Origin: Psammoneis japonica
Taxonomy: Eukaryota
DNA length: 64,000 bases
Direction of reading: 5' to 3'
Assembly: GCA_008632985.1 (NCBI GenBank)
Contig: QPGO01000062.1
Span: 310,001 to 374,000, forward strand
The notes beneath the pieces are model-generated. The model had not been told where the DNA came from, did no database searches, and was given only the letters and a program-made list of their open reading frames with translations. Of the stretch, positions 1 through 64,000 are shown piece by piece. Both the position numbers and the translations under genes were made by a program. Positions within the stretch are counted from its first letter, which is position 1. Each line of letters starts with the position of its first letter.

Positions 1-46
1 ATCCTAAGACTGTTACACCAGTGAACATGCAGTAGCCAAAACTCAC

Positions 47-412
47 CGGTGTAAGATCTTTGCTTTCTGTAGCAGCATTTTCTTCTTGTTCTTCGGTGCT
101 GCCCCCAAGAACCCATTGTCGCAGCTGACCACGCAAGTTCGCGGTATTTCCAGTCGCATGCAATCCACGAGATTTACAAGCCTGCTGCAATTCTCTAAAA
201 GGAAGCTTGTCAATGGTCTCCATGTCCAAAACCGAACTAGCAGTCGAGGTTTCTTCGCTCGTTGGGGCGGCCAGCACGGCTAATTTCGACGATACATCAG
301 ATATTCTGTTGTTCACAGAAAATGAGCTCTTGGACGATTGAGGAACAAAAGCCGATCCGCCTTTGATTTCTAGAACAACTGCCAAGACTAGCGCCGCCGT
401 TGAGAGCCTCAT
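47..412 (-). CDS. First exon of a plastid-targeted protein with a SAP-like domain; gene continues off the window
   Basis: Manual translation from ATG at 412 gives MRLSTAALVLAVVLEIKGGSAFVPQ (signal peptide plus ASAFAP-like GSA-FVP), then LPFRELQQACKSRGLHATGNTANLRGQL (SAP-like). GTGAGT donor at 46-41. Not in the ORF track. Confidence 0.75.
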
Positions 413-705
413 GGTTCGACAATACTCTAGCTAATGGGTCCCTTTCCCAGCACTAGTATTCACAAACCAGTGTGGAGAAGAATTCAATCATCAAAGGCTC
501 TCTGATCGGAGTTGATGAGTTGCAAAACGAACGTGTCCTTTGTGAGGTGTCGTCATTCGTCAGTGGCGGGCCGTAGAAAGGCTACGTGAATTTGTCGTAC
601 TGAATCATTCCTTTGATTTGCGTGGCGGTTACCGAAAAGTACTGAACACGTCGTAAGCCTCACGTACAGGATCAAATGGTATCGTTTTCACGTGCCAAAG
701 ATACG

Positions 706-715
706 ATGACGTCAT
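706..715. promoter_or_regulatory. Palindromic ATGACGTCAT, a candidate CRE/bZIP (aureochrome-type TGACGT) site in a divergent intergenic region
   Basis: Seen directly. TGACGTCA also lies upstream of genes at 34779 and 43055, and TGACGT at 10164 and 54436. Function is inferred only. Confidence 0.3.
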
Positions 716-806
716 GAGATTTGGATCCTGAGCTGAGGATTATTCCTGGATCCTGTTTTCTGTTTTCTGATGTTTGATTTGTCTGTTGAAAGCGGCTCTG
801 TTGAAG

Positions 807-2003
807 ATGGCGACTGCGGCGGTGAAATTTTTTCTTTTCGAATTGTTGTGGTTTATTACGAGAGGGTGTGCAAACTCTATAAATGATAGGGATGCTGCTC
901 CCCCGTGCTCCTTGAACGGCTTTGTCGATGGCAATGGCTCATGCAAATGTGACGCCCCCTGGACTGGCCCCCTTTGCGAGCGTCTAGAGTTTTTACCAGT
1001 CACCTTTCCACAAGGATATGGACAGTCACCAAACTTGACAACTTGGGGAGGCAATGCAATCTACTCGGAGAAAAAGTATCACTTGTTTGTGTCGGCCATG
1101 ACGAACGGATGTGGACTGGACCATTTTGGGAGGAATAGTCGGATCGATCATGCACTGGCTGACAAAATTACAGGGCCGTATGTGTTTCGAGACGTTGCAG
1201 TTCCAACATGGTCGCACAATTCCGCGCCTTTGAAACTGCGTGACGGAAGTTTTGCGATTTTTCATATCGGAGGAGGGAATGGTCCAGAAAATGGTGGTGT
1301 AAACTGCACCGCTGCTCCAGCAACGCTCGGTCTGCAGCAGAATCGATACCAGTCACCTACAAGGATTCTTGCACTTGAAAGGCAGGAATTGTCCGCAGCT
1401 GCATCATCCATTCATATTAGTAGATCCTTGAATGGACCATGGGTTCCACTTTTAGTCAATTCACTTGGAAAGTGTATCAACCCAGCTCCCTACATTCACC
1501 CGACGAATGCTTCTATCTTCATTGTATGCAATCATGTTGAATTGAAGCGATCAGATACTGGTATAGAGGGCCCGTGGTTAGATGTCACGACAATTGAGGT
1601 GCCTAAAGACGCAAGTTACGAAGATCCAAACTTGTGGATGGACTCCAAGTTACATTTTCATTTATTGTACCATGCCTACCGATACAATGAGAATCCGCCG
1701 CATGGACATGACTGCGTAAACTCCACCGTTTCGGCACATGGATACTCTTTAGATGGCATTTCGTGGCACTTTTCACCCGGTCAGCCATACACGACCCAAA
1801 TCGAAATGCAAAGCGGAGACACAATCACGGTCGCAACGCGAGAACGACCCTTTTTGTTTTTCAATGAGCAAGGCAAAATGACTCACTTGTTTACGGCGGT
1901 ATCTGGTGCGTCGTCTTGTCCTTATGGTCCGCCAAGTGGCTGCGTGAATTGCAAGTGGGCTTCATGGGATTATACTTTGGTTTCGCCGTTGAAGGTTGAG
2001 TAA
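807..2003 (+). CDS. Secreted EGF-like plus beta-propeller glycoside hydrolase-like protein (GH43/GH32 clan-like)
   Basis: Hydrophobic N-terminus, CSLNG...CKCDAPWTGPLC EGF-like motif, and WGG, INPAP, YEDP and RERP motifs typical of 5-bladed propeller glycosidases. First ATG at 807. Confidence 0.6.
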   Translation: MATAAVKFFLFELLWFITRGCANSINDRDAAPPCSLNGFVDGNGSCKCDAPWTGPLCERLEFLPVTFPQGYGQSPNLTTWGGNAIYSEKKYHLFVSAMTNGCGLDHFGRNSRIDHALADKITGPYVFRDVAVPTWSHNSAPLKLRDGSFAIFHIGGGNGPENGGVNCTAAPATLGLQQNRYQSPTRILALERQELSAAASSIHISRSLNGPWVPLLVNSLGKCINPAPYIHPTNASIFIVCNHVELKRSDTGIEGPWLDVTTIEVPKDASYEDPNLWMDSKLHFHLLYHAYRYNENPPHGHDCVNSTVSAHGYSLDGISWHFSPGQPYTTQIEMQSGDTITVATRERPFLFFNEQGKMTHLFTAVSGASSCPYGPPSGCVNCKWASWDYTLVSPLKVE

Positions 2004-2192
2004 GTTTATGTGGTGTCAGAACAAGGACAGGGACGGACTGAAAGTACTGTAACGTGAACGCAGTTTCTGATGCTCTTTGCTAAATAATTATAAACTAAGG
2101 ATCGAATCGGTCATCAGAGCGAACGACGGCTTCGATTACACATGCATTATACTTGTACTGTTGCTTCGGTTGTTTGGTTGGCCACGATCTGC

Positions 2193-5100
2193 TTACGTGA
2201 TGACAGTTGGAGTCTCGGTTCCGCAGAAAGTCTTGATATCACAAAGCTCCAGGGCAACCTTGACAAGATCCTCAAGAGCGTCGGAGACGAGCTGGTCGAG
2301 GTTGTTTGGTTCGTACTGCTCAATGTACATACGAACAGTGGCACCAGACCCAGCGGTTCCAGAAAGACGGAAGATGATACGAGATCCATCCGACATGAGG
2401 AAGCGGACGCCCTGCTTCTTGGCAACAGAACCGTCGACAGGATCGACGTAAGTAAAGTCATCAGCGGTAGCAATGGTGTACTTGCCCATGGTGCGGCCCG
2501 TGTTCGTGGCAGAGTCGCTCCTCATCTTGTCCATCATGGCGGTGGCGCCGGTCTTGTCCATGCCCTCAAAGTCCCATCGGCAGTAGTAGTTGCGGCCGTA
2601 CTTCTTCCAGTGGCTCGTGACAATGTCTTCCACAGTCACCAGAGGCTTGGAGGCGTCGGAGTTCACCGACGCGAGGATAGACAGCCACGCCAACACGGCC
2701 CAAATACCGTCCTTCTCACGGATGTGGTTCGATCCAGTTCCGAAACTCTCTTCGCCGCAAATGAAGGGAGTGTAGTCGGTTCCACCGTATAGATCCTTGG
2801 AGTCCATGAGGTTGCCAAAGTACTTCCATCCAGTGGGAGTTTCAAAGAGATCAAAGTTGAGATCCTCGGCAACACGATCAACGGCTCCGCTGGTGGGCAT
2901 GGAACGAGCGACGCCCTTCAAACCACCCTGAGTGCGAAAGAAGGGGATGGAGTCGGCATAGGCAGCAATCACCGCAAGGGAATCGGAAGGAGTGACAAAG
3001 AACTGAGATCCGAGAATCATGTTACGATCGCCATCTCCGTCAGCGGCAGCTCCAAAGGATGGAACCTTACGGTCACCAACATCAATCTTGAGACCCTTCC
3101 TGTCGAGTCCCATGATTTCAACAAGCTCCTTGGCGTAGGTAAGGTTGGGATCCGCGTGTCCGCCGTTGAAGTCATCCTTCGGGGTGGCATTGAGGAGAGT
3201 GTCTTCAGACTGACCAAGCTCGTCAATGAAAATAGCCTTGGAGAAGGGTCCATTCACACCGTACATGGAATCGTAAATCATGGTGAAATCTTCACGATCG
3301 AGCAACGCCTTGATTGCGGGGAAGTCGAAAATGGATTTGAGGAGATCCACATGAGCCTTGGTGGAATCAATAACCTCAATATTGACTTCAGAGGTACCGT
3401 CAGCGCTCACGACAGACGTGTTGCCAACGGTAGCAATGTCGACGGCGGGGAATTCGTTGGCGATTTTGTAGCTCTTGATCGTGGTGGTGTTGGCGTACAT
3501 TTCGTTTGTCAACTTTTCTGGGGCCGGTCCACCATTCTCGCAGTTGTACTTGATACCGAAATCTTCCTCCGGTCCACCAGGGTTGTGACTTGCCGTCAAG
3601 ATGAAAGCTCCAAAGGCTTTCTGCCAGACGGGGCCGCGTTCACGAATAATGGCAGACACCGCAGGCGTGGACAAGAGACCATCCTTGCCAATCCAGAAAC
3701 GCTTCACGCCATTGGCAACACCCATCTTGACGATTGTCTGGATAGCTTCGGGGTTAAAGTACCTTCCATCACCGCCGATAACAAGAGATCCTTGCGAGAC
3801 GTCGGTTCCAGATGCCTTGACTGCGTCGAAAGCGGCCTGCACAAAGTTGTTCAGGTAGTGTTCTCCCATGAAAACCTTGGTCTTCTTGCGAAGTCCCGAT
3901 GTTCCTGGTTTCTGTCCGTCAATGGGACTGCTCGCAACCGTCGTTGGCTTGAGCGGTCCGAGACCAATAGCATCGGTCAAATCCAAATCTCCCGTCACCT
4001 TTCCGGTAGGGACAGCCTTGGGTTCGTCACTGTTATTGACAATCGACACGTCTCCGACAAAGGACGTCTTCTTGCTCATACGAACCAAGCCCTTGATGGT
4101 GAGACGCGTGCAATTGACAAGCGAGGGGTTTCCACCAGCGGTGGCCTCCTCGAGAGGCCCAACGAGCTTGTACTTCTTGCTGTCAATTGACATGACGGGA
4201 GCAACTCCATTGCAACGGGGGTTGAGGACGAGACGGTAATCATCGGTGGTAACGTAGGCATCCGAACGAAGCAAGAGCAAATCGTTGCACTTTTTGACTG
4301 GTGCAAAACGAGTCCTGGGCACGACAATGGCACTAGCACCCGAGAAGCACTCGATTGCAGCTCCCATTGCGGTTTCGAGTTGGATAACCTTGGTGGAGGA
4401 GTCATCCTTGGGGTCGACCGTCTTTTTGTTCTTAATCATGGGAAGAGGGACAAAGCCACCAAACTTGTCAACAATCTCTTGAAGCTTGTCAAGGCGGATC
4501 CAGAGGTTGTTGGTGTTGAAGAAACGGTGCTTGGTAGTGTCCTGGAAATCCTTCTCGTCTTCATCGGCACACATGGCGGATTCACGAAGGATGAGCTGCT
4601 GGTCCTCGTTACGGACAGCCAAGTGACCTCCCTTCTTGTCGTTCTCGGTACGTTCGCAGCATTCCATCATGAATGGTGCGTCCGTCTTTGCAAAGTGGGT
4701 GAGAATCTTGAGATCAAGCGTAGCTCCCAGGTTGTCCGAGTTGGAAACAAACATGTACTTGTAACCTTCCTTGAGAAGAGCCGCGAGACGGCCCGATCCA
4801 ACCAAGGCAGCGTACAAATCACCGTGTCCCGGTGGGCACCACTCATTGTCCGGATTCGACTCGCACGTGGCAGGCTCAAAGGTCTCTGCGTCAATTTTGG
4901 GAACCTTGTTTTGCATCATTTCAAGACCCTCTTCTCCGGCGAGAGCTGGGTAGTTCTCATTGAAAAAGGCAAGAGTATCATCACTGGTGGAGAAGGAATT
5001 CATCAACATAAACTTGACCTTGAATCCATATTCTTCACGCATCTTGATGACTTGTTTGGCTGTCAAATCCAAAAAGGTGTCATCGCCCTTGACTTTAAGA

Positions 5101-5519
5101 AGACTCTTGGCCTTGTCCAGACCCATACCGGTACCAAGACCCCCGTTGAGTTTCAACACGACAGTCTCAGCTAGCAGACCCGCGTCGGGTTCCAAGCTAA
5201 TCGAATCGGCGTTGACAAGGTCCGGAACGGGAGTAATGGTGGATTCCGGGATAATACCGGTGTTTCCCGAAACGAGTGAATTGAAGGAAGCTTCAAAGGC
5301 TGAGATAGCCGAGGGAGCAATGCCCTCGGCCTCCATTTTTGTCTGAAAGCATAACACGAATCAATACAAAAAGAACATTAGCAAAAGGCACAGTCATAGG
5401 CTTTTACGCAACCTTTCCGAAAAACCATGTTACTACTGAAGAACAAAAATGTGAACATCGCAATACGTAGTCACGTTCGATTAAAATAAACTCACCCTGC
5501 ATGGTTCAAAAGACGCCAT
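2193..5519 (-). CDS. UGP/PGM: UDP-glucose pyrophosphorylase / phosphoglucomutase fusion
   Basis: UGPase motifs KLNGGLGTGMG and WCPPGHGD. PGM motifs GQKPGTSGLRK, TASHNP, DGDGDR and GEESFG. Exon 1 (MASFEPCR) at 5519-5496, GT-AG intron 5495-5343, frame continues TKMEAEG. Confidence 0.96.
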
Positions 5520-6025
5520 TGTTCAGTGCAAGTAGCAACTACGCTGCCTCTAAATAATGCGTTGTAGTGGATGGTGAAGTGCGGTTGCGAATCTTTCAAA
5601 GCTTCGCAAGTGGTGCGTGTGAAGGTGAACACGTACTTGACCCGTGACGACGTTTCGAAACTGCGAAAAGGGTTCCGACGCCGCGACGCGACGATGTCAT
5701 TGATACCTCACAGCTGGTTATTTCTGTTTGATGCATCTTGTCCCCTAATTACCATAATTTATACAAACATTTGCCCATGAAGTATATAATTAGCATCAAT
5801 TGGCCACGCACGCCACGTACTCATCCCACGTGTACCAGAAACGCGTAGAATCCTACGCATATGTCAGCAACTATTAAAAAAATCTTCATGCACGTTTGAA
5901 ATATTCAAAATGAAACATTTCCGGGTTCCTCGGAAGTTTTCACGGCTTTTTCTGATGAGAGATCTTTCACGATGACACATCATCTTTCATCTTGATCTAG
6001 CTAGCCGTACCGTGCTTACAGTATC

Positions 6026-7156
6026 ATGAAGCGCACTTTCAAGTTTACAAGAAGAAATAACAACGATCCTCACAGTAACTGTTTCCGTTGGAAACTTACG
6101 AGGAAATTGTTGATTGTTATCCTTGGATCGACAGCGGTTGTCTTTGTCCTCGTGTGGACGTCTCCAAAGCAAACCTATAGATCAGACATCCATCCGAGAA
6201 CAATGCCCAATGCAATTTATGAAAGTAATTCTATGCAATGGCCAATCGAAAAGGATATCTTCAACTGTACTTTATCCAGAAAGTGCCGTTTCTTTGACCC
6301 GCACAATTTCTTTCAAACTCGAGATTACCAGCAATTCCTAGTGAATCGCGAGATTAATCGAAACCTTCCGTCCTTGTCAAGCTTTGCATGGTCAGGGCAA
6401 GACGATAATAAGAACAATGCCTTTGAACGATTTCCTTCAAGCTTTACCTTTGTTCATGTACATAAATGCGGTGGCACGACTGTTAAGGAGCTGTTTCAGG
6501 ACTTAAAATCAGCCATGACACGTACTGGAAGACAGGTTAAAGTTACGCACTATCGGCATTCGATTGGTGGCGGGAGTGAAAGACAAAAGCAACGCAATTC
6601 GCAGTTGAGACAAGAACATATCGACAGCATTATACAACAGCAAAGTGCACCGACTGCTGTTCCAGTTTTTGCTGTGGTTCGTGATCCGATTGAACGCTTC
6701 GTGTCGGGTGTTCAACAAGTCATGCACTACAATACCAATTTTCGACGATCGTGTTTAAAGAGTGGAGTCAACGCGAGAAGAGAAACCTTAATGTGTGCTA
6801 TTCAAGAGGTCAAGGACAATTTCTTTTTGAATGACATTCACTTGCTTCCCATGGCGGCGCATTTCCAATTGCTAAATCACGTTCAGATATCCATCTTTTA
6901 CATGCCATCAAAGCGACAAAACGACAGCGACGATTTGTCTTCACAGTCCTTTGTGTCGTTGCTGAGATACTTTGACTCCACGAAACTTAAGCATACCCAT
7001 GATCGAACGCAAGTGCAGTACGCAACGTCGAAAGTGCTTGCGGAAATGACTGTCGAAAAGGACTGCGACGACGACATGATTCGTGCGCTCTGTGAATTGT
7101 ATCACGTGGACGTCTTATTCCTCAAAGCACTCGGCTATCCAACGCCATACTGCTAA
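6026..7156 (+). CDS. Type II membrane sulfotransferase (Sulfotransfer_2-like)
   Basis: N-terminal TM anchor, 5'-PSB-like FVHVHKCGGT and 3'-PB-like VRDPIERFVSG. Confidence 0.75.
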   Translation: MKRTFKFTRRNNNDPHSNCFRWKLTRKLLIVILGSTAVVFVLVWTSPKQTYRSDIHPRTMPNAIYESNSMQWPIEKDIFNCTLSRKCRFFDPHNFFQTRDYQQFLVNREINRNLPSLSSFAWSGQDDNKNNAFERFPSSFTFVHVHKCGGTTVKELFQDLKSAMTRTGRQVKVTHYRHSIGGGSERQKQRNSQLRQEHIDSIIQQQSAPTAVPVFAVVRDPIERFVSGVQQVMHYNTNFRRSCLKSGVNARRETLMCAIQEVKDNFFLNDIHLLPMAAHFQLLNHVQISIFYMPSKRQNDSDDLSSQSFVSLLRYFDSTKLKHTHDRTQVQYATSKVLAEMTVEKDCDDDMIRALCELYHVDVLFLKALGYPTPYC

Positions 7157-7188
7157 GCATGTAAAATGTGTATCTAGAGTAATTTTAA

Positions 7189-9968
7189 TTACGACTTTTG
7201 CATTCGTTTTGCGTTCTTGACTCCCTTGTCTTTGCGTGACACCATGTTGGCATTCTTGGCTCCTCCAAAGTTCTTTTTCTTCTTCGGACCTTCCATGGCT
7301 TCGAGGTCGATAATGGGTGCCGATCCGATGCGTTCCACACCAGCCACGGCTCGTCCATATACCTTGTCCCGTAATTGTTTGGATTTTTCCATGTAAAACT
7401 TGTAATCACCGCCATACTTGACGAGTTTCTTGTCCTCAATGGCAACAATGGTTGTGGCTGCCTTGGAAATAAAGTATCGGTCGTGCGAAATAACCATGAC
7501 AGAGCCCGCAAAGTGCTGCAAGGCCTCCTCCAACATTTCCTTGGCTGGGATATCCAAGTGGTTTGTAGGTTCGTCGAGAATCAATAGGTTGGCAGGCCGC
7601 AGCATCATGCACGCCAAGGATAAACGAGCCTTTTCACCTCCACTGAGAAACCGGACCTTCTTCTCGACGGCATCTCCCTTGAAAAGGAACTGACCCAACA
7701 GGGCTCGCAGTTCATTGTAAGACTGATCACTACTTGCCGCCTGAATCGTTTCAATGACGGTCTTGTCTAGATCCAATGCGTCTGCCTGGTTCTGTTCAAA
7801 GTAATTGGCTACAACATTGGCGCCCACAATTTCGGCACTTCCCTCGTCGGGTTCTTCCTTACCCATGAGTATCCGTAACAGTGTACTTTTTCCCGATCCA
7901 TTGGGTCCCAACACGGCAATGCGATCGCCCTTTTCCACAAACAGATCGACGTGGTCAAACAGGCGATTCAGAGTTTCATCGTTACCATAGGAATGGCTCA
8001 AGTCCTTAATTTCCGCAACTTCGGGACTCAGCCGAGGAGCGTCGGGGAAGCGAAAGCGAAATGGTTTACCAAAGAATGGTGGCTTTTGGACATAGTCGTC
8101 GCTCGCCATGAGTTTGTCCAGTTTTGCGATACGTTGCTTGACAGCCTGAGGTTGCTTCACTTTGAACTTATTGATCCATTTACGCTCCTCCTTGATTTTC
8201 TTTTCTTGCGCATTGTACGCCGCGTGCCATGCATCCATGCGAGCTGGAAACAAAAACGAACGAGTTGACAAGCATGAGTTTCCATACTGCAGACAAACCA
8301 CCAATGAGCCTTCTACAATTGTGTACCCATACTTACCCTTTTTCAATTGAAGAAACTTTGAATAGTTGCCGTCGTATTCATTACAAATGCCACCTTCTGC
8401 GTCAACAATCTTGGTACAGACCTGGTCCAAAAATTCACGATCGTGACTCACAATCACCATAGGAATACTTTGTTGACGTAGAAACTCTTCCAACCACTCC
8501 ACCGATTCAAGATCAAGGTGATTGGTTGGCTCGTCGAGCAAAAGAATGTTGGGATCCAACAAGAGCGTTTTACCAAGACCAATTCGCATCTTCCAACCAC
8601 CCGAAAAGCTTGCAACCAAATCGCTCGCCTCGTCTTCTGTAAATCCCATGAGATCCATTGCCTTTTGTGCACGGCTCTCTAGGGCATATACTCCTCGGGC
8701 GTCCGCCTTGCTTTGGAGCTTGGTCATTTTATCCAGAATCGATTGCATCTCGTCCGGGTCTCCGCCGTCACCCAAGGCTTCCAGTTGCTTTTCCGCCGCA
8801 CGAATATCCTCCAAAATCTGGTTCTCTTCTTCAAAGACACTCAGAAATTCTTCTCGCAACGTTCTCGTCGGAACGAGTTCGTCCACAAACTCTTGTCTCA
8901 AAATGGCAACACGCAAATCCTTGCTACTCTTGACCACGTCACCCGTGGTGGGTTCCATTTCACCCGACATGATGCGCAACTGCGTCGTTTTACCCGCACC
9001 ATTGGCACCGACCAATCCTATACGGTCGCCCGTTTGGACACCCCACGTAACGTCCTTGAGTACCTCTTGATCGCGAAAGGTAATGCCGACATTTTCCAAT
9101 CGTAGCGCCACATAACCGGGTTGAGCACTCTCCATGATTCGAATCTTGGGTGGAGGACGTTCTTTTCGAATCTTGTCTTCTAGCGTCAATTTCCTTTTCT
9201 TTTCCGGTACTTCTTCGCCATTGACAGCCATTACTTCTTGAGCAGCCTCTCGCTTGGCAGCCTTTTTCGCCTCCTTTTCGGCTAGTTTTTCGGCTCGACG
9301 AGCAGCAATCTTTTGCTCCTTTTTGCTAAGCTTTGGTTGTTCGTCGTCTTGTTCCTTCTCTGCCTTTTCAGCAACCATCGCTTCGAGTTCCAACATTTTC
9401 TGAAGTGCCAATTCCTTCTTGCTAAGCTTCTTCGTTTCCTCTACTACAGGTGGTGCTTCTTCTTGTGCCGGTGCACTCGCCTCTGGCTGCTTTTTTTGTT
9501 TTCCCGTTTTCAAGGCTCGAAGTTCCTTTTTTGACATGGGACGATCCTCCTCTTCCTCGTCTAGATCCAGAGCGTCCAACGCGGCTAATGCCGCAGCCTT
9601 TGCATTCTTGGCAGTCGTCGGCTGTTGTTGTTGCTGCTGCTGTTGCTGTTTCTTGGCTTCTTTTGCCTGTTTCTTTTGCTGTTGCTTCAATTCCTTTTTC
9701 GACATGGGTGCGTCGAGATCGTCTAGATCCAATTCATCAAGAGCCGCTAGTGCAGCTGCCTTGGCATCCTTCTTTTTCTTTTTCGCATACAGTACAATCA
9801 AAGGTTCGTCGTCGTTGTCAACAGGCCGATCAATAATACTTGTTCTGTGGTACAAACTATTGAAGACGACGAAACTCCAAATGCCGGTGCCCGCGATGCT
9901 GGCGTAAATGCATCACTCTTCAGTAGCAAGTTTGCCACCAACACACCGGTTGGTAACCAAAATCTCAT
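7189..9968 (-). CDS. ABC-F family ATPase, probably plastid-targeted
   Basis: Two NBDs (GANGAGKT/FSGGWKMR/LLLDEPTNHLD and GPNGSGKS/LSGGEKAR/LILDEPTNHLD) with no TM domains. In-frame 93-nt intron at 8336-8244. The 5' region reconstructs as MRFLVT.GVLVANLLLKSDA-FTP across two apparent frameshifts. Confidence 0.9.
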
Positions 9969-10328
9969 GGTTCAATTCTTCTTCTCTTTGATGAGATGAA
10001 CAACAGCGCGTGTTCTCGGAAAGAAAAAATGCAGCATTGTGAGAGGGCGTTGCGAAGAAAACGCGTGGTTGTGGCGAAGGAGTGTGGCTGGTACATGTTC
10101 ATCGTAGACTGTACGACGTCAATTTTTGTACGGAATTCCCATGTGGAGCGCTACGTACAACAGTGACGTGTTTTCCGGGTTCCTAGTTTCCCGCCACGTT
10201 CCGAGTGGAGGGAGTCGAATTGCCGCCACCAAAAGCAAGACTGACGTTCTTTGCCGTCCACATCATTGAAACCAACGCCATTCACCGCATTCCACTCTCA
10301 AACATTATACGATCATCACAAAACCACA

Positions 10329-11002
10329 ATGAGATCTGTTGCATTTCTACTCTCTTGTCTTGTCGTTCCTTCGGCACTTGCATTTGTTCCGCAAAATGCA
10401 TTATTTGGAGTCAAATCGTCGTCACTCAACATGGTGGCGATTAGTACGGCCGACATAAAAACGGCCTCACGATTGAATTGGATGGCGAACCCTACAAGGT
10501 CTTGTCGTTTAGCATTATGAAACAAGCTCGTGGTGCCGCCAAGACGACCATTAAATTCAAGAATCTCATGAAGGGCAACACGATCGAAAACACCTATCGT
10601 AGTGGCGAAAAGTTTGAAACGGCAATGATTGAAAAAAAGCCAGCCATTTTCACGTACAGCGATGAAAATGATAACTTTTTTTTTATGGATTCGCAAACCT
10701 TTGATGAAGTTGCCGTGGGATCCAACGTTATGGAGGACAAGAAGGATTGGGTCGATGAAGGCATGGAGGTGAACCTCATCAATTTTAAGAATCAAGTCAT
10801 TGAAGTGGCATTGCCATCCAACGCGGTGTACACGATTGTCGAGACGGAACCCAACATGAAGGGAAACACCGCACAGGGATACAACAAACCGGCAACGCTC
10901 TCGTCGGGTGCAGTCATTAACGTTCCGGGATACCTGGAGCAAGGAGAAGCCATTTCCGTCGACATTGACAAGGGTGAATTTCTTGGGCGGGCATCGGAAT
11001 AA
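10329..11002 (+). CDS. efp: Plastid-targeted elongation factor P, copy 1; 1-nt frameshift near 10458
   Basis: MRSVAFLL...SALA-FVP presequence and EF-P motifs DGEPYKV, KFKNLMKG, FFMDSQTFD, KPATLSSG. One A is missing from an A-run compared with copy 2 (DIKNGLT). Confidence 0.9.
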
Positions 11003-11237
11003 AAATAATAGAAACTGTTGATACGTGGGTCTACTATTCGTCTTAATCTATTGATGTTTCGTCCCGTCTTGTGTGATCATTCAGCGACCGTAGATTGCAA
11101 GGAGAGGAGAAGTAAGGTACCGCGTAAATCTTCCCCATATCTCGCTTCAGTCCGTCCGTCTTTGCGTGTTGGTCCTCCGCACGCACGAGAAACGATGACG
11201 ACCATCATCACCGATCATTTTTTGTTCTTCCTCCACC

Positions 11238-11891
11238 ATGATGAAAGCCGCCGCACTACTCCTGCTCTGTGCATCTCAGGCGTTTGCCTTTGTGCCCTCT
11301 CCTCGTATTGTTGGCGTCAAGAAATCGACGTTGCTTTCCATGGTGGCCATTGACACTTCCGACATTAAGAATGGTCTTACCGTCGAACTGGATGGCGAAC
11401 CGTACAAGGTGATTTCGTTTAGCATCATGAAACAAGCTCGTGGTGCTGCCAAGACAACCATTAAATTCAAGAATCTCATGAAAGGCAACACGATTGAAAA
11501 CACCTATCGTAGTGGCGAAAAGTTTGAAACCGCAATGATTGAAAAGAACAGTGCTCAATTTACGTACAACGATGAGAATGGCAATTACTTTTTCATGGAT
11601 AGCCAAACCTTTGATGAAATCGTGGTGGGACCACAAATTGTAGAAGGCAAGGAGGACATGATTGATGAGGGAATGGAAGTCAGTCTTGTCAGTTTCAAAG
11701 GCAATGTAATCGAGGTTGTGCTACCCTCCAATGCGATTTACACGGTTGTCGAGACTGAACCGAATATGGAAGGCAAAAACAAACCAGCAGTCCTCTCGTC
11801 GGGTGCAACGATTACGGTTCCAGGGTATCTAGAACAGGGCGAAGCAATCTCGGTTGATACAGAAAAGCGAGAGTTCTTGTCAAGGGCATGA
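11238..11891 (+). CDS. efp: Plastid-targeted elongation factor P, copy 2
   Basis: Intact ORF with QAFA-FVP presequence and the same EF-P motifs. Tandem paralogue of copy 1. Confidence 0.92.
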   Translation: MMKAAALLLLCASQAFAFVPSPRIVGVKKSTLLSMVAIDTSDIKNGLTVELDGEPYKVISFSIMKQARGAAKTTIKFKNLMKGNTIENTYRSGEKFETAMIEKNSAQFTYNDENGNYFFMDSQTFDEIVVGPQIVEGKEDMIDEGMEVSLVSFKGNVIEVVLPSNAIYTVVETEPNMEGKNKPAVLSSGATITVPGYLEQGEAISVDTEKREFLSRA

Positions 11892-12024
11892 GAAGCCGAA
11901 ATAGGTAGTATCAAGCTGACTGCTTTCTCAATCCATAAGCTTCGTAACCACACAAGTTAGGGTTACTGTACCGCAGGAATTCCTCACCCGCTGCAGCGTA
12001 CCGTAGGACTACGTACTGTAGTAA

Positions 12025-13402
12025 TCATTTGAGAATATTCTTGACTCTGTGGACAACATTTTCCATGGCTTCTAGTGACAGTTTGCTCTTCTCGACCGCC
12101 GGAAATCTGTAATAGTGAATTTGAGGTTTCCACTCTGCCATTTCCGAAAACAAAGCAACGCCCCCACTAGAGGCAAATTCAATGACGGACGCCCCGTCTT
12201 GGAGAAACAAGAGGTTTGTCAAACCAGCACCGTGGTTTCCAATCAAGATTTGAGATTGCCGAATCAATCTAATTTGCTCGACAAAGTTGAACTCCTCCAA
12301 TCGTACCAGTTTGACAGTGGTGCCCCGAGTCGAATCTTGTACAAGTCGCCGCAGTTGATCCAAATTATCAATGACTCGTTCGGTATTTTCTGGTTTGGAA
12401 CGTGGATGAGCCATAAAGGGGACGCGTTCAATTATTGTAATGCGCCCCGCTTGCATAGCGACGTCGTCAAGACCTAGCGAATCAATGACAAACGTTTCAA
12501 AGGCCTTAATCAATAGTGGACATGGGTAAATCGGTCGACGTCTCGCCCAGAGCAGTGATGAATAACCCGGTGGAATCAAAATGGCTCGTGAAAAGCAAGT
12601 AGTAGTTGGCAAGTGTTTAACGTGTTGCACCTTGTGAAAGAGCAAACGCCAAATGTCATCCAGCGAGCCCTCGGCATGTCCATCCAAAAAGATCACATTG
12701 ACATTATTTTGTCGTGATGGCATTACCATGAATGCATTCAAGATATCCGTCATGGTGTGATAATAATTTGCGTATTCATACCGGGTGAGAAAGAGGGTGG
12801 GTGTCGTGACAGTCTCTTGGCACTGTGAGTTGGTGTCGACCGAAATGGCGTGAAGTATTTTTGCAATATATTGATAATATTGGTATTCAACCCTGTATCG
12901 AATCTCATCCGGAGGTATATCCAATGGCGTGGTCACAGTCAGGGCTCCAGGTTGGTAGACGGGGATCTCATTCTTTTCCACGTCGCGCTTTCCAAGTACA
13001 TCTGCCAATTTCTAAGAAAAGACGAGCGTAAACGGTTAGACCTCTGGCTAGACGCTACAACTAGTAACATGAATTGAGAAGCACAGCACATGACAAACGT
13101 ACCTCCCCACCATACTCGCAATCAATCAAGTCGACTTGAATACGCAAGTTCTCGATACCGCAATACAGCATTTGCGTCAGTTTTTGAGATCTACAGCCAT
13201 GTGTTGGTAGCGTCTCTTTAGGCAAGAGGTAACTGCACTTCTTGCTGTAATCTATTCTTGTCGGTACAATTGGGGACGACCGAGACACAATCAATTTCTT
13301 TTCTGTAGTCTTCCCCAACCTTGAAACGAGATGGACATTGACCAACACAAAGCAAACGAGAAACGCGGCGCTTGCACCAAGTACGTGACGAAACGTCGTC
13401 AT
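12025..13402 (-). CDS. Glycosyltransferase family 61-like type II membrane protein
   Basis: TRYEYANYYH, FLDGH and EQIRLIRQSQILIGNHGAGLTN motifs. N-terminal TM anchor. Intron 13102-13012 joins GGE|KLADVLG. Confidence 0.85.
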
Positions 13403-13889
13403 TCTTGTTAGAGGCTTTGTGCTGAGTGTGTCTATCGGTTTTCCTTCAACCTGATCATTTGTATATTGATGTAGCTCTCATGGTTTTTCTCAAAGCACTA
13501 ATATATTTGGCAAACGAATTGTGACTGCAATAACTCTCTTAAGCTCACTCATCGCTGTCAATTTTTCGCCGCGGCGCGCGTCGTGGCTGGTCGCAGGATT
13601 TTTGGAATTTTGATGTAGGCTGGCGCGATGTCAGTAGAAAATGTACCATAGCTACAGCATGTCGAGAGTCGAGAGTCGTGAGGAATATCGTGAGAACTCA
13701 TAGCATACCGGTAGGCCCTACACTTTATCAGACGGACGTTCGCCATTGCAACTAACAAATAAGCAAGCTGTGATGGTAAATGCTTGTGGGCCAGTTTGTC
13801 ATGGCGTCGTTGCTGTGAATTATCTATACCCGTTAGACAGAGAGTGCCGGGATATAATGAATCACTGATCTTTTGGACCGTTTCCCAGA

Positions 13890-15563
13890 GTGATGAGATT
13901 TCTTTCCCGACGATCACTCTTATCATCGAGCACAGTGTGCGGTTGGAGTTCCTCCACATTTTTCGTTCCGTCTTCTCCTCAAGCAGGACCGGCACTGAAA
14001 GATTTGCCTCCAGCACAAAGGCTGCCGGAATGGATGTCTTTACACGAAAAATCGCTTCTGAACGACATTGTGCAAGAGCACAGCTTTACATCTTTGATAG
14101 AATTGCAGAAAACATCTTTTCAACGCATTCGAGATTGCATCTCCTCTTCTAAAGCTCAAATTATCTTGATTGGAGATGCCACTCATGGTACGCAAGAGTT
14201 TTACGAGATTCGGAGTGAATTGACCAAGGCACTCATTCAAGACGGGATTGTTGACGCTGTGATGTGTGAGGGCGACGTTGGGCCATTTGTACACGTGAAT
14301 CGATACGTCGTGATGAGTGAGATTACCTCGAGTAGTAGTAGTAGTAGTAGTAGTAGCGGATCTTCTGGGGGCTGAATAATGCCATGGATTGTTTAAACAA
14401 TCGATTTCCGACATGGATGTGGGGCAATAATGTCATGCGCGAGTTTGTATCATGGATGCGAGAGTACAACGAGAAATCAGTGACTCGACGAGAGGCCCCG
14501 ATTCAGTTGCTTGGAATGGATATTTACAGCTTGTTTGAAAGTATCGAGGGTGTGTTGGACTACTTGAAGAGATATGGAAGCGAGATGAAGCTAAAGCTTG
14601 TGCAAAAGTGCTACAAGGCTTTGCAGAGTTTTCAACCAGACCCCAACTGTACGCCACAGCGGTTTTCAACAATGTCGTTGAGGCCCAGGAGGAGAATGTA
14701 AGACTTGCACTGAATGTGTTGGAGAGACATGAAGCGAAACTGCATGCCTCGTTTGTCAGTCAGTCACAAGAAATGGAACTATTTTACGCTCTTCAGAATG
14801 CTCGCGCCGTGAAGTCCGCCGAAGCATACTTTCGACTCTCTGCCAATCCTAGCGACAAGAGACAGAATGCAATAGACATGTGGAATTTGCGTGATGGGGC
14901 TTTTCTAGAGAATGTTCAACACACGATAGCCTTTCTGAAGCGTCAAAAGAGCGAAATAAAAGCACCTGTTTGTGTTGTGGTGTGGGCACATAATTCGCGT
15001 GTCGGAGACGCGAATGCAACGGACCATAGCGCAAAGGGTTATGCTAATCTATGCAGCATGTGTCGCCGTGAATTTGGAATTGAGAATGTGTACAGCATTG
15101 GAATGACAACATACAAAGGCTCCGTGCGAGCATCTAAGGAATGGGGTGATCCTGATGGAGTTGTGAAGTTCACGGAGGCGTTTGAAGGAAGTCACGAATA
15201 CTTTCTACATGTAATAGCCCAGGGACGGAGGGGAAAAGGTTTTGGCTTCTCGCTGACAAACGGTGTGAATACATTGACTCTAAGGCTCAGAAGCTATTTG
15301 ATGTGAATCGCTTGGAGCGATTTGTTGGTGTAAGCTACGCGCCGACGACGGAGCTAAGGTCTCACTACGGCGTTTGCAATCTCAGCAGGCAGTTTGATTA
15401 TTTGATTCACATTGATAAATCTACAGCTCTTCGTGTTAATTCAGTCAGTAAAGGAAGACAGAGAATGCGCAGTCGAAAGATGGATAACGCATTGGAGGAC
15501 CTTGCGCGACAGAATGGGATAGCATGCTTCTCGACAAGTACGGCAGTAGCACAAACTACATAG
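13890..15563 (+). CDS. Erythromycin esterase (EreA/EreB-like) family protein, broken into four frames
   Basis: Collinear motifs IGDATHGTQEFY, RFPTWMWGN, GMDIYSL, WNLRD, VVWAHNS, LERFVGVSY and QFDYLIHID. Breaks fall at a G-run (about 14370), a C-run (about 14642) and about 15300. Start position uncertain. Confidence 0.8.
14331..14356. repeat. (AGT)n microsatellite encoding poly-Ser
   Basis: Seen directly. Confidence 0.9.
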
Positions 15564-16120
15564 ACCTATTTGAGAGGAGTGAGAACAGGGAAAGCGAATG
15601 ACCGCTATTGGGGACAGGGGTTGACAAGTCTACAAGACATGGTGAACAGACTACTCGCTTTCTAAAGAGGGTGCATATTTCAAGCTCCTTCTTGAGACAA
15701 GGAGTATGGAATGTCGTGCTTGCAACCCTGGCACGTGCTATCGATACTACAAGCGTACTGTCCGATCGAAATCCAGACGCAACACGCGCAAGAACCATCT
15801 CCATCGCAAGATTTATCTCCAACTGCGAAAAGCCCATGGCGAACGCCATCGCCACTGCACGACAAACTTCCAACAGTGCTATGAAGCATACATCTGCAGG
15901 TAGAATCTCCGTTGCAACAGCGTTCGCAATAGAGGTGGCAAATACACTGTCACAAGCAGAATCGCCATGGCACAAGAGATTTCCGACGGTGGTGTTGTGG
16001 ACGTTCTTGCAGGCGTTCTCGCCCATGCACGAACCCATGTGTTACTGCAAGTGCTCTACCCGTCGCATTCTTCTGCTGGAGGGTAGATCCACGTATGTAG
16101 GAATGTCAACACTCGCATGA
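15556..16120 (-). pseudogene. Fragmented Cys-rich repeat protein (xGxxSCxGxxAC-type repeats)
   Basis: SCMGENACK, LCHGDSACD, SCSGDGVRH and SCDGDGSCA occur in alternating frames. No clean gene model. Confidence 0.45.
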
Positions 16121-16146
16121 CGCCCCGACTTCGCACTATGACTCCA

Positions 16147-17670
16147 TCAATTTGTCTTCGAGACCGAAGAGGCTTCCAGCGTTTCTTGAGACGATCCGTC
16201 TTCAATGCAGGCAACAAGACAAAAGTTCCAGAAAGATCGCGGAGACACCAAAACTAGTTGAAGCAAACTCAACATCACAAAGCTTCCGTATGTCAGCAAT
16301 TCTGCATTCAGATATTCTGGTGCACCTACTTGAGCTCCCGACAAAACAGCGTCAAGGTCGCGAGGAACGATCTGAGAGCCAAAAAATACAATGTGTGTGA
16401 TGCAAAGCCAGGACTGAAACTTGATCGAGTTCCGATACAAATCCAAGCCACCTGCGCCAGCAACGCCAAAGAGACGATCGAACTTTGTAACTGCCGGTTT
16501 AGCCCAGAGAGCTTCGATTGGCTTAACCCAAAATGGGGATGAATCAAACTTCTCTAAAAGTAGATCAACATCAATGGGTGGTTGAATGATCTCCACTTGC
16601 CCCGTAGATGAGTTCAGTCCGAGTCTCGGCAGGGTCATGTACTTGATCTCTGTCATTTTCCAGCAATTCCAAATGCCCCAGACCGTGGATAACAACACAG
16701 TAAATAATGATGGTATGATGGCCCACGGCGTCGAGAGAAAGAAGCCGGAACTCTCGAATGCGTTTGGAGAGTTGGCATTGATTACTTCGTGAGATAAATC
16801 GATCGAGTTCGCCAACGCCAAGGCCGGAATCAAGTAAATCCATGTGACAGGCGAGAGCTCAACGAGCTCTAGCAAATTATCTGCAAAAGCATTTTGAATA
16901 TACTTTTCGATCCGGAAGGTGTTAGGAAGGTCGTTCTTTTCAACCAGTAGACTTCGCAAGAGTAGAACCTTGCCTGCTCTTTCTTCGGTGGACATCATGA
17001 TTTCGTCCCACAAACTTTCTTTTGGCAGCTCTTCTTTGCTGGAAACAATAGGAAGATACTGCTCGAGTTTCTCAGCAGTAACCGTACAAGCTCCACTGAC
17101 TTTATCAACCTGCAGCTCTTCTACTGTTTCGATCTCTGCTAACTTTTTCAATCCGAGGGCAACCATGGCTCCAGCCGCAACAAAGAATCCAATACCCACT
17201 TGAAAGAAGGCGTTGTGTAAGAACTCAAACGTCTCAATCAGGATTTCGCCTTCTCCAAAGAGTTTGATACTGATCTCTTCTAAAAATTCTCGATTCGCAG
17301 GTCCAAACGTTTGCAAAATGAGTCCAATAAATCCAAGGCCACCAATTTCTGCGAGGATTGATTCTACGACCGGACGAAGAGGTTTACCGACAGCTTCTCG
17401 AGTCCATTCCACAGACTCTTCCCAAAGATAGAGCAATCCCACAATAACAAACATGATTGCTGAAGATCCTAGCACTGGCAAGAGCGGGTTTTCGTTTGCA
17501 AGCAACGTAGATGCAAACGCTGAACCGTGAAAAGCATTCAATTGGGTCGCATCGGTTGGCAAGAATTCATGCGAATGCTTGTGCGAATGAAAGTTCTTCA
17601 GCTTTGTCGCTGGAGGCGCAAAGGCCATCGTCAAAGGAAGTACCAAGCAAAGAGCCGTTGGTTTCATCAT
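16147..17670 (-). CDS. Multi-pass membrane protein, MLO-like, with a bipartite presequence
   Basis: MMKPTALCLVLPLTMA-FAPP presequence. ESILAEIGGLGFIGLIL and FEFLHNAFF resemble the MLO motifs ELMLLGFISLLL and LHIFIF. About 7 hydrophobic segments. Confidence 0.6.
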   Translation of the reverse strand: MMKPTALCLVLPLTMAFAPPATKLKNFHSHKHSHEFLPTDATQLNAFHGSAFASTLLANENPLLPVLGSSAIMFVIVGLLYLWEESVEWTREAVGKPLRPVVESILAEIGGLGFIGLILQTFGPANREFLEEISIKLFGEGEILIETFEFLHNAFFQVGIGFFVAAGAMVALGLKKLAEIETVEELQVDKVSGACTVTAEKLEQYLPIVSSKEELPKESLWDEIMMSTEERAGKVLLLRSLLVEKNDLPNTFRIEKYIQNAFADNLLELVELSPVTWIYLIPALALANSIDLSHEVINANSPNAFESSGFFLSTPWAIIPSLFTVLLSTVWGIWNCWKMTEIKYMTLPRLGLNSSTGQVEIIQPPIDVDLLLEKFDSSPFWVKPIEALWAKPAVTKFDRLFGVAGAGGLDLYRNSIKFQSWLCITHIVFFGSQIVPRDLDAVLSGAQVGAPEYLNAELLTYGSFVMLSLLQLVLVSPRSFWNFCLVACIEDGSSQETLEASSVSKTN

Positions 17671-18038
17671 GATCAGTTCACAACAACAAAAAGTAAGTGT
17701 GAGACATTTGCCATTGCCATTTGCCACCAACATCATCATCTGACATCGCCGTTCGCCGAGCGAATGAATCGCTCGAAATGCCGATCAATGACGTCATTTT
17801 TCCCGTGCGATTCTATTCTAGTCGTATTCGCGATCTATCTTGTCGTGCACAAGATTCGATCCGCCACCACAAGATTATTGTTATTTCTTCTTCTGGCTTT
17901 TGTTGGAGGATTGGGTACAGTACGAGGATACGGCCGAATAGAACTTGGAAAACACGTCGTTAATACCGAGTCGAGCTTCTCGATTTAAGCTTGTTGTTCG
18001 AGGTCTGTGTTGTTTTGTAATGGTAGTAAAGGATCGAC

Positions 18039-19118
18039 TTAGGCATCCAGCTTACAATCCAAAGTGCAATTATGGCCAGTAATCGTGATGCCTTGAGGTC
18101 CCAAATCTGAAGTTCCCTTGAAGGGCGCTCCAACGTAGTAACGCTCATCTTCGTTTCGAGGCCCCAAGGGAAACTCTCGACAGGTCTTGGCGCCAAATTC
18201 AAGACAACGGAAATAGAACATGTCGTGCTCCATTGTTTTGTCCTTGACAAGAGGCCAGACGTAGTCAGCCAGAAAGCCCTGATCTTCACCGCAACAAAGC
18301 GGATTCTCACCATGGTCATCTGTGAGTGCATTTTCCATCGATCGAGTCATAGTTGTGTTGTGCCTATCAAGCAGTCCTCGCTTCATAGCAAATGTTCCGG
18401 CCATTACTTCGATATTGTGAGCTGGATGATCTCGCATTACATGAAAGAGGTGTTCCTTGGAACCCAAAAATTCATTAACTGCCATGAGCTCTCGTAGTGA
18501 AAACCGACTGTCCACATCTCGCACCAAAGTTTGCATAACGGTTGGGTCGTCCAAAGCTAAAAAACGATGCATGGCCATTCTGAACGTCGTATTATGTTGA
18601 ATACATTGTACCATTTCCACGTTGTCATGTTGGATCAACTCTTGTGTAAGCTCGGGTGACACATTTGTTCCATATATTCGAACGATCCAGTCCGGGTAAT
18701 ACTGTTTGGCTGTTGTAGCTTGGATTCTCATACCCTCCTTCACCCAGTCTGGAATATGTCCCACGGCATCGTCTGCGTTGACAGGAGCAAAGACGGCGAA
18801 ACTTATAATCTTTTTGTTCTGATTCCATGTTTGTTTTTCTCCAACAATGCGAGGGTCACAATATTCTCCGTACAGTGATTCGTGATTTGCTTCGGTTTTT
18901 GGTGACGGTGATGGTGATGGATCTCGCTTTTTTGTCGCTCGCGCTGAATCTGGCGCATCACAGTTGCATTCGATTGTTATTGTTTGGATAGGAAATAAGA
19001 GAAACTGCATCAGCGACAATGACAATGAGAATCCAAGCGTGAAAGCCAAGACGACACTACGACTTATTGCCATGCCTGATCTCGTCATTCCGCCCCAACG
19101 TGTGTCGGTGTATGCCAT
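18039..19118 (-). CDS. Type II membrane putative glycosyltransferase (RDxDSR / MRDHPxH family)
   Basis: TM anchor and the motifs KIISF, YPDWIVRIY, HRFLALDD, VRDVDSR (DxD), HVMRDHPAH and DQGFL. Confidence 0.65.
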   Translation of the reverse strand: MAYTDTRWGGMTRSGMAISRSVVLAFTLGFSLSLSLMQFLLFPIQTITIECNCDAPDSARATKKRDPSPSPSPKTEANHESLYGEYCDPRIVGEKQTWNQNKKIISFAVFAPVNADDAVGHIPDWVKEGMRIQATTAKQYYPDWIVRIYGTNVSPELTQELIQHDNVEMVQCIQHNTTFRMAMHRFLALDDPTVMQTLVRDVDSRFSLRELMAVNEFLGSKEHLFHVMRDHPAHNIEVMAGTFAMKRGLLDRHNTTMTRSMENALTDDHGENPLCCGEDQGFLADYVWPLVKDKTMEHDMFYFRCLEFGAKTCREFPLGPRNEDERYYVGAPFKGTSDLGPQGITITGHNCTLDCKLDA

Positions 19119-19199
19119 CGCGTCGACATCTCAAAGAGACCTTGCGACTTGCGAAGTTAGTTGCTGTTTTGGTTTTGAGCCTCGCATCATCAAAATACT

Positions 19200-22100
19200 T
19201 CCACGTGGAAGCAAAAGAGCCTTTTTGAGAGAAGACGAGATCCCGCCAGATCTTCGCAAACAACGGTGCTGTGACAAACAAGTCAACCAAACAAACAAGA
19301 ATCAGCGCTTCAAGACCTGTGCAAATCTCCACCAAAAATGGTGCGAAAAAGGATCACCTGTGGTCACTGCCAAACGCCGCAGATTGGCAGCAAGCGCACA
19401 CCCATCAAAAATGTTTGGGTCTGTCTCGATGTGGCAATGCAAGCCGGCTCGAGTGTCTCTTCAACAACTCATGTTTTGAACAAGGGTGTGAGGATGTTTC
19501 AGAAGGTCACAAGCTCTTTGGCAGTCTGAGATGGCTTCATGCTAAAATGGTGGGAGAGGAGAAAGTTTGTTCGTTTGTGGGTCGACACCCTGGGCCCAAT
19601 GATGGGGCATGTCGAACACTGTGCGAACATCAATGTGTCAAAGCAAAATGACAAAACACCGTTGAATGAGTTGTTGCCTCTGTTGCCAGAAGAGAAGATT
19701 CAAGTGGGGATCTTGTGGCCAGTCTCAAAGCTGTGCTTCTGGTGCAAATGACAGCCCAGGTGTGTTGACAGATCAAGAATGAGCTGCACAAATTGTCAGA
19801 GATGCTGCACCGGATGGCAATTTTGAATGTGGACAAATCTGCTTGCAGCACTTGTCACCTCTTGTCAATTCTGCTGTTCTCTTGCTGGCACATTTTGTGA
19901 GCCAGGTGATGGGGCCAGAAAACTTTCAGCTCTGTGAAAACAACACTGAGGATGAGGTGCAATCCACAGCCCACCGCCATTGCTTGTGAATGTTGGAGAG
20001 GTGGCCATTTGGCTGTTCATTTGGCTCACCTTCAACAGAGACAACAATGGAGGCCCTGTCTGACTCAGGAACAGCAACACAATTCAACCAAAAGACGTGT
20101 GGCTTGCCCAAAGAAAGTTCTCCACCTTTGTCATGAACCAACGCTCAGCCAGATTTCTCTGTTCTCAATTGGAAGAGAGTGGCTGGATGAGAAAAAAATT
20201 TTGGAGCTTGCAGCAGATTGCACATCCAAAACATGTCTTGTTTGCAATGGCACATGGGGCACATCTTCCTTCCTCCAAAGCCATGTCCAATGAGAGTGGC
20301 CCTTGGTTCATCAAGGAGGTCCACAAAAATGGGGGGCAGGGCCACTCAACTGTGCCACCATTTGACGGATGTTTTGTCACTGACAGACCAAAGTGGATGC
20401 TTTGTCATGCAACAGCATGTCCACAATCCTCTTCTTGCCAACAATGGGCACAAGTGTCATGTCAAGCTTTGCAGTTTGGCTGTTTGCACTGGTCAAGGCA
20501 GTGAGTGGGAAGCGCACATTGTTCTTGGCCGACTTTTGGTCGACTTGAATGGCAGAATGTGGCTGGCAGATTTCAACTTCACACCCATCCTCCATGATCC
20601 AATCCAGGCAGCCAATGAATCAAACTGAACAACCAAGGGTCTAAAAACCCATTTTGAACTTCACAAAAAAAGCTTGGAGATGGCTTTGAAGTCAATGATG
20701 GTGCTGCAGACAGTGATGTGATTGCAATGATCTCCGGTGGTTCCATTGACCGGAAATTGAGCACCTCCAGTGATGAGAAGTCATCAACCACTGGCTGGAA
20801 TCTCTCCCTGAGAATGGCAAAATTGCAGCTCTTCTTTGGTGTGTTTGAGCAAGCTGGTGCAAGAACTGAGAAGGTCAGGTTTTTGCCACATCATTGAGCT
20901 GCAACAAGGACCGGACAGTGCTGGTCATTGTCAATGTCATCTGAACAGGAATTTGATGCAAACAATCTGCAGCTGTGCATTCTGCTCAGCAGGCAAGGGC
21001 CAATGGGCCAAATTTCTGGTGGGACAAGTGTGCCTGAATTCCACAACCTTGCAAGCAAGATTCGATGAATTTTTATAATGCAAAAGTGGAGCCACTGAAG
21101 TTGTGAAGTCCATCAGTGAGATTGCAGCCATGTTGTCTCCAACCCCAAAAGAAAAATTTGTGTCAAATGCCTCAAAAGTGGTGAAACCTTGCAAACAGCA
21201 ACTGCAGCAATGGCTCCACATGGCATTGGGTGGCCATGCTTTTCAATGAACACCAGTCCACTGCTTTGCTGTTGTCGGCTGTTCTGCATTTTCAACACAG
21301 GCTTGGCTCCTTTGCCAGACCAGAGTGGCACCTCACTTGTCTTTGTCATCATGTCCATTGCTGCCTTCTTCTTCTTCTTCTTCTTCTTCTCCATTGTTGT
21401 TCTGTTTTTCTTCCTTTTCCTCTTCCTCACTGTCCTCATTGTTGCTGGAAAGCTTTGGCATTGCTCATGTTCTTGCCTCCATCTGCATTGTTTTTTTTGT
21501 TGGTTTTTGCTTCCTTGCCCTTTTCATCTCTCTCCCTCCTCTTCTTGCCATTGCTGCACCCCATTTTGAGCTGCGCTCCTTCTGTGTGCAAGGGCACCAG
21601 TGTTTTTCCCTTCTCCTTTTGTTCCCTTTGTCATTTCCCTCTCAAATGTTCTCGCCCTTCATGGCCTTGTGCTCCCAAATCTTCCAGTGGTTCTGCAATG
21701 TCATCAGCCCCCAAGCCTCATTGTTTGCCACAGTTGGCTCTGCAGCCTTGGCATTTCCAGACTCCACCATCTTTCTCCACACTGCAGTGCTCTTTGTGAA
21801 TTTTAGAACATTGTCATGGAGCCATGTGCGTGCTTCCTTGTTGGTCTGCTTCTCACACACAATGGTGCCCACTGTTTTGTCAATCTCTCTCCTCAGAGAT
21901 TGGTGATCTCCAGCAGCTCCCGCCTGCAACAACACCGCCACCAACCTTGGGCTGTTTGGCAGATCTTCAGAAGCCACCTTCTTCCTTTTTTCTTCCTTGG
22001 CATTGCCTCTGCAGGTTGCAATTTGTTGCAGACTTGTGCTGCAGCAACTGTTTGTGCAGCTGATTCTGACAAGGAGGATGACCACCACTGCATTTTTTCA

Positions 22101-22540
22101 AACCTCTTAAATTTGAGATGCTCTCACCAGCTTTTCTTTTTTTGGCAATCAAATGTTCCATTTAAACACAACTCACAACTGCAAGCAGACATTTTCAACA
22201 TTAAATTTGTTGTCAATGTGCATGTGTCGTCAATGTGCATGTGTCCAAAACCAACCAAAATGCACACACAAATGTTTGCACCTGTGAAAGTTTTTGTTTG
22301 TGGAGTGAACTGGTTGCACACAGCCTTCCCGCCATTTTCACATTTTCTTCTCAATGTGGCACCACCACAATTTTCTTCCAACCCAATTCTTCCAACTCAT
22401 CTTTCTCCAAATGGGCAAAGCTGAAATTGCTGCACCACCCATGGTGAGAACAACCAGTGATGTGATCAAACACACTTCTCACCTCACCAACACAATTCAC
22501 AAAATGCTCCATGTGGGGTTGTGACAGAGTCTCTCTTTCT
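19200..22540. other. Decayed repeat-derived block depleted of both TpA and CpG; includes a minus-strand remnant (about 21400-22090) of an 'EAxxL...N.W' family protein
   Basis: Very few TA or CG by eye. TVANNEAWGLMTLQNHWKIW resembles SVSSEAFALPVHLNCC in the 31151 ORF. (TTC)n at 21366-21391. Confidence 0.55.
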
Positions 22541-22549
22541 TTTGTTTGT

Positions 22550-25500
22550 GCTCATGCATGTGATGGCACGCAACGTGAATCACGTGCACGAAGGACAAAA
22601 CATCGCGACCGGGCCAGCGAAATTTGCCCTCATGCATGACCTGCTGCAGGGCGATGCTCTGACGTCATTTGACAATGCCGCTGACAAGCGTGCATCCCAA
22701 ACCAACGCTGCGTGCGCAGCATGCGTCGCGAAGCTAAAGGAAAGTGTCTTCCCACATGGGGCAGCACCACTGCAGAAGCGTCATCTGTGGCGCTTCATGT
22801 GCAAGCCCGCAGAGGTTTCTGCTCGTGACTGTTGAAATTAACGGCTGTGTCTCTCAGTTTCCACCCGTGACGGAGGATGGAGAAACACCGGCACCATTGC
22901 CCAATGACGAACTGTGCGACATGTTCGAGTGCGGTGTGCCGAATGCATGGCAGAAGTTCATGACGCTGCAGAATTTTGACCCGCTGGCGCATGCCATCGC
23001 CGAATTTGTGCAGTTCTGTGAGCGCGCCGAGCAGGTCGAGCTTGCCGAAGGCAACCGCGACCAACACACTGGGGTCCCACATGAGCGGGGACGCAGAACG
23101 GACAGTTCTGAGTTGTTGATCACGACCCAACCACGACCCAACCGAACACCCACGTGAAACGTGTCAAGACTGGACAATCCAGCAACGGAGGCAGTGAGCC
23201 CAATGCAAAACCTCGGAATGAGGAAGACGCTGGTGCTCTCATCGGATCGAAGGTCGAGGAGTTCTTTGCCAACGCTCAGAAAAAGCGCAAGGCCCGTGAG
23301 GAGGAGCTTGGTCACTTCCGCAACCTCAACTTGAGTGATTCCGAAGACTCGGACACTTGCCGACACGATGCAGGTGGTTTTGACACACCAGATGAATGCA
23401 CCAATGAACAACTGAACTGCCATCGCACACGTGTTGCAGGCCAATCCCGCAAACGAGTTAAAAAGACTCATCTTGCTCCAATCTTGTTCACAGCTGTGAA
23501 TGCCAAACATGGCAAGGGCAAGACTCAAACTGTCAAGGCACTGCCAGACAGTGGCGCCAGCAGCACTCCACTCGACAGTCGATGCTGCAAATGTCTGCCA
23601 AGCCATTCAACGGCTGAGACAAACTGGGCCATGGCAGCAGGCTCGTTCAGTGTGTCCAACGACTGCACCGTTAAATTTCGGTTGCCAGAATCATCCGAAA
23701 CTGCAGAACTCAAGCATGCCATCCACGCACACAATGGAAAGTTGGGCAAGTGCGATGTGATCATTGGACGCGACACTCTGGAGACGCAAGGCGTTGACAC
23801 TGTCTTCTCCAAACAGATGACAGAGTGGCCATTGGTCAATGGAGAAGTGCCAATGAGGCACGCAGATGCTGCAGTGGAAACCTCCTTCTGTCTTCAAGAT
23901 CCAGAAGCCTTGTCTTCGGAAACCGACCGGATTTCGCAGATGCCAAGCACGCGCCGGCCTGCCTCGAGGACATGACGCAAGGGGCAACAGGACTTTCTAC
24001 AGTTCAACAAAACGACCTTTTAGCACCATTGAAACGCCATGAGTCCTCATTTGATGGGACATTGGGAGAATGGAAGGGAGAACCCTACCATGTCCAACTC
24101 AAGGAGGGTGTAGAACCATGCCACGCTCGTCCGTATAAAGTACCTCGTGCGTACGAAGCTACGCTACGTAAAGAAGTAGAACGCCTGGTACGTATCGGTG
24201 TTCTCAAACGCGTTAACCGATCCCAATGGGCAGCTCCATCATTTATCATACCGAAGAAAGATTTAACGGTACGCTTTATTAATGATTTCAGAGAGCTGAA
24301 TAAACGGATCAAGCGATTGCCTTATCCGATTCCTCATATCCAAGATATGCTACTTAAGCTCGAAGGCTTTATGTGGGCTACATCGCTGGATTTAAATATG
24401 GGCAATTATCATATCCGATTGGATACTGATAGTAAGAAGCTCTGCACGCTCATCTTCCCGTGGGGTAAGTATGAGATGCAGGTATTGCCCATGGGATTAT
24501 GTAATTCGCCAGACATTTTCCAAGAACGCATGTCAGGCTTATTTGAAGATCTATCGTTCGTTCGAACGTACTTAGATGACCTTCTCGTCGTGACGAAAGG
24601 CACCTATGAAGATCACCTCAACAAACTTGAAGAAGTTTTATTGAGGGTCCAGAAAGCAGGACTAAAAGTTAACGCAACTAAATCTCACTTCTGTCAAACC
24701 CAATTAGAATACTTGGGTTATCTGGTCAACAGAGACGGACCTACCTAATAAAGCATTAAGCGAATCGCGACCCCAACCAATAAACGCGACCTACGTTCAT
24801 TTATTGGTATGGTGAACTACTACCGCGACACGTGGATTAGACGTTCTGAAGTCTTGGCTCCGCTAACACGACTCGTAAGCGAGACTGTTAAGTGGGAGTG
24901 GACGTCCGTTGAAGACGAGGCGTTCGAAACCGTTAAACGGGTAATATCGGATGATGTCTTATTATCACATCCTGATTTTAATAAACCCTTTGAGATACAT
25001 ACCGATGCCTCTAAATATCAATTGAGAGCAGTTATATCCCAAGATAATAAACCTATCGCCTTTTACAGCAGAAAGCTTAATAATGCGCAATTAAATTATA
25101 CAACAACGCAGAGAGAATTACTCGCCATTGTGGAGACGTTGAAAGAATTTCGAACGATTCTCCTTGGTCATCGTATAATCATATATACTGATCATAAAAA
25201 TCTTACGTACAAAGTGTTCAATACCGAGCGCGTTATGCGCTGGCGGTTAATATGCGAAGAATACGGTCCCAAATTACGCTATGTTAAAGGTGCCCATAAC
25301 CTAGTCGCTGACGCTCTTAGTCGCCTTCGACTAGCACCCAGCTTGCCTTCCGAGGCTAATCCGGATGTAAAAGACACTCCATCGAGTCGTCCTTTGCATG
25401 AAGCTTTTAATGCAGACGCGCAAGATGAGCCATCTCTGCCCATCAGCTTCAAGCGCATTCAAAAAGCACAACAAAAGGACAAGCGCCTGCTCTCAAGAGC

Positions 25501-27010
25501 TGGGGACTCGTCCGACCACTCCATTCGCGCGCATCGTGGGGGAGGGTCATCACGACAGTTAATCTGTCATAAGGACAAAATCGTAGCACCACAGTCATTG
25601 CAGGTTCCGCCAACTGAATGGCACCATGGGACACTGTGTCATCCAGGTGAGACACGTGCGGAAATGTCTGTTGCCCAGCACTTCTGTTGGCCCAGCATGA
25701 GGTCTACGGTGCATTCTACGTGCGTTAAGTGCGATCGATGCCAGAAGACAAAACGCCGAACGCAGCATCATGGGAAGCTGCCAGAAAAGGTTGCAGAGAT
25801 GATTCCATGGGAGACTCCATGCACAGACATGACAGGGCCATGTAAAATTCAAAGACGAGAAAAGGACACCTTGCAATTGTGGGCAGTCACAATGATTGAC
25901 CCAGCAACCGGGTGGTTCGAGATTAAAGAAGTGTCCACAAAATGCGCAGACGTCGCAGCAAACGTCGTGGAACAAACGTGGCCATGCAGATGTCCGTGGC
26001 CAACCCAGGTGGTTTGTGACCGTGGGACAGAATTTATGGCAGAATTTAGCCAGATGATTAAAAATGACTGTGGGATTTTGAAGAAACCCACAAGTGAACG
26101 GAATCCACAGGCAAATGCCACAGTGGAACGTGTGCACCAGACACTTGGTGACATGGTGCGTTCCTTTCCAGTGCAGGACATGGAACTGGACGAAGATGAC
26201 CCGTGGAGTGGCATCCTCTCCACAGTGGCCTTCGCTGTTGGAGCTGCGGCACACACGACCACGCATGCAAGTCCCATGCAATTGGTCGTCGGACGCGATG
26301 CGGTTTTTGTCTGTTGCCCATCGTGCCAAGTGGAAGCACATAGAAACCAGAAAGCAGAAGCTTGTCCACTTAAACAGCAAGCGTGAAAATCAGAAACGCA
26401 AGGAGCATCAATGCACCGCAGGGCAATTGGCACTTGTCAAACAGGAACAATCCTCTAAATGCGGTTCTGACAGCTGTGCAGGACCCGCCAGAGTTGTCCG
26501 TGTGCATGACAACGGCACGTTGCGTGTCCAGAACGGAGCGCTGACAGATGCGTGCAATCTGTGGCAGATTGTGCCCTGTCACCAGCAAGACATTCTGTCA
26601 CTTAACGGCCCTGATCATGGGGGAGTGTGCAGCATGCCTCACCACTGGACAACACGGCGAGACCGTGCACAAGCCTCTTGCACGTGGCAATGCAGCATTG
26701 TCAACACGCACCTGGGAAGCACGACCACAGGAGGGCGTGGCTCCAGGTCTTGGGCAGTTCCAGAAGGATGCCAAGAGAGCGTCCGTGTGAAGCACACTAG
26801 CCCGTCGTCTGGCCCACGATGGCAGCGTGATTCCACACGATGACATCACTCGTGCATGGCGCGTGATGGCTTGATTCGCACGATCCACAATGCGAACGCA
26901 CGATCGACCCAATGCGATCCAAATGCGAGCGAATGGGGATTTGGCAAGATTCCCTGTTCGCACGATCCCATTTTCTCTTCTCTAAACTGGCTCATAATTT
27001 TCACAACGAC
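22550..27010 (+). mobile_element. Ty3/gypsy LTR retrotransposon; 5'-truncated, frameshifted, with hypermutated ends
   Basis: Domain order is gag (LLQGDALTSF), protease (ALPDSGAS), RT (DFRELN, LPMGL, YLDD), RNase H (TDAS, RELLAIV, YTDHKNL, ADALSR) and integrase (HHGTLCHPG..C..C, CDRGTEF, VERVH). PPT CATGGGGGAG at 26616-26625, then a probable 3' LTR to about 27010. No 5' LTR seen. Confidence 0.93.
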
Positions 27011-27659
27011 AAAGTCGCAACACATCTTCTTTTTCAGCACCCAGCACACACACAGGGCACATGGACAGTTGAAGGGTTCAGTGCCTTCTTCCTTGTTTTG
27101 CAAACTCTTTGTGAGGAATTTTGCAACTGGAAAACCCCACTTTTTTGCTGTTGAAAATTGTGCTGCAAGTTTGGGACATGCATTTCATGCAAAAATGGGC
27201 ATTTTTTCACCCACATCTGGGACACCAACAATCCAGGTGTCGCACTGGCATTCAAGATTTCTTGAAATAAAACCCGACATTTTCTCCCTTCAATCCAAGA
27301 TGATCGCGCTGATTTGACAAGTCAGCTTTTCTGAAATGTTCAACAACAAACATCCATGTTCCTCAATTTGGCCATTTGCCCCCCCATCCGACAAGCCTTG
27401 TGTGTGTGCTCAACTCCATTTTAATTTCTGGTTTGTGTGTCAATCAACTTTCTGGATCAAAATCGCCGCCCACATCTGTCAATCTAGACTCCAATTGTTT
27501 TCTCAATTTTCTCTCCCTGCCCATTCCATCCTTCCTCCCCGTCCATCCGCACGTTGCATCTCCATGTTTCCACCCTCACCATGTCCCCAAGTGATTGTTG
27601 TTGCACCCACTGTTTGCTTTCGATTCTCTCATCAACTCCTTTGTCTGTGTGCATCGGCC

Positions 27660-27790
27660 ATGTCGTCTGATGGTCTTGTTTGTCCATGGTGCAAACGAAC
27701 CGGTTTCTTTTCCGAACGTGGCCTCAGCAGGCACATCGCAACTAACTTCTGTGATGCACCTGACAGACAGACTGCCATTGTCAAAACATC
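27660..27790 (+). pseudogene. C2H2/C2HC zinc-finger remnant
   Basis: CPWCKRTGFFSERGLSRHIATNFC in TpA-depleted sequence. Cys and His are inflated in this region, so this needs caution. Confidence 0.4.
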
Positions 27791-27982
27791 ACATGGGGCT
27801 GTTTGCGAAAAAAACACCTGTGGTGCCCACAACAGATGGGCCGCCGTTGGCAACACATGTTTGGCAAGAAAGCCGTTTTTGTTGCAAAGTGATGGGTGCG
27901 GACTTTCGCTGTGTTGGGTCTGTTCCACTTAAAGAAAAAGACTGGGCACCATTTGATTTGGTAGAACAGGCAACTTCAGAGA

Positions 27983-28753
27983 ATGGCGCGGAAGTGTTCT
28001 GTGAACGGATGCCGGAAATTTGCCCATTGGCCGACAACGTCATGCCAGAAACATGGCAAGTTGCCAACACGCCCGGGCGAAATGAAATCTCATGTCGTCA
28101 AGAGTGAGAAGGTGGGGTCCAAAGAAAGAGAGCACCAGGAAAGAAAAAAAGGCCACTTGCAAAAATTCAAAACACCGCCACACCTGCTCAACAAGACAAC
28201 AATGCTTGCAAACAAGGCACCAAGTGGGAAGGGAGAAAAGGAAGGACACCGTTTTGTTGGCGAGTTCACCATTGACAAAAAGGAAAAGGCGGAAGGCATT
28301 GGGTTGGCAGAAAAAATGTTGGAGTTAATTCCTGGCTTTCCCCCAGCGGGTGATTCAAGCAGAAAGACATCCCGGCACACAGCAGCAAACGCTCCTGCTT
28401 CAAATTCAAGATCTGGCTTCTGGTCAAAGGGGGAAATTCATCGCGATTGCGTGGAAACAAAATCATTGCCTGGCAACAAAATTTTCACCATGTTTCCATT
28501 CCTCGATGACACGACGGAGCACAATGGTGCAGTGGAGACATGGCCGGACAGTTGTGAGGTGACATTGAAGGAGAAGGAACGCGAAAGACAATTGGTTGGG
28601 TTGGGTTTGGAAAAACAATCACTGGTTGGAGAAGCAGGCACTGCATTTGTTTTTGATGCAAGAATGTTGCACCAAGCTTTGCCTGACAAAACGAACTCGG
28701 ATCGAAGGAACATGGTGTGTCCAGCCCACAATTTCGACATGGTGAGCATGTGA
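27983..28753 (+). pseudogene. 2-oxoglutarate/Fe(II) dioxygenase (PhyH-like) remnant
   Basis: IHRD (HxD), FLDDTTEHNGAVETWPDS, GEAGTAFVFDARMLH (distal His) and KTNSDRR (2OG-binding Arg) in the canonical order. No Tyr in 256 aa. Confidence 0.7.
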
Positions 28754-28863
28754 ACACAGCAAGCGTGTGAACAAGCATGTGTTGGAATGCAAAACTGGCA
28801 AAGCAGTGAGTTGACACAGGCACAAAGTGGGTTTGTGCAAATGGCCAATTGACAACGCATTGC

Positions 28864-29600
28864 TCACACAGACGACAGCCACATTGCAAACAAAGTGAAA
28901 TTGCAAAGTTGCCCACTTTTGGCATGCTTGAATTTGCGTTTGATGTCAGACCCCAGGTCGTTCCCAGTGGAATGCCCAGTCTCCACGGCTTCGTCTCTTT
29001 TCTTGGTGCACTTGTGAAGCAGGTGCCCATCGACACTGCCTCCCCACGACAGATTGTCTGGATGGGCAGGAACAAAGAATGCTCCATGCCTCCATTTGTG
29101 CGTGTGAACACAAAACATCAGGTCCAGTGAAATGACAACAGTGCCTTCAGGACACTCATTGGACAGCATCTCCTCGAGTTGGTTCTGTGTCGCGTTGTTG
29201 TCAAAAAGCATTTGCCCATTGCAGCTGTTGAAGAAAATCTTCAAGTTGTTCAGACGGTGCAACCGACGAACAGCATTGTCTTCGGAGAGGAAGTCCTGAT
29301 TGATCAGGGTCGGGAAGCGACTGGTGTTGTTGTGCCATGTGGCATCACACCACTGAGAGCCAAGATCATGACGGGGACGGTGGAACTCGATGCTGCAGGC
29401 ATTGCAGGCAGGAACAAGCAGATGACAGGCAATCGCAAAACCGCCAACACCACCACCAACGTCGAGGAAATTAAAACGGCGACGCGTTCCAGCCCCAGGT
29501 GGGAGCTCGTAGTACTGACGTGTGACAACAATAATTTTTATCATCCGTCGTATGTTTCGTACGTAGATTTCTACGTGTGACATTTAAAAAAAATTGTCCA
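28864..29600 (-). pseudogene. Class I SAM-dependent methyltransferase remnant, DOT1-like
   Basis: FLDVGGGVG (motif I), SIE, QDFL, IFFNS and PEGTVVISL parallel DOT1 DLGSGVG/GIE/GDFL/IFVNN/GxxIVS. Confidence 0.6.
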
Positions 29601-30689
29601 GACTCGCTGTTTTGCGAAGCCCCAGACGTTTTATATAACAAATTTATAGAAACAATAATGCGCCAGTTACATTCTTCAATGTCTGAAGAATGTAACTGGC
29701 TAAGTAAAAAATGATGTACTTCAATCATGTGCGAGTTTGTGCGTTCGCAAAATTGCCTCATTTTCTGTTGGCGATCATTGACATTCTAATTACCGTATAA
29801 TTTTACTACGGAGCTCGCACGTAGAAGTCTACGGGCCCAATGTCACACGGATTCCCACCTACGTCTGGAACGCGTCCGGCTTCGAATTTGTGCTGCAAAG
29901 AGAGCGGGGTTACAAATGACCTTGGCGGAGAAGGCAAAGCTTGCCGCACCACCGTGTGATTCCACACCACCACCAGCAAAACAACCAATTTGATCATCAA
30001 TTGGCGGCATGTGATTGCAACAGAGGGAACACGCGTTCCCATGATGGGAACGACTCACGACAACCACATCTTGGCGACAATGACACACTTCAGTGGACAT
30101 CAAAGTGGACCAGAAAATTTGGGCAACAGAGAGAGCAACTGGACAAATGTGGCATCGGGGAAGTAGAGGGAATGACCTGTTAAGACAGGGACAACAAACA
30201 GGAGGTTTGACATGACTTGGTGCACCAAAGGAAGCAGATGTTGCATCAACAAGGAAGCGCAATGCATGCACTGACATGAGCAGATGCAACACATTGTTTG
30301 GCATTGATTTGAATGACATGGCAATCTTCATTGGTGCACTGGATTGGCTGAAAAAGGCACACAATTCAAAACAGTGAAACGTTGACAGAAAAGCAAACAT
30401 GGGGTTGGGAATGAGAACTCAAAAATGACACAAAGACCTGTTTGAATCGAGAGAGGACACGCAAGCAACGACAAAACCAAGAAAATCACATGCAAAAGTG
30501 CACTCTTTTTGCAACTTGCCTTTCACAAAGTGACAGGAAAGGACAGAAGTTCCAAAAAAGAGGAAGCCATTGGGAAGGCAAAAAAAAATGGAGGATGCGG
30601 TTCTCACAGGAGCGACGGAGGGAGGAAGTGCAGCTTCCAGCGGCAAGTGAGATTGAGAAAGGACATGACAAAGAATTGCTGATGAGCTG

Positions 30690-31843
30690 ACATGATTGTT
30701 GGATTGATCTGTGTGGTGTCACATGAAGTCACCATGAGTCCTGCGGTGGCGGCCTTGTTGCGTGCACAAAGAAACGAACATGGGGAATTGAACAGATTCC
30801 AGCGTGCAGGTGGCGATTCAAGTTTGGTGGTGACTCCCACAGAGGGATGTCTTGTGTTGGATCGTGCACCAGCAGTGAGCAAGAAATTGACAGCATCGAT
30901 GTTGACTGAGGTTGTCAATGAGAGTGTTTGGCCATGTTGCAAGTTCACAATCTTCGATCATGAACTCACCGTGGGAGGAGATTACATGAAATTGGTTCTG
31001 CAGGAGTCAAGGAGCATGGCGTCTTCACCGGAGAAGTTCTGGGAAGAATGCAAAGAGGTGTTCAGGACCAAACTCAACCGAAAGAGGAATGATGTGCAGG
31101 ACAACATTGGGAGGAGAATGACAGGCAAGCAGACGTGTGTGTGCCGGTGATTGTGTTGGAGGCGATTGTCTGACGGGATGAGTGTCTCTTCCTTTGCTGT
31201 TGTCTGTGCAGTTGCTGCTTTAGAGGGATCGCTGGTGGCTTGCAAAGACTTGACAAATGGAAGAAATGACAAGGACACACACGCGTGGTTCTTGGAAACT
31301 GTGGTGCCGACGGTGGTGGGACAAGCGCAGTTTGGTGGAAGCACAACCGACATGCTTCAGGAATGGCTTTCGGTTTCGTCGGAGGCGTTTGCTCTGCCAG
31401 TGCACTTGAACTGCTGCAACAAGGTGAAGGACACGGCAGAGAAATTGGAAAAGGAAGAAAACATTGCAAGGAGAAGAAAGCCAACTGTGAAAGATGCTGC
31501 TCCTGCAAAGTGCACAGTGCAGGCGGCGGGGGAATCGGCAAAGAGGAACCAAGGATGGAGCAAGGAGGCGATCGAGAAGTGCAATGATCTGTGTCAGTGG
31601 GTGGTGAAAGACAGAGAGAACAACCAGGGATTCGGTGCATGGTTCAAGGAGAGAAGGCGAGAGAAGACAAACTTGTCTCAGGAGGAAAACAAGAAACGCA
31701 AAAGAGAGGAAAAAAGAAAGGAGAGAGAGGAAGGATGGGCGGCGCCAATGGGAGAGGACCTGCCATTGCAGGCAGTGGCTGCAGGCAACGGAGCGGTGGC
31801 AAATGCTGCAATGGCCGCCAACCAAACTGGTGTGCAAACTTAA
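30690..31843 (+). pseudogene. Repeat-associated protein remnant (EAFAL...KYT...GWS...YN.L family) with a probable intron near 31125-31225
   Basis: FRTKLNRKRN, SEAFALPVHLNCC, KCT and QGWSKEAIEKCNDLC read as a coherent family once Cys/His are reverted to Tyr. GCAAGC at 31125 looks like a converted donor. Confidence 0.55.
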
Positions 31844-32844
31844 TTTGAAACAAACAATGATGTCCAGACAAGTGAAAATTAAAAAAAACATTCTGCGATG
31901 CGGTTTGGATGCAACAACGTGTGGCAATTGGGAATTTGGATTTGAAAACGGCACAGCAATGAGATAAAATGTAGGACGAGTTGGCAGAAAAGGAGGGTGG
32001 ATTACAAGCAGCAACATTTGTGTCAAAAGAACGAGAAACCCCAAATGTTAATTGGGGTGCAGGTCTGCATTATGTGAAAGGAATGATCACACTTAAAAGT
32101 GAGAAGCGATTTGGGTTTTAGAAGGTCACAAACTTGCGCAGTTCTCACATTATGTTCAAGGAGAGAATTGGCTCACAAGTTGACAAAAATCTGGCATTGA
32201 AGTCAAGAAACACCCAGATCATGGCAGACGGTCAGACCCAGATTGTTGGCATCCCAGATGCATGTGCACACCTGAGTCTGGAACAAATCTCATGCTCACA
32301 ATCTCGAAGCAGACTCGCTTGTGCATTCAACTCCATTGTCCAACTGCCAACCTTCCTGGGGGGGGGGGGGGGGGTCAATTTGAAGAATTCCATCCTGTCA
32401 CATGTCCAAATGCCTCTTGGGCTGTCACAAACTGCTTCATGGCGGAAGAACAAAGCCAGCTTCCTGGCGTCAAGAATGGCTCTCCTTTTTTGTCCATCAC
32501 AAATCCACAAGCACCTCCTGAGCCGGCACTCATGCTGAGTGGTCCACACCTTCCATTGTCATCCATTCTGTGGGTTGACAAGCCAACACTCAATGTCTTT
32601 TTCAACTCACAAATGTCTCTCTTGTCCAAGGTCAATCGTGCATCATCTCCCCTTCATCCTGTGGCACACTCATCTCTCATCCCCACTGCTCGTCCACATT
32701 GTGGTTTTCTTCATTGACGCAATGCATCTCAAGAGCCATGTTCGGCAATGTCCCTGACATGACCAACAGCAGGCTCAGCACCGAGGCACAGCTCACATGC
32801 ACCGAGGCACAGCTCACATCCAGGTGAGTTGTTCCTTCATCAGA

Positions 32845-33175
32845 AACACTTTTCGGGAACCATTCCTGCAGAAATTGGGTTGCTTGGAAATTTGAGCAAG
32901 TGCGTGCAACACCTCATGATGACATCCCAATTAGGCTGCCCTCCTTGGCTTGTGACCTGTTTTGACTCCTGTGGTTTGTGTGCTTCCAACGCACAGCTGC
33001 TTTGACTCCAGGCAACAACGCGCTTGCAGGGACCATTCCAACAATGTTTGGTTCCATGACAAACTTGGGTGAGAGCAAAGAAATTCTAAAGCATTTGATG
33101 GACTTTGACAGACGTTTCCTCACTTCTAACCTCGTGTTACTTCATTCTCCATCAGAACATTTGCACCTTTTGCCA
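32845..33175 (+). pseudogene. Leucine-rich-repeat gene fragment with one LRR per exon
   Basis: FSGTIPAEIGLLGNL | ALTPGNNALAGTIPTMFGSMTNL | EHLHL. A 72-nt exon is bounded by CAG and GTGAG, and the first donor reads GCAAGT (32896). Confidence 0.75.
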
Positions 33176-33706
33176 CAAATTTATTCGCTGGAGTGTTTGA
33201 ATGTCCGAGCTTCATTGAGAAATGCTGTGTCTCCTGTTCACCCGACTCCACGGCTTGCCACAGCCTCTGAGCACCCCTGCCCCCATTGTCTACGCTCCGA
33301 TGCTAAATGTTTTTGCCAGTTTTGTAAATGCATGGTTTGAGACAGATGAGTCCATTTTGCGTCTCATCCTGCATTCTTTGTGTACCGGTACACCGGGCAT
33401 GCGAGTCCCTCGAAAGGTGACGCCGCGGAATTGATTTGAACAGTCTATCATAGATTCTAAACTACGACAGCAGCTTAAGTCTCATGAAGAGTTGTACTCA
33501 CCAAAGTCATAAGACCTGGACCTTTTATCTACAAGATACGTAATAAGCGTTGTTTTAACAAAACAGACAGACATTACATATAATTATATTGTGTCAGAAC
33601 ATGTTCGATGAACTTGCGGATCCTTTCAACTGTATCATCCAAAAGAGGAGAACACCACCTCCACCGATTCCTCAAGCCCACAAATGAAAGTAAAATATAA
33701 CCCCAC

Positions 33707-34522
33707 TTAGGTGCGCCAAAACCAACTCAAATATCCAGAAGAAGCTGGTTCATTCTCTGCTCCTTTCTCCTCCTGGGCTTCAACATCCGAGTTGGCATCG
33801 TCGGAAGACTCGTTTTCCTCACCTTTCGCATCATCACTCTTTTCAGCGTCCTTCGCGCTCTGGTCTTCTTCTTGTTCTTGAGGCGCCAAAGAACGGCTCG
33901 TGCGTCCTCGATTTTTGTAAAGCTCACGTTTCTCCTGGTAGCTTTGGCGCATCCGACTGAGCGCAAGCTGAAGGCACAAAAGGCCCATGACAAAATATAG
34001 GCATCCAAACCCAATAATGCTCCACGCGACAGCCTCGAGCACAGAACTAAGGAGGTCGTAGTTCTCAAATTCGTCGTTATCAGGCTCTGAGGTTTCATTC
34101 TCCGCCAACCCAATCACTCCGATAAAGGTGTAAAACAAACCTTTCGTGATCCAATTATGCAGAAGTATCGACTCGCGAACCGTGGAAGGCCATTCCAACT
34201 CGAGGAAAACCACAAACACGCATAGCAGAATGACATAGGTACGAAGTACATATCCAGTTGGAGAATTCTTGTAGTATACCATCCCTACAATCTGACCTGC
34301 TGCCATCCACAAGGCCACAAGAACCGTCAAGATGGACACAACAACGAAGAATTGGTGAAAGCAGCTACGCCTCGGTTTTTCCAGCGGTATCTCTGTGTTG
34401 TTCTGGGGTTCTTCGTTCTTTTTACTTTCTGACGCAGAAGAAGTCCCCGCCGCCTGTGAGGCCGTCTTCGACTGGTCTCCCTCAGTCTCAGTTTCTGGTT
34501 TCTTTGTAACCTTACTTTTCAT
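33707..34522 (-). CDS. COPI-associated / TVP15-like 4-TM Golgi membrane protein
   Basis: Intact ORF with normal Tyr content, four hydrophobic helices, FLELEW and NWITKGLFYTFIG motifs, and an acidic tail. Confidence 0.7.
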   Translation of the reverse strand: MKSKVTKKPETETEGDQSKTASQAAGTSSASESKKNEEPQNNTEIPLEKPRRSCFHQFFVVVSILTVLVALWMAAGQIVGMVYYKNSPTGYVLRTYVILLCVFVVFLELEWPSTVRESILLHNWITKGLFYTFIGVIGLAENETSEPDNDEFENYDLLSSVLEAVAWSIIGFGCLYFVMGLLCLQLALSRMRQSYQEKRELYKNRGRTSRSLAPQEQEEDQSAKDAEKSDDAKGEENESSDDANSDVEAQEEKGAENEPASSGYLSWFWRT

Positions 34523-35109
34523 GGTTGCTAGAATTCTTTTCTCTACAAGCCTGTCCCCGTCGAGTATTTGTTGCTGATGCTGATGCGCGCTCTGCGTTGG
34601 TCAAGCTACGTGATGAGGCGCTGCTGTTCCTCGGAAGACAATGCGAAAGCGGAATGTAACGCCATTGTGGCGATTGCGTCGGCGAACAGATCACGCATCA
34701 CGCGCATCCGGGATCGATCCGGGAACCGGGACTGTCGCGTGGATGACTGCCAGACGTTGCTGGAGGGGAAAATGAGAATGACGTCAGCAGGGGCTTGATT
34801 GACGGACACTGCGACTGTAGCTTTTCATTCTGTTTCGATTTTCGACCCTTTATTGTTTGTTGTCATTGTTGGGTTGTTGGGACAATTGTTTGGAAACAAC
34901 CGACCCTTTCAGCAATGAAAGGAAACTCAGCATTGGCGGGTGTCTTTTTGTGCATTGTTCTAATTGGTTGGAAAACCACGTCATTTGTTCCTTCTTTTTT
35001 GATGAAATGGGCAGCTGGGGAGGCATTGGTGCTGCCGCTGCTGCTTCTCTGAATCCAACGATGACAACTGGGGTGCATCTGCAGCCCAAATGTGATGCGC
35101 TCTGACCAC

Positions 35110-37230
35110 AACAGGCAACCTGCTCTTGCAGAATTGGTCGGCCAAGCCGTTTCATTTACCGCCCTTTTCCAACGATGAATCACAGCATTTCAAACCTGCC
35201 ATTTGGCAATCCATGAAGGAGCACCTGGACAATTCAGAGAGAACAAGTGATTTTGAAAGCGTTGTTGCAGCCTGCAGCCTGTGATCACGCCGGTGGACTC
35301 CTCATGGAGCAGGTGGGGTCGGTCTTTGGAAACATGTGGAGCTCCAAAAATGCGCTGGGTTTGCAAGAAATTCAACTTGAAATGTTGCCCATTCTCAGTC
35401 AACATTCAAGTGCATCCTGCACATCACCCAGTCTGTTTGACAAGATTGGCAAGGTTTGTCAAGAAAGGAACACTTTGGATCTGATGGATGAACAAGTGCA
35501 TCTCGTGGAGCACATTTGCATGGACTTTGTCCAAGCGGGTGGCGCCAATTTTAGCAAGCAAGACAAGAAGGAGCGTGCTAAAATCAAGGCCATGCTTGCA
35601 TCCTTGTGCACCAAGTTTCAACATTTTGTCATGAAGGAAGAGGCTGAGTGCAAAATGACTTCATTGCTGGACAACTTGCGCGGATGTCCACAGTCTCCGA
35701 TCAAGGCAGCACATCAGGTGGCCAAGGAACACATCAAGGAAGATGACAAGTGTGTGGTTGCTCTCTTGTGGAGAGCCACTCTTCTGACCTTTGCAGACTG
35801 ATGTGATTTGCACGAACAAGCCTTTGAAGAAAGGACGAAATGAGGTGAGATGCACCTGGATTGTGACAACATCAAGATTGCACAAGAGATTTGGAAGCTT
35901 CGTCAAGAACAGGTGAACTGTCGGTGCAATGATGTGACAGCCAAAACACCCTCCAATGTCATGGGGTTGTTGAAAAATGTCTGGGATTGCACAAACAAGG
36001 CTGCAGACAGGGAGCGCAAAGCATTGGAAGAGTGCTGTCATGAATCTGGAACAGAAGCAAAGGACGGGATTCAACCGTGGGATTGGAGATGCTGCATCAT
36101 GCCAAAAAGGTGCACAAGGCAAAGTGTGACTTTGACAAGTCATTGCTCAAGCCACATCCATCTTTGGAGAAAGTTGCGGAAGCCGTCATGGCAGTGTCAG
36201 GCAATCCATTTGGATTGAAGTGTGTCTCTTGACCCGACATTCAAGCCTGCCATCCGGATGTGGATGTTTTTGAAGTTCAAGAGACTCTGGCAAATGAGAC
36301 AGACAAGCTTGTTTCCCCATCTTCATCCATGACAATTGTGCCCAGCTTTGCAAATCAAGTGGAGCATGGATGAGCGAATGTCAAACTCAAACAAAAAATC
36401 TCGGAACAGACCTGGACTTGATTGATGGTGTTCCCATCCTTTCCAACAATGACAATTTTGCAAAAGGCAAGGCAGCGGTCCTTTCCTTTTACAACGTCCT
36501 GACCCTTTTCCATGAGATGGGTCACGGTCATCATGGGATGCTGTCCAACACAAGATGCAGATGCCTGGCATCCACAAATGTCTTGAGTTGTTTTGTGGAG
36601 CTGCCTTCTCAGCTCCTGGACAATTGGTTGGAACAACCCGAGGTGCTCAAAAAGTGCACCAGGCATTGTGAAATTGATGAACCAGCCCCAGACAAGTTGC
36701 ATTAAAACTCAAGGCTGCAAGTCATTTCAATGAAGGGTTTGTGACAATCGAGCACTTCGTGTGCACTCTTGGATGTGGAAATGCACCAGATTGAAAATCA
36801 TTCAGATTTTGACCTGACTGAGATTGAGGAAAATGTGCTTGAATGCTTGGGAATGCCACAAGGCATTGTGATGAGACAGTGAGTGATGCGTTGTGCAGTT
36901 TTTGGTTTGCTTTGAATGCTCAGTGTGCCGGCATCTTCTCAACATTGACCTTGCACTCTGCAACTTTGCAGCTGCCCTGCAAATTTCTAGCATCTCTTTC
37001 ACAGCTCTGTTGCACAGCTGGATGTTGCATCCATCTCCGGGCCAATGTTCTTGCTGATGATGCATTTGGAGCATTCACAGAGTCAGGTGACTTGTTCAGC
37101 AAGGAGATGGCTAAGATGGTCTGACAACACATTCATTCTTCTGGCAACACGGTTGCACCAGCCGAATTTTTTGTCGCTTCCAAGGACATGAACCTGAGAC
37201 TCAGTTTGTCCTTGAGAAGAAGGGACTGTT
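35110..37230 (+). pseudogene. M3A metallopeptidase (Dcp/oligopeptidase A-like) pseudogene
   Basis: LFHEMGHGHHGMLS (HExxH), FVELPSQL, IQPWDWRCC (PWDWRYY) and AGCCIHL..VLADDAFGAF (AGYY.Y.WAEVLDADAF). Many stops and frameshifts. Confidence 0.9.
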
Positions 37231-40200
37231 GCAGTGCACAATGCCTTAAATCAGGACACACAGGTGTGTCACTTGCAGGTGGCATCTGCATCATGGTTGA
37301 CAGTGGTTGCGCGTTGAACTTGTTTCCTGTGACATGTGCTGTCGATGTGCTGAACCCATGGCAGGGGATGACAACTGGACTTCTTTTGTGTGTGCATCAT
37401 GTTTGAAACATCTGGCAGTCAAAAAATGGCTTTTTGCTCTGAGGCTTGATGCTCTGCCTCTTGACATTTTGTCTAGATCCTCCACCCATTCATTGTCATC
37501 ATCTTCTGACTGTGCCGATGGAGATCAAATTCTGCATCAGCCATCACAATGGCTTTGCACTCATCCACTGCACAGCCCATCCTTGGAGAGCCATTGCTGG
37601 CCAAATGTGATGACTCGCTGGTCAGCCAGCCCAAACAGAGTCCAATTCATTGTCAGCACAAGTCCAGAGGGAGGACAGGTTGACAGTTTGGCTGCAGAAT
37701 GTGCTGATGCTGAGATGTTGCCAGTTGACTCTTCCAACACTGAGTCCAAATTGTTGTCAGCCACAAGTCCAGAAGGAACAGAGGTCAACAAGACATTGCC
37801 AGTTGACTCATCCAGCACTGAGTCCAAACAGTTGTCAGCCACAAGTCCTCCAGAAGGAACAGGGGTCAACAACCAGTCAGAGGCAGAACATGCCAACTCT
37901 GACCCATCGCCAGCTGCATCACTGTGTCAATGTCATGGAGAGACTTTTGTCTGGATTTCTCCATGGCAACTCTGGTTGCTGGAAGCTCCATGTGCAGGGC
38001 AGAATCATCATCAACACAGTCCACTGTTTGACACTCAGTTTGGCCACACCCTTTGCACAGGCAATGACCAGATGGAGAGAGAGAGAGCAAAAAAATTTTG
38101 ACCTGACAAAGGATCACAGAACAAATGATCAAACATGTTGGCACAATGATTGCACTTGGACTTGCACAGCTGTGATGCTCCATTCTGTTTCTCCCAAGAT
38201 GCTCAATCCCAGTCTCTGATGTGATGCATTCATCTGCTGGAGGCTGTTCTTCCGGCTTGACATGCATCAATTGTTCCACAACTCCAGAATTGAAAACTGG
38301 GTGCACTGTGTCATTCAGATGAGGATGGTCCTGCAAAACTGCAGTGGTTGGTGCTGGACATTGCAGCACTGACATGAGACAAATTTTGACAAAATCTGCA
38401 CCCCATTTTGCCCAAAAATCACAGGCAGCCTTGTCATCTGCCCCACCTGTGTGTTGCCAAACAACACACCAAACTCCTTCATCATCAATTGATGGAAGAG
38501 CACAAATGTGTCCATGCCTTCACAACAGAGGTTGTGCAAATGCTTGTCCCCAACACAGCAGAAATGGTGGTGGCCAGTGGGATGACCAGCCGGGATGGAA
38601 ACAATGTTGTTCTTGAATCAGCAAAGCACTGTGACTGGAGCTGACAAGTGAAAGTCTCTCACTGAGAAAGCCAGGATCTTTGAATGGTCCACGCGCACTT
38701 TGGAGAGTCCAGCAGCGCTGCTGCTGCCTGTTGCTGCATGTTTCCACAGCCTGCTGTCATCCAGCAAGAAATGCTTGAATGCATTTGCAGAGAGTGGTGC
38801 ACCATCAGGATGGGGGGGAGAGTGATTGCCATGCTGCAGGTCAAAGTCTTGAAGTTCAAAGTCTGGCTGAGCTTGATTGTGGTGCATCTGAGTCAGCATT
38901 GGCTGCACATCAGACTCATCATCACAGCATGGACTGATGGCATGAGCAGATGTCTTCCCATGTTGATGCCAGGTGCAGTTGTTGGTGTTTGGCAACCCTC
39001 ACAGAATCAACTGCAAGAGATGCACAACCCCAGAGCATCATGCAGTCCTTGCATGTGAAGTGGAGGCAAGCCTTTTCATCACCTGAAGAACCTTTCAAAT
39101 GCTCCTTGCACCATGTCAACCAGTTGAAGTGTGGCAGGTTGTTCACATCTGAATGGAGTCCAGGGTGTCCATGACCACAGCCTTGATCTTGGCAGACTTG
39201 CAATGAATCAAGACCACAAGTGGCCATGGGCGCAGTTGACTTGGTGGAGCCAGGCTCCTTTGGATGACACTTTTTCTGTCCAGCACAACCAAACTTGATC
39301 CTTCTTCTGTCTCCAGAATGAACTGCAACCAATCTGTTGCACTTGAGATTGGGCTTGCCCTTCAACAAAATGAACAGCAAGAGGGTGGGCAGGCATGCAT
39401 GCAGACCACCAAAGTGAGCCTTGCACAATGCATTTGCTTGTGTGGCAACAGAAAGTTCCTCTGAGCAGTGACCCAGGTGAGGAGGGTGATCTGCTCAGAC
39501 ACAGGGAGCCCGCGGTGGGGTTGCCCAATGTGGTTTTGTTGGAAAACTTTTGTGCCAGTTTTGCCTCAAGAAGTTGTCTACAAGGTGAAAGTCAACAGCT
39601 GAGTGGTGCAAAGCACACTCCACACAAAGTCAAGGAAAGGGGAAACCGCTGCATTCCTGTGCCCTCTGATGTTTTTTGCCAAACAAGCGGCTGTGTGAGG
39701 ATTGGCGCTCATGTCAAGAACCGTCAGCACCATGGCACACACCCCCACATGAGCAAAGTGCAAGCTTTCTGCTCTTTTCCCACATTTTAAGTGTGTGCCC
39801 TTTAAATTTGCTGCTCTTCAGCAATGTCCAGAAACAAAGTGGAGACTGAAGGCCGGGAGACTTTTGTGACAAAGTGTGGCATGGCAGCAGATGTCAACCA
39901 AGTGCTCATGGCATTTTTCCAACAAGACGTGGCATTCCCTGTCCTTCAACAAATTGGCATTGACTCATGCCACCATCCAGAAGCAATCTGCTCTGTTGAG
40001 ACACTTCTGCATCAAATGCAGCAACACCTGCTGCAAAGGTGCAACCAGGACAAAAGGAGGCAATGCAGCAACACAAAGTTGGACATGCAAATCCCTGCTT
40101 GAAGGTGGCGATGCACTGTCACTGAAGATCAGCTGCACAGACACCTGACCCAGTGTCTGAGGTGACAACCTTGAGTTCATGACAATCTTCACAACACAGC

Positions 40201-40500
40201 ATCTGCGTGTGATCTCGGACTCATTTCTGTTGTTGTTGTTGTTGTTGTGCTGCTGCTGCTCCTGCTGCTGCTGTTGTTGTTGAGCAGCCACAACTCCCGA
40301 CTCAAAGCAAAGAACATGACACAATGCACTTTGTTGATGGGTTTTGTCAATGTTGTCGTTTGTTGCATTGTCCATCTCAATTTCTTTGCTCATGACTTCC
40401 AATCATGAGTCACGAATCTTTGATTTAAACAACAACAGAGTTTTGCACTTTGATGCCCCGCTGGAGAACTTCAAGATCCACAAAATGCACAAGATGAGAG
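37230..40500. other. Unclassified decayed block depleted of TpA and CpG
   Basis: Called on composition only. No domain recognised. (TGT)n/(TGC)n tract at 40228-40281. Confidence 0.5.
37718..37872. repeat. Two-copy 78-bp tandem repeat
   Basis: TTGCCAGTTGACTC...GTCAACAA starts at 37718 and again at 37796. Confidence 0.9.
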
Positions 40501-40899
40501 TGTTGTCCCTTCCAATCAGAATGACACTAGATTGCTTCTATCTTCACTTTTTCTTGGCTTGTTTATGGACAAACTTCGCGTGCAGCACTCGAGACCCAAC
40601 TGGCCATTGCGCAACACAGTCAGCGAGGAGAAAGCCAATGCCGAATTGCTCGCCAACACCCCCGTTCATCCAGACTACCTTATCAGCTTTCCGCCCGACA
40701 TCTCTTCCCCCAAACAAACCAAGTCTCCATATAGACATAACAGAATCCATGACAAAAGAGGAAGGTAGGATTGAAATGAATCGCGGCGAGCTTCTCATAT
40801 TTGGGAGGGGAAAGAAATATTCGGCTGTGGAGGAATTCCAAGCAGTGAAAAGCAAAGGTTGTGGACTCTCTCCAGTTGCATCAAAATATTTCAGGAAAT

Positions 40900-41600
40900 G
40901 ATGATGGAGAGCCGGTTCTTGACGATTCTGTCCCCGGCATCTCCTAATGAAATCACCAGAATCGCCGGATACAATCTTGCGTGTAGATTCACTTTCTCGT
41001 TCCTTCGCTGTTGTAAATCCGCAAAAGGGAAGAATCTTACCCTCCGGCAGGCTACTTCTTTGCTCAAACTTTTCCGTTGCACACAAGTAATTTAGTCAGT
41101 CCTTGCGTCAAGCTACAATTCATCGTGCCCACCGTTTTCTAAACCATTGCAAATGAAAATGGAGAGCCTGTCCTTGAAGATATTCTGTCCGGCACGTCCT
41201 GATGTAATCACCAGAGCATCGCCAGATACGATCTGGCGCGTAGATTCGGTTTCTCTTGTTCTTCCGCTGTCGCAAAAGGCACAGGTCCACCAGACGGAAG
41301 AATTCCCCTCTGGTGGTTTATTTGCTCAAACCTTTCGATTGCCAATGAAAAAAAAATGGAGAGCCTGGCCTTGACGATTCGGTTCCCGTACATCCTTATG
41401 AAAAATCACCAGATAAATCGCCAGACCCAGTCTTTCAGGTCAATTCGCTTTCTCTTGTTCTTGCGCTGTCGCGAATCTGCTGAGAGAAGAATCTCCCCTC
41501 TGACAGGCTATTTTTCAAAGGTTTCTGTTGTACACACAAGTAATTTAATCTTGTGTATATCAAGCTACAATTCATCGTGCCCACCACCGTTTTCCAAATT
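40900..41600. repeat. Three diverged tandem units of about 200-255 bp overlapping the 3' end of the SET gene
   Basis: ATGGAGAGCC..TTGA.GAT...AATCACCAGA..ATCGCC recurs near 40903, 41159 and 41356. CAAGCTACAATTCATCGTGCCCACC occurs at 41109 and 41561. Confidence 0.8.
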
Positions 41601-42818
41601 CTCAAGTACATTCGAAAAGACTCGTGTCAAGAAATCATTGTGTTGACGAATCAAAGCCATATTGTCTCCCTTGGTTGTTTCCATTTTTTGTCGCAATGCC
41701 TTTAACTCTTGTAATTGTTGAATGACGTGGTTTTGAAGAACATCCAGAGTAAACTTTTTGTACTTGTCGTGTTGTTCCTTGGTATAGTTGGGTGTCGGCT
41801 GCCCGGGCGGTGGCTGCAGGAGAGCGTACAAGACGGCGTCCCATACAATTTTGGGAATGGACCCATCGGCTCCAAAGACCATTTCGGGAACCTTGGCCGA
41901 AAAGGGATTGTCGGGATAGGCCACATGCGACCAAACGTACGGCATGTCGGGAACAAAACCAAAAATGGCCAAAAAGCGATGCGGATTGCTCGGTTGACCA
42001 TAGGTAATGTACAAGTCTCTATTGTTTTTGTTGTCTGCATCACCCTTGTATACAAAATTGACGGATCCGTCATTGTTGCTGTGTGTAATGGCCACGTTGG
42101 GAGGCTCGCGGTGATTAAACATGTCACCGACTGGAACTAATTCCGTGTTGGATGTTTGGTCTTGTTCTTCTTCAAGTGGTTCCGTCTTCCAAAATCGACT
42201 CCCCACGGCATGAAAGGCCCAATGCAACCGTTCCGTATCGGCCGAATCATTTTCGTCGTAGTCTCCCAATTCAGCCGCGGCTTGGCAAAAGGCTTGGGAT
42301 TTCTTTTTTTGATATTCGGCAGCGTATTTTGCATAAAAGGGAAGACACTGAATTTCGTCGTTGGAAAAATCTGGAAACTTGGTTGGCATGCCTTGAATCC
42401 ATGGTGCCCACTTGCTGGAGTTGCCATCCTTGCTACAACGCAGTAGTTTGATAAAAATCAAGAACCCATCCTCGTGTAGACGAAAATCACCAAGCTTGTC
42501 CAAGGCTTGTTTCAATTTTGCCTTTTTGTCACTGTTTTTGTAATATTCCTCTCGAATACAATTGGCATCCAAGACAAGGTCTTTTGGTACTTGTAACAGA
42601 GTCGTACCGGGTGATACCGGTTCCGAGAGTTCCAAACCCCAATTCGTATTGTCGTCGTCGTCATTGTTGTATTGTTTCCATTGCAAGTTCTTGTGCATGA
42701 CAATGCCCTGTTGCTTGGCCCATTTGGTCATGGCAAACACATCTCGTGACGAAGAAACAAGTGGGGTGGTGGCTGCAACAATGACAGCGGACACAAGGAG
42801 TGAAACGACGTGTTGCAT
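41565..42818 (-). CDS. SET-domain (Rubisco LSMT/SETD3-like) methyltransferase with signal peptide and HDEL
   Basis: MQHVVSLLVSAVIVAA signal, motifs LLQVP, WAFHAVGSR, LVPVGDMFNH and LYITYG, and C-terminal HDEL. Confidence 0.85.
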   Translation of the reverse strand: MQHVVSLLVSAVIVAATTPLVSSSRDVFAMTKWAKQQGIVMHKNLQWKQYNNDDDDNTNWGLELSEPVSPGTTLLQVPKDLVLDANCIREEYYKNSDKKAKLKQALDKLGDFRLHEDGFLIFIKLLRCSKDGNSSKWAPWIQGMPTKFPDFSNDEIQCLPFYAKYAAEYQKKKSQAFCQAAAELGDYDENDSADTERLHWAFHAVGSRFWKTEPLEEEQDQTSNTELVPVGDMFNHREPPNVAITHSNNDGSVNFVYKGDADNKNNRDLYITYGQPSNPHRFLAIFGFVPDMPYVWSHVAYPDNPFSAKVPEMVFGADGSIPKIVWDAVLYALLQPPPGQPTPNYTKEQHDKYKKFTLDVLQNHVIQQLQELKALRQKMETTKGDNMALIRQHNDFLTRVFSNVLENLENGGGHDEL

Positions 42819-43302
42819 GTTGTCTAATGTGTTCAAATGATGGGAAAGGGTATTGGGATAGTAGTGGGTGTTACCGGTATGTTCCTCGTCGTTTGATTGA
42901 TGGCACGCACGTTGAAGTGTTGCGGGATCGGCAGGGATTGGCGGCGGATCCTTTACGCGCGTGAAAGCGCGCGGCTTTTCCCGCCAGGCAGTGCGTAGTG
43001 CCCATGATGTCATGCGTCTGCCCGCCGTCAGTCCCAGTCATTCGTGCGAAATCATGACGTCAGCCTGAATTTTCTGCCAGCCCAACGCACAGGACCACAC
43101 GCGAACGAACACAACAACGATCGAGCGAACAGAACGCACCGCAGTCGTCATTGTCGGATTGAGCTTTGGTGTTACCTTCCACTCTCTCGAGCTTGTGTTG
43201 TTTTTGCGTTTGTTATATACCGAAGCTTCTTTGTGCACTGATCTACTTTTGTGATCATCTACATTCCTTACAGTATAGCACAATCAAACACATCCATCAA
43301 CC

Positions 43303-44700
43303 ATGTCATATTCTGTCGATTCTGCTGCACGCCGCCGTGCCACTATTGCTCGGGCCGACTCGAACCAACACATGTCCGGCGATAACAACAAGAATGATTT
43401 GTTGGCAACACTCTTGGTGACGGTGATTGAATTGGGAGTCATTTCGGTGGGTACGTATTATTTTAGTAAATGGATTAGTGAAAAGATGCAACAAGCACAG
43501 CTGGGAGGACGACGTAGCGGTGAGTCCGAATCGACTATAAAAAATCGACTCGAAGAAATTCTGTACAAACGCAATGTGGCGTTAATGGGAAAAGATGAGG
43601 CCGAAGAAGAAGAGTTGTTGCCACCGTTGAATGATATGAAATTTCCATTGCCGAAGACGTGGTGGATCCAGCGAGTATGGAAATACGTTTGCCAACGTGG
43701 GTGGTATGGATGAGATTAAAAAGGAATTGTGGGAATTGGCCGTGTTGCCATTGTTGCGTCCCGATTTGTTTGCTTGTACGTCTCCACTGGTCCGACCGAC
43801 ACGAGGAATTTTATTGTATGGCAAACCCGGAACAGGCAAGACGCTTCTGGCCAAGGCCATGGCCAAGGAAGCCAAGGCGGTCTTTATTGCCGTGAAGCTT
43901 TCGAAAATTATGGACAAGTGGTTTGGGGAATCCAACAAACTCATTGCGGCAACCTTTTCTCTTGCGGAAAAATTAGCGCCATCGGTCGTGTTTATTGATG
44001 AGATTGATACCTTTTTGAATCCACGTGATGGACTCGAGGGAAGTGCGAGTGGAGCAATTAAATCTGAATTTTTGACGCTCTGGGATGGACTCGCGACGGA
44101 TCAAACCAAACCCGTACTCGTCTTGGGAGCGACCAATCGGCCTCATAATGTCGATCCTGCCATTTTACGACGATTGCCTCGAGCCTTTTGTATCGGATTA
44201 CCCAATGCCGAGGACGTTTCGATATTTTGAAACTCTTGCTCAAGGATTCGGAACTCACACAAGACGCAATCGACTTTTTGCCGTCATTGGCAAACGTAAC
44301 GAGAGGCTATTCGGGAAGTGATTTGAAGGAATTGTGTCGTGCCGCCGCCATGGAACCCATTCGACAAGTCATGTCGGAAACCTCTCGTCGTGCCGTCATG
44401 GGAGAGGGAGACAACATGGATGATTCCACAGTTGGACCACCCAAGGGACAACGGATGCGGCCTCTTGATAAAGAAGATTTTGTAAAGGGACTGGAAAAAG
44501 TCAAGCGTACCGGACAAGCAGCGTATTCCTATGGAGAAGAGACAGAAGGGTCGTCTACTCCCACGGAGAATGCTACTGTAGATCCCAACGAAATGGCAAG
44601 GCAAATGAATGCATTCATGAGGCTCCTATCCAACATTAGTGACCAGAATGCTCCTGGGAGCAACGAGAGCGATGACAGTGACGACATGCCAACCATGTAG
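43303..44700 (+). CDS. ATAD1: Msp1/ATAD1-like membrane-anchored AAA+ ATPase with three 1-nt frameshifts
   Basis: N-terminal [43 protein letters not shown] and [11 protein letters not shown]. Breaks near 43635, 43690 and 44212. Confidence 0.85.
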
Positions 44701-45548
44701 AAATGTTTTAACGAAAAATAAAAGGTGTTGATTTTGTATTCACTACGACTAGAGTTGTTTGGTTGAGTGGTGCGTTCTCCTGGAAACAAGAGGCCCAAAT
44801 ACGACAATGATCAAATCTCTCCTGGGTCGGACATAACCGATGAGTCTGCATCTGCCTGTAAAAGCTATGCTGATAAGAGAGATACATTTATGTTACAACT
44901 GCAGCATAGGTGCAACATGTTTTCACCTCCCAGAAGCAGTCAAGGGTTGCGGCTTTTCTTTGTTTTGTTGATGGTTACGGATGAGTCATTCAAGTCTTTC
45001 TCGACTCGCGGGGACCGAATGAATCTGGACGTAACGCACGAGAGTTGATTCCAGGTCGTGTAATGGTGACAATAGAGATTGGTTTGCCGATTGGTTATGC
45101 CAATGCCATTCTACTAGCCGTTATTTGCCAAGAATTCAACGGAGCCGGTAGAATTCATTCGTCTATAGCTAGCTAGCTCTCTAGCCCAGTGGCAAGAACA
45201 CCGGTAGCACTCTCTATTCTCTAGAGAGTAGTGGTTGCTTGTTTCGAATAAGAAATATATCTTTATCGTAGTAGACTAGACTACACGGTATGAAATACAT
45301 ACTGCCAGAAATTGGTTCGGCAAGAAAGCCTACCGGTACATCCAATTCATCTAAAATTCACATCAGAGCGCCAACCGCCAACCAACAACCAAAGAAAGTT
45401 CACAACTTGGGCTCTGCAACATCCACTTCAATAAATTATCCCAAATGAAATCATAAGAAAAAAGAAATGTAAGTGAAAAGTGATGGAAGGATCCAACCCG
45501 TGCTTAACGGTGAGAGGCCAAGAGTAGTTTGCTCTCGAAGAGCACCTT

Positions 45549-48500
45549 TTAAATAGGAAGCCCAACGACTTCGCGAAAACCAGGCCATTCCCCTGGAGTC
45601 CACGTCAGATTCCTCCCGCGATCTACATAAAGATCCTCTGGACCGAGGATCCAATCAGTTTCCAAGTTCTGATGTGTTGAGCCAGGACGAAAGCGATACA
45701 GTACTCCGTACCGCCTTGTGAAAGGTTTTCCGTCTTCAAACACTCCCGGAATCACTTGCTTCTCTCCTCTTCCCTGGGATGACGTCGAGACAAAGATCTC
45801 TCCATTGTAGCGAACAGCACCCTGCATAAAGTGCTCCCCGGTTTTCCATGCAGCGCTGGACCACAACTCGCCGGATACAAACTCGAGGAACCCATCTTTG
45901 TTTGGGTGAATGTCCCAAACGGCAACACGGCCGTAATCTTTTTTTCGGTTTTCAGCAGTCACAAGAGCAGGTGGATCAGACGAGCGGTCGAGGGCCATAG
46001 AGTTGAACTTAAAAGAACATGACCTGGGCAGCAGTTGAAAACGCGCAACTTCAAGCACCGCATACTTGTGTCTCCAAACAATAGACTCGGCTTTGGGCAA
46101 TTTGATGATGGATTTCAGATCAAACACGCGAAAGCCGAGTCCTGTGTCACCACCAAATCTTTCCTGAACGTCAGCTGCGTAAAGATAGTTCCCTATCCAA
46201 ACAATTCCGCCAGCATGGAAGGATTCTCCGTTTTCATGTTCGACTTCAAACTCAGGATTCCACACGGATCCAGTAGGGTTCAGAAGGAGCAGGTGTCGAT
46301 AGCTGATGTTGCTAAGATCTGTGGTGTCTACCAAGGAGACGCGGGCACCCCAACCGCCTTCTTTGTCGCATGAACTTATGATCATTGCCTCGCGATTTTC
46401 GCCAAGCGCCGTTCCGTCATCCGTAGCATCCCACGTGCCGGTGATACCCTGCGGATACCAGCGGAGACTTTCAAGGTCTTCTTGATTGAGCCGAAAGCCC
46501 TTGAAATCGCTTGTGTTTAAATGCCGCTTTGTCTCATTACTGATTCCTTTAACGCCCATTCTGTTAAGGTCGCTAAGCACATCGACTAAGTCAACTTTGC
46601 CATATTTGGCAACCAAAGCTTTCACCAGGTCACGCTTGTCTTCCGCCCCCGGCATTGGGGCTCTCATCCCTGGGATAAACTCATTGAAGTAGGTTGAATA
46701 AAAACCAAACAGAGGAGAAACCTTTTCATGATAGTGCTTCTTTGCGACTTCTACCTTGTCAACACATGGCAGTTCTTTGGGGATTCCGGACATGGGGATT
46801 CCAAGAACGTCGCGATTACCAGGATGTTGTGCGGCGGTCCAGATCATGTGTGGGTCACCCCGCGTGATGTAGAGGTCTCCGGCTCCATATGCCCAAGCTG
46901 TTATTGTACTTTCTGTATAGCCGACGTTGGTCCTGTAGATTCGGCCAAACTTTTTTGACGTATTTATACTCGTCGTAATTTGACTTGATGACGAGATATA
47001 AAACATGCCGTCGTAGCGAGCGGCGCCTTGCATCTTGTTATGACCCCCAACATACGCTGCTTTGGGGCGGATTGATCCTGATGCAGGAACATCTACAAGG
47101 AGGCCAGTGTCAGGGTCAAGGTCCCACACTAGGATACGCCCGCCGTCAGAGCTGCTCTCGTACTCTCCGGTACTAGAGCTGGTGGGTCGGATGAGCGGTC
47201 AAGGGTAACGAAACTAAATTTGGCTTTGCACGATTTGTCGACCAGCTTATATCGTCTGATCTCTGGTACAATAAATGCATAACCATGAGCACTGAATTTT
47301 TCCGACGAGACTCCAATCGAAGTTGTGTTATCCGTTTCGTGCACGCTCATGATCGAAGATAAGTCAAAGACTCGAAAGCCTCCCACGTATCGGCCACGTA
47401 CAAGAATCTTTAAACCAAACAATATCGCCGGCGCGTAAGGCTCCTTTCTCATCGCCTGGCTTCTCAGTCCACACCGGGCGGTAGTTCGGTCCGTTTCCTG
47501 TATCGTACGGCTCCACCAACAGCAAGTGACGGTAGCTCATACTAGTAGTAATGTATTGGAAAGAGTGCCCATGAGAGAGATGCGAACGCCTTTAGTCGTT
47601 GTGGAGTCCGTCTTGTGATACCAGCTGACGAGCAGTGCTTCTCTCAACGTGCTGCTAACGCTACCATCAGCGGCAGCGTCCCAACTACCTGTGATGCCCT
47701 GAGGATCCCAGTAATCAACGTTTTCGTCTCTGCTGTCAAACCGGAACCCCTTATAATTGTGCTTCTTCATACGCTCACTGTTGTCCTCACTGATTCCGGA
47801 TCTGCCAATGCGATTGAGGTGATCAGAAAGGATCATTTCCACGGTATATGTCCCTTTCGATTGCGTCTTCAATTCGTCGATAAGCTTCTGACGGGCTCCA
47901 ATTTCAGCATTGCTTCCAGTTGACATGGCAAAAGGACAAGGATCAACTTCTTGAAAAGAAGTGTTAGTGCCTGGTGGAGCCATGGTTCTGTTACATGATA
48001 ATGGAAGTGATTCACATTCCCCCATTGGTGGCTCTGCCACGGTCTCCTCTATGAGAGGTGGTTCAGTCGTAGTTTCCTCAATGAGAGGTGGCTCTGTCAT
48101 ACTTTCCGCTATGAGAGGCGGCTCCGTTTCGCCCTCCTCCCCGGTCTCCTCTACCACAGGGGGCTCTGTCACGGTCTCCTGTGCTTGAGCCCGTTGGTTA
48201 TCAGGCGTCTTGTCGTCATCTTGCGAGAGCCCTACGCCGAGTCCAATGGCGAGTCCAACAATCGTGAGAAGCGCCAACAGAATCAGCACCTTTCGCTTCC
48301 CCGACCAAAAGGGAGGGGGGGGCTGCTCATTAGTTCCCTTTCCCTTTGGAGAGTCTTTGGGATCAGGAGCAGATTCGGGAGGAGCTTCTGATCCTTGTTC
48401 CACATCCACCTTTTGGTCCTCAGAGGCGGCCAGCGTTCCCTTTGGAGAGCCTGTGGGATCATCAGGAGCAGTTTCGGTTGGGGCTTCTGGTCCCTGTTCC

Positions 48501-48550
48501 ACGTCCACCTCATTGTCCTCAGAGCCGGCCAGCGATTCCGCCTGCTTCAT
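45549..48550 (-). CDS. Type II membrane protein with two tandem copies of a 'W.PQGITG.WDA' propeller-like domain; frameshifted at 47.1-47.6 kb
   Basis: TM helix VLILLALLTIVGLAIGLGVGL and EPP repeats. PQGITG.WDA, SYRHLLL, GFRVFDL, LDRSSDPPALV and MQGA.RY.G each occur twice. Confidence 0.7.
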
Positions 48551-49549
48551 GGTAAATATCCTTGTTTCCTCCTTGTAGCACTTTCAAATCTGCCACTTAT
48601 TCCTGTGGATCCTTTTTCACTTCTGATTGCTTCGCTTCGTTTCGTTACTTCTTCCACAACTTGATACTGGGTATGCTGCGCTCTTCGTGCCTTATTCGTC
48701 AATCAGTTCTCTTTATCTGTCTGTATTGAAAACGATAAAGGGCACCACAAATTAGAACACCAAACAACAGGGAAAGAAAAAGAAGATACTCTGACGCGTT
48801 CCATGTTCGATACAATGATTGAACAGGCATAATGATATTCGAGCACGTGCCGAACGATAGAAACTGTGCATTTTGCTGGATTCACTCTACTAGAAACAAA
48901 ACACGCACGGCAAAACACCCTTGTTGTATGCGTCACTGACTATGGTCGAGCATGATCAATAAAGACACCTTACAGATAAGATCTATACTTACCGTTTGAA
49001 AACAACTTCGATCCGAACTCTGTAATCGCGTTTCATTTTTTTTTTTTGTGAGAGAGACCACGTGAAATTATAATACACAGAGTGTGTATGGATCGTGGCT
49101 AAAAGGATGAAGCAGATGGTGCTGTCGTCACGAACGAGAACCTCGAACCAACGACCATGTGCAAAGGCATCTCACTATCATTTATCATTGGAAAAGGCAC
49201 CAGGAAAATTCCTGCGAGTCGTAGTAACTGCACTGCTGCTCGAAGACTTCGCATCCATCCCGGGATTCTCATCCATTAGTTTTTCTCCTTCCTCGAATCT
49301 CTGGGAATGTTGCGACGATGAGAAGCCCGAGTAGATCACAAAATGCGGTGATGCGAAGTCCAAAGTCCGGCGTCATCATTGTTTCGTGGCAATCGTGCAT
49401 CGGTGCCGAGTTGGGGGTTGATGCGATGCTCATTGGGTTGATGTGCTCATGCGCGCCGAACTAAACTTTAAAAGCACAACCGACTATGACTGATTTGCGA
49501 TACGAGGTATCACAAATCCGAATCCATCCACAATAAAATCTTTGCAACC

Positions 49550-51140
49550 ATGATGAGATTGCCGTCGTCCTGGCGACGACTCGTCCTCGTGTCGCTCGTT
49601 CTTGTATTGATATGGAACGATGTGTCTGCAGACGACACAACCACTACCTTTACGTCTATGACAATGGGTCTTCCAAAAACGGAATCCATGTGACTCTGTC
49701 TGAAACTCAATTTGCTCAACTCGAACAAGAATCAGCATCCTCCTCCTCCGATAATAATATTCCACCCGGAGAAGGCTTTGCCGTGGCCATGTCGACTCGT
49801 CCGGGTGTTGTTGTATCGAAATACAAGGCACCACAACCGGTACTGGCGACTCGTGCATACCGAGAGGATGGGGAACTCATCACGTCTTTTGAGCAATTGA
49901 AACCTTATTCTGGCAAAGTACTACGACGAATTTATTTGGTGGCCGAAGGCCTTGAATTCATTTGGCCCTTTGTTGAGTTGGGACACAATCAGACGGTTTC
50001 CACAAATGTTGTTCCACCGATTGATAACGACAGTAACAATCCCGTCATTTTGGAAAGTGTCTCGGATTCGCCACGCGTCTTTCGTGTTTACAACATGGCA
50101 ACTCCTGAAGAAGCCACGGCCATTATCGAATCGGCTCTCAATGCCACGGGCGACAATGCTCTCCAACGCTCGACGGTGGGTGGGAGATCGGGCAATACCG
50201 AGGGAAACGATGTCGCACGTCAAGATGTCGGTCGAACGTCCGACAATGCCTGGGACTCGACCAGTCGGTGGCTAGGAAAATCATGACGCGCTCCTTTCAA
50301 CTGACCAACATTGCCGAAAATGATGGCAAACGCGATGGACTCCAAGTCGTGCGGTATCAACCCGGACAGGGATACAATACGCATCCCGACTACTTTACTT
50401 CAAAAGATGATGACCAAGATTTTGATTTTCATCCCTATTCCGGTGGGAGCAATCGATTTGCAACCGTATTCATGTATTTGAATACTCCGGAAGAGGGTGG
50501 GCAACCGTGTTTCCACGAGCAACGACTACAAAAACAATGTTGGTACCAAACAAATTGACATTCCAAAAGATCTTTTCAAACCGGGAACCTGGCAAGAACG
50601 GGTCCACAAGGACTGTCAAACCAAGCTGGCCGTGTCACCCCAATTGGGAACGGCTGCACTCTTTTACAGCATTACACCCGATGGTCGAATCGACCCAAAG
50701 TCCCATCATGCCGCTTGTCCACTCGTTCGCGGTACTAAATGGGGTGCCAATATCTGGATTTGGAACAAGCAACGTTATGGTGATATTCGAACGGGTGATG
50801 CGCGGACCGTCATGGTGCACAATACTCTACAAGAGGAAACAGTGTACATTTCATGGGAAGGACGAGACAATGGCAGTATTCCTCCCGGTCAAGCCATTGT
50901 CATCAATTCCTATGAATACCATCGTTTCAAGGCATCGTTTCATTCACACAAGGACAAGGCCTTTGATGAGTTTACCGTACAAAGCGGTCAACCCAAAGAC
51001 AACAACAAGTGTGGGAAATTAAAAAGCCACGACAGCGAACGGCACGAATGGTAGAGCAGCAAGAAGACAAGGGGTGTAGCAAACGAGGATGAATCTGAAG
51101 CAGTTGATTATGAGAGGAGAAACATCACAATGAGCTCTGA
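49550..51140 (+). CDS. P4H: Prolyl 4-hydroxylase-like 2OG-Fe(II) dioxygenase, ER-targeted (HNEL); several frameshifts
   Basis: Signal peptide from ATG 49550, motifs SPRVF, RTSDNAW, LQVVRY..GQGYNTHPDYF, NRFATVFMYLN and HAACPLVRGTKWGAN.W. Ends CAC AAT GAG CTC TGA at 51140. Confidence 0.85.
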
Positions 51141-51462
51141 AACGTGAATAAGCTCGGAGCTGGTGTATGGTGTAGTGTAGTGTATCTATTGTATTAAGAG
51201 TGTTATGTTTTTACAAACTAGGAAAGCTATTAGACAGAACTCGTTCGTTTTTGTTTTGTTGTTCCACAACTCAAAAAAAAAAGATCACAACGGACGACGC
51301 ACAGTCAGGCGTTGGAGGCAATTTTTCATTTCGAAATTCATCGTATGATGCTAACGTTATTGTCGCTGTACTTGAAACCCTCCTCTTCCTGTATGCTTTA
51401 GTGTTCGCTATCAATTGAATGACTCTCATTTGTAGCTGCAAAAATGAAATCATGGATTCAGT

Positions 51463-52397
51463 ATGCAATTGTTCTCATCTTGGCCGGTCACTTTGTGTTA
51501 CAATTTCTGTACCTACAACGTGAACTCCATCCACAACCTTCGTTTTTGTTTGATCGGAAACGATTTCAGCAACAACAACATCGTCCAAGAAAAATCGAAA
51601 ATTAAAAATGTGGCTCCCATTTATTGCCCGATCGACTCATTACCGTGTTTGGATTGGAAAGCAGTGGCACTACCTTTGTGGCAACTACAATTGCACAAGC
51701 ACTGGGAAAGAATATATCTTTTGAAGATGACATGATGATGGATCGTTGGAAATGTCACGACAACAAGACGGAAATTCAACACGTCAGTGAACCCTTTGGA
51801 TACTTTGGCAGTCGTTTCATGAAGAATAATCTTCCCGAAATTGAACCCGTCTTTTATCCTGATTTTTGCATGATGTACCCCAACGAACCACACCACGTGA
51901 CGGAATCCATGTTTTTTGAACGCATGTTGGATCGTAAAGACGAATGCAATGCTCTACTAAATACAACAAAAGCACCACTCTTGTATCCACAACGCTTCTT
52001 TATCAACATCACGTCACACATTGATTGGTATCGAGAACGGGGTGTCGATGTGACGGCCGTGATTGTGGTGCGAGACGAGACGATTCACTTTCGTGGCATT
52101 CGACAATACCATGTACACGACAATGAAACGGCGGCACGAGAACAATATGACATTGGTCGACAATTGATTCTACAAGCCCTACATTATGAGAATGTGATTT
52201 TGGTGAGCTATGAAACCTTAATGAGTCTCCAAACTGTCTACTTGTTGAAACTCTACAAGCAATTGAGAATCAACAGTACCTTTGTTCCAGAGTTTCGAGA
52301 TGGCAATGCCAAGCACATTAGTAACGTCACGAGCTATCCAGAAAAGAATGACACGAAAAAGCTAGTACATGATCATAAAGAGAATGAATCAAAATAA
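51463..52397 (+). CDS. Sulfotransferase-like / P-loop-like protein; 5' end uncertain
   Basis: LITVFGLESSGTTFV, IVVRD and LVSYETLM motifs in a 257-aa ORF. Upstream part is in another frame. Confidence 0.5.
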
Positions 52398-52641
52398 AAT
52401 GAAAACTACTCGAGGCTGTGGTGTGTGCTTTTGCGTTGTTGTTGTTGGGCAATCGGGTTTGTCGTCGTTGCATACTGGGTCTCTAGTAGTAGAGCGTAAA
52501 AGAGCTTTCACAAGTAGTTTCTCCCCCCACGATAATTCTTGATAGCAAGACCAATGATATAATGCATCAAGTAGATACAAAACTCTGTACTCTAGTGTAA
52601 CTTACAAAAAAGTCTCCCCCAGAATTACCGCCAAATGCATT

Positions 52642-54287
52642 TTACGACATGAAGGTTCCCTGTGCCAACATGAGTAGCTCTTGCGCTAGTTCATTATCAT
52701 TGGCATCATGCTCCTTGTCGTCGTCGTTGTCCTTGTTATTGTTTGGCTGGACAGCTGCAGTAGTCGTAGCAGTCATTGTAGTAGTAGCGGTGGTAGAATC
52801 TACAGCCACTACGGGCGGTGTCGCTGCCGCGGCTGGTATGATTGTCGTAGATTGCGTTGCTTCGATAGCGGGTGTTGAAGCGGCATCGGCCACTAGTGTC
52901 GTTGGAGTTGTCGTCGTGGTTGAAGCAGCAACTACTGGAGTTGCTGCTGCAGCAGCAACTGGAGTTGTTGTTGCTGCTGTATTATTGGATGCGAGTATCG
53001 CAACGGGTGTCGTTTCTGTACTACTGGCGGTTGCTGCCGGTGTAATCATGGCAGCAATAGGTGTTGTAGTCAATGGCGGTGAGGTACGTTCCAGTTGCGG
53101 TTGCTGATGTTCTTTGCTGGTGGTAGTCACGTCCATAGCCACAGGTTGTTGCTCCTGTACCACTTGCATAGCCACTGGTTGTTGCTCCTGTTGTACCACT
53201 GGCATAGCCACGGGTTGTTGCTGCTGTACCACGTCCATAGCCACGGGTCGTTCCTGCTGCTGCACCGCTTGCTGTTCTACCTCTGCTACTACAGTGCTCG
53301 TTTCACTCTGAATTGGAGGAGGAGGCGTCGATTCTCCATGCTGAGACACTGGCGATGCTGGTGCAGCCAAAAGATACTTGTTGTTGTTGTGCTTTCCATC
53401 ATTACTACTACTCCCCACAACCGCTGTTGATGTTGTTGTCGTCGTCAATTGATTCGCATTATTCTCACCACCATTATTATTCTCAGTAGATGCAACAACA
53501 ACATTATCTTGCATGGCGGCAATGGCATCAATGGTATGTTTGACAAAGCGTCCCTTGATGCGTCGTCGTTGATCGGCAAAGGATTTGCGTACATTGTATC
53601 GAATCGTCTTGTCCCATTTCCGTTTTTGCTTCTTGGCCTTGAAACGATTGAGAATGGCTTGACGTTCACGTGCGGTATACAAACCAATACGACCGTCTTG
53701 ATTGTATAACTGAAAAGAGAAGAGATGAGATGTGTATGGGAATTTATGATTGAGAAACAACAACGTATGAAACAACAAAGAATAAATCAATCAATCACAC
53801 TCACTTGTTTGTGTTTGGGTACTTCATGCGGCAACAACAACATATTATTGCTAGATTGTTGTGATGATGATTCTTCTGCCATTCCTTCCTCGTCACTGTT
53901 ATCTTGATTTGTACTACTACGAGTTGAAAGACATTCTTCCATAAATCGTGCTCGTGCTCGTTTCAACAATTCGTGTGGTTCCAAATCGGCCGAGGAAACC
54001 GAATCATTGTCGGAAGAATTGTTGTGTGAAACAACGTGTTGCTGTTGTTGTTGTTGATGATTGCGTGATAAAGATGCATTACTATTTTTGCGAGAGGACG
54101 CAGTACCCGTCTTTTTTGACTTCTTGAGTTCCAATACTCTCGTCATGAACTCATCTCGACTGGCATCGAGCTCGTAACATGCTTGTCGTACCAACGAGGC
54201 AACGTGTGCCGTTCGATTGGGACTCCATAACATTAAATCCTCTTGTTGTAATTGAAAAATTTGTGTTGGTGTTGTTTCATTAGTCAT
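52642..54287 (-). CDS. CCT-domain protein
   Basis: RIGLYTARERQAILNRFKAKKQKRKWDKTIRYNVRKSFADQRRRIKGRFVK. Intron 53804-53710 (GTGAGT..CAG). Low-complexity Q/T/A tail with QQQPVAM repeats. Confidence 0.88.
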
Positions 54288-54684
54288 TGTTATAGAGTAT
54301 TCTATGAAAAAGGGTGATTGACAATGACAACAACGACAACAATAAAGCCTCAACAATAAAAACACGGAGAGAATTGTCGTTTTTGTGCGTGCGTGTGTCG
54401 TGTGGCGGGGATGTTTTATTTCGCTTGACACGTGCTGACGTGAGCATGTAGAAAGGTTATTGGGATTTGTGTATGTAGAACCGTGTAGAATTTCTACCAT
54501 CCTAAATCTTTCATCTCAAACACCCGGATGTAGCATTGTGCGAACTCCAAAACAGATTATCCGTTATGATTGTACATAAACATCGATACAAATCTAGAAT
54601 TACCGTTATATTTATGCCAGTAGAAATTTCACGTGCCATTCAACGCAAAAAGTCTTTTTGCAGCACACTCCATTCTTCACCACC

Positions 54685-54915
54685 ATGATTGTCCGTCAAA
54701 AGTTGCAATTGTTGTTGGTGTTGTTGCTTTCCTTTTTGGCACTGGCATCCTTTCATTCCGGTACAGGATCGACCTTGTGGCTTCAATGGTTAACGTTGGC
54801 GATTTTCTTTTCCTTTACCTTTATTTTTGATTGGGCCTTTTGCAACGAATCCGCTTTCCTATTCGATCCCGATGCCGATAATTGGAGACGCAAAACGGAG
54901 GGTGGGAAATATTAA
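54685..54915 (+). CDS. Small two-TM protein of 76 aa
   Basis: CACCATG start context, two hydrophobic segments and a polar tail FDPDADNWRRK. No family recognised. Confidence 0.5.
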   Translation: MIVRQKLQLLLVLLLSFLALASFHSGTGSTLWLQWLTLAIFFSFTFIFDWAFCNESAFLFDPDADNWRRKTEGGKY

Positions 54916-55539
54916 ATGAATGAAATGAAGAGAGTGGTGGCAAGAGTTGAAATAATGTGAAGTACGTAAGGCGAAGAGAAAGTATGGATGGATATGGAGT
55001 TTCTCTTGTGTGCGCGCACGTGGATGATGCGGGGATGATGGTGTATGTATGGAGTTGTTGAGAGAGAAGAATCAAGAATTGCATATGTACGATATTGTTT
55101 TTAGAGAACAAGACAAGAAAAAACACAACGATCCAGTCTACTCGCATTTTCGCGTCGTCGTATGATACCGAGTTTGATGAGGAAAAGTATGTACCGTTTG
55201 ACTTGATTTCGCATCCCATCGGCACTGGATACCTTCTGCGGTCATTATGTGTATGGAATTTGAGGAAAGCAAGGTGTCTCGGTTGTTTATTTTGCCATAC
55301 ATATCCTTTGTGCTATCGTCTTGTTGTATGAAATTGAAGCTTCCACCTTCTTTCCGAGCGCGTCTTGTTGTAAAAGTGATCCATCCACCACATCACACTC
55401 GTTTGCGTATGAAACTGAATAGTTCCACCATCACAAAAAGTGCGGCGACGTTTTTCTCGTTTTGTTTTTGGAATGCTCACAAGGTTGATCATCCTACACA
55501 CACAAATCTCGTTGCGTTGCCCATTTTTGAGAGACAAAC

Positions 55540-56410
55540 AGCATGAAAAAGGCTTTTTGTGTTTTTTTTTGCCGCCAGAGACCTCATGCCGGCAAAAGAG
55601 AGCTTCGACACATCATGTGGTGACTACCTTGCGTGAAATTATGGCCAAGTCGTTGGGAGAATCAAACGCAACACACACACACACACACACACACACACAT
55701 TGGTTGCTGCTAAATTGCTGCTAAAGAGTGACGACGCTAGCCACAATGGGTCGGAGAGCACAAATGATGTTTGCAGTTTCGTCATTGATGTGGAATGGGA
55801 TGAGAATCCATTGTGATTTCATTGCGTTGTGGTGGAGCAAAACATCATGATGCGCTTGTGCCACCCAAGTTTGACATGTTTCACAGCCGTCTTTGGCTGA
55901 GACATTGTGGATTGATCAATGGGAAACAAACCCCAATCTAAAATGCCAAACACAAAACAAGAATGTGGCAGCCACACCACTCAAAAAATCGTGGGGCAGA
56001 ACAAGCATTGTGCCACCCCTCAGTTTCGCTTGCTGCACAGCTGTCTTTGGCTGAGAAAATTGTGGATTGATCAATGGGCAACAAACCCAATGTCCAAAAT
56101 GCCAAACAAAACAAGAATCTGGTGCCGCTAAAAAAAAAAGCCATCGGACAGAAGAACACAAAGGGAGCGGTGCTGGAAAAGGAGACAAGCACAGAGAGTG
56201 TGCCATTTGAGTTTGACTGTTTCCATGCCAGAGCTGTTGATTGAACAGTGTTTGGCAGCAACAACATGCTGTCAGTTGAGTGGCAGAAAGGCGCAGACAA
56301 CAAAGACACAAAGTGAAACAGGACAAGCACTGCCATCACCAGCCGAGTTGTCGGGAGAATTGGGGGTTGCCACATGTGCCGCGCCACTGCTGTGTGTTGC
56401 TGCTGAGAGT
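55540..56410. repeat. TpA-depleted repeat with an internal duplication of about 150 bp; a diverged direct copy lies at about 61135-61430
   Basis: TGTGCCACCC..GTCTTTGGCTGAGA..GTGGATTGATCAATGGG at 55858 and 56009. GGAGCAAAACATCATGATGC and CCAGAGCTGTTGA.TGAACAGTGTTTGGCAGCA are shared with 61137-61400. (CA)n at 55671-55699. Confidence 0.8.
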
Positions 56411-56781
56411 GGAGTGTTCTTGCCGACCCTCGAGGGAACATCTTTTCCGGGTTTCTTGAACTGGGACGTCACCGTGCGTCGCCGTGCGAATGTCTTGGCG
56501 CCACCTGACGTCACCCGACCTGCAAGGAGCCATGCGAACCCACCCTCAGAAAACGCTCCCTCTTGCAGGTTCAGGGGTGAATCACAACCCGTTTCACCTG
56601 CAAGAGGATTCATTCCCTCTGGTGCAAATTCTGCGCATTTTTGACGCAGTGAAACGCTTTCAGGTGGAATGAGAACTCCGCAACAAAAGCAAAACGCGCC
56701 GCCATCGCAACAACAAACACATCAATTGATTGTCACGACGAGCATCACAACCAAGCCACAGCATCCATGCAGCACATCATC

Positions 56782-57833
56782 ATGTCTTCTGAACACCCAC
56801 AGCATCACAAGTTTGCATGGGCTTTGGAAGAGTTGAAGAAAGCTTCCAGATCTGGTGGTTCTGGCACAAACAATGGAGCAGGACAGTCGGCCCCCGGTGC
56901 CAGCGTCATTTCTGCATCCAGGCCAGCCCCTTCTACGACTTTGGATGGGGAAGAAGCAGCTCTCATGGAAATCACGAATCTCTCAATTGATCTCACAGAG
57001 GATGCAACAGTTGACTTGATCAACGAGGAGAAAGGAGTGACAAAAAAGCCAAAGCTTCCAAAGTTGCTGCAACCCGAGAACGAGAGCTTGTTGTGCGAAT
57101 TGCTCTTCATCATGCAAACAAAGAAAGCACATCACACATCAAGCACATTTCGAAAGATGCGACCACCAAGTCAGTCTGGCAGCCAGTTCTGGACGAGTTC
57201 TACGATGGACCTGATGGCCCTGCTCGCGGCCATTTCAAGCCAACTGGTGAGTTTGCGCATCGCACTTTTCAACAAAAATGCTGGGGCATTGTGGACACGT
57301 TGGCTGAGCGTGCTTTAAACAAGGAGGAAGGGCATCGCACCCCTTGTGAGATCTCTGCATTGGCCATGTGGAAGGAGCAGAAAGATCTGACAGAAAAGGA
57401 CGAAGAATCCAGGTCGGAAGCGACGGCAAGGAAGGAGGAAGTGGCTGCTGCGAATGCTTCAAGCGAAGCCAAACTCAAACTCACACCTCCAAAACCATTC
57501 AGCAAGAAGCGTCCAGTCCCAAGCATTGCTGTCACTCCCTCTGAGAGACCTGATGGAAAAGTGCGGGGGGAGCCCAGGTCGAAGGACCGTGTGCTGGATT
57601 TGGAAAAAACCCAAGAGAAGGCAGACAAAGTCTTGAGTGACATCAAGGCTTTCCTCCCATCCAGGGAGGAGATTGGAGAAATCAACAAGCGCAAGAAGAG
57701 GAAGCTTCAGTTGGGCACAATGGCGTCCGTAGCAACAATGATCTCGCAGGGCAGGGATGCGGGTCTCGACGTCTCAAGGTTTCAAGAGCATTGCAAGCAG
57801 CTGCAAGACGAGCATTTTAAAGATCAGGCCTGA
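56782..57833 (+). pseudogene. Accessory ORF2 of the transposon (putative DNA-binding partner), frameshifted near 57130
   Basis: Two overlapping ORFs inside the TIRs, convergent with the transposase. Role inferred from the two-gene architecture of PHIS elements. Confidence 0.55.
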
Positions 57834-57884
57834 AAAAGATCAGGCTGTGCTTGGCATAAATTAGGATGCATGTTTCATGTCGCC

Positions 57885-59132
57885 GAGCACTTTCTAATGG
57901 TAGTAATTTTGTTTCCATAACTTGAGCAGATCAGAATTCTGATGTGCACATCCGAACGCCGCCGCAAAATTGCGTGCCAAAAATTCCCAGTCCGTTTTCA
58001 TGAACTGCCGGCAGGCGTTGCTCCAGAAGTAATGGGAGTTTTGCAACAATGAACAGTGTTAATGCCATCTGCAGAACGAGTACTTTCTAATGGTAGCATT
58101 TTTGTTTCCATACCTTGAGCAGATCAGAATTCTGTTTTATATATCCAAATGACACCGCAATTGCGCGCCAAAAATTCCCAGTCCGTTTTCATTAACTACC
58201 GGCAGGCATTGCTCCAGAATTAATGGGAGTTTTGCAACAATAAACAGTGTTAATGACATCTACAGAACGAGTACTTTCTAATGGTAGTGTTTTTGTTTCC
58301 ATACCTGAAGCAGATCAGAATTCTGTTTTATATATCCAAATGACACCGCAATTGCGCGCCAAAAATTCCGAGTCCGTTTTCATTAACTACCGGCAGGCAT
58401 TGCTCCAGAATTAATGGGAGTTTTGCAACAATAAACAGTGTTAATGACATCTACAGAACGAGTACTTTCTAATGGTAGTGTTTTTGTTTCCATACCTGAA
58501 GCAGATCAGAATTCTGTTTTATATATCCAAACGACACCGCAATTGCGCGCCAAAAATTCCTAGAGTCCGTTTTCATTAACTACCGGCAGGCGTTACTCCA
58601 GAAGTAATGGGAGTTTTGCAACAATAAACAGTGTTAATGACATCTACAGAACGAGTACTTTCTTATGGTAGTATTTTTGTTTCCACACCTTGAGCAGATC
58701 AGAATAGTCTTTTATATATATCCAAACGACACCGCAATTGCGCGCCAAATTCCTGGTGCGTTTTCATCAACTAGGCGTTACTCCAGAATTAATGGGAGTT
58801 TTGCAATAATAAACAGTGTCAATGACATCTACAGAACGAGTACTTTTTAATGGTAGTATTTTTGTTTCCACATCTTGAGCAGATCAGAATAGTCTTTTAT
58901 ATATCCAAACGACACCGCAATTGCGCGCCAAATTACTGGTGCGTTTTGATGAACTAGGCGTTACTCCAGAAGTAATTGGAGTTTTGCAACAATAAACAGT
59001 GTTAATGCCATCTTCAGAACGAGTACTTTCTAATGGTAGTATTTTTGTTTCCATGCCTTGAGCAGATCAGAATTCTCTTTTATATATCCAAACGAACGCA
59101 GTTGCGCGCCAAGTTGCTAGAGTGCGTTTTCA
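57885..59132. repeat. Tandem array of 6 full units plus 1 partial unit, 183-193 bp each, inside the transposon
   Basis: GAG(T/C)ACTTT starts at 57885, 58078, 58269, 58460, 58653, 58838 and 59021. Confidence 0.96.
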
Positions 59133-59201
59133 GGCAATGGAAGTGCCAGGAGATCTGTGACATAAAGATACAAGAAGCTACATTCTATACTAAGTTTGTA
59201 T

Positions 59202-60650
59202 CTAATGTAAATTTAAGTAGTTTTGAATTGATGGAGGATCAACACCAAAAGTGCCGATCGCTCCAATCTGGTTATGATGAAAGCACGTGTAGCAGTTTGT
59301 TAGTAGAAAAGACACACGAAGCTGCTCGCAAGCATACGGGCTTTCATAGTAAAGCTTGAAAGGGCAGAATGTCCTGCACACGCGAAACACATTTGACACA
59401 ATACCATAGCTCCACTCCACAGTGATGCGCACTACCTTGAGCCGATAATTTTCGAGCATTTGCATGGGCGTGAGCGGCGGCACCCCGTTGTGGCCAGGTT
59501 GATGTGCGTGGAGCACACATTGTTGTTGAGCAAATCCCCGGTCTGTGTGCACCGCATGCAGCGTGCCATCTTGAAAGTGTCCTTGTTGCATGTCTGCCAA
59601 GTGCTGGTTCACGGCAGACAAGCGCTGCAAATCGGTGTCAGCTCTGGGAAACTCAAAAATCGAACGCAAATCGATGAGTGCCTGTGTTTGACGTGACAAA
59701 CAATTGCAGCACAGAACTGGCAACTTTGCACTTGCCTACGAGCTGAAGTAGGACCCCACACAATGCACAAGCCATTTGGAAAGACCACAGATAACATCTT
59801 AATTCCGTGAACGTGTTTGTAGCCCGTGCAAACAGATCGCTGAATGTCGTCCGAGTCGGGGCGCCGAGGAGCATCTACCCAGTCATCAGCTGGCCCTGTT
59901 CCAGGAGTGTTTGTTTCAAAAATTGAACAATCCATAAAGCCCATGATGTTGAATTCCCCTGGTGGACAAACAAGACCGGGGACGTTGCATGCTTGGTCAG
60001 TGTCTGGGTCAGTCCAAGCAGCCCGTTGCTTCAGTTTGCGCTCCATTGCTCTGGCGAACAACGGAAAATCATCAACCCATCTCTGAAGTGCTTCTTGTCC
60101 AATGACAGGAGCATGTCTGTCATCAAGATGCATCAAAAACCACCTGTGTCCATGCGACCACCGAGTCAAATCCCTGCCTCCAAAGCAGTCATCCACCAAC
60201 ACGGTGTTGTCGAGTCCAAGTGCCACCCCAGTCAAGGAAAACAAAAACAATTCCTCACCAGTGAATTGGCAATGATGCCCATGAGCACATGGCACAAGAA
60301 CAATGTCGGGTGGCTCAAACAAATCATGCAGCACTCTCAACTCCTCCACGTCGAATCGAGTCGTCCGTTCGGCACAGTTGTCAGAGCAATCATCGATTCG
60401 TCGGTGATGCACAGGAGAAAAGTCAATGGGACGATGCTCCTCCTCACATGTCACATCACCAATTGTCGCACTCGCATCAGCCCAAATCTGAGCCACATGA
60501 CGACACGCAAAAATGCCGCCCAATGCACGCGCAAGAGCGACGCCAAACGGATCGTCCGCATCACCAACTTGTTCTGGATCAAACAAATGCCCATTTTCCT
60601 GATTGACAACATCAATTCTGGACACGATCGAAAGCAGAGTGAGATTGCAG
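59202..60650 (-). pseudogene. DDE_Tnp_4 (Harbinger-like) transposase with a probable intron at 59735-59644
   Basis: IMGFMDCS, CTGYKHVHG (YxGYK..H), FPNG..WGP.SARR|AD, HTDRGF and VRITVEWSYG motifs. Donor reads GCAAGT. Start uncertain. Confidence 0.88.
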
Positions 60651-61038
60651 ACCATTGAATAACTGATTGAACAGAACGCATCCAGAACATCTCTGTTCTC
60701 CTCAGTGCAGATGCTCCTCGTGCGTTGAGAGACCGATCCCTCATGTTTCTGTTTGTCAGCCGCCATGCCAATTTGCGGCAGTGTCCATGGTGAAAAAGCC
60801 TTGGTTGTCTTGGCATGACACAGATCACAAGTGCAACAATGATGCAAAAGTGTTTCTCACCTTGGCGGACGAGAACACCCGCAACCCCATCGTCAAAGCA
60901 TCAAAGCGCAGGCCTCCAGGCCGCGTTGAGGGTTGAAGCTGATCGGGCCGGCGAGTCGTGATTGAGTCGAGTGTTGAAGCACGAACGGATGAGAACCCCA
61001 GACCCATGACCCGTGAGGGTCAGTGAGAACACTCTAGT

Positions 61039-62860
61039 GCCGCTGGCTGCAGCAGGTTGCAGAGCCAAAAAGTTTGAATTTTTGGCATCTTCAGAATGGG
61101 AAGAGAAAACCAATTTTGTTTGATTTTGTTTGGGTGGAGAGCAAAACATCATGATGCTCTCAACCACCCCCCTTGTGGCTGAGAACATCATGGGTTGATT
61201 GACAGGAACAAACCCCAATCCAGAGTGCCAAGAAAAGAGTTTGGTGTTGTTCAAAAAACAGGGGCAGACAAACAAGCAGCAGCAGAGTGCTGCTGGAAAA
61301 AACAGAGCTGAGTCCAGCAGAGAGTGCACCATGTGTCAGTTTGACTTTTTCCACACACCCACTCCAGAGCTGTTGACTGAACAGTGTTTGGCAGCAGCGC
61401 AGCACTGTCTGTTGAATGGCAAATGGCGGGGACAACAAAAAGTGTGAACACAATCACTGCCATTGGCCTGGTTGCCTTGGATGTCAACTCTCTCTTTGCA
61501 ACACTCTGTTTGCAGTGTCAACATGGCTGAGTGGACCATGACTGTCAAAGCAACAAAGAGTCCCACAAAACACACACACAGGGCTTGCAAGAACATTCAC
61601 CAGCAACATCACAAAGAACCAGCCCCACAAAACGCACACACAGGGCTTGCAAGAACATTCACCAGCAACATCATGAAGAATCAAGTTGCAGTTTCTCATC
61701 ATTGACAGCACAACACCAGCACAGAAAGACAGCTGCTCTCCAACTTCTCTGTCCAAACTGCCATCATTGGGGATGAGCCACAGTTTGATTTGTCAAGATT
61801 TGGTTCTCTCAACATTGTCAACACACAAACAGCAAAGATGCAAACACCAGAGCTGCATTTGATGGTGATGCTGTGCAGCACCAATCTTGAAAACCACAAG
61901 AAACTGGTGCCATCTGTCTCAAGGTGAAAATGGCTCAAATTGGCATTGCTGTGAAGCAAGCATCAACATGCACCATTTCCCAACTCAATCCCTGTTCACA
62001 AGGGCACAATGTGCAGCTAAAGTGATTTGAGTTGCAAGCTCACACAGTGACCTGGGGGCCCACAGTGTCTCTCAACAAAAAAAGGAGGCAGGCACAGCCT
62101 TGCTCCTTTTCACATTTTTTTTCAAGAAACCAAGTTTGCTTGAAAGAGTTGTGGCATGTGGCTGTGCTGCTGGGGGTGTTGAGGTTGTTTTGTGAAGGCA
62201 TTGTCACACCAGGGCTGCTCAAGGCAGCAGCATTTGAGCTTGGAGATGACCTGTCAGCAAAACACTTGGGGGGGGNNNGGGGGGGGGGGGGTGGAAGAAA
62301 ACTTCCAGCTGACTCTGCCACCACACACACAGCACAGGCTTGCAAAAGCATCAACAACAAGGAGCACCATGATGATGAGCTCATGCCATCAGCGCAAAAG
62401 AGCCTCCTGGAGGGCTGCTGCATTTTTGTTTTGGGCACTTTTCTTGAGTGGCTGTTTGGGTGTCATCATGCTGGCTGCTGTTGGCTCATGCACATCTTGT
62501 TTCAGCAGCAGAAAAGAATCATCTGCCATGACACCCTTCAACATGACACAAGCTCACGGGCATGCTGGAATGCTGGGACCTGTCTTTTTTGATGATCTGT
62601 GACATCTGGCAGTTCTCTGGATTGTGAAGCATCCATGATGCTTGCTGCCACACATGATTTGTGCCACACTGCAAAAAACAAAAACAGAAGACCTGTGCAA
62701 AACAAATTTCCCCATCAACTTTGGAGCCTCCCTGGCAATGTTTGCATGCTGGCCAAGGGAGAAATTCAAGGAAGCATGCTGCACTCTTGAAATGAAGCAC
62801 ATGACAGAAATTGAAGGCAAATGGCAAGAATTCAAACAACAACTCCTTGCTGCTGTCTAA
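61039..62860. other. Decayed block depleted of TpA and CpG, with short direct repeats and a G-run containing NN
   Basis: ACACACAGGGCTTGCAAGAACATTCACCAGCAACATCA occurs twice (about 61574 and 61636). Poly-G at 62268-62292. Confidence 0.55.
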
Positions 62861-62861
62861 A

Positions 62862-64000
62862 TGGCAGATGAGTCTCCGCTCAGAGACCGTTGCAGGAGCC
62901 GAAAGACGTGCAAGTCGGCACAATCGGGCTGCTGTTGTCATTCTTGTGAGCCGTGTGGCTCGAAAGCAAACTGCATCGCATGCGAACGCGCAGAACTAAA
63001 GCACACAAAACTGTGCGCGGCAAACTAAACAGCACGCGACATTTCGCGCGCACCTGAATCCTGTTCAAATCCTGTCACTCCCCAGTTTGCTTGAGGAGTC
63101 ACAGAAACAGATTCGACTTCGGATGGAATGAAGTTCCAGAACATGAGGGGGCGGAGAAGGTCCCAGACTTGGGAGCAACCCCAATGCTTGCTGAGAATGT
63201 CAGCAGGGTTGCGGGAGCCTTCGATGAAGTGGAGCTCAAGGCAACCAGAGGCAATTGCCTCGCGCACATGGTGGAATGACAGTGTGGTGTGTCGCTTGTG
63301 TGACTTGGAGTGCGGGATGGTGGCACTGTCTACAACCGACTTGTTGTCACCGAACATGTGACTGATGTCACAGATCGGGACGCCGAGGCAGCGCAGGGTG
63401 ATGCGCAGGTCAACAATCTGCTCGACACAAGTCCTTGCGGCAACAAATTCAGAGCCGCAGGTTGCAGTCTCCATGGTGGCTTGCTTCTTAGAGAACCAAT
63501 CAGCCAGGAATTTGTTGAGGAAGTGGAGCATTCCCATGACAGAGCGTCCGGTGAGCATGCAATGGCACAAGTTTGCATCGACGCAGTGGGTGGCAGCAAC
63601 GAACTTGCCAAGGGGTGGTGGAGCGTCCTTCGGGATCATCTCTTCTGCCTTGCCGCACACGGAATGCATCCATTCACAGGCCGGAGCAGGGAGATCCGAA
63701 CAGTCGGGCTCTTCCGTGCGAACGCAGAGAGCGCCGTGTCGCATCTTGGAGAGGTGCCAACAGATGCGTTTGGCACGATCCAAGTGGCCTTGACGGGGCG
63801 CAGCTCGCCGTTCCTGCGCATCCAAATGTCGGGTTCGGCGCGGCAGGGGAAGAAACCTTCAGCTCGCAGGCAGTCGGTGAAGCGCTCATGCCAGCGGAGG
63901 CCGGAGCTGTGCAGTCCATGCAGGGCCTTGTGGATGACAAGAATGTGGCCTTCGAGTTTGCCAAATTCGGGTCCAGCCATGATGCACAGCTTCTCCTTGG
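62862..64000 (-). mobile_element. Ty1/copia (CoDi-like) retrotransposon 3' end: RT fragment, RNase H, PPT and 3' LTR
   Basis: KALHGLHSSG (KALYGL), AEPDIW, VDAN, WFSKKQAT.ETATCGSEF, FGDNKSV and NPADILSK. PPT GGGGAG followed by TG at 63077. Far end of the LTR is approximate. Confidence 0.92.

Follow-up and report, generated by a model that had tools for sequence, protein, structure and literature searches.

In the 64-kb window, meaning the whole stretch of DNA analysed here, six blocks have lost nearly all of their TpA dinucleotides, and a recount of the window confirmed that this depletion is real. It is fairly probable that the blocks record a strand-symmetric transition process directed at 5'-TAY-3' that saturates silent DNA; this process would be akin to one in the alga Bigelowiella natans, would proceed by adenine deamination and would be targeted by way of chromatin.

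Extent and borders of the TpA depletion

The six saturated blocks (22,656 bp) retain 79 TA (TpA o/e 0.05), as against about 875 expected at flank density, and the flank and gene DNA (35,252 bp) contains 1362 TA at an o/e of 0.55. An earlier, sequence-only reading of this DNA had described TpA as nearly absent from the blocks and ordinary in the neighbouring genes; both statements are borne out, and its spot counts (2 TA in 63061-64000, 4 TA in 22561-23940) were exact. In a 1-kb scan of the whole window, TpA o/e is at most 0.11 in 20 of 64 windows (19-24, 27-29, 30-33, 35-40, 56-57 and 60-64 kb) and lies at 0.33-0.70 over the 19 windows of 1-19 kb. The refined edges place the depleted stretches at 19.2-23.99, 25.3-29.47, 29.88-33.13, 34.9-40.43, 55.5-57.8 and 59.45-64.0 kb, with TA-normal islands at 23.99-25.30, 29.477-29.876 and 57.82-59.45 kb. 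From flanks to blocks, TG rises from o/e 1.18 to 1.71 and CA from 1.18 to 1.66, and CG falls from 1.02 to 0.45, the last being a co-located depletion that the sequence-only reading had missed. The remaining 12 dinucleotides lie at 0.86-1.27 in blocks and flanks alike, as the claimed specificity for TpA requires, and GC content is slightly higher in the depleted blocks (46.9% to 49.3%). The features are as follows.

19200..23990: saturated block A1, low-copy DNA at 19.3-22.3 kb, then the high-copy 5' part of a gypsy element from ~22830; 12 TA in 4651 bp, the last TA of the flank being at 19196
23337..26585, + strand: single Ty3/gypsy pol (PR-RT-RNaseH-integrase), in which mutated segments alternate with unmutated ones
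23990..25300, + strand: TA-normal island 1, the gypsy RT-RNaseH
25301..26383, + strand: integrase part of the same open gypsy ORF, TAY all lost, TAR/TAR kept, CpG intact
26300..29476: saturated block A2, unclassified high-copy repeats, among them one containing a weak PhyH-like ORF (27965-28750); 14 TA in 2951 bp
29477..29876: TA-normal island 2, a MITE-like insertion with terminal inverted repeats at 29468-29504 and 29853-29889
29877..33130: saturated block A3, high-copy repeats to ~32.3 kb and low-copy DNA after; 16 TA in 3101 bp
33450..34850, - strand: intact TA-normal gene (ORF 33710-34600) between depleted blocks
34900..40430: saturated block B, M3 pseudogene and a further 3.2 kb in which no domain was recognised; 13 TA in 5451 bp
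35070..37172, + strand: diatom-type pseudogene of an M3 (Dcp-like) peptidase, nearly complete in length (tblastn with 8 diatom homologues)
55500..57800: saturated block C1; 9 TA in 2101 bp
57818..59446: TA-normal island 3, tandem array (57884-59132) and C-terminal part of a Harbinger-type DDE ORF
59448..60856, - strand: N-terminal and middle part of the Harbinger-type transposase, depleted
59450..64000: saturated block C2, continuing past the window end; 15 TA in 4401 bp
63028..63998, - strand: weak copia-like RT (RVT_2 E=0.01, 15.9 bits vs a cutoff of 31.6)

The intact gene at 33450..34850 (TA o/e 0.45-0.50, CpG 0.83-1.03, Tyr 3.4%, weak COPI_assoc match) illustrates the tight confinement of the process, and block B beside it contains a TA-free run of 2105 bp (37474-39579) with CpG o/e of 0.09-0.39 in the block. 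For the gypsy element, whose RVT_1, RT_RNaseH, Integrase_H2C2 and rve domains were recognised with Pfam and by tblastn with P0122 and others, the gag-PR ORF (23112-23972) has no Tyr in 287 aa and reads ALPDSG at 23538. Island 1, at TA o/e 0.95 and CpG 1.24, encodes 9 Tyr in 183 codons and keeps 4/4 conserved Tyr and 6/6 Arg. The integrase part encodes none in 361 codons (with 17 Cys and 15 His); the 12 Tyr of P0122 are read there as five His, three Cys and four other residues. In that part 50 of 56 conserved columns are identical, Arg is kept at 4/4 and the ORF is still open. A second mosaic border lies inside the DDE domain of the Harbinger-type ORF 59205-59735 (DDE_Tnp_4, E=2.4e-6), which has 7 Tyr in its 81 island-3 codons vs none in its 96 depleted codons; the 415-aa ORF upstream has 2 Tyr, 25 Cys and 22 His. 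Tyr is likewise missing from the PhyH-like ORF (262 aa; Pfam E=7.5e-5, weak) and from 277 aa and 120 aa of block C2. Of the several unrelated transposon classes said to be hit, the gypsy and Harbinger-type elements stand, joined by unclassified high-copy repeats, while the copia assignment is weak. The MITE-like insertion carries 37-nt terminal inverted repeats, CGGC at both junctions and normal TA contexts, and it is missing from other copies of its host repeat, whose contigs run directly from 29476 to 29877.

Direction and sequence context of the substitutions

Alignments to homologues establish that the direction of change was from TpA to TpG/CpA, as had been proposed. In the M3 pseudogene, which has at least four frame changes, none of 17 Tyr is kept over 304 conserved columns (nine Cys, six His, one Phe, one Ser), and 52 of its 94 differences are explicable by TpA- or CpG-type transitions alone; however, 27 of the 94 require a transversion, which counts against the favoured explanation. 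Replacement of Tyr by both Cys and His, together with near-equal TG and CA counts in each block, supports the earlier claim of action on both strands, and the seven peptide strings cited for it are all present where implied. In sister gypsy copies (three Logan-derived Tyr-free proteins), the 54 cells at Tyr columns contain 27 His, 17 Cys and no Tyr, and a column is often Cys in one copy and His in another; the copies were hit independently.

The target is 5'-TAY-3' on either strand, a dependence on the 3' neighbour that is newly recognised here and had escaped the sequence-only reading. Within the 22,656 bp of blocks no RTAY site, which is TAY on both strands, is left of ~278 expected from the flanks, and 28 mixed sites (TAY on one strand) are left, a survival of ~6%. 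The 51 remaining YTAR sites (TAR/TAR) correspond to ~42% survival with flanks as proxy for the true ancestral contexts, a figure that depends on the proxy chosen (11-22% with islands vs 18-65% otherwise). The context effect is strong (Fisher p=4e-23), and YTAR makes up 51 of the 79 surviving TA vs only 23% under a back-mutation model. In 25300-26300, for instance, 10 YTAR, 7 mixed and no RTAY sites were counted. The product asymmetry predicted by the TAY rule holds in 6/6 blocks, with YTGY+RCAR at 1492 vs 1031 for YCAY+RTGR, compared with 1494:1341 in the flanks (chi-square p=2.5e-6). TAC and TAT are hit about equally, and the order of susceptibility is TAY > TAG > TAA. TAY to TGY and RTA to RCA leave an identical sequence signature.

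The tandem array of island 3 (period 191 bp, 6.5 copies by TRF) is still TA-rich, and low-level or ongoing action at TpA is shown there: 13 A>G/T>C variants against the consensus fall at 28 TpA positions, compared with 5 at the 87 remaining A/T positions (p=3e-6, odds ratio 14). Ongoing or low-level action is also indicated by position 22423, which reads CTGAA in the window and CTAAA in a single-copy-depth contig.

CpG decay, copy number and candidate explanations

Ordinary 5mC-type decay of CpG to TpG/CpA overlies the TpA loss in the same blocks and is slower and separable. Saturated 1-kb windows have TpA o/e of at most 0.11 throughout and CpG o/e anywhere from 0.09 to 0.82, and in the gypsy integrase zone all TAY are gone yet CpG o/e is 0.8-1.0; TpA loss can thus proceed without CpG decay, which is newly seen here. 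Low TpA is not a trait of the gypsy family, since 17/17 metagenomic relatives have TpA o/e of 0.50-1.18, and those with CpG o/e as low as 0.05-0.10 retain TpA at ~0.6, in agreement with the earlier exclusion of RIP and 5mC decay as the cause. The decay of 5mC accounts for the CpG component of the blocks, as at the M3 Arg codons, of which 4 of 21 are kept and 17 have become His, Gln, Cys, Trp or stop; it was rejected as the cause of the TpA loss because it cannot remove TpA.

Under the favoured explanation, the A of 5'-TAY-3' would be converted to G at the DNA level, equivalent to T of 5'-RTA-3' to C on the other strand, with TAG and TAA converted more slowly. Near-saturation would be reached in discrete, sharply bounded silent blocks of a diatom-like nuclear genome, in which transposons of several classes lie together with unclassified repeats, low-copy DNA and a single dead gene of host type, while expressed neighbours would be spared to within a few hundred bases. 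Judging from the transition type, the chemistry may be enzymatic deamination of adenine to hypoxanthine, read as G. The enzyme would be directed to silenced or foreign chromatin, not to duplication as such, and the degree of depletion would reflect time in the silenced state. Searches of the 64-kb window found no deaminase or TET/JBP-type dioxygenase, only the weak PhyH match, consistent with the earlier statement that the responsible enzyme is absent from it.

The trigger was assessed from contig depth in the public run X1, taken over 15-35 kb of the window and counting contigs at least 80% alike, so that older, independently mutated copies could fall below that limit. Depth is ~55 in the flanks, 50-70 at 19.3-21.0 kb, 150-400 at 21.0-22.3 kb and >10,000 beyond 22.3 kb; it is 3,500-45,000 in block A2 and falls to 84 at 32343-33009 in block A3. 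Both of the shallow segments at 19.3-22.3 kb are fully depleted. The description of the process as repeat-targeted is not supported: single-copy-depth DNA and the host-type M3 pseudogene are depleted, and the high-copy MITE and the RT-RNaseH part of the high-copy gypsy element are spared. A trigger other than duplication is suggested by the depleted low-copy DNA and pseudogene and by the spared MITE.

The mosaic borders in the gypsy ORF (~23990 and ~25300) and in the DDE domain (~59450) count against a chromatin or age model, which needs recombination, gene conversion or assembly chimera to accommodate them, and they fit a homology-limited process as well. Such a RIP-like process, in which duplicates pair, perhaps in a sexual phase, and TpA is mutated only in the shared segment, is nevertheless unlikely. 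Borders inside single transposon ORFs resemble RIP tracts that end with homology, most depleted DNA of 22.3-32.3 kb is high-copy, the sister gypsy copies were hit separately, and the spared MITE is just ~400 bp, near the minimal length for fungal RIP. On the other side, DNA of single-copy depth is depleted at 19.3-21.0 kb, the spared RT-RNaseH island is as deep (11,000-13,700) as its depleted neighbours, the MITE is untouched although the two bins overlapping it are the deepest (22,796 and 65,132), and the depleted DNA has almost no internal repetition within the window. The B. natans targets, moreover, are described as integrated viral regions in asexual mutation-accumulation lines (bioRxiv 10.64898/2026.01.13.699255).

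A thymine-based chemistry, in which the T of 5'-RTA-3' is modified, for example oxidised by a TET/JBP-like dioxygenase to yield 5hmU or 5fU, and then becomes C through mispairing with G, is comparably improbable. A T-centred change fits the sequence as well as an A-centred one. In addition, 5-formyluracil mispairs with G and dinoflagellate 5hmU is enriched at TpA. The 2OG-oxygenase (PhyH) match in a high-copy repeat is a curiosity only, being weak and outside the TET/JBP family, and a literature search gave no evidence for such bases in diatoms. The authors of the B. natans preprint favour adenine deamination, likewise without proof (bioRxiv 10.64898/2026.01.13.699255).

Error-prone patch repair of 5mC-deamination mismatches, with a Pol-eta-like polymerase misinserting G opposite T at WA, is very unlikely. 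It would account for TpA loss and CpG decay sharing exactly the same blocks, and the errors of Pol eta are biased towards A>G at WA, a pattern that also marks phase 2 of somatic hypermutation. However, WA includes AA, which is untouched (o/e 1.20 vs 1.22), TAY is completely lost where CpG is intact, and methylated metagenomic gypsy copies keep their TpA; the absence of RTAY survivors with few other changes is far beyond polymerase error spectra in specificity and saturation.

An artefact, whether from modified bases miscalled in heterochromatin or from polishing or assembly errors turning TA into TG/CA, is slightly less credible still. In its favour, the runs come from one sample and have no recorded sequencing platform, and chimeric assembly of high-copy repeats could have produced the mosaic. 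Against this, ~55x k-mer contigs match the window to ~0.3% in depleted low-copy DNA and over the border (8 differences over 17132-19466, which crosses the left border; 3 over 20312-21355, at depth 66), an agreement that is not fully independent as X1 is possibly the window's own source sample. Resequencing of B. natans lines revealed this signature appearing de novo (bioRxiv 10.64898/2026.01.13.699255). Sites are cleanly TG or CA, units and copies differ from each other, Tyr-free gypsy proteins are present in other Logan assemblies, and miscalls would not obey a per-strand TAY rule plus product asymmetry. Least probable of all is ADAR-like A-to-I editing of transposon transcripts copied back to DNA, for which the 5' U preference of ADARs and the RNA intermediates of retrotransposons could be adduced, but which is contradicted by the near-equal hits on the two strands and by the affected DNA transposon, host-type pseudogene, low-copy DNA and satellite array, by borders that reach beyond elements to gene edges, and by a 3' preference for Y with slow TAG, where ADARs favour 3' G.

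Comparison with known systems

Fungal RIP likewise produces saturating dinucleotide-specific transitions with sharp tract borders in mobile or duplicated DNA, with sister copies independently mutated and genes inactivated. It runs in the opposite direction, making TpA from CpA and lowering GC, whereas TpA is destroyed and GC slightly raised here. AID/APOBEC and ADAR enzymes share deaminase-type transition hypermutation against mobile nucleic acids. However, APOBEC produces strand-biased C>T/G>A at TC or CC, ADAR acts on RNA and is strand-specific after reverse transcription, and neither fits the strand symmetry, TAY context and TpA specificity seen here. The tRNA A34 edited by TadA/ADAT2-ADAT3 always follows U33, which provides a T-A context, and the bacterial TadA substrate is UAC, whereas TAC and TAT are affected to a similar extent in this DNA and no such gene lies in the window. 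To our knowledge ADAT2 is universal in eukaryotes, and its presence alone therefore explains nothing. DNA editing by amphioxus and trypanosome ADAT2 is cited in the B. natans preprint (bioRxiv 10.64898/2026.01.13.699255).

The closest counterpart is B. natans, a chlorarachniophyte unrelated to the diatom-type stramenopile studied here and the one organism for which this footprint appears to have been reported previously. Of the 231 mutations that its mutation-accumulation lines showed in two integrated viral regions, 230 were A>G/T>C changes, every one of them at TpA, and RT and DDE Pfams were over-represented among TpA-poor CDS (Mettrop et al., bioRxiv 10.64898/2026.01.13.699255, April 2026); the preprint's discussion also gives the direction of RIP. 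The statement that the process was not described in diatoms stands, as the literature search found no diatom report, but the process itself had been described in B. natans. According to the preprint, the process there was watched in the lines, affected viral regions and left 3.3% TpA in the NCLDV region; here it is inferred from its footprint, is near-total and affects transposons, repeats and low-copy DNA as well as a host-type pseudogene, and viral genes were not seen. Co-occurring CpG decay and the graded TAY rule found here are both absent from the preprint's main text. As far as the preprint describes them, the two cases share substitutions that are almost entirely A>G/T>C at TpA and fall on both strands, TpA-poor sequences that include RT and DDE domains, and discrete TpA-depleted, CpA- and TpG-enriched regions beside neighbouring genome sequence that is normal. 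The process in this window would thus be of the same kind, and a real further case of a type of hypermutation that has only just been described.

Extent of TpA depletion and the DNA that carries it

The observed/expected ratio (o/e) of TpA, taken in 1-kb windows, ranges from 0.33 to 0.70 over 1-19 kb, whereas 20 of the 64 windows (19-24, 27-29, 30-33, 35-40, 56-57 and 60-64 kb) have values of only 0.00-0.11. The edges of the depleted blocks are sharp, being resolved to about 100-350 bp, and intact genes directly adjoin them.

Depleted stretches and TA-normal islands (from a 100-bp map and TA positions), with the intact gene between depleted blocks
19.2-23.99 kb, depleted
23.99-25.30 kb, TA-normal island 1 (RT-RNaseH of a gypsy element)
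25.3-29.47 kb, depleted
29.477-29.876 kb, TA-normal island 2 (MITE-like insertion)
29.88-33.13 kb, depleted
33.45-34.85 kb, intact gene
34.9-40.43 kb, depleted
55.5-57.8 kb, depleted
57.82-59.45 kb, TA-normal island 3 (tandem array and C-terminal part of a Harbinger-type DDE ORF)
59.45-64.0 kb, depleted

Pooled over six saturated blocks (22,656 bp), only 79 TA dinucleotides remain (o/e 0.05), compared with 1362 in 35,252 bp of flank and gene DNA (o/e 0.55), and the longest TA-free run extends over 2105 bp (median TA spacing, 16 bp). Relative to the flanks, TpA is lowered 11-fold and CpA is raised; TG and CA reach o/e values of 1.71 and 1.66 (1.18 each in flanks), CpG stands at 0.45 versus 1.02, and GC content rises from 46.9% to 49.3%. 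The remaining 12 dinucleotides, AA, AT and TT among them, are steady between blocks and flanks, and TC, GA, CC and GG have the same o/e in both. A sequence-only reading of this DNA had described a loss specific to TpA: its spot counts of TA proved correct on recount, and both the loss and the specificity hold (TA at 0.05 while AA, AT and TT are unmoved), but the co-located loss of CpG had been left unmentioned.

The flanking genes are ordinary by Pfam, encoding a UGPase/PGM fusion, an ABC-F protein, EF-P, GT61, an AAA ATPase and a CCT-motif protein. The first occupies a single 1055-aa ORF (2196-5360, minus strand) in which UTP-glucose-1-phosphate uridylyltransferase is fused to a full phosphoglucomutase, an arrangement typical of diatoms and other stramenopiles. 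A direct duplicate with ordinary TpA content (10413-10985 and 11322-11879, 75% identity), whose second copy overlaps the EF-P ORF (11199-11888), probably represents two EF-P paralogues in tandem. The depleted DNA and its islands contain the following features.

Elements and genes recognised in depleted DNA and islands
23337-26585, single Ty3/gypsy pol (Pfam, tblastn)
27965-28750, plus strand, weak PhyH-like (2OG-Fe(II) oxygenase) ORF (PhyH E=7.5e-5), inside a repeat of contig depth 3,500-4,600
35070-37172, near full-length M3 (Dcp-like) peptidase pseudogene with several frame changes
59205-59735, minus strand, Harbinger-type DDE ORF (Pfam)
63.0-64.0 kb, weak copia-like RT (RVT_2 E=0.01 only)

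All matches to the M3 peptidase come from diatoms (e.g. Chaetoceros, Pseudo-nitzschia, Nitzschia, Mayamaea, Thalassiosira and Cyclotella), which indicates that the genome is diatom-like. When 67, 150 and 25 ORFs were compared with Pfam, most of the depleted ORFs had no match, and in self-blastn and repeat searches neither the gypsy element, nor the 19-27 kb region, nor block B (34900-40430) yielded a pair of LTRs or TIRs. Depleted DNA is scarcely repeated inside the window. A set of tandem units that have diverged from one another (40896-41598, about 200-250 bp each, 72-77% identity) lies just beyond block B on its right side and has normal TpA.

Three public sequencing runs contain this stretch, with the platform not on record and none listed as RNA; as all derive from one sample and one study, they may be the assembly's own source. 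Contig comparison covered 15-35 kb, and only positions with contig cover were counted as evidence. In the first run, contig depth is about 55 over flank genes; one contig crosses the left border (17132-19466, 8 differences from the window) and another lies inside a depleted block (20312-21355, 3 differences, depth 66). That k-mer contigs of such depth come out clean argues for accurate reads, and the contig-window differences (about 0.3%) look like alleles. Contigs of the second run are confined to TA-normal genes (15001-19086 and 33593-34592) and one 205-nt piece, and the third run yielded a single piece; being placed almost only on TA-normal genes, the second run looks like cDNA despite its 'DNA?' label. 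Three N at 62276-62278, within block C2 (59450-64000), probably mark a minor gap left by scaffolding or polishing within repeats.

Copy depth was taken from contigs at least 80% alike to the window. In the first run it is 50-70 at 19.3-21.0 kb, 150-400 up to 22.3 kb, 3,500-65,000 at 22.3-32.3 kb and about 60-85 past 32.3 kb, so that, at this likeness cut, part of the depleted DNA is very high-copy and part is low-copy.

Direction of change and its sequence context

The M3 pseudogene was compared with 81 diatom homologues, scoring those columns at which 80% or more of the homologues agree; among 304 such columns, 210 are identical and 94 differ. None of 17 conserved Tyr is kept (9 Cys, 6 His, 1 Phe, 1 Ser), Cys or His standing at 15 of the 17, and only 4 of 21 conserved Arg survive (6 His, 4 Gln, 4 stop, 2 Cys, 1 Trp). 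The pseudogene is composed of 0.15% Tyr, 5.3% Cys and 4.6% His, with Tyr at 1.5-4.0% in seven intact ORFs.

Differences at conserved columns of the M3 pseudogene
TpA-type changes alone, 23
CpG-type changes alone, 28
TpA- and CpG-type changes both required, 1
Explained in part by TpA- or CpG-type changes, 5
Other transitions, 10
Transversion required, 27

The same Tyr loss is found where an element straddles an island. The gypsy ORF at 24752-26383 is a single open frame of 544 codons, with 9 Tyr in its first 183 codons (the island) and, in the following 361, no Tyr, 17 Cys and 15 His; the 12 Tyr of P0122, the closest relative (56% identity), correspond in the window to His (5), Cys (3), Asp, Phe, Gly and Ala. 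The Harbinger-type ORF has 7 Tyr in 81 TA-normal codons versus none in 96 depleted codons, and the PhyH-like ORF, which may be a captured piece of a host gene or may belong to the element itself, has none in 262 aa. TGY and CAY are both produced, and TG and CA are about equal in each block, which shows that both strands were mutated. The direction from TpA to TpG/CpA that had been read from conserved motifs is thus confirmed by the M3, gypsy and Harbinger-type ORFs.

Survival of TA sites depends on the neighbouring bases, as summarized for sites with TAY on both strands (RTAY), on one strand (mixed) and on neither (YTAR).

TA sites left in saturated blocks and expected from flanks
RTAY, 0 left, about 278 expected, survival 0%
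Mixed, 28 left, about 477 expected, survival about 6%
YTAR, 51 left, about 121 expected, survival about 42%

The survivor classes differ (Fisher p=4e-23), TAAA making up 30 of the 79 survivors, and back-mutation from TG or CA predicts 23% YTAR, compared with the 51 of 79 observed. By strand pair, the flank proxy gives survival of 0.65 for TAA/TAA, 0.44 for TAA/TAG, 0.18 for TAG/TAG, 0.06 for TAR/TAY and 0 for TAY/TAY; when the islands stand in for the ancestral composition, the values are 0.11-0.22 for TAR/TAR classes, 0.03-0.04 for one-TAY sites and 0 for TAY/TAY. TAR/TAR outlasts TAY-bearing sites under either proxy, while the order within TAR classes is proxy-dependent. TAC and TAT behave alike. 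The predicted products of mixed sites (YTAY to YTGY and RTAR to RCAR) are in excess in all six blocks, YTGY and RCAR amounting to 1492 versus 1031 for YCAY and RTGR, with 1494:1341 in flanks (chi-square p=2.5e-6). The survivor classes and the product asymmetry together identify the target as the A in 5'-TAY-3' or, equivalently, the T in 5'-RTA-3', the A-centred and T-centred readings being equivalent as far as sequence can tell. This trinucleotide rule is a new addition of the present analysis.

The 191-bp tandem array at 57884-59132 in island 3 (6.5 copies, 88-91% matches), which adjoins the Harbinger-type ORF and has normal TpA overall, allowed a small comparison of copies with their consensus. 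The 50 unit-versus-consensus variants include 18 A>G/T>C changes and only 3 of the reverse type (TG or CA to TA); 13 of the 18 fall at 28 TpA positions versus 5 at the remaining 87 A/T positions (odds ratio 14, p=3e-6). At position 22423, one of the allele-like differences, the window reads CTGAA and a contig of the first run CTAAA; this difference and the array variants hint that the process was active recently.

Among 150 gypsy-like representatives, two lack Tyr altogether and another two contain little of it, their Cys and His being raised, and a further search from one such protein added two more among 119 further matches, Logan-derived and 63-66% identical to the query. The proteins concerned, present in public protein collections (P0163, P0272, P0286 and P0170, also P0266 and P0220), have no or almost no Tyr, raised Cys and His and a Tyr-to-Cys/His signature, with Arg mostly kept; the first three come from Logan assemblies by listed source. 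At columns with Tyr in at least 7 of 12 normal relatives, these three have 27 His, 17 Cys and no Tyr in 54 cells, often Cys in one and His in another, which points to independent mutation of the copies; Cys/His exchange ranks second among the differences between two of them, and other TpA-type changes (V to A, T to A, I to V/T, L to P/S) are also present. A homologue search with gag-PR returned one distant match (31% identity) and no sister copies, and a related-locus search with P0163 found no relative. In the sole dispersed repeat pair in depleted DNA, TG/CA double mismatches occupy 4 of 267 bases versus 3 of 554 in the control, both small counts.

Loss of TAA and TAG stops leads to long spurious ORFs: stop-free stretches of at least 100 aa number 3.9 per kb in depleted DNA (19200-40430 and 55500-64000) versus 2.5 in flanks, in several overlapping frames, and gene predictors would call spurious CDS there. 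Loss of Tyr and Arg, in turn, hides TE domains from Pfam profile searches.

Separation from CpG decay, and the trigger

In saturated 1-kb windows CpG o/e varies from 0.09 to 0.82 while TpA stays at or below 0.11 throughout. In the integrase zone (25.3-26.4 kb) every TAY is gone, while CpG o/e is 0.8-1.0, Arg is kept at 4 of 4 positions, the frame is open and 50 of 56 conserved columns are unchanged. Furthermore, 17 metagenomic gypsy relatives found with P0170, which served as a control, have TpA o/e of 0.50-1.18, none being TpA-depleted. Taken together, these observations show that TpA loss is neither a by-product of CpG decay nor a compositional trait of the element family; the two signals are co-located but separable, and the TpA process outpaces CpG decay. 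Three of the 17 environmental relatives (L004, L015 and L016), with CpG o/e of 0.05-0.10, an excess of TG/CA and TpA of about 0.6, represent classical methylation decay without the TpA process.

The islands and borders bear on what is targeted. Island 2 (29477-29876) consists of a MITE-like element, about 400 bp long, with 37-nt terminal inverted repeats and CGGC at each junction; it is missing from other copies of its host repeat, has normal TpA and CpG, and shows the highest depth bins on 15-35 kb (22,796-65,132, versus about 55 for single-copy DNA), and it is probably young and active. Island 1 does not differ in depth from the depleted DNA on either side of it. The Harbinger depletion border falls within the DDE domain, and the 19.2-kb border is confirmed by a contig. 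Mosaic borders within ORFs need an exchange of sequence by recombination or gene conversion between copies with and without the mutations, assembly chimeras in high-copy repeats, or a homology-limited process.

The blocks contain gypsy, DDE and copia-like elements and repeats, in addition to the host-type pseudogene and DNA without a recognisable domain. The sequence-only reading had regarded the process as repeat-targeted; since low-copy DNA and a host-type pseudogene are depleted and a high-copy MITE is spared, repeat targeting is not established. A RIP-like homology trigger would fit the depletion of most high-copy DNA, yet 19.3-21.0 kb is depleted at single-copy depth (a call limited by the 80% likeness cut), and the high-copy MITE and RT island are spared (assembly chimeras being possible there); such a trigger appears improbable. 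We favour a process that would be directed to silenced or foreign chromatin, in which case the degree of depletion may reflect the time spent in that state.

Relation to known mutational systems

Several other explanations were rejected. Editing of the ADAR type fixed by retrotransposition is excluded, as is any RNA-intermediate editing, since both strands are mutated and the targets extend beyond retroelements to a DNA transposon, a pseudogene and a satellite. APOBEC-type editing (C>T/G>A at TC or CC) is at odds with the unchanged o/e of TC, GA, CC and GG. Selection against UpA was likewise rejected. As for enzymes, TadA/ADAT is known to edit A34 always next to a preceding U33, and the bacterial TadA site, UAC, is consistent with T-A-Y; the ADAR preference for a 3' G does not match the TAY rule, and the Pol eta motif WA includes AA, which is untouched in the blocks.

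Full-text literature searches found no report of TpA hypermutation from diatoms or stramenopiles. The sequence-only reading knew of no description in diatoms; one close precedent exists, in the chlorarachniophyte Bigelowiella natans (bioRxiv 10.64898/2026.01.13.699255). According to that preprint, the mutation rate of two integrated viral regions in mutation-accumulation lines is about 6e-7 per site per generation; of 231 changes, 230 are A>G or T>C, every one of them at TpA, and they occur in some lines only. This hypermutation arose de novo, at about 1000x the background rate. The preprint describes 324 TpA-poor CDS enriched in RT and DDE domains, and its authors propose an ADAT2-like DNA adenine deaminase; a CpG effect, trinucleotide context and diatoms go unmentioned in its main text (bioRxiv 10.64898/2026.01.13.699255). 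The present finding is real and strong, and constitutes a second instance of a kind described once, in a preprint, from a different and important lineage; beyond that precedent it contributes the TAY rule, shows TpA loss to be separable from CpG decay, and adds TEs and a pseudogene to the targets.

It is conceivable, and is put forward tentatively, that diatoms and chlorarachniophytes, perhaps SAR protists more widely, share a dedicated DNA-editing defence in which a deaminase, directed to chromatin that is silenced or foreign, would edit the A of 5'-TAY-3' within double-stranded genomic DNA. Such a defence would erase the Tyr codons, TAA/TAG stops and TA-rich promoter or target sites of transposons and integrated viruses; the rule TAY > TAG > TAA would be the fingerprint of the enzyme, and a patchy footprint among sequenced diatoms could point to its gene. 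The systems by which eukaryotes were known, before 2026, to defend their genomes through targeted mutation were of the C-to-T kind (fungal RIP and APOBEC), in contrast to the TpA-specific A:T-to-G:C process of the preprint. A saturated footprint in a diatom-type genome places the process beyond one species, in major, ecologically dominant and genetically tractable algae, with ordinary transposons and dead genes as targets beyond viral insertions. The fingerprint is now sharper, with TAY targeted on either strand and no dependence on CpG decay, and is usable for enzyme screening and genome scans; a comparison of diatoms that carry the footprint with those that lack it could open the identity of the enzyme to direct test.

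Fungal RIP changes C to T at CpA, raising TpA and lowering GC, whereas the window shows the opposite (TpA down 11-fold, CpA up, GC from 46.9% to 49.3%). Putative 5mC-type decay of CpG matches the CpG loss in blocks (0.45 versus 1.02) and the M3 Arg kept at 4 of 21; it accounts for only part of the TG/CA gain. In B. natans, according to the preprint, mutation was watched arising, whereas the process in the window is known from its footprint. A rate of the B. natans order would saturate TpA long before background mutation became visible, which matches the integrase zone. The two systems share changes that are almost wholly A>G/T>C (in the window, TA down and TG/CA up, the CpG component aside), a mutated A that follows T and a mutated T that precedes A, and confinement to discrete regions with mobile DNA and normal neighbours, the window blocks also holding a host-type pseudogene.

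Follow-up and report, generated by a model that had tools for sequence, protein, structure and literature searches.

TpA transitions in the ends of two diatom transposable elements with spared cores: a hint of mutation directed from element termini

Two unrelated transposable elements (TEs) in a 64,000-nucleotide stretch of the Psammoneis japonica genome are nearly devoid of the dinucleotide TpA (TA) towards both ends and rich in it in the middle. This stretch, the window, comprises positions 310,001 to 374,000 of the forward strand of contig QPGO01000062.1 (NCBI GenBank assembly GCA_008632985.1); coordinates below count from its first letter. The TA-free/TA-rich/TA-free layout is the product of TpA to CpA or TpG transitions. 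The edge-converted, core-spared pattern hints at a process aimed from element ends, on the basis of two elements and a symmetry statistic formulated post hoc. With confidence that stops somewhat short of even, the sequence patterns point to a TpA process that would target young elements from their own ends or junctions, with limited reach, and so spare their cores.

Across the TA-poor sequence of the window the ratio of observed to expected TA is 0.03-0.21, and in the TA-free parts this loss comes with a gain of CA plus TG to 1.4-1.8 times the expectation from base composition. Among family copies in the contigs of run X1, transitions are found at 826 places and transversions at 134. Along converted DNA, CA and TG follow one another in random order (runs-test z from -2.6 to +2.7), the converted arms of the elements have no surplus of CA or TG runs, and the CA:TG proportion is equal in both arms (about 55-60% CA); random order and equal proportions together indicate many independent hits on both strands. 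A processive single-strand model was dropped because the runs test gives no clustering, and an end-resection model because the CA:TG proportion is alike in both arms. For a one-shot, APOBEC-like attack on resected or single-stranded ends, the predicted strand-coordinated runs are absent, as is the opposite strand bias predicted between the arms. Early hints of strand-coordinated clusters had come from Tyr codons reading H,H,H and then C,C,C, and from one repeat unit.

TA sites can be divided into a fast class, RTAY, with the TAY context on both strands; a slow class, YTAR, with it on neither strand; and a mixed remainder. None of the 88 TAs that survive in TA-free segments is RTAY. This class makes up 28-33% of TAs in host DNA, 28-32% in the core of the gypsy element and the tandem array of the PHIS transposon, and 21-22% in a miniature element (MITE) and in the PHIS core outside the array. 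Gains of TGY and RCA exceed those of TGR and YCA. Judged from these contexts, the target is 5'-TAY-3', with the base under attack behaving like the A of T-A-Y. ADAR-type editing, by comparison, favours a 3' G, which does not fit TAY; hyperediting by ADAR through an RNA intermediate is disfavoured by the observed 3' pyrimidine preference and by conversion of a DNA transposon, its terminal inverted repeats (TIRs) included.

The first of the two elements is of the Ty3/gypsy type (22550..27010, plus strand), has normal CpG content, and shows the order protease region, RT, RNase H, and integrase, with Pfam matches to RVT_1, RT_RNaseH, Integrase_H2C2, and rve. Its ends are placed, to within about 30 bp, by steps in CpG (22569 and 27016) and in depth rather than by LTRs; blastn, RY-coded k-mers, and transition-tolerant local alignment (score 37, shuffled mean 38) found no LTR pair, and the peak in depth at 26617-26917 (62,778) is a hint of a 3' LTR. 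An earlier, sequence-only reading of the window had described about 1.5 kb free of TA, a TA-rich middle with intact Tyr codons, and a further 1.6 kb free of TA, and the counts bear this out: the left arm (22550..24085, 1536 bp) retains 6 TAs against 77.9 expected (ratio 0.08), the core (24086..25408, plus strand) 110 against 106.2 (1.04), and the less saturated right arm (25409..27010, 1602 bp) 18 against 85.3 (0.21). Five of the six left-arm survivors lie in the slow YTAR context and the remaining one, CTAC at 23998, is at the core edge; the right arm retains 8 mixed and 10 YTAR sites and no RTAY; and in the core the fast class accounts for a host-like 31 of 111 TAs. The core encodes RT and RNase H in a frame shared with the converted integrase. 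Each of the 22 long relatives (22/22) aligns as one single-frame tblastn HSP whose start lies no later than 24050 and whose end lies no earlier than 26158, so the core is collinear with the element's own pol. Where at least 60% of 20 relatives have Tyr, the core keeps it in 7 of 8 columns, and the right arm now has His or Cys in 6 of 7; all five invariant-Tyr columns of the right arm are changed, reading H, H, C, C, C.

The second element is a PIF/Harbinger-type (PHIS) DNA transposon (56411..61035, minus strand) with 26-bp imperfect TIRs and the 3-bp repeat AGT flanking it on both sides. Its transposase, on the minus strand, matches DDE_Tnp_4 (2.4e-6), with 616 relatives at E<=0.001, and Pfam search revealed no second ORF of Myb-like type. 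The proposal that it shares the geometry of the gypsy element is upheld by TA ratios of 0.06 in the left arm (56411..57856, 1446 bp; 5 TAs, 81.6 expected), 0.76 in the core (57857..59446; 107, 141.6 expected), and 0.09 in the right arm (59447..61035, 1589 bp; 8, 93.0 expected), and the island and arm coordinates given earlier for the window are accurate to about 50 bp. The PHIS core consists of a 191-bp tandem array (57884-59112, TRF) and the final ~75 codons of the transposase, which is collinear with its relatives at 60493-59738 and 59639-59208; an HSP crosses 59446 in 24 of 39 relatives. Conserved Tyr residues of the transposase read His or Cys at all six positions in the converted part and are kept at both positions in the core. 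Right-arm survivors comprise no RTAY, 7 mixed, and 2 YTAR sites. The interval 59450-59940 had been called partial, and a partial patch with 7 TAs does exist at 59737-59935, but the first part (59447-59736) is TA-free. The left edge of the core is non-monotonic (kept at 57857-57918, converted at 57947-58050, kept beyond): the leftmost full unit of the array (57947-58137) has CA or TG at 7 of 14 aligned consensus TAs, and no further units were found in the converted left arm left of about 57880. The two TIRs mismatch at one site, TTG in one and TCA in the other, which fits a presumed ancestral TTA and suggests that the element was converted where it now sits, once it had last transposed.

The four arms (1536, 1602, 1446, and 1589 bp) thus span a range of 156 bp in two unrelated, collinear elements; arms this similar have P = 3e-4 under random breakpoints and cores this well centred P = 1e-3, both values being post hoc and from n=2 elements. 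Within the arms, the 19 surviving faster-reacting (non-YTAR) sites skew to the inner third (KS P = 0.006), lying on average at a relative distance of 0.33 from the core, and the 19 slow-class survivors are uniform (mean 0.49). At the core edges 27 TAs precede the first RTAY, against an expectation of about 10 (negative binomial P = 0.007-0.017), and a similar graded zone of 0-350 bp occurs at five TE/host edges. Dose drops steeply, from saturation to zero in under 100-350 bp; simple distance decay would be shallower. The right arms do contain true clusters of leftover TAs (P = 0.002 and 0.0004); with no RTAY among their sites, these are read as slow or low-dose sites rather than restored patches.

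These site classes bear on a competing account, in which elements were fully converted and their middles were later overwritten from an unconverted copy, with no mutation since. The homologous recombination involved could have taken the form of gene conversion (ectopic or allelic) or of ends-out replacement, with a linear cDNA or excised transposon as the incoming DNA. Such replacement would give the all-or-none step and zero dose in the cores; hundreds of gypsy copy-equivalents (summed depth 8,300-20,000, vs ~51 for a unique junction contig) are possible donors; and the unconverted MITE is compatible with a process that is now silent. In yeast, ends-out replacement tends toward marker loss near the ends of the fragment, an effect that could yield symmetric arms. 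Restoration from a donor is blind to site class, however, yet RTAY is absent from the 19 non-YTAR arm survivors (0.64^19, ~2e-4), and the core edges are graded just as ordinary TE/host edges are. CpG counts per 250 bp are much the same in left arm, core, and right arm (15.6, 15.9, and 14.2 in the gypsy element; 10.9, 9.6, and 12.9 in PHIS), and in the gypsy element non-TA-type changes at conserved columns are similar in the core (~6/155) and the arm (4-5/95), so that arms and core appear to be of the same age, against the expectation for a replaced core. Nor is the gypsy core pristine: it carries a copy-specific lesion (24740..24753, plus strand) in which 5 codons are deleted, a stretch is scrambled, and TAA stops occur twice in frame, as well as a G>R change at an invariant Gly. 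Four breakpoints at 1.45-1.6 kb would also be a coincidence unless set by resection. Later replacement of the core is, on balance, unlikely.

The same lesion weakens a second account along with the first, namely that the assembler or a gap-filler jumped in mid-element to an unconverted paralogue or the other haplotype. Such a mosaic is conceivable in families this highly repeated: of the 31-mers sampled from the gypsy stretch, a fraction of just 0.47 occurs in run X1, the assembly has a 3-N gap at 62276-62278, and none of the contigs listed spans a core edge with few differences (over the gypsy element the longest, of 239-402 bp, belong to diverged copies). The protein collection likewise gave no close gypsy paralogue, the best match having 65% identity in a near-length search and 78% in a shorter-length search. 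The core, though, is not the majority sequence, since the window has T at 25357, where 17 of 17 listed contigs have C, and A at 25288, where 15 of 15 have G. Its lesion is private, and at the lesion site the other copies in the run X1 contigs differ, showing insertions as well as loose ends (24741-24754). Core edges change by degrees rather than abruptly, one of them falls within a half-converted tandem-repeat unit, and, converted copies being k-mer-unique, one converted throughout should assemble unaided. An assembly mosaic is quite unlikely.

Both young elements are embedded in older TA-free, CpG-poor DNA. Such repeat DNA lies to the left of the gypsy element (19250..22500) and in similar blocks at 27011-33000, 35000-40450, and 61036-64000, all with TA ratios of 0.035-0.08, and CpG is 2.7-8.2 per 250 bp in these older blocks vs 14-16 in the gypsy element and host DNA. 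The TA-free blocks contain RT, integrase, and DDE genes by Pfam. They also contain host-like gene fragments (Peptidase_M3 and PhyH-like). The older blocks, 5-6 kb long, lack a spared centre, which would mean either that the core was converted later or that the blocks are built of short fragments. Host DNA has TA ratios of 0.53 and 0.58, and the host genes, diatom-like in character, are spared. One unconverted host segment (33100..34950), with a COPI-associated-like ORF whose COPI_assoc Pfam match is weak and under the gathering score, lies between two TA-free blocks.

A third spared island had been placed midway in the block to the right of the gypsy element. As a feature of composition it is real (29477-29876; 29 TAs against 33.0 expected, ratio 0.88, between blocks at 0.05 and 0.08), but it is a separately inserted, nested MITE (29481..29876, 396 bp, with TIRs and a flanking 4-bp TSD, CGGC) and not a spared centre. 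Contigs of run X1 link 29476 to 29877, omitting 400 bp, with 4 shared letters; behind 29876, 29 contigs continue into unlike sequence; and the MITE is of very high copy number, with a summed depth of 149,037 vs ~3,400 in its flanks. It is unconverted from end to end inside TA-free DNA and within reach of any end-based ruler, which calls for either great youth or a process that is inactive today. A limited spread of mutagenesis from insertion junctions, as first put forward, therefore keeps its footing in the two long elements, with their arms of 1446-1602 bp and a dose that falls coreward, and loses its third example.

The companion suggestion, that mutation spreads from flanking silenced chromatin, did not survive. 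On this view the old TA-free DNA nearby seeds a state that extends about 1.5 kb into whatever adjoins it, which would suit two young elements surrounded by such DNA. The MITE, however, sits in TA-free DNA and is unconverted throughout; the 1.85-kb host segment between TA-free blocks retains the host level of 18 fast-class RTAY among 65 TAs; and the graded zone at the five TE/host edges is merely 0-350 bp. We regard spread from flanking chromatin as highly improbable.

A further possibility is that recognition resembles fungal repeat-induced point mutation (RIP) and is limited by its partners, these being internally deleted derivatives that have the ends of an element and lack its core. RIP ends sharply and leaks by a few hundred bp, much as is seen at the TE/host edges here; internally deleted derivatives are common among DNA transposons; and the Peptidase_M3 and PhyH-like fragments in TA-free blocks are as expected of duplicated fragments. 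Set against this, the gypsy core is now as repeated as the arms (in run X1, depth 11,600-13,800 in bins 24209-25412, with 8,300-15,250 in the left arm and 17,600-20,700 in the right), the equality of arms between two unrelated families would have to be chance, and in the alga Bigelowiella a single-copy viral insert is hit, according to passages of a preprint (bioRxiv 10.64898/2026.01.13.699255). Partner-limited recognition is very unlikely. Fungal RIP is alike as a defence-like hypermutation in which repeats are saturated by dinucleotide-specific transitions with sharp edges at repeat boundaries, but it is opposite in direction: RIP converts CpA to TpA, and the process in this window removes TpA and raises GC. 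RIP itself was rejected on this reversed sign, TpA being lost and CpA plus TpG gained.

A literature search found no published TpA hypermutation in diatoms, and the sole match to the mutation type in the literature searched is a 2026 preprint on the chlorarachniophyte Bigelowiella natans. Its passages describe exclusively TpA to TpG or CpA transitions on both strands of integrated viral DNA, which build up over generations, with a de novo rate about 1000-fold over background in mutation-accumulation lines, and propose an ADAT2 homologue (Mettrop et al., bioRxiv 10.64898/2026.01.13.699255). The P. japonica window agrees in type, with A to G and T to C transitions at TpA and unchanged CpG counts in the arms, and in target, the changes being confined to mobile sequence with host genes spared (TA ratio 0.53-0.58, RTAY 28-33%). 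It differs from what those passages describe in its host, a diatom (stramenopile) rather than a rhizarian, and in TEs driven to near-complete TA loss. The window also adds the preference for a 3' pyrimidine (TAY) and the arm/core geometry, neither of which is mentioned in the preprint passages; its supplements may show the spacing of mutations.

The chemistry could be adenine deamination or thymine oxidation. Thymine oxidation at TpA would yield products identical to those of adenine deamination. The natural substrate of TadA/ADAT2 is the UACG anticodon loop, and these enzymes and the editors derived from TadA resemble the present activity in targeting an A after T or U. One TadA variant is described, in part of its report, as editing in a 'YAC' context (PMC13109818). 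For the geometry there is an edge-versus-body precedent in RNA-directed DNA methylation by Arabidopsis Pol IV, which, in the part of the source that bears on it, has as its targets short TEs and, in long ones, the edges, with interiors handled differently (PMC4977677); the likeness is geometric only, as methylation is at issue there and mutations here.

Under the preferred reading, of targeting from the elements' own ends, a TpA-specific transition process would strike diatom transposon DNA in place, over many generations, turning TA into CA or TG on a random strand, such that RTAY sites disappear first and YTAR sites persist. Targeting would be by domain, each domain reaching about 1.45-1.6 kb inward from a terminus in the gypsy and Harbinger elements and having edges graded over 150-350 bp; the dose would drop toward the middle and be essentially nil in the core. 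The signal, perhaps a small RNA or a chromatin mark, would originate at the ends or junctions of the element itself, with limited reach and without spill-over from flanking chromatin. More tentatively still, diatoms may possess a TAY-specific TpA-editing defence, licensed from transposon termini and with a reach of about 1.5 kb, that would leave long insertions disabled at their ends and pristine at their cores.

If true, this would be a distance-measuring, edge-directed mutator without a described counterpart. A reach of about 1.5 kb, if it holds genome-wide, would limit how the TpA mutator finds its targets and would tie recognition to termini or junctions rather than to whole-element homology or neighbouring chromatin. 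Candidate enzymes can be screened for the biochemical signature that the TAY rule provides. Because the loss of TA removes TAA and TAG stops as well as Tyr codons, genomes of this kind mislead gene prediction and the annotation of TEs. That a diatom and a chlorarachniophyte share this rare type of mutation suggests that the system is widespread among marine algae.

Long stretches of the window are nearly free of TA and carry an excess of CA and TG, and three sharp-edged TA-rich islands break up this DNA (dinucleotide counts). With the expectation for each segment computed from base composition, the Ty3/gypsy-type element (22550-27010, plus strand) has 6 TA against 77.9 expected in its left arm (22550-24085), 110 against 106.2 in its core (24086-25408), and 18 against 85.3 in its right arm (25409-27010). 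The PIF/Harbinger-type DNA transposon PHIS (56411-61035, minus strand) has 5 against 81.6 in its left arm (56411-57856), 107 against 141.6 in its core (57857-59446), and 8 against 93.0 in its right arm (59447-61035); the third island (29477-29876) has 29 against 33.0. The observed/expected ratio in host DNA is 0.53-0.58. These counts confirm the TA-free/TA-rich/TA-free pattern described in the sequence-only reading, which placed the islands correctly to about 50 bp.

GC content is 0.43 in the gypsy core and 0.53-0.54 in the arms. At gypsy columns where 60% or more of 20 relatives have Tyr, the residue is retained in the core at 7 of 8, and His or Cys occupies 6 of 7 in the right arm, including all five invariant ones; conserved Tyr residues of the PHIS transposase are His or Cys at 6 of 6 columns in the converted part and retained at both columns in the core. 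The PHIS core also contains a 191-bp tandem array, in whose leftmost full unit CA (3) or TG (4) has replaced 7 of the 14 aligned consensus TAs; five interior units retain 11-13 of 15 (with a gap at one column in two of them). Other copies of the families in sequencing run X1, kept as contigs, differ from the window mainly by transitions (A>G at 216 places, T>C at 191, G>A at 211, C>T at 208; 10-28 places for each type of transversion). The Tyr replacements, array-unit losses, and transition-rich copy differences together identify the mutation as TA to CA or TG, the reverse of what fungal RIP does. Along converted DNA, CA and TG follow one another in random order (runs test z from -2.6 to +2.7, no arm value signalling clustering) and the CA:TG proportion is equal in both arms of gypsy and of PHIS; the pattern therefore adds up from many independent single hits, falling on either strand. 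The same two observations rule out a one-off burst acting on an end that was resected or single-stranded.

TA sites can be classed by whether the TAY context is present on both strands (RTAY), one strand (mixed), or neither (YTAR). Not one of the 88 TAs surviving in TA-free segments (which include 19250-24000, 25450-33000, 35000-40450, and 55750-64000) is an RTAY site; elsewhere the RTAY share of TAs is 28-33% for host DNA, 28-32% for the PHIS array and the gypsy core, and 21-22% for the third island and for the PHIS core outside the array. Survivors in old blocks are mostly YTAR, and in a wider survivor set 54 of 89 are TTAA, CTAA/TTAG, or CTAG. Read through reverse-complement symmetry, these survivors point to a reactive A in 5'-T-A-Y-3'; the products agree, as gain of TGY and RCA exceeds that of TGR and YCA. 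The TAY rule is a dose meter, with sites lost in the order RTAY, mixed, YTAR.

The third island, which had been taken for a spared centre, proves to be a nested, very-high-copy, fully unconverted MITE: it has terminal inverted repeats and a 4-bp CGGC duplication on its flanks; contigs from other copies of the surrounding repeat connect 29476 directly with 29877 and so leave out 400 bp, 4 letters being shared; its summed depth is 149,037 versus about 3,400 alongside; and 29 contigs continue past 29876 into unlike sequence. The MITE is unconverted though it lies entirely inside any 1.5-kb reach, and a 1.85-kb host segment (33100-34950) flanked by two TA-free blocks keeps 18 RTAY among 65 TAs. 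Spreading of mutation from flanking silenced chromatin, also proposed in the sequence-only reading, is contradicted by these two unconverted segments and is very improbable.

The gypsy element is collinear over both core edges, a single one-frame tblastn HSP (start at or before 24050, end at or after 26158) being found for all 22 long relatives. The core holds RT and RNase H, and integrase falls in the converted right arm. The element ends are marked by CpG steps at 22569 and 27016, plus a depth step; a search for an LTR pair of this element found none. The summed depth of contigs reaches its maximum, 62,778, over 26617-26917 (3-5 times the remaining element), which fits the expectation for an LTR, although a matching 5' repeat was not found; at 26904-26983, 75-80 bp are missing from some contigs.

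PHIS has imperfect 26-bp TIRs at 56411 and 61035, flanked on each side by AGT; the TIRs mismatch at one site, TTG versus TCA, which suggests that the ends were converted in place. The transposase is encoded on the minus strand (60493-59738 and 59639-59208), and for 24 of 39 relatives an HSP spans the core edge at 59446. Two PHIS gene regions flank the 191-bp array (57884-59112; 6.5 copies, with a higher-order period of 384 bp), whose period is near a nucleosome repeat length. A 300-bp direct repeat (56048-56352 and 61176-61476, 69% identity, both copies TA-free) brackets PHIS, lying 59 and 141 bp outside the element ends.

Arm lengths are 1536 and 1602 bp in gypsy, and 1446 and 1589 bp in PHIS. 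Under two random breakpoints per element so narrow a range has P = 3e-4, and, core lengths given, cores so well centred have P = 1e-3 (both post hoc). The 19 surviving non-YTAR arm sites are skewed coreward (mean relative distance 0.33, KS P = 0.006) and the 19 YTAR survivors are spread evenly (mean 0.49), so mutation dose drops toward the element middle. At the four core edges, counted on the TA-rich side, 27 TAs precede the first RTAY versus about 10 expected (P = 0.007-0.017); RTAY-free zones of 200-350 bp are found at 4 of 5 TE/host edges too, and core edges thus look like ordinary mutated-domain edges. CpG per 250 bp is equal in arms and core (gypsy 15.6/15.9/14.2, PHIS 10.9/9.6/12.9) and well-conserved columns show comparable levels of non-TA change (the core about 6 of 155, the right arm 4-5 of 95), so arms and core seem to be of the same age.

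A later event in which an unconverted copy overwrote the core would account for the all-or-none step, and donors are plentiful (family depth 8,300-20,000 versus about 51 for a unique junction contig), but it leaves unexplained the graded edges, the equal CpG and non-TA decay, and the absence of RTAY among the 19 faster-class survivors close to the cores. The gypsy core carries damage of its own (G>R at an invariant Gly, two TAA codons, and a deletion of 5 codons), and we regard this replacement as unlikely. An assembly mosaic is less probable again: the gypsy core has a private lesion and departs from the majority sequence (the window's letter is found in 0 of 17 contigs at 25357 and 0 of 15 at 25288), and one core edge falls within a half-converted repeat unit. 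RIP-like recognition limited by internally deleted partners ranks slightly lower still, since present-day copy depth is equal for core and arms and the matching arm lengths in two unrelated families would be coincidence.

Of the proposal that mutation works inward from element ends, the symmetric mutated zone of about 1.5 kb and the inward fall in dose stand for two of the three examples, the third being the nested MITE. The geometry rests on n = 2 elements; the arm/core cliff is sharper than plain distance decay, the pattern at the left edge of PHIS is non-monotonic, and no spared centre occurs in older TA-free blocks 5-6 kb long. In-place targeting referenced to element ends, with limited reach, is tentatively favoured; with flanking chromatin contradicted by the MITE and the host segment, its signal would be tied to the element's own ends and act on sufficiently old elements.

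Old TA-free blocks (19250-22500, 35000-40450, 61036-62750) are also CpG-depleted (2.7-3.2 per 250 bp, ratio about 0.2), whereas the arms of the young elements (22550-27010, 56411-61035) are TA-free yet CpG-normal (10-16 per 250 bp); there therefore seem to be two clocks, TA loss being far faster than CpG decay. The window's only gap, three Ns at 62276-62278, lies within a TA-free, CpG-poor block. Two host-like plus-strand pieces within TA-free blocks, a Peptidase_M3 piece (36298-36702, E 3e-23) and a weak PhyH/2OG-Fe(II) oxygenase-like ORF (27965-28753, E 7.5e-5), could be captured or duplicated fragments; the latter would be of relevance if the chemistry is thymine oxidation. A 570-bp direct duplication (10413-10985 and 11322-11879, 75% identity) has normal TA content and overlaps an EF-P-like ORF (11199-11888).

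The flanking genes include an intact, intronless UDP-glucose pyrophosphorylase/phosphoglucomutase fusion (2196-5360, minus strand, 1055 aa), whose best matches are MMETSP transcripts (86% identity); the matches bearing a name come from diatoms (Seminavis 80%, Cyclotella 79%, Fistulifera 78%), with a bolidophyte at 73%, and by these matches the window is diatom DNA. A literature search for TpA hypermutation in diatoms found nothing, and a full-text search returned one work on TpA to TpG/CpA hypermutation, a 2026 preprint on the chlorarachniophyte Bigelowiella natans, which reports two integrated viral regions mutating about 1000-fold faster, exclusively at TpA, and DDE and RT genes enriched in TpA-poor clusters (bioRxiv 10.64898/2026.01.13.699255). 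Its abstract, Results and Discussion make no mention of a 3' neighbour effect or arm/core geometry; the supplements may show mutation spacing. The general mutation type is known from another alga; its occurrence in a diatom, the TAY rule, and the geometry of arms and core are new here.
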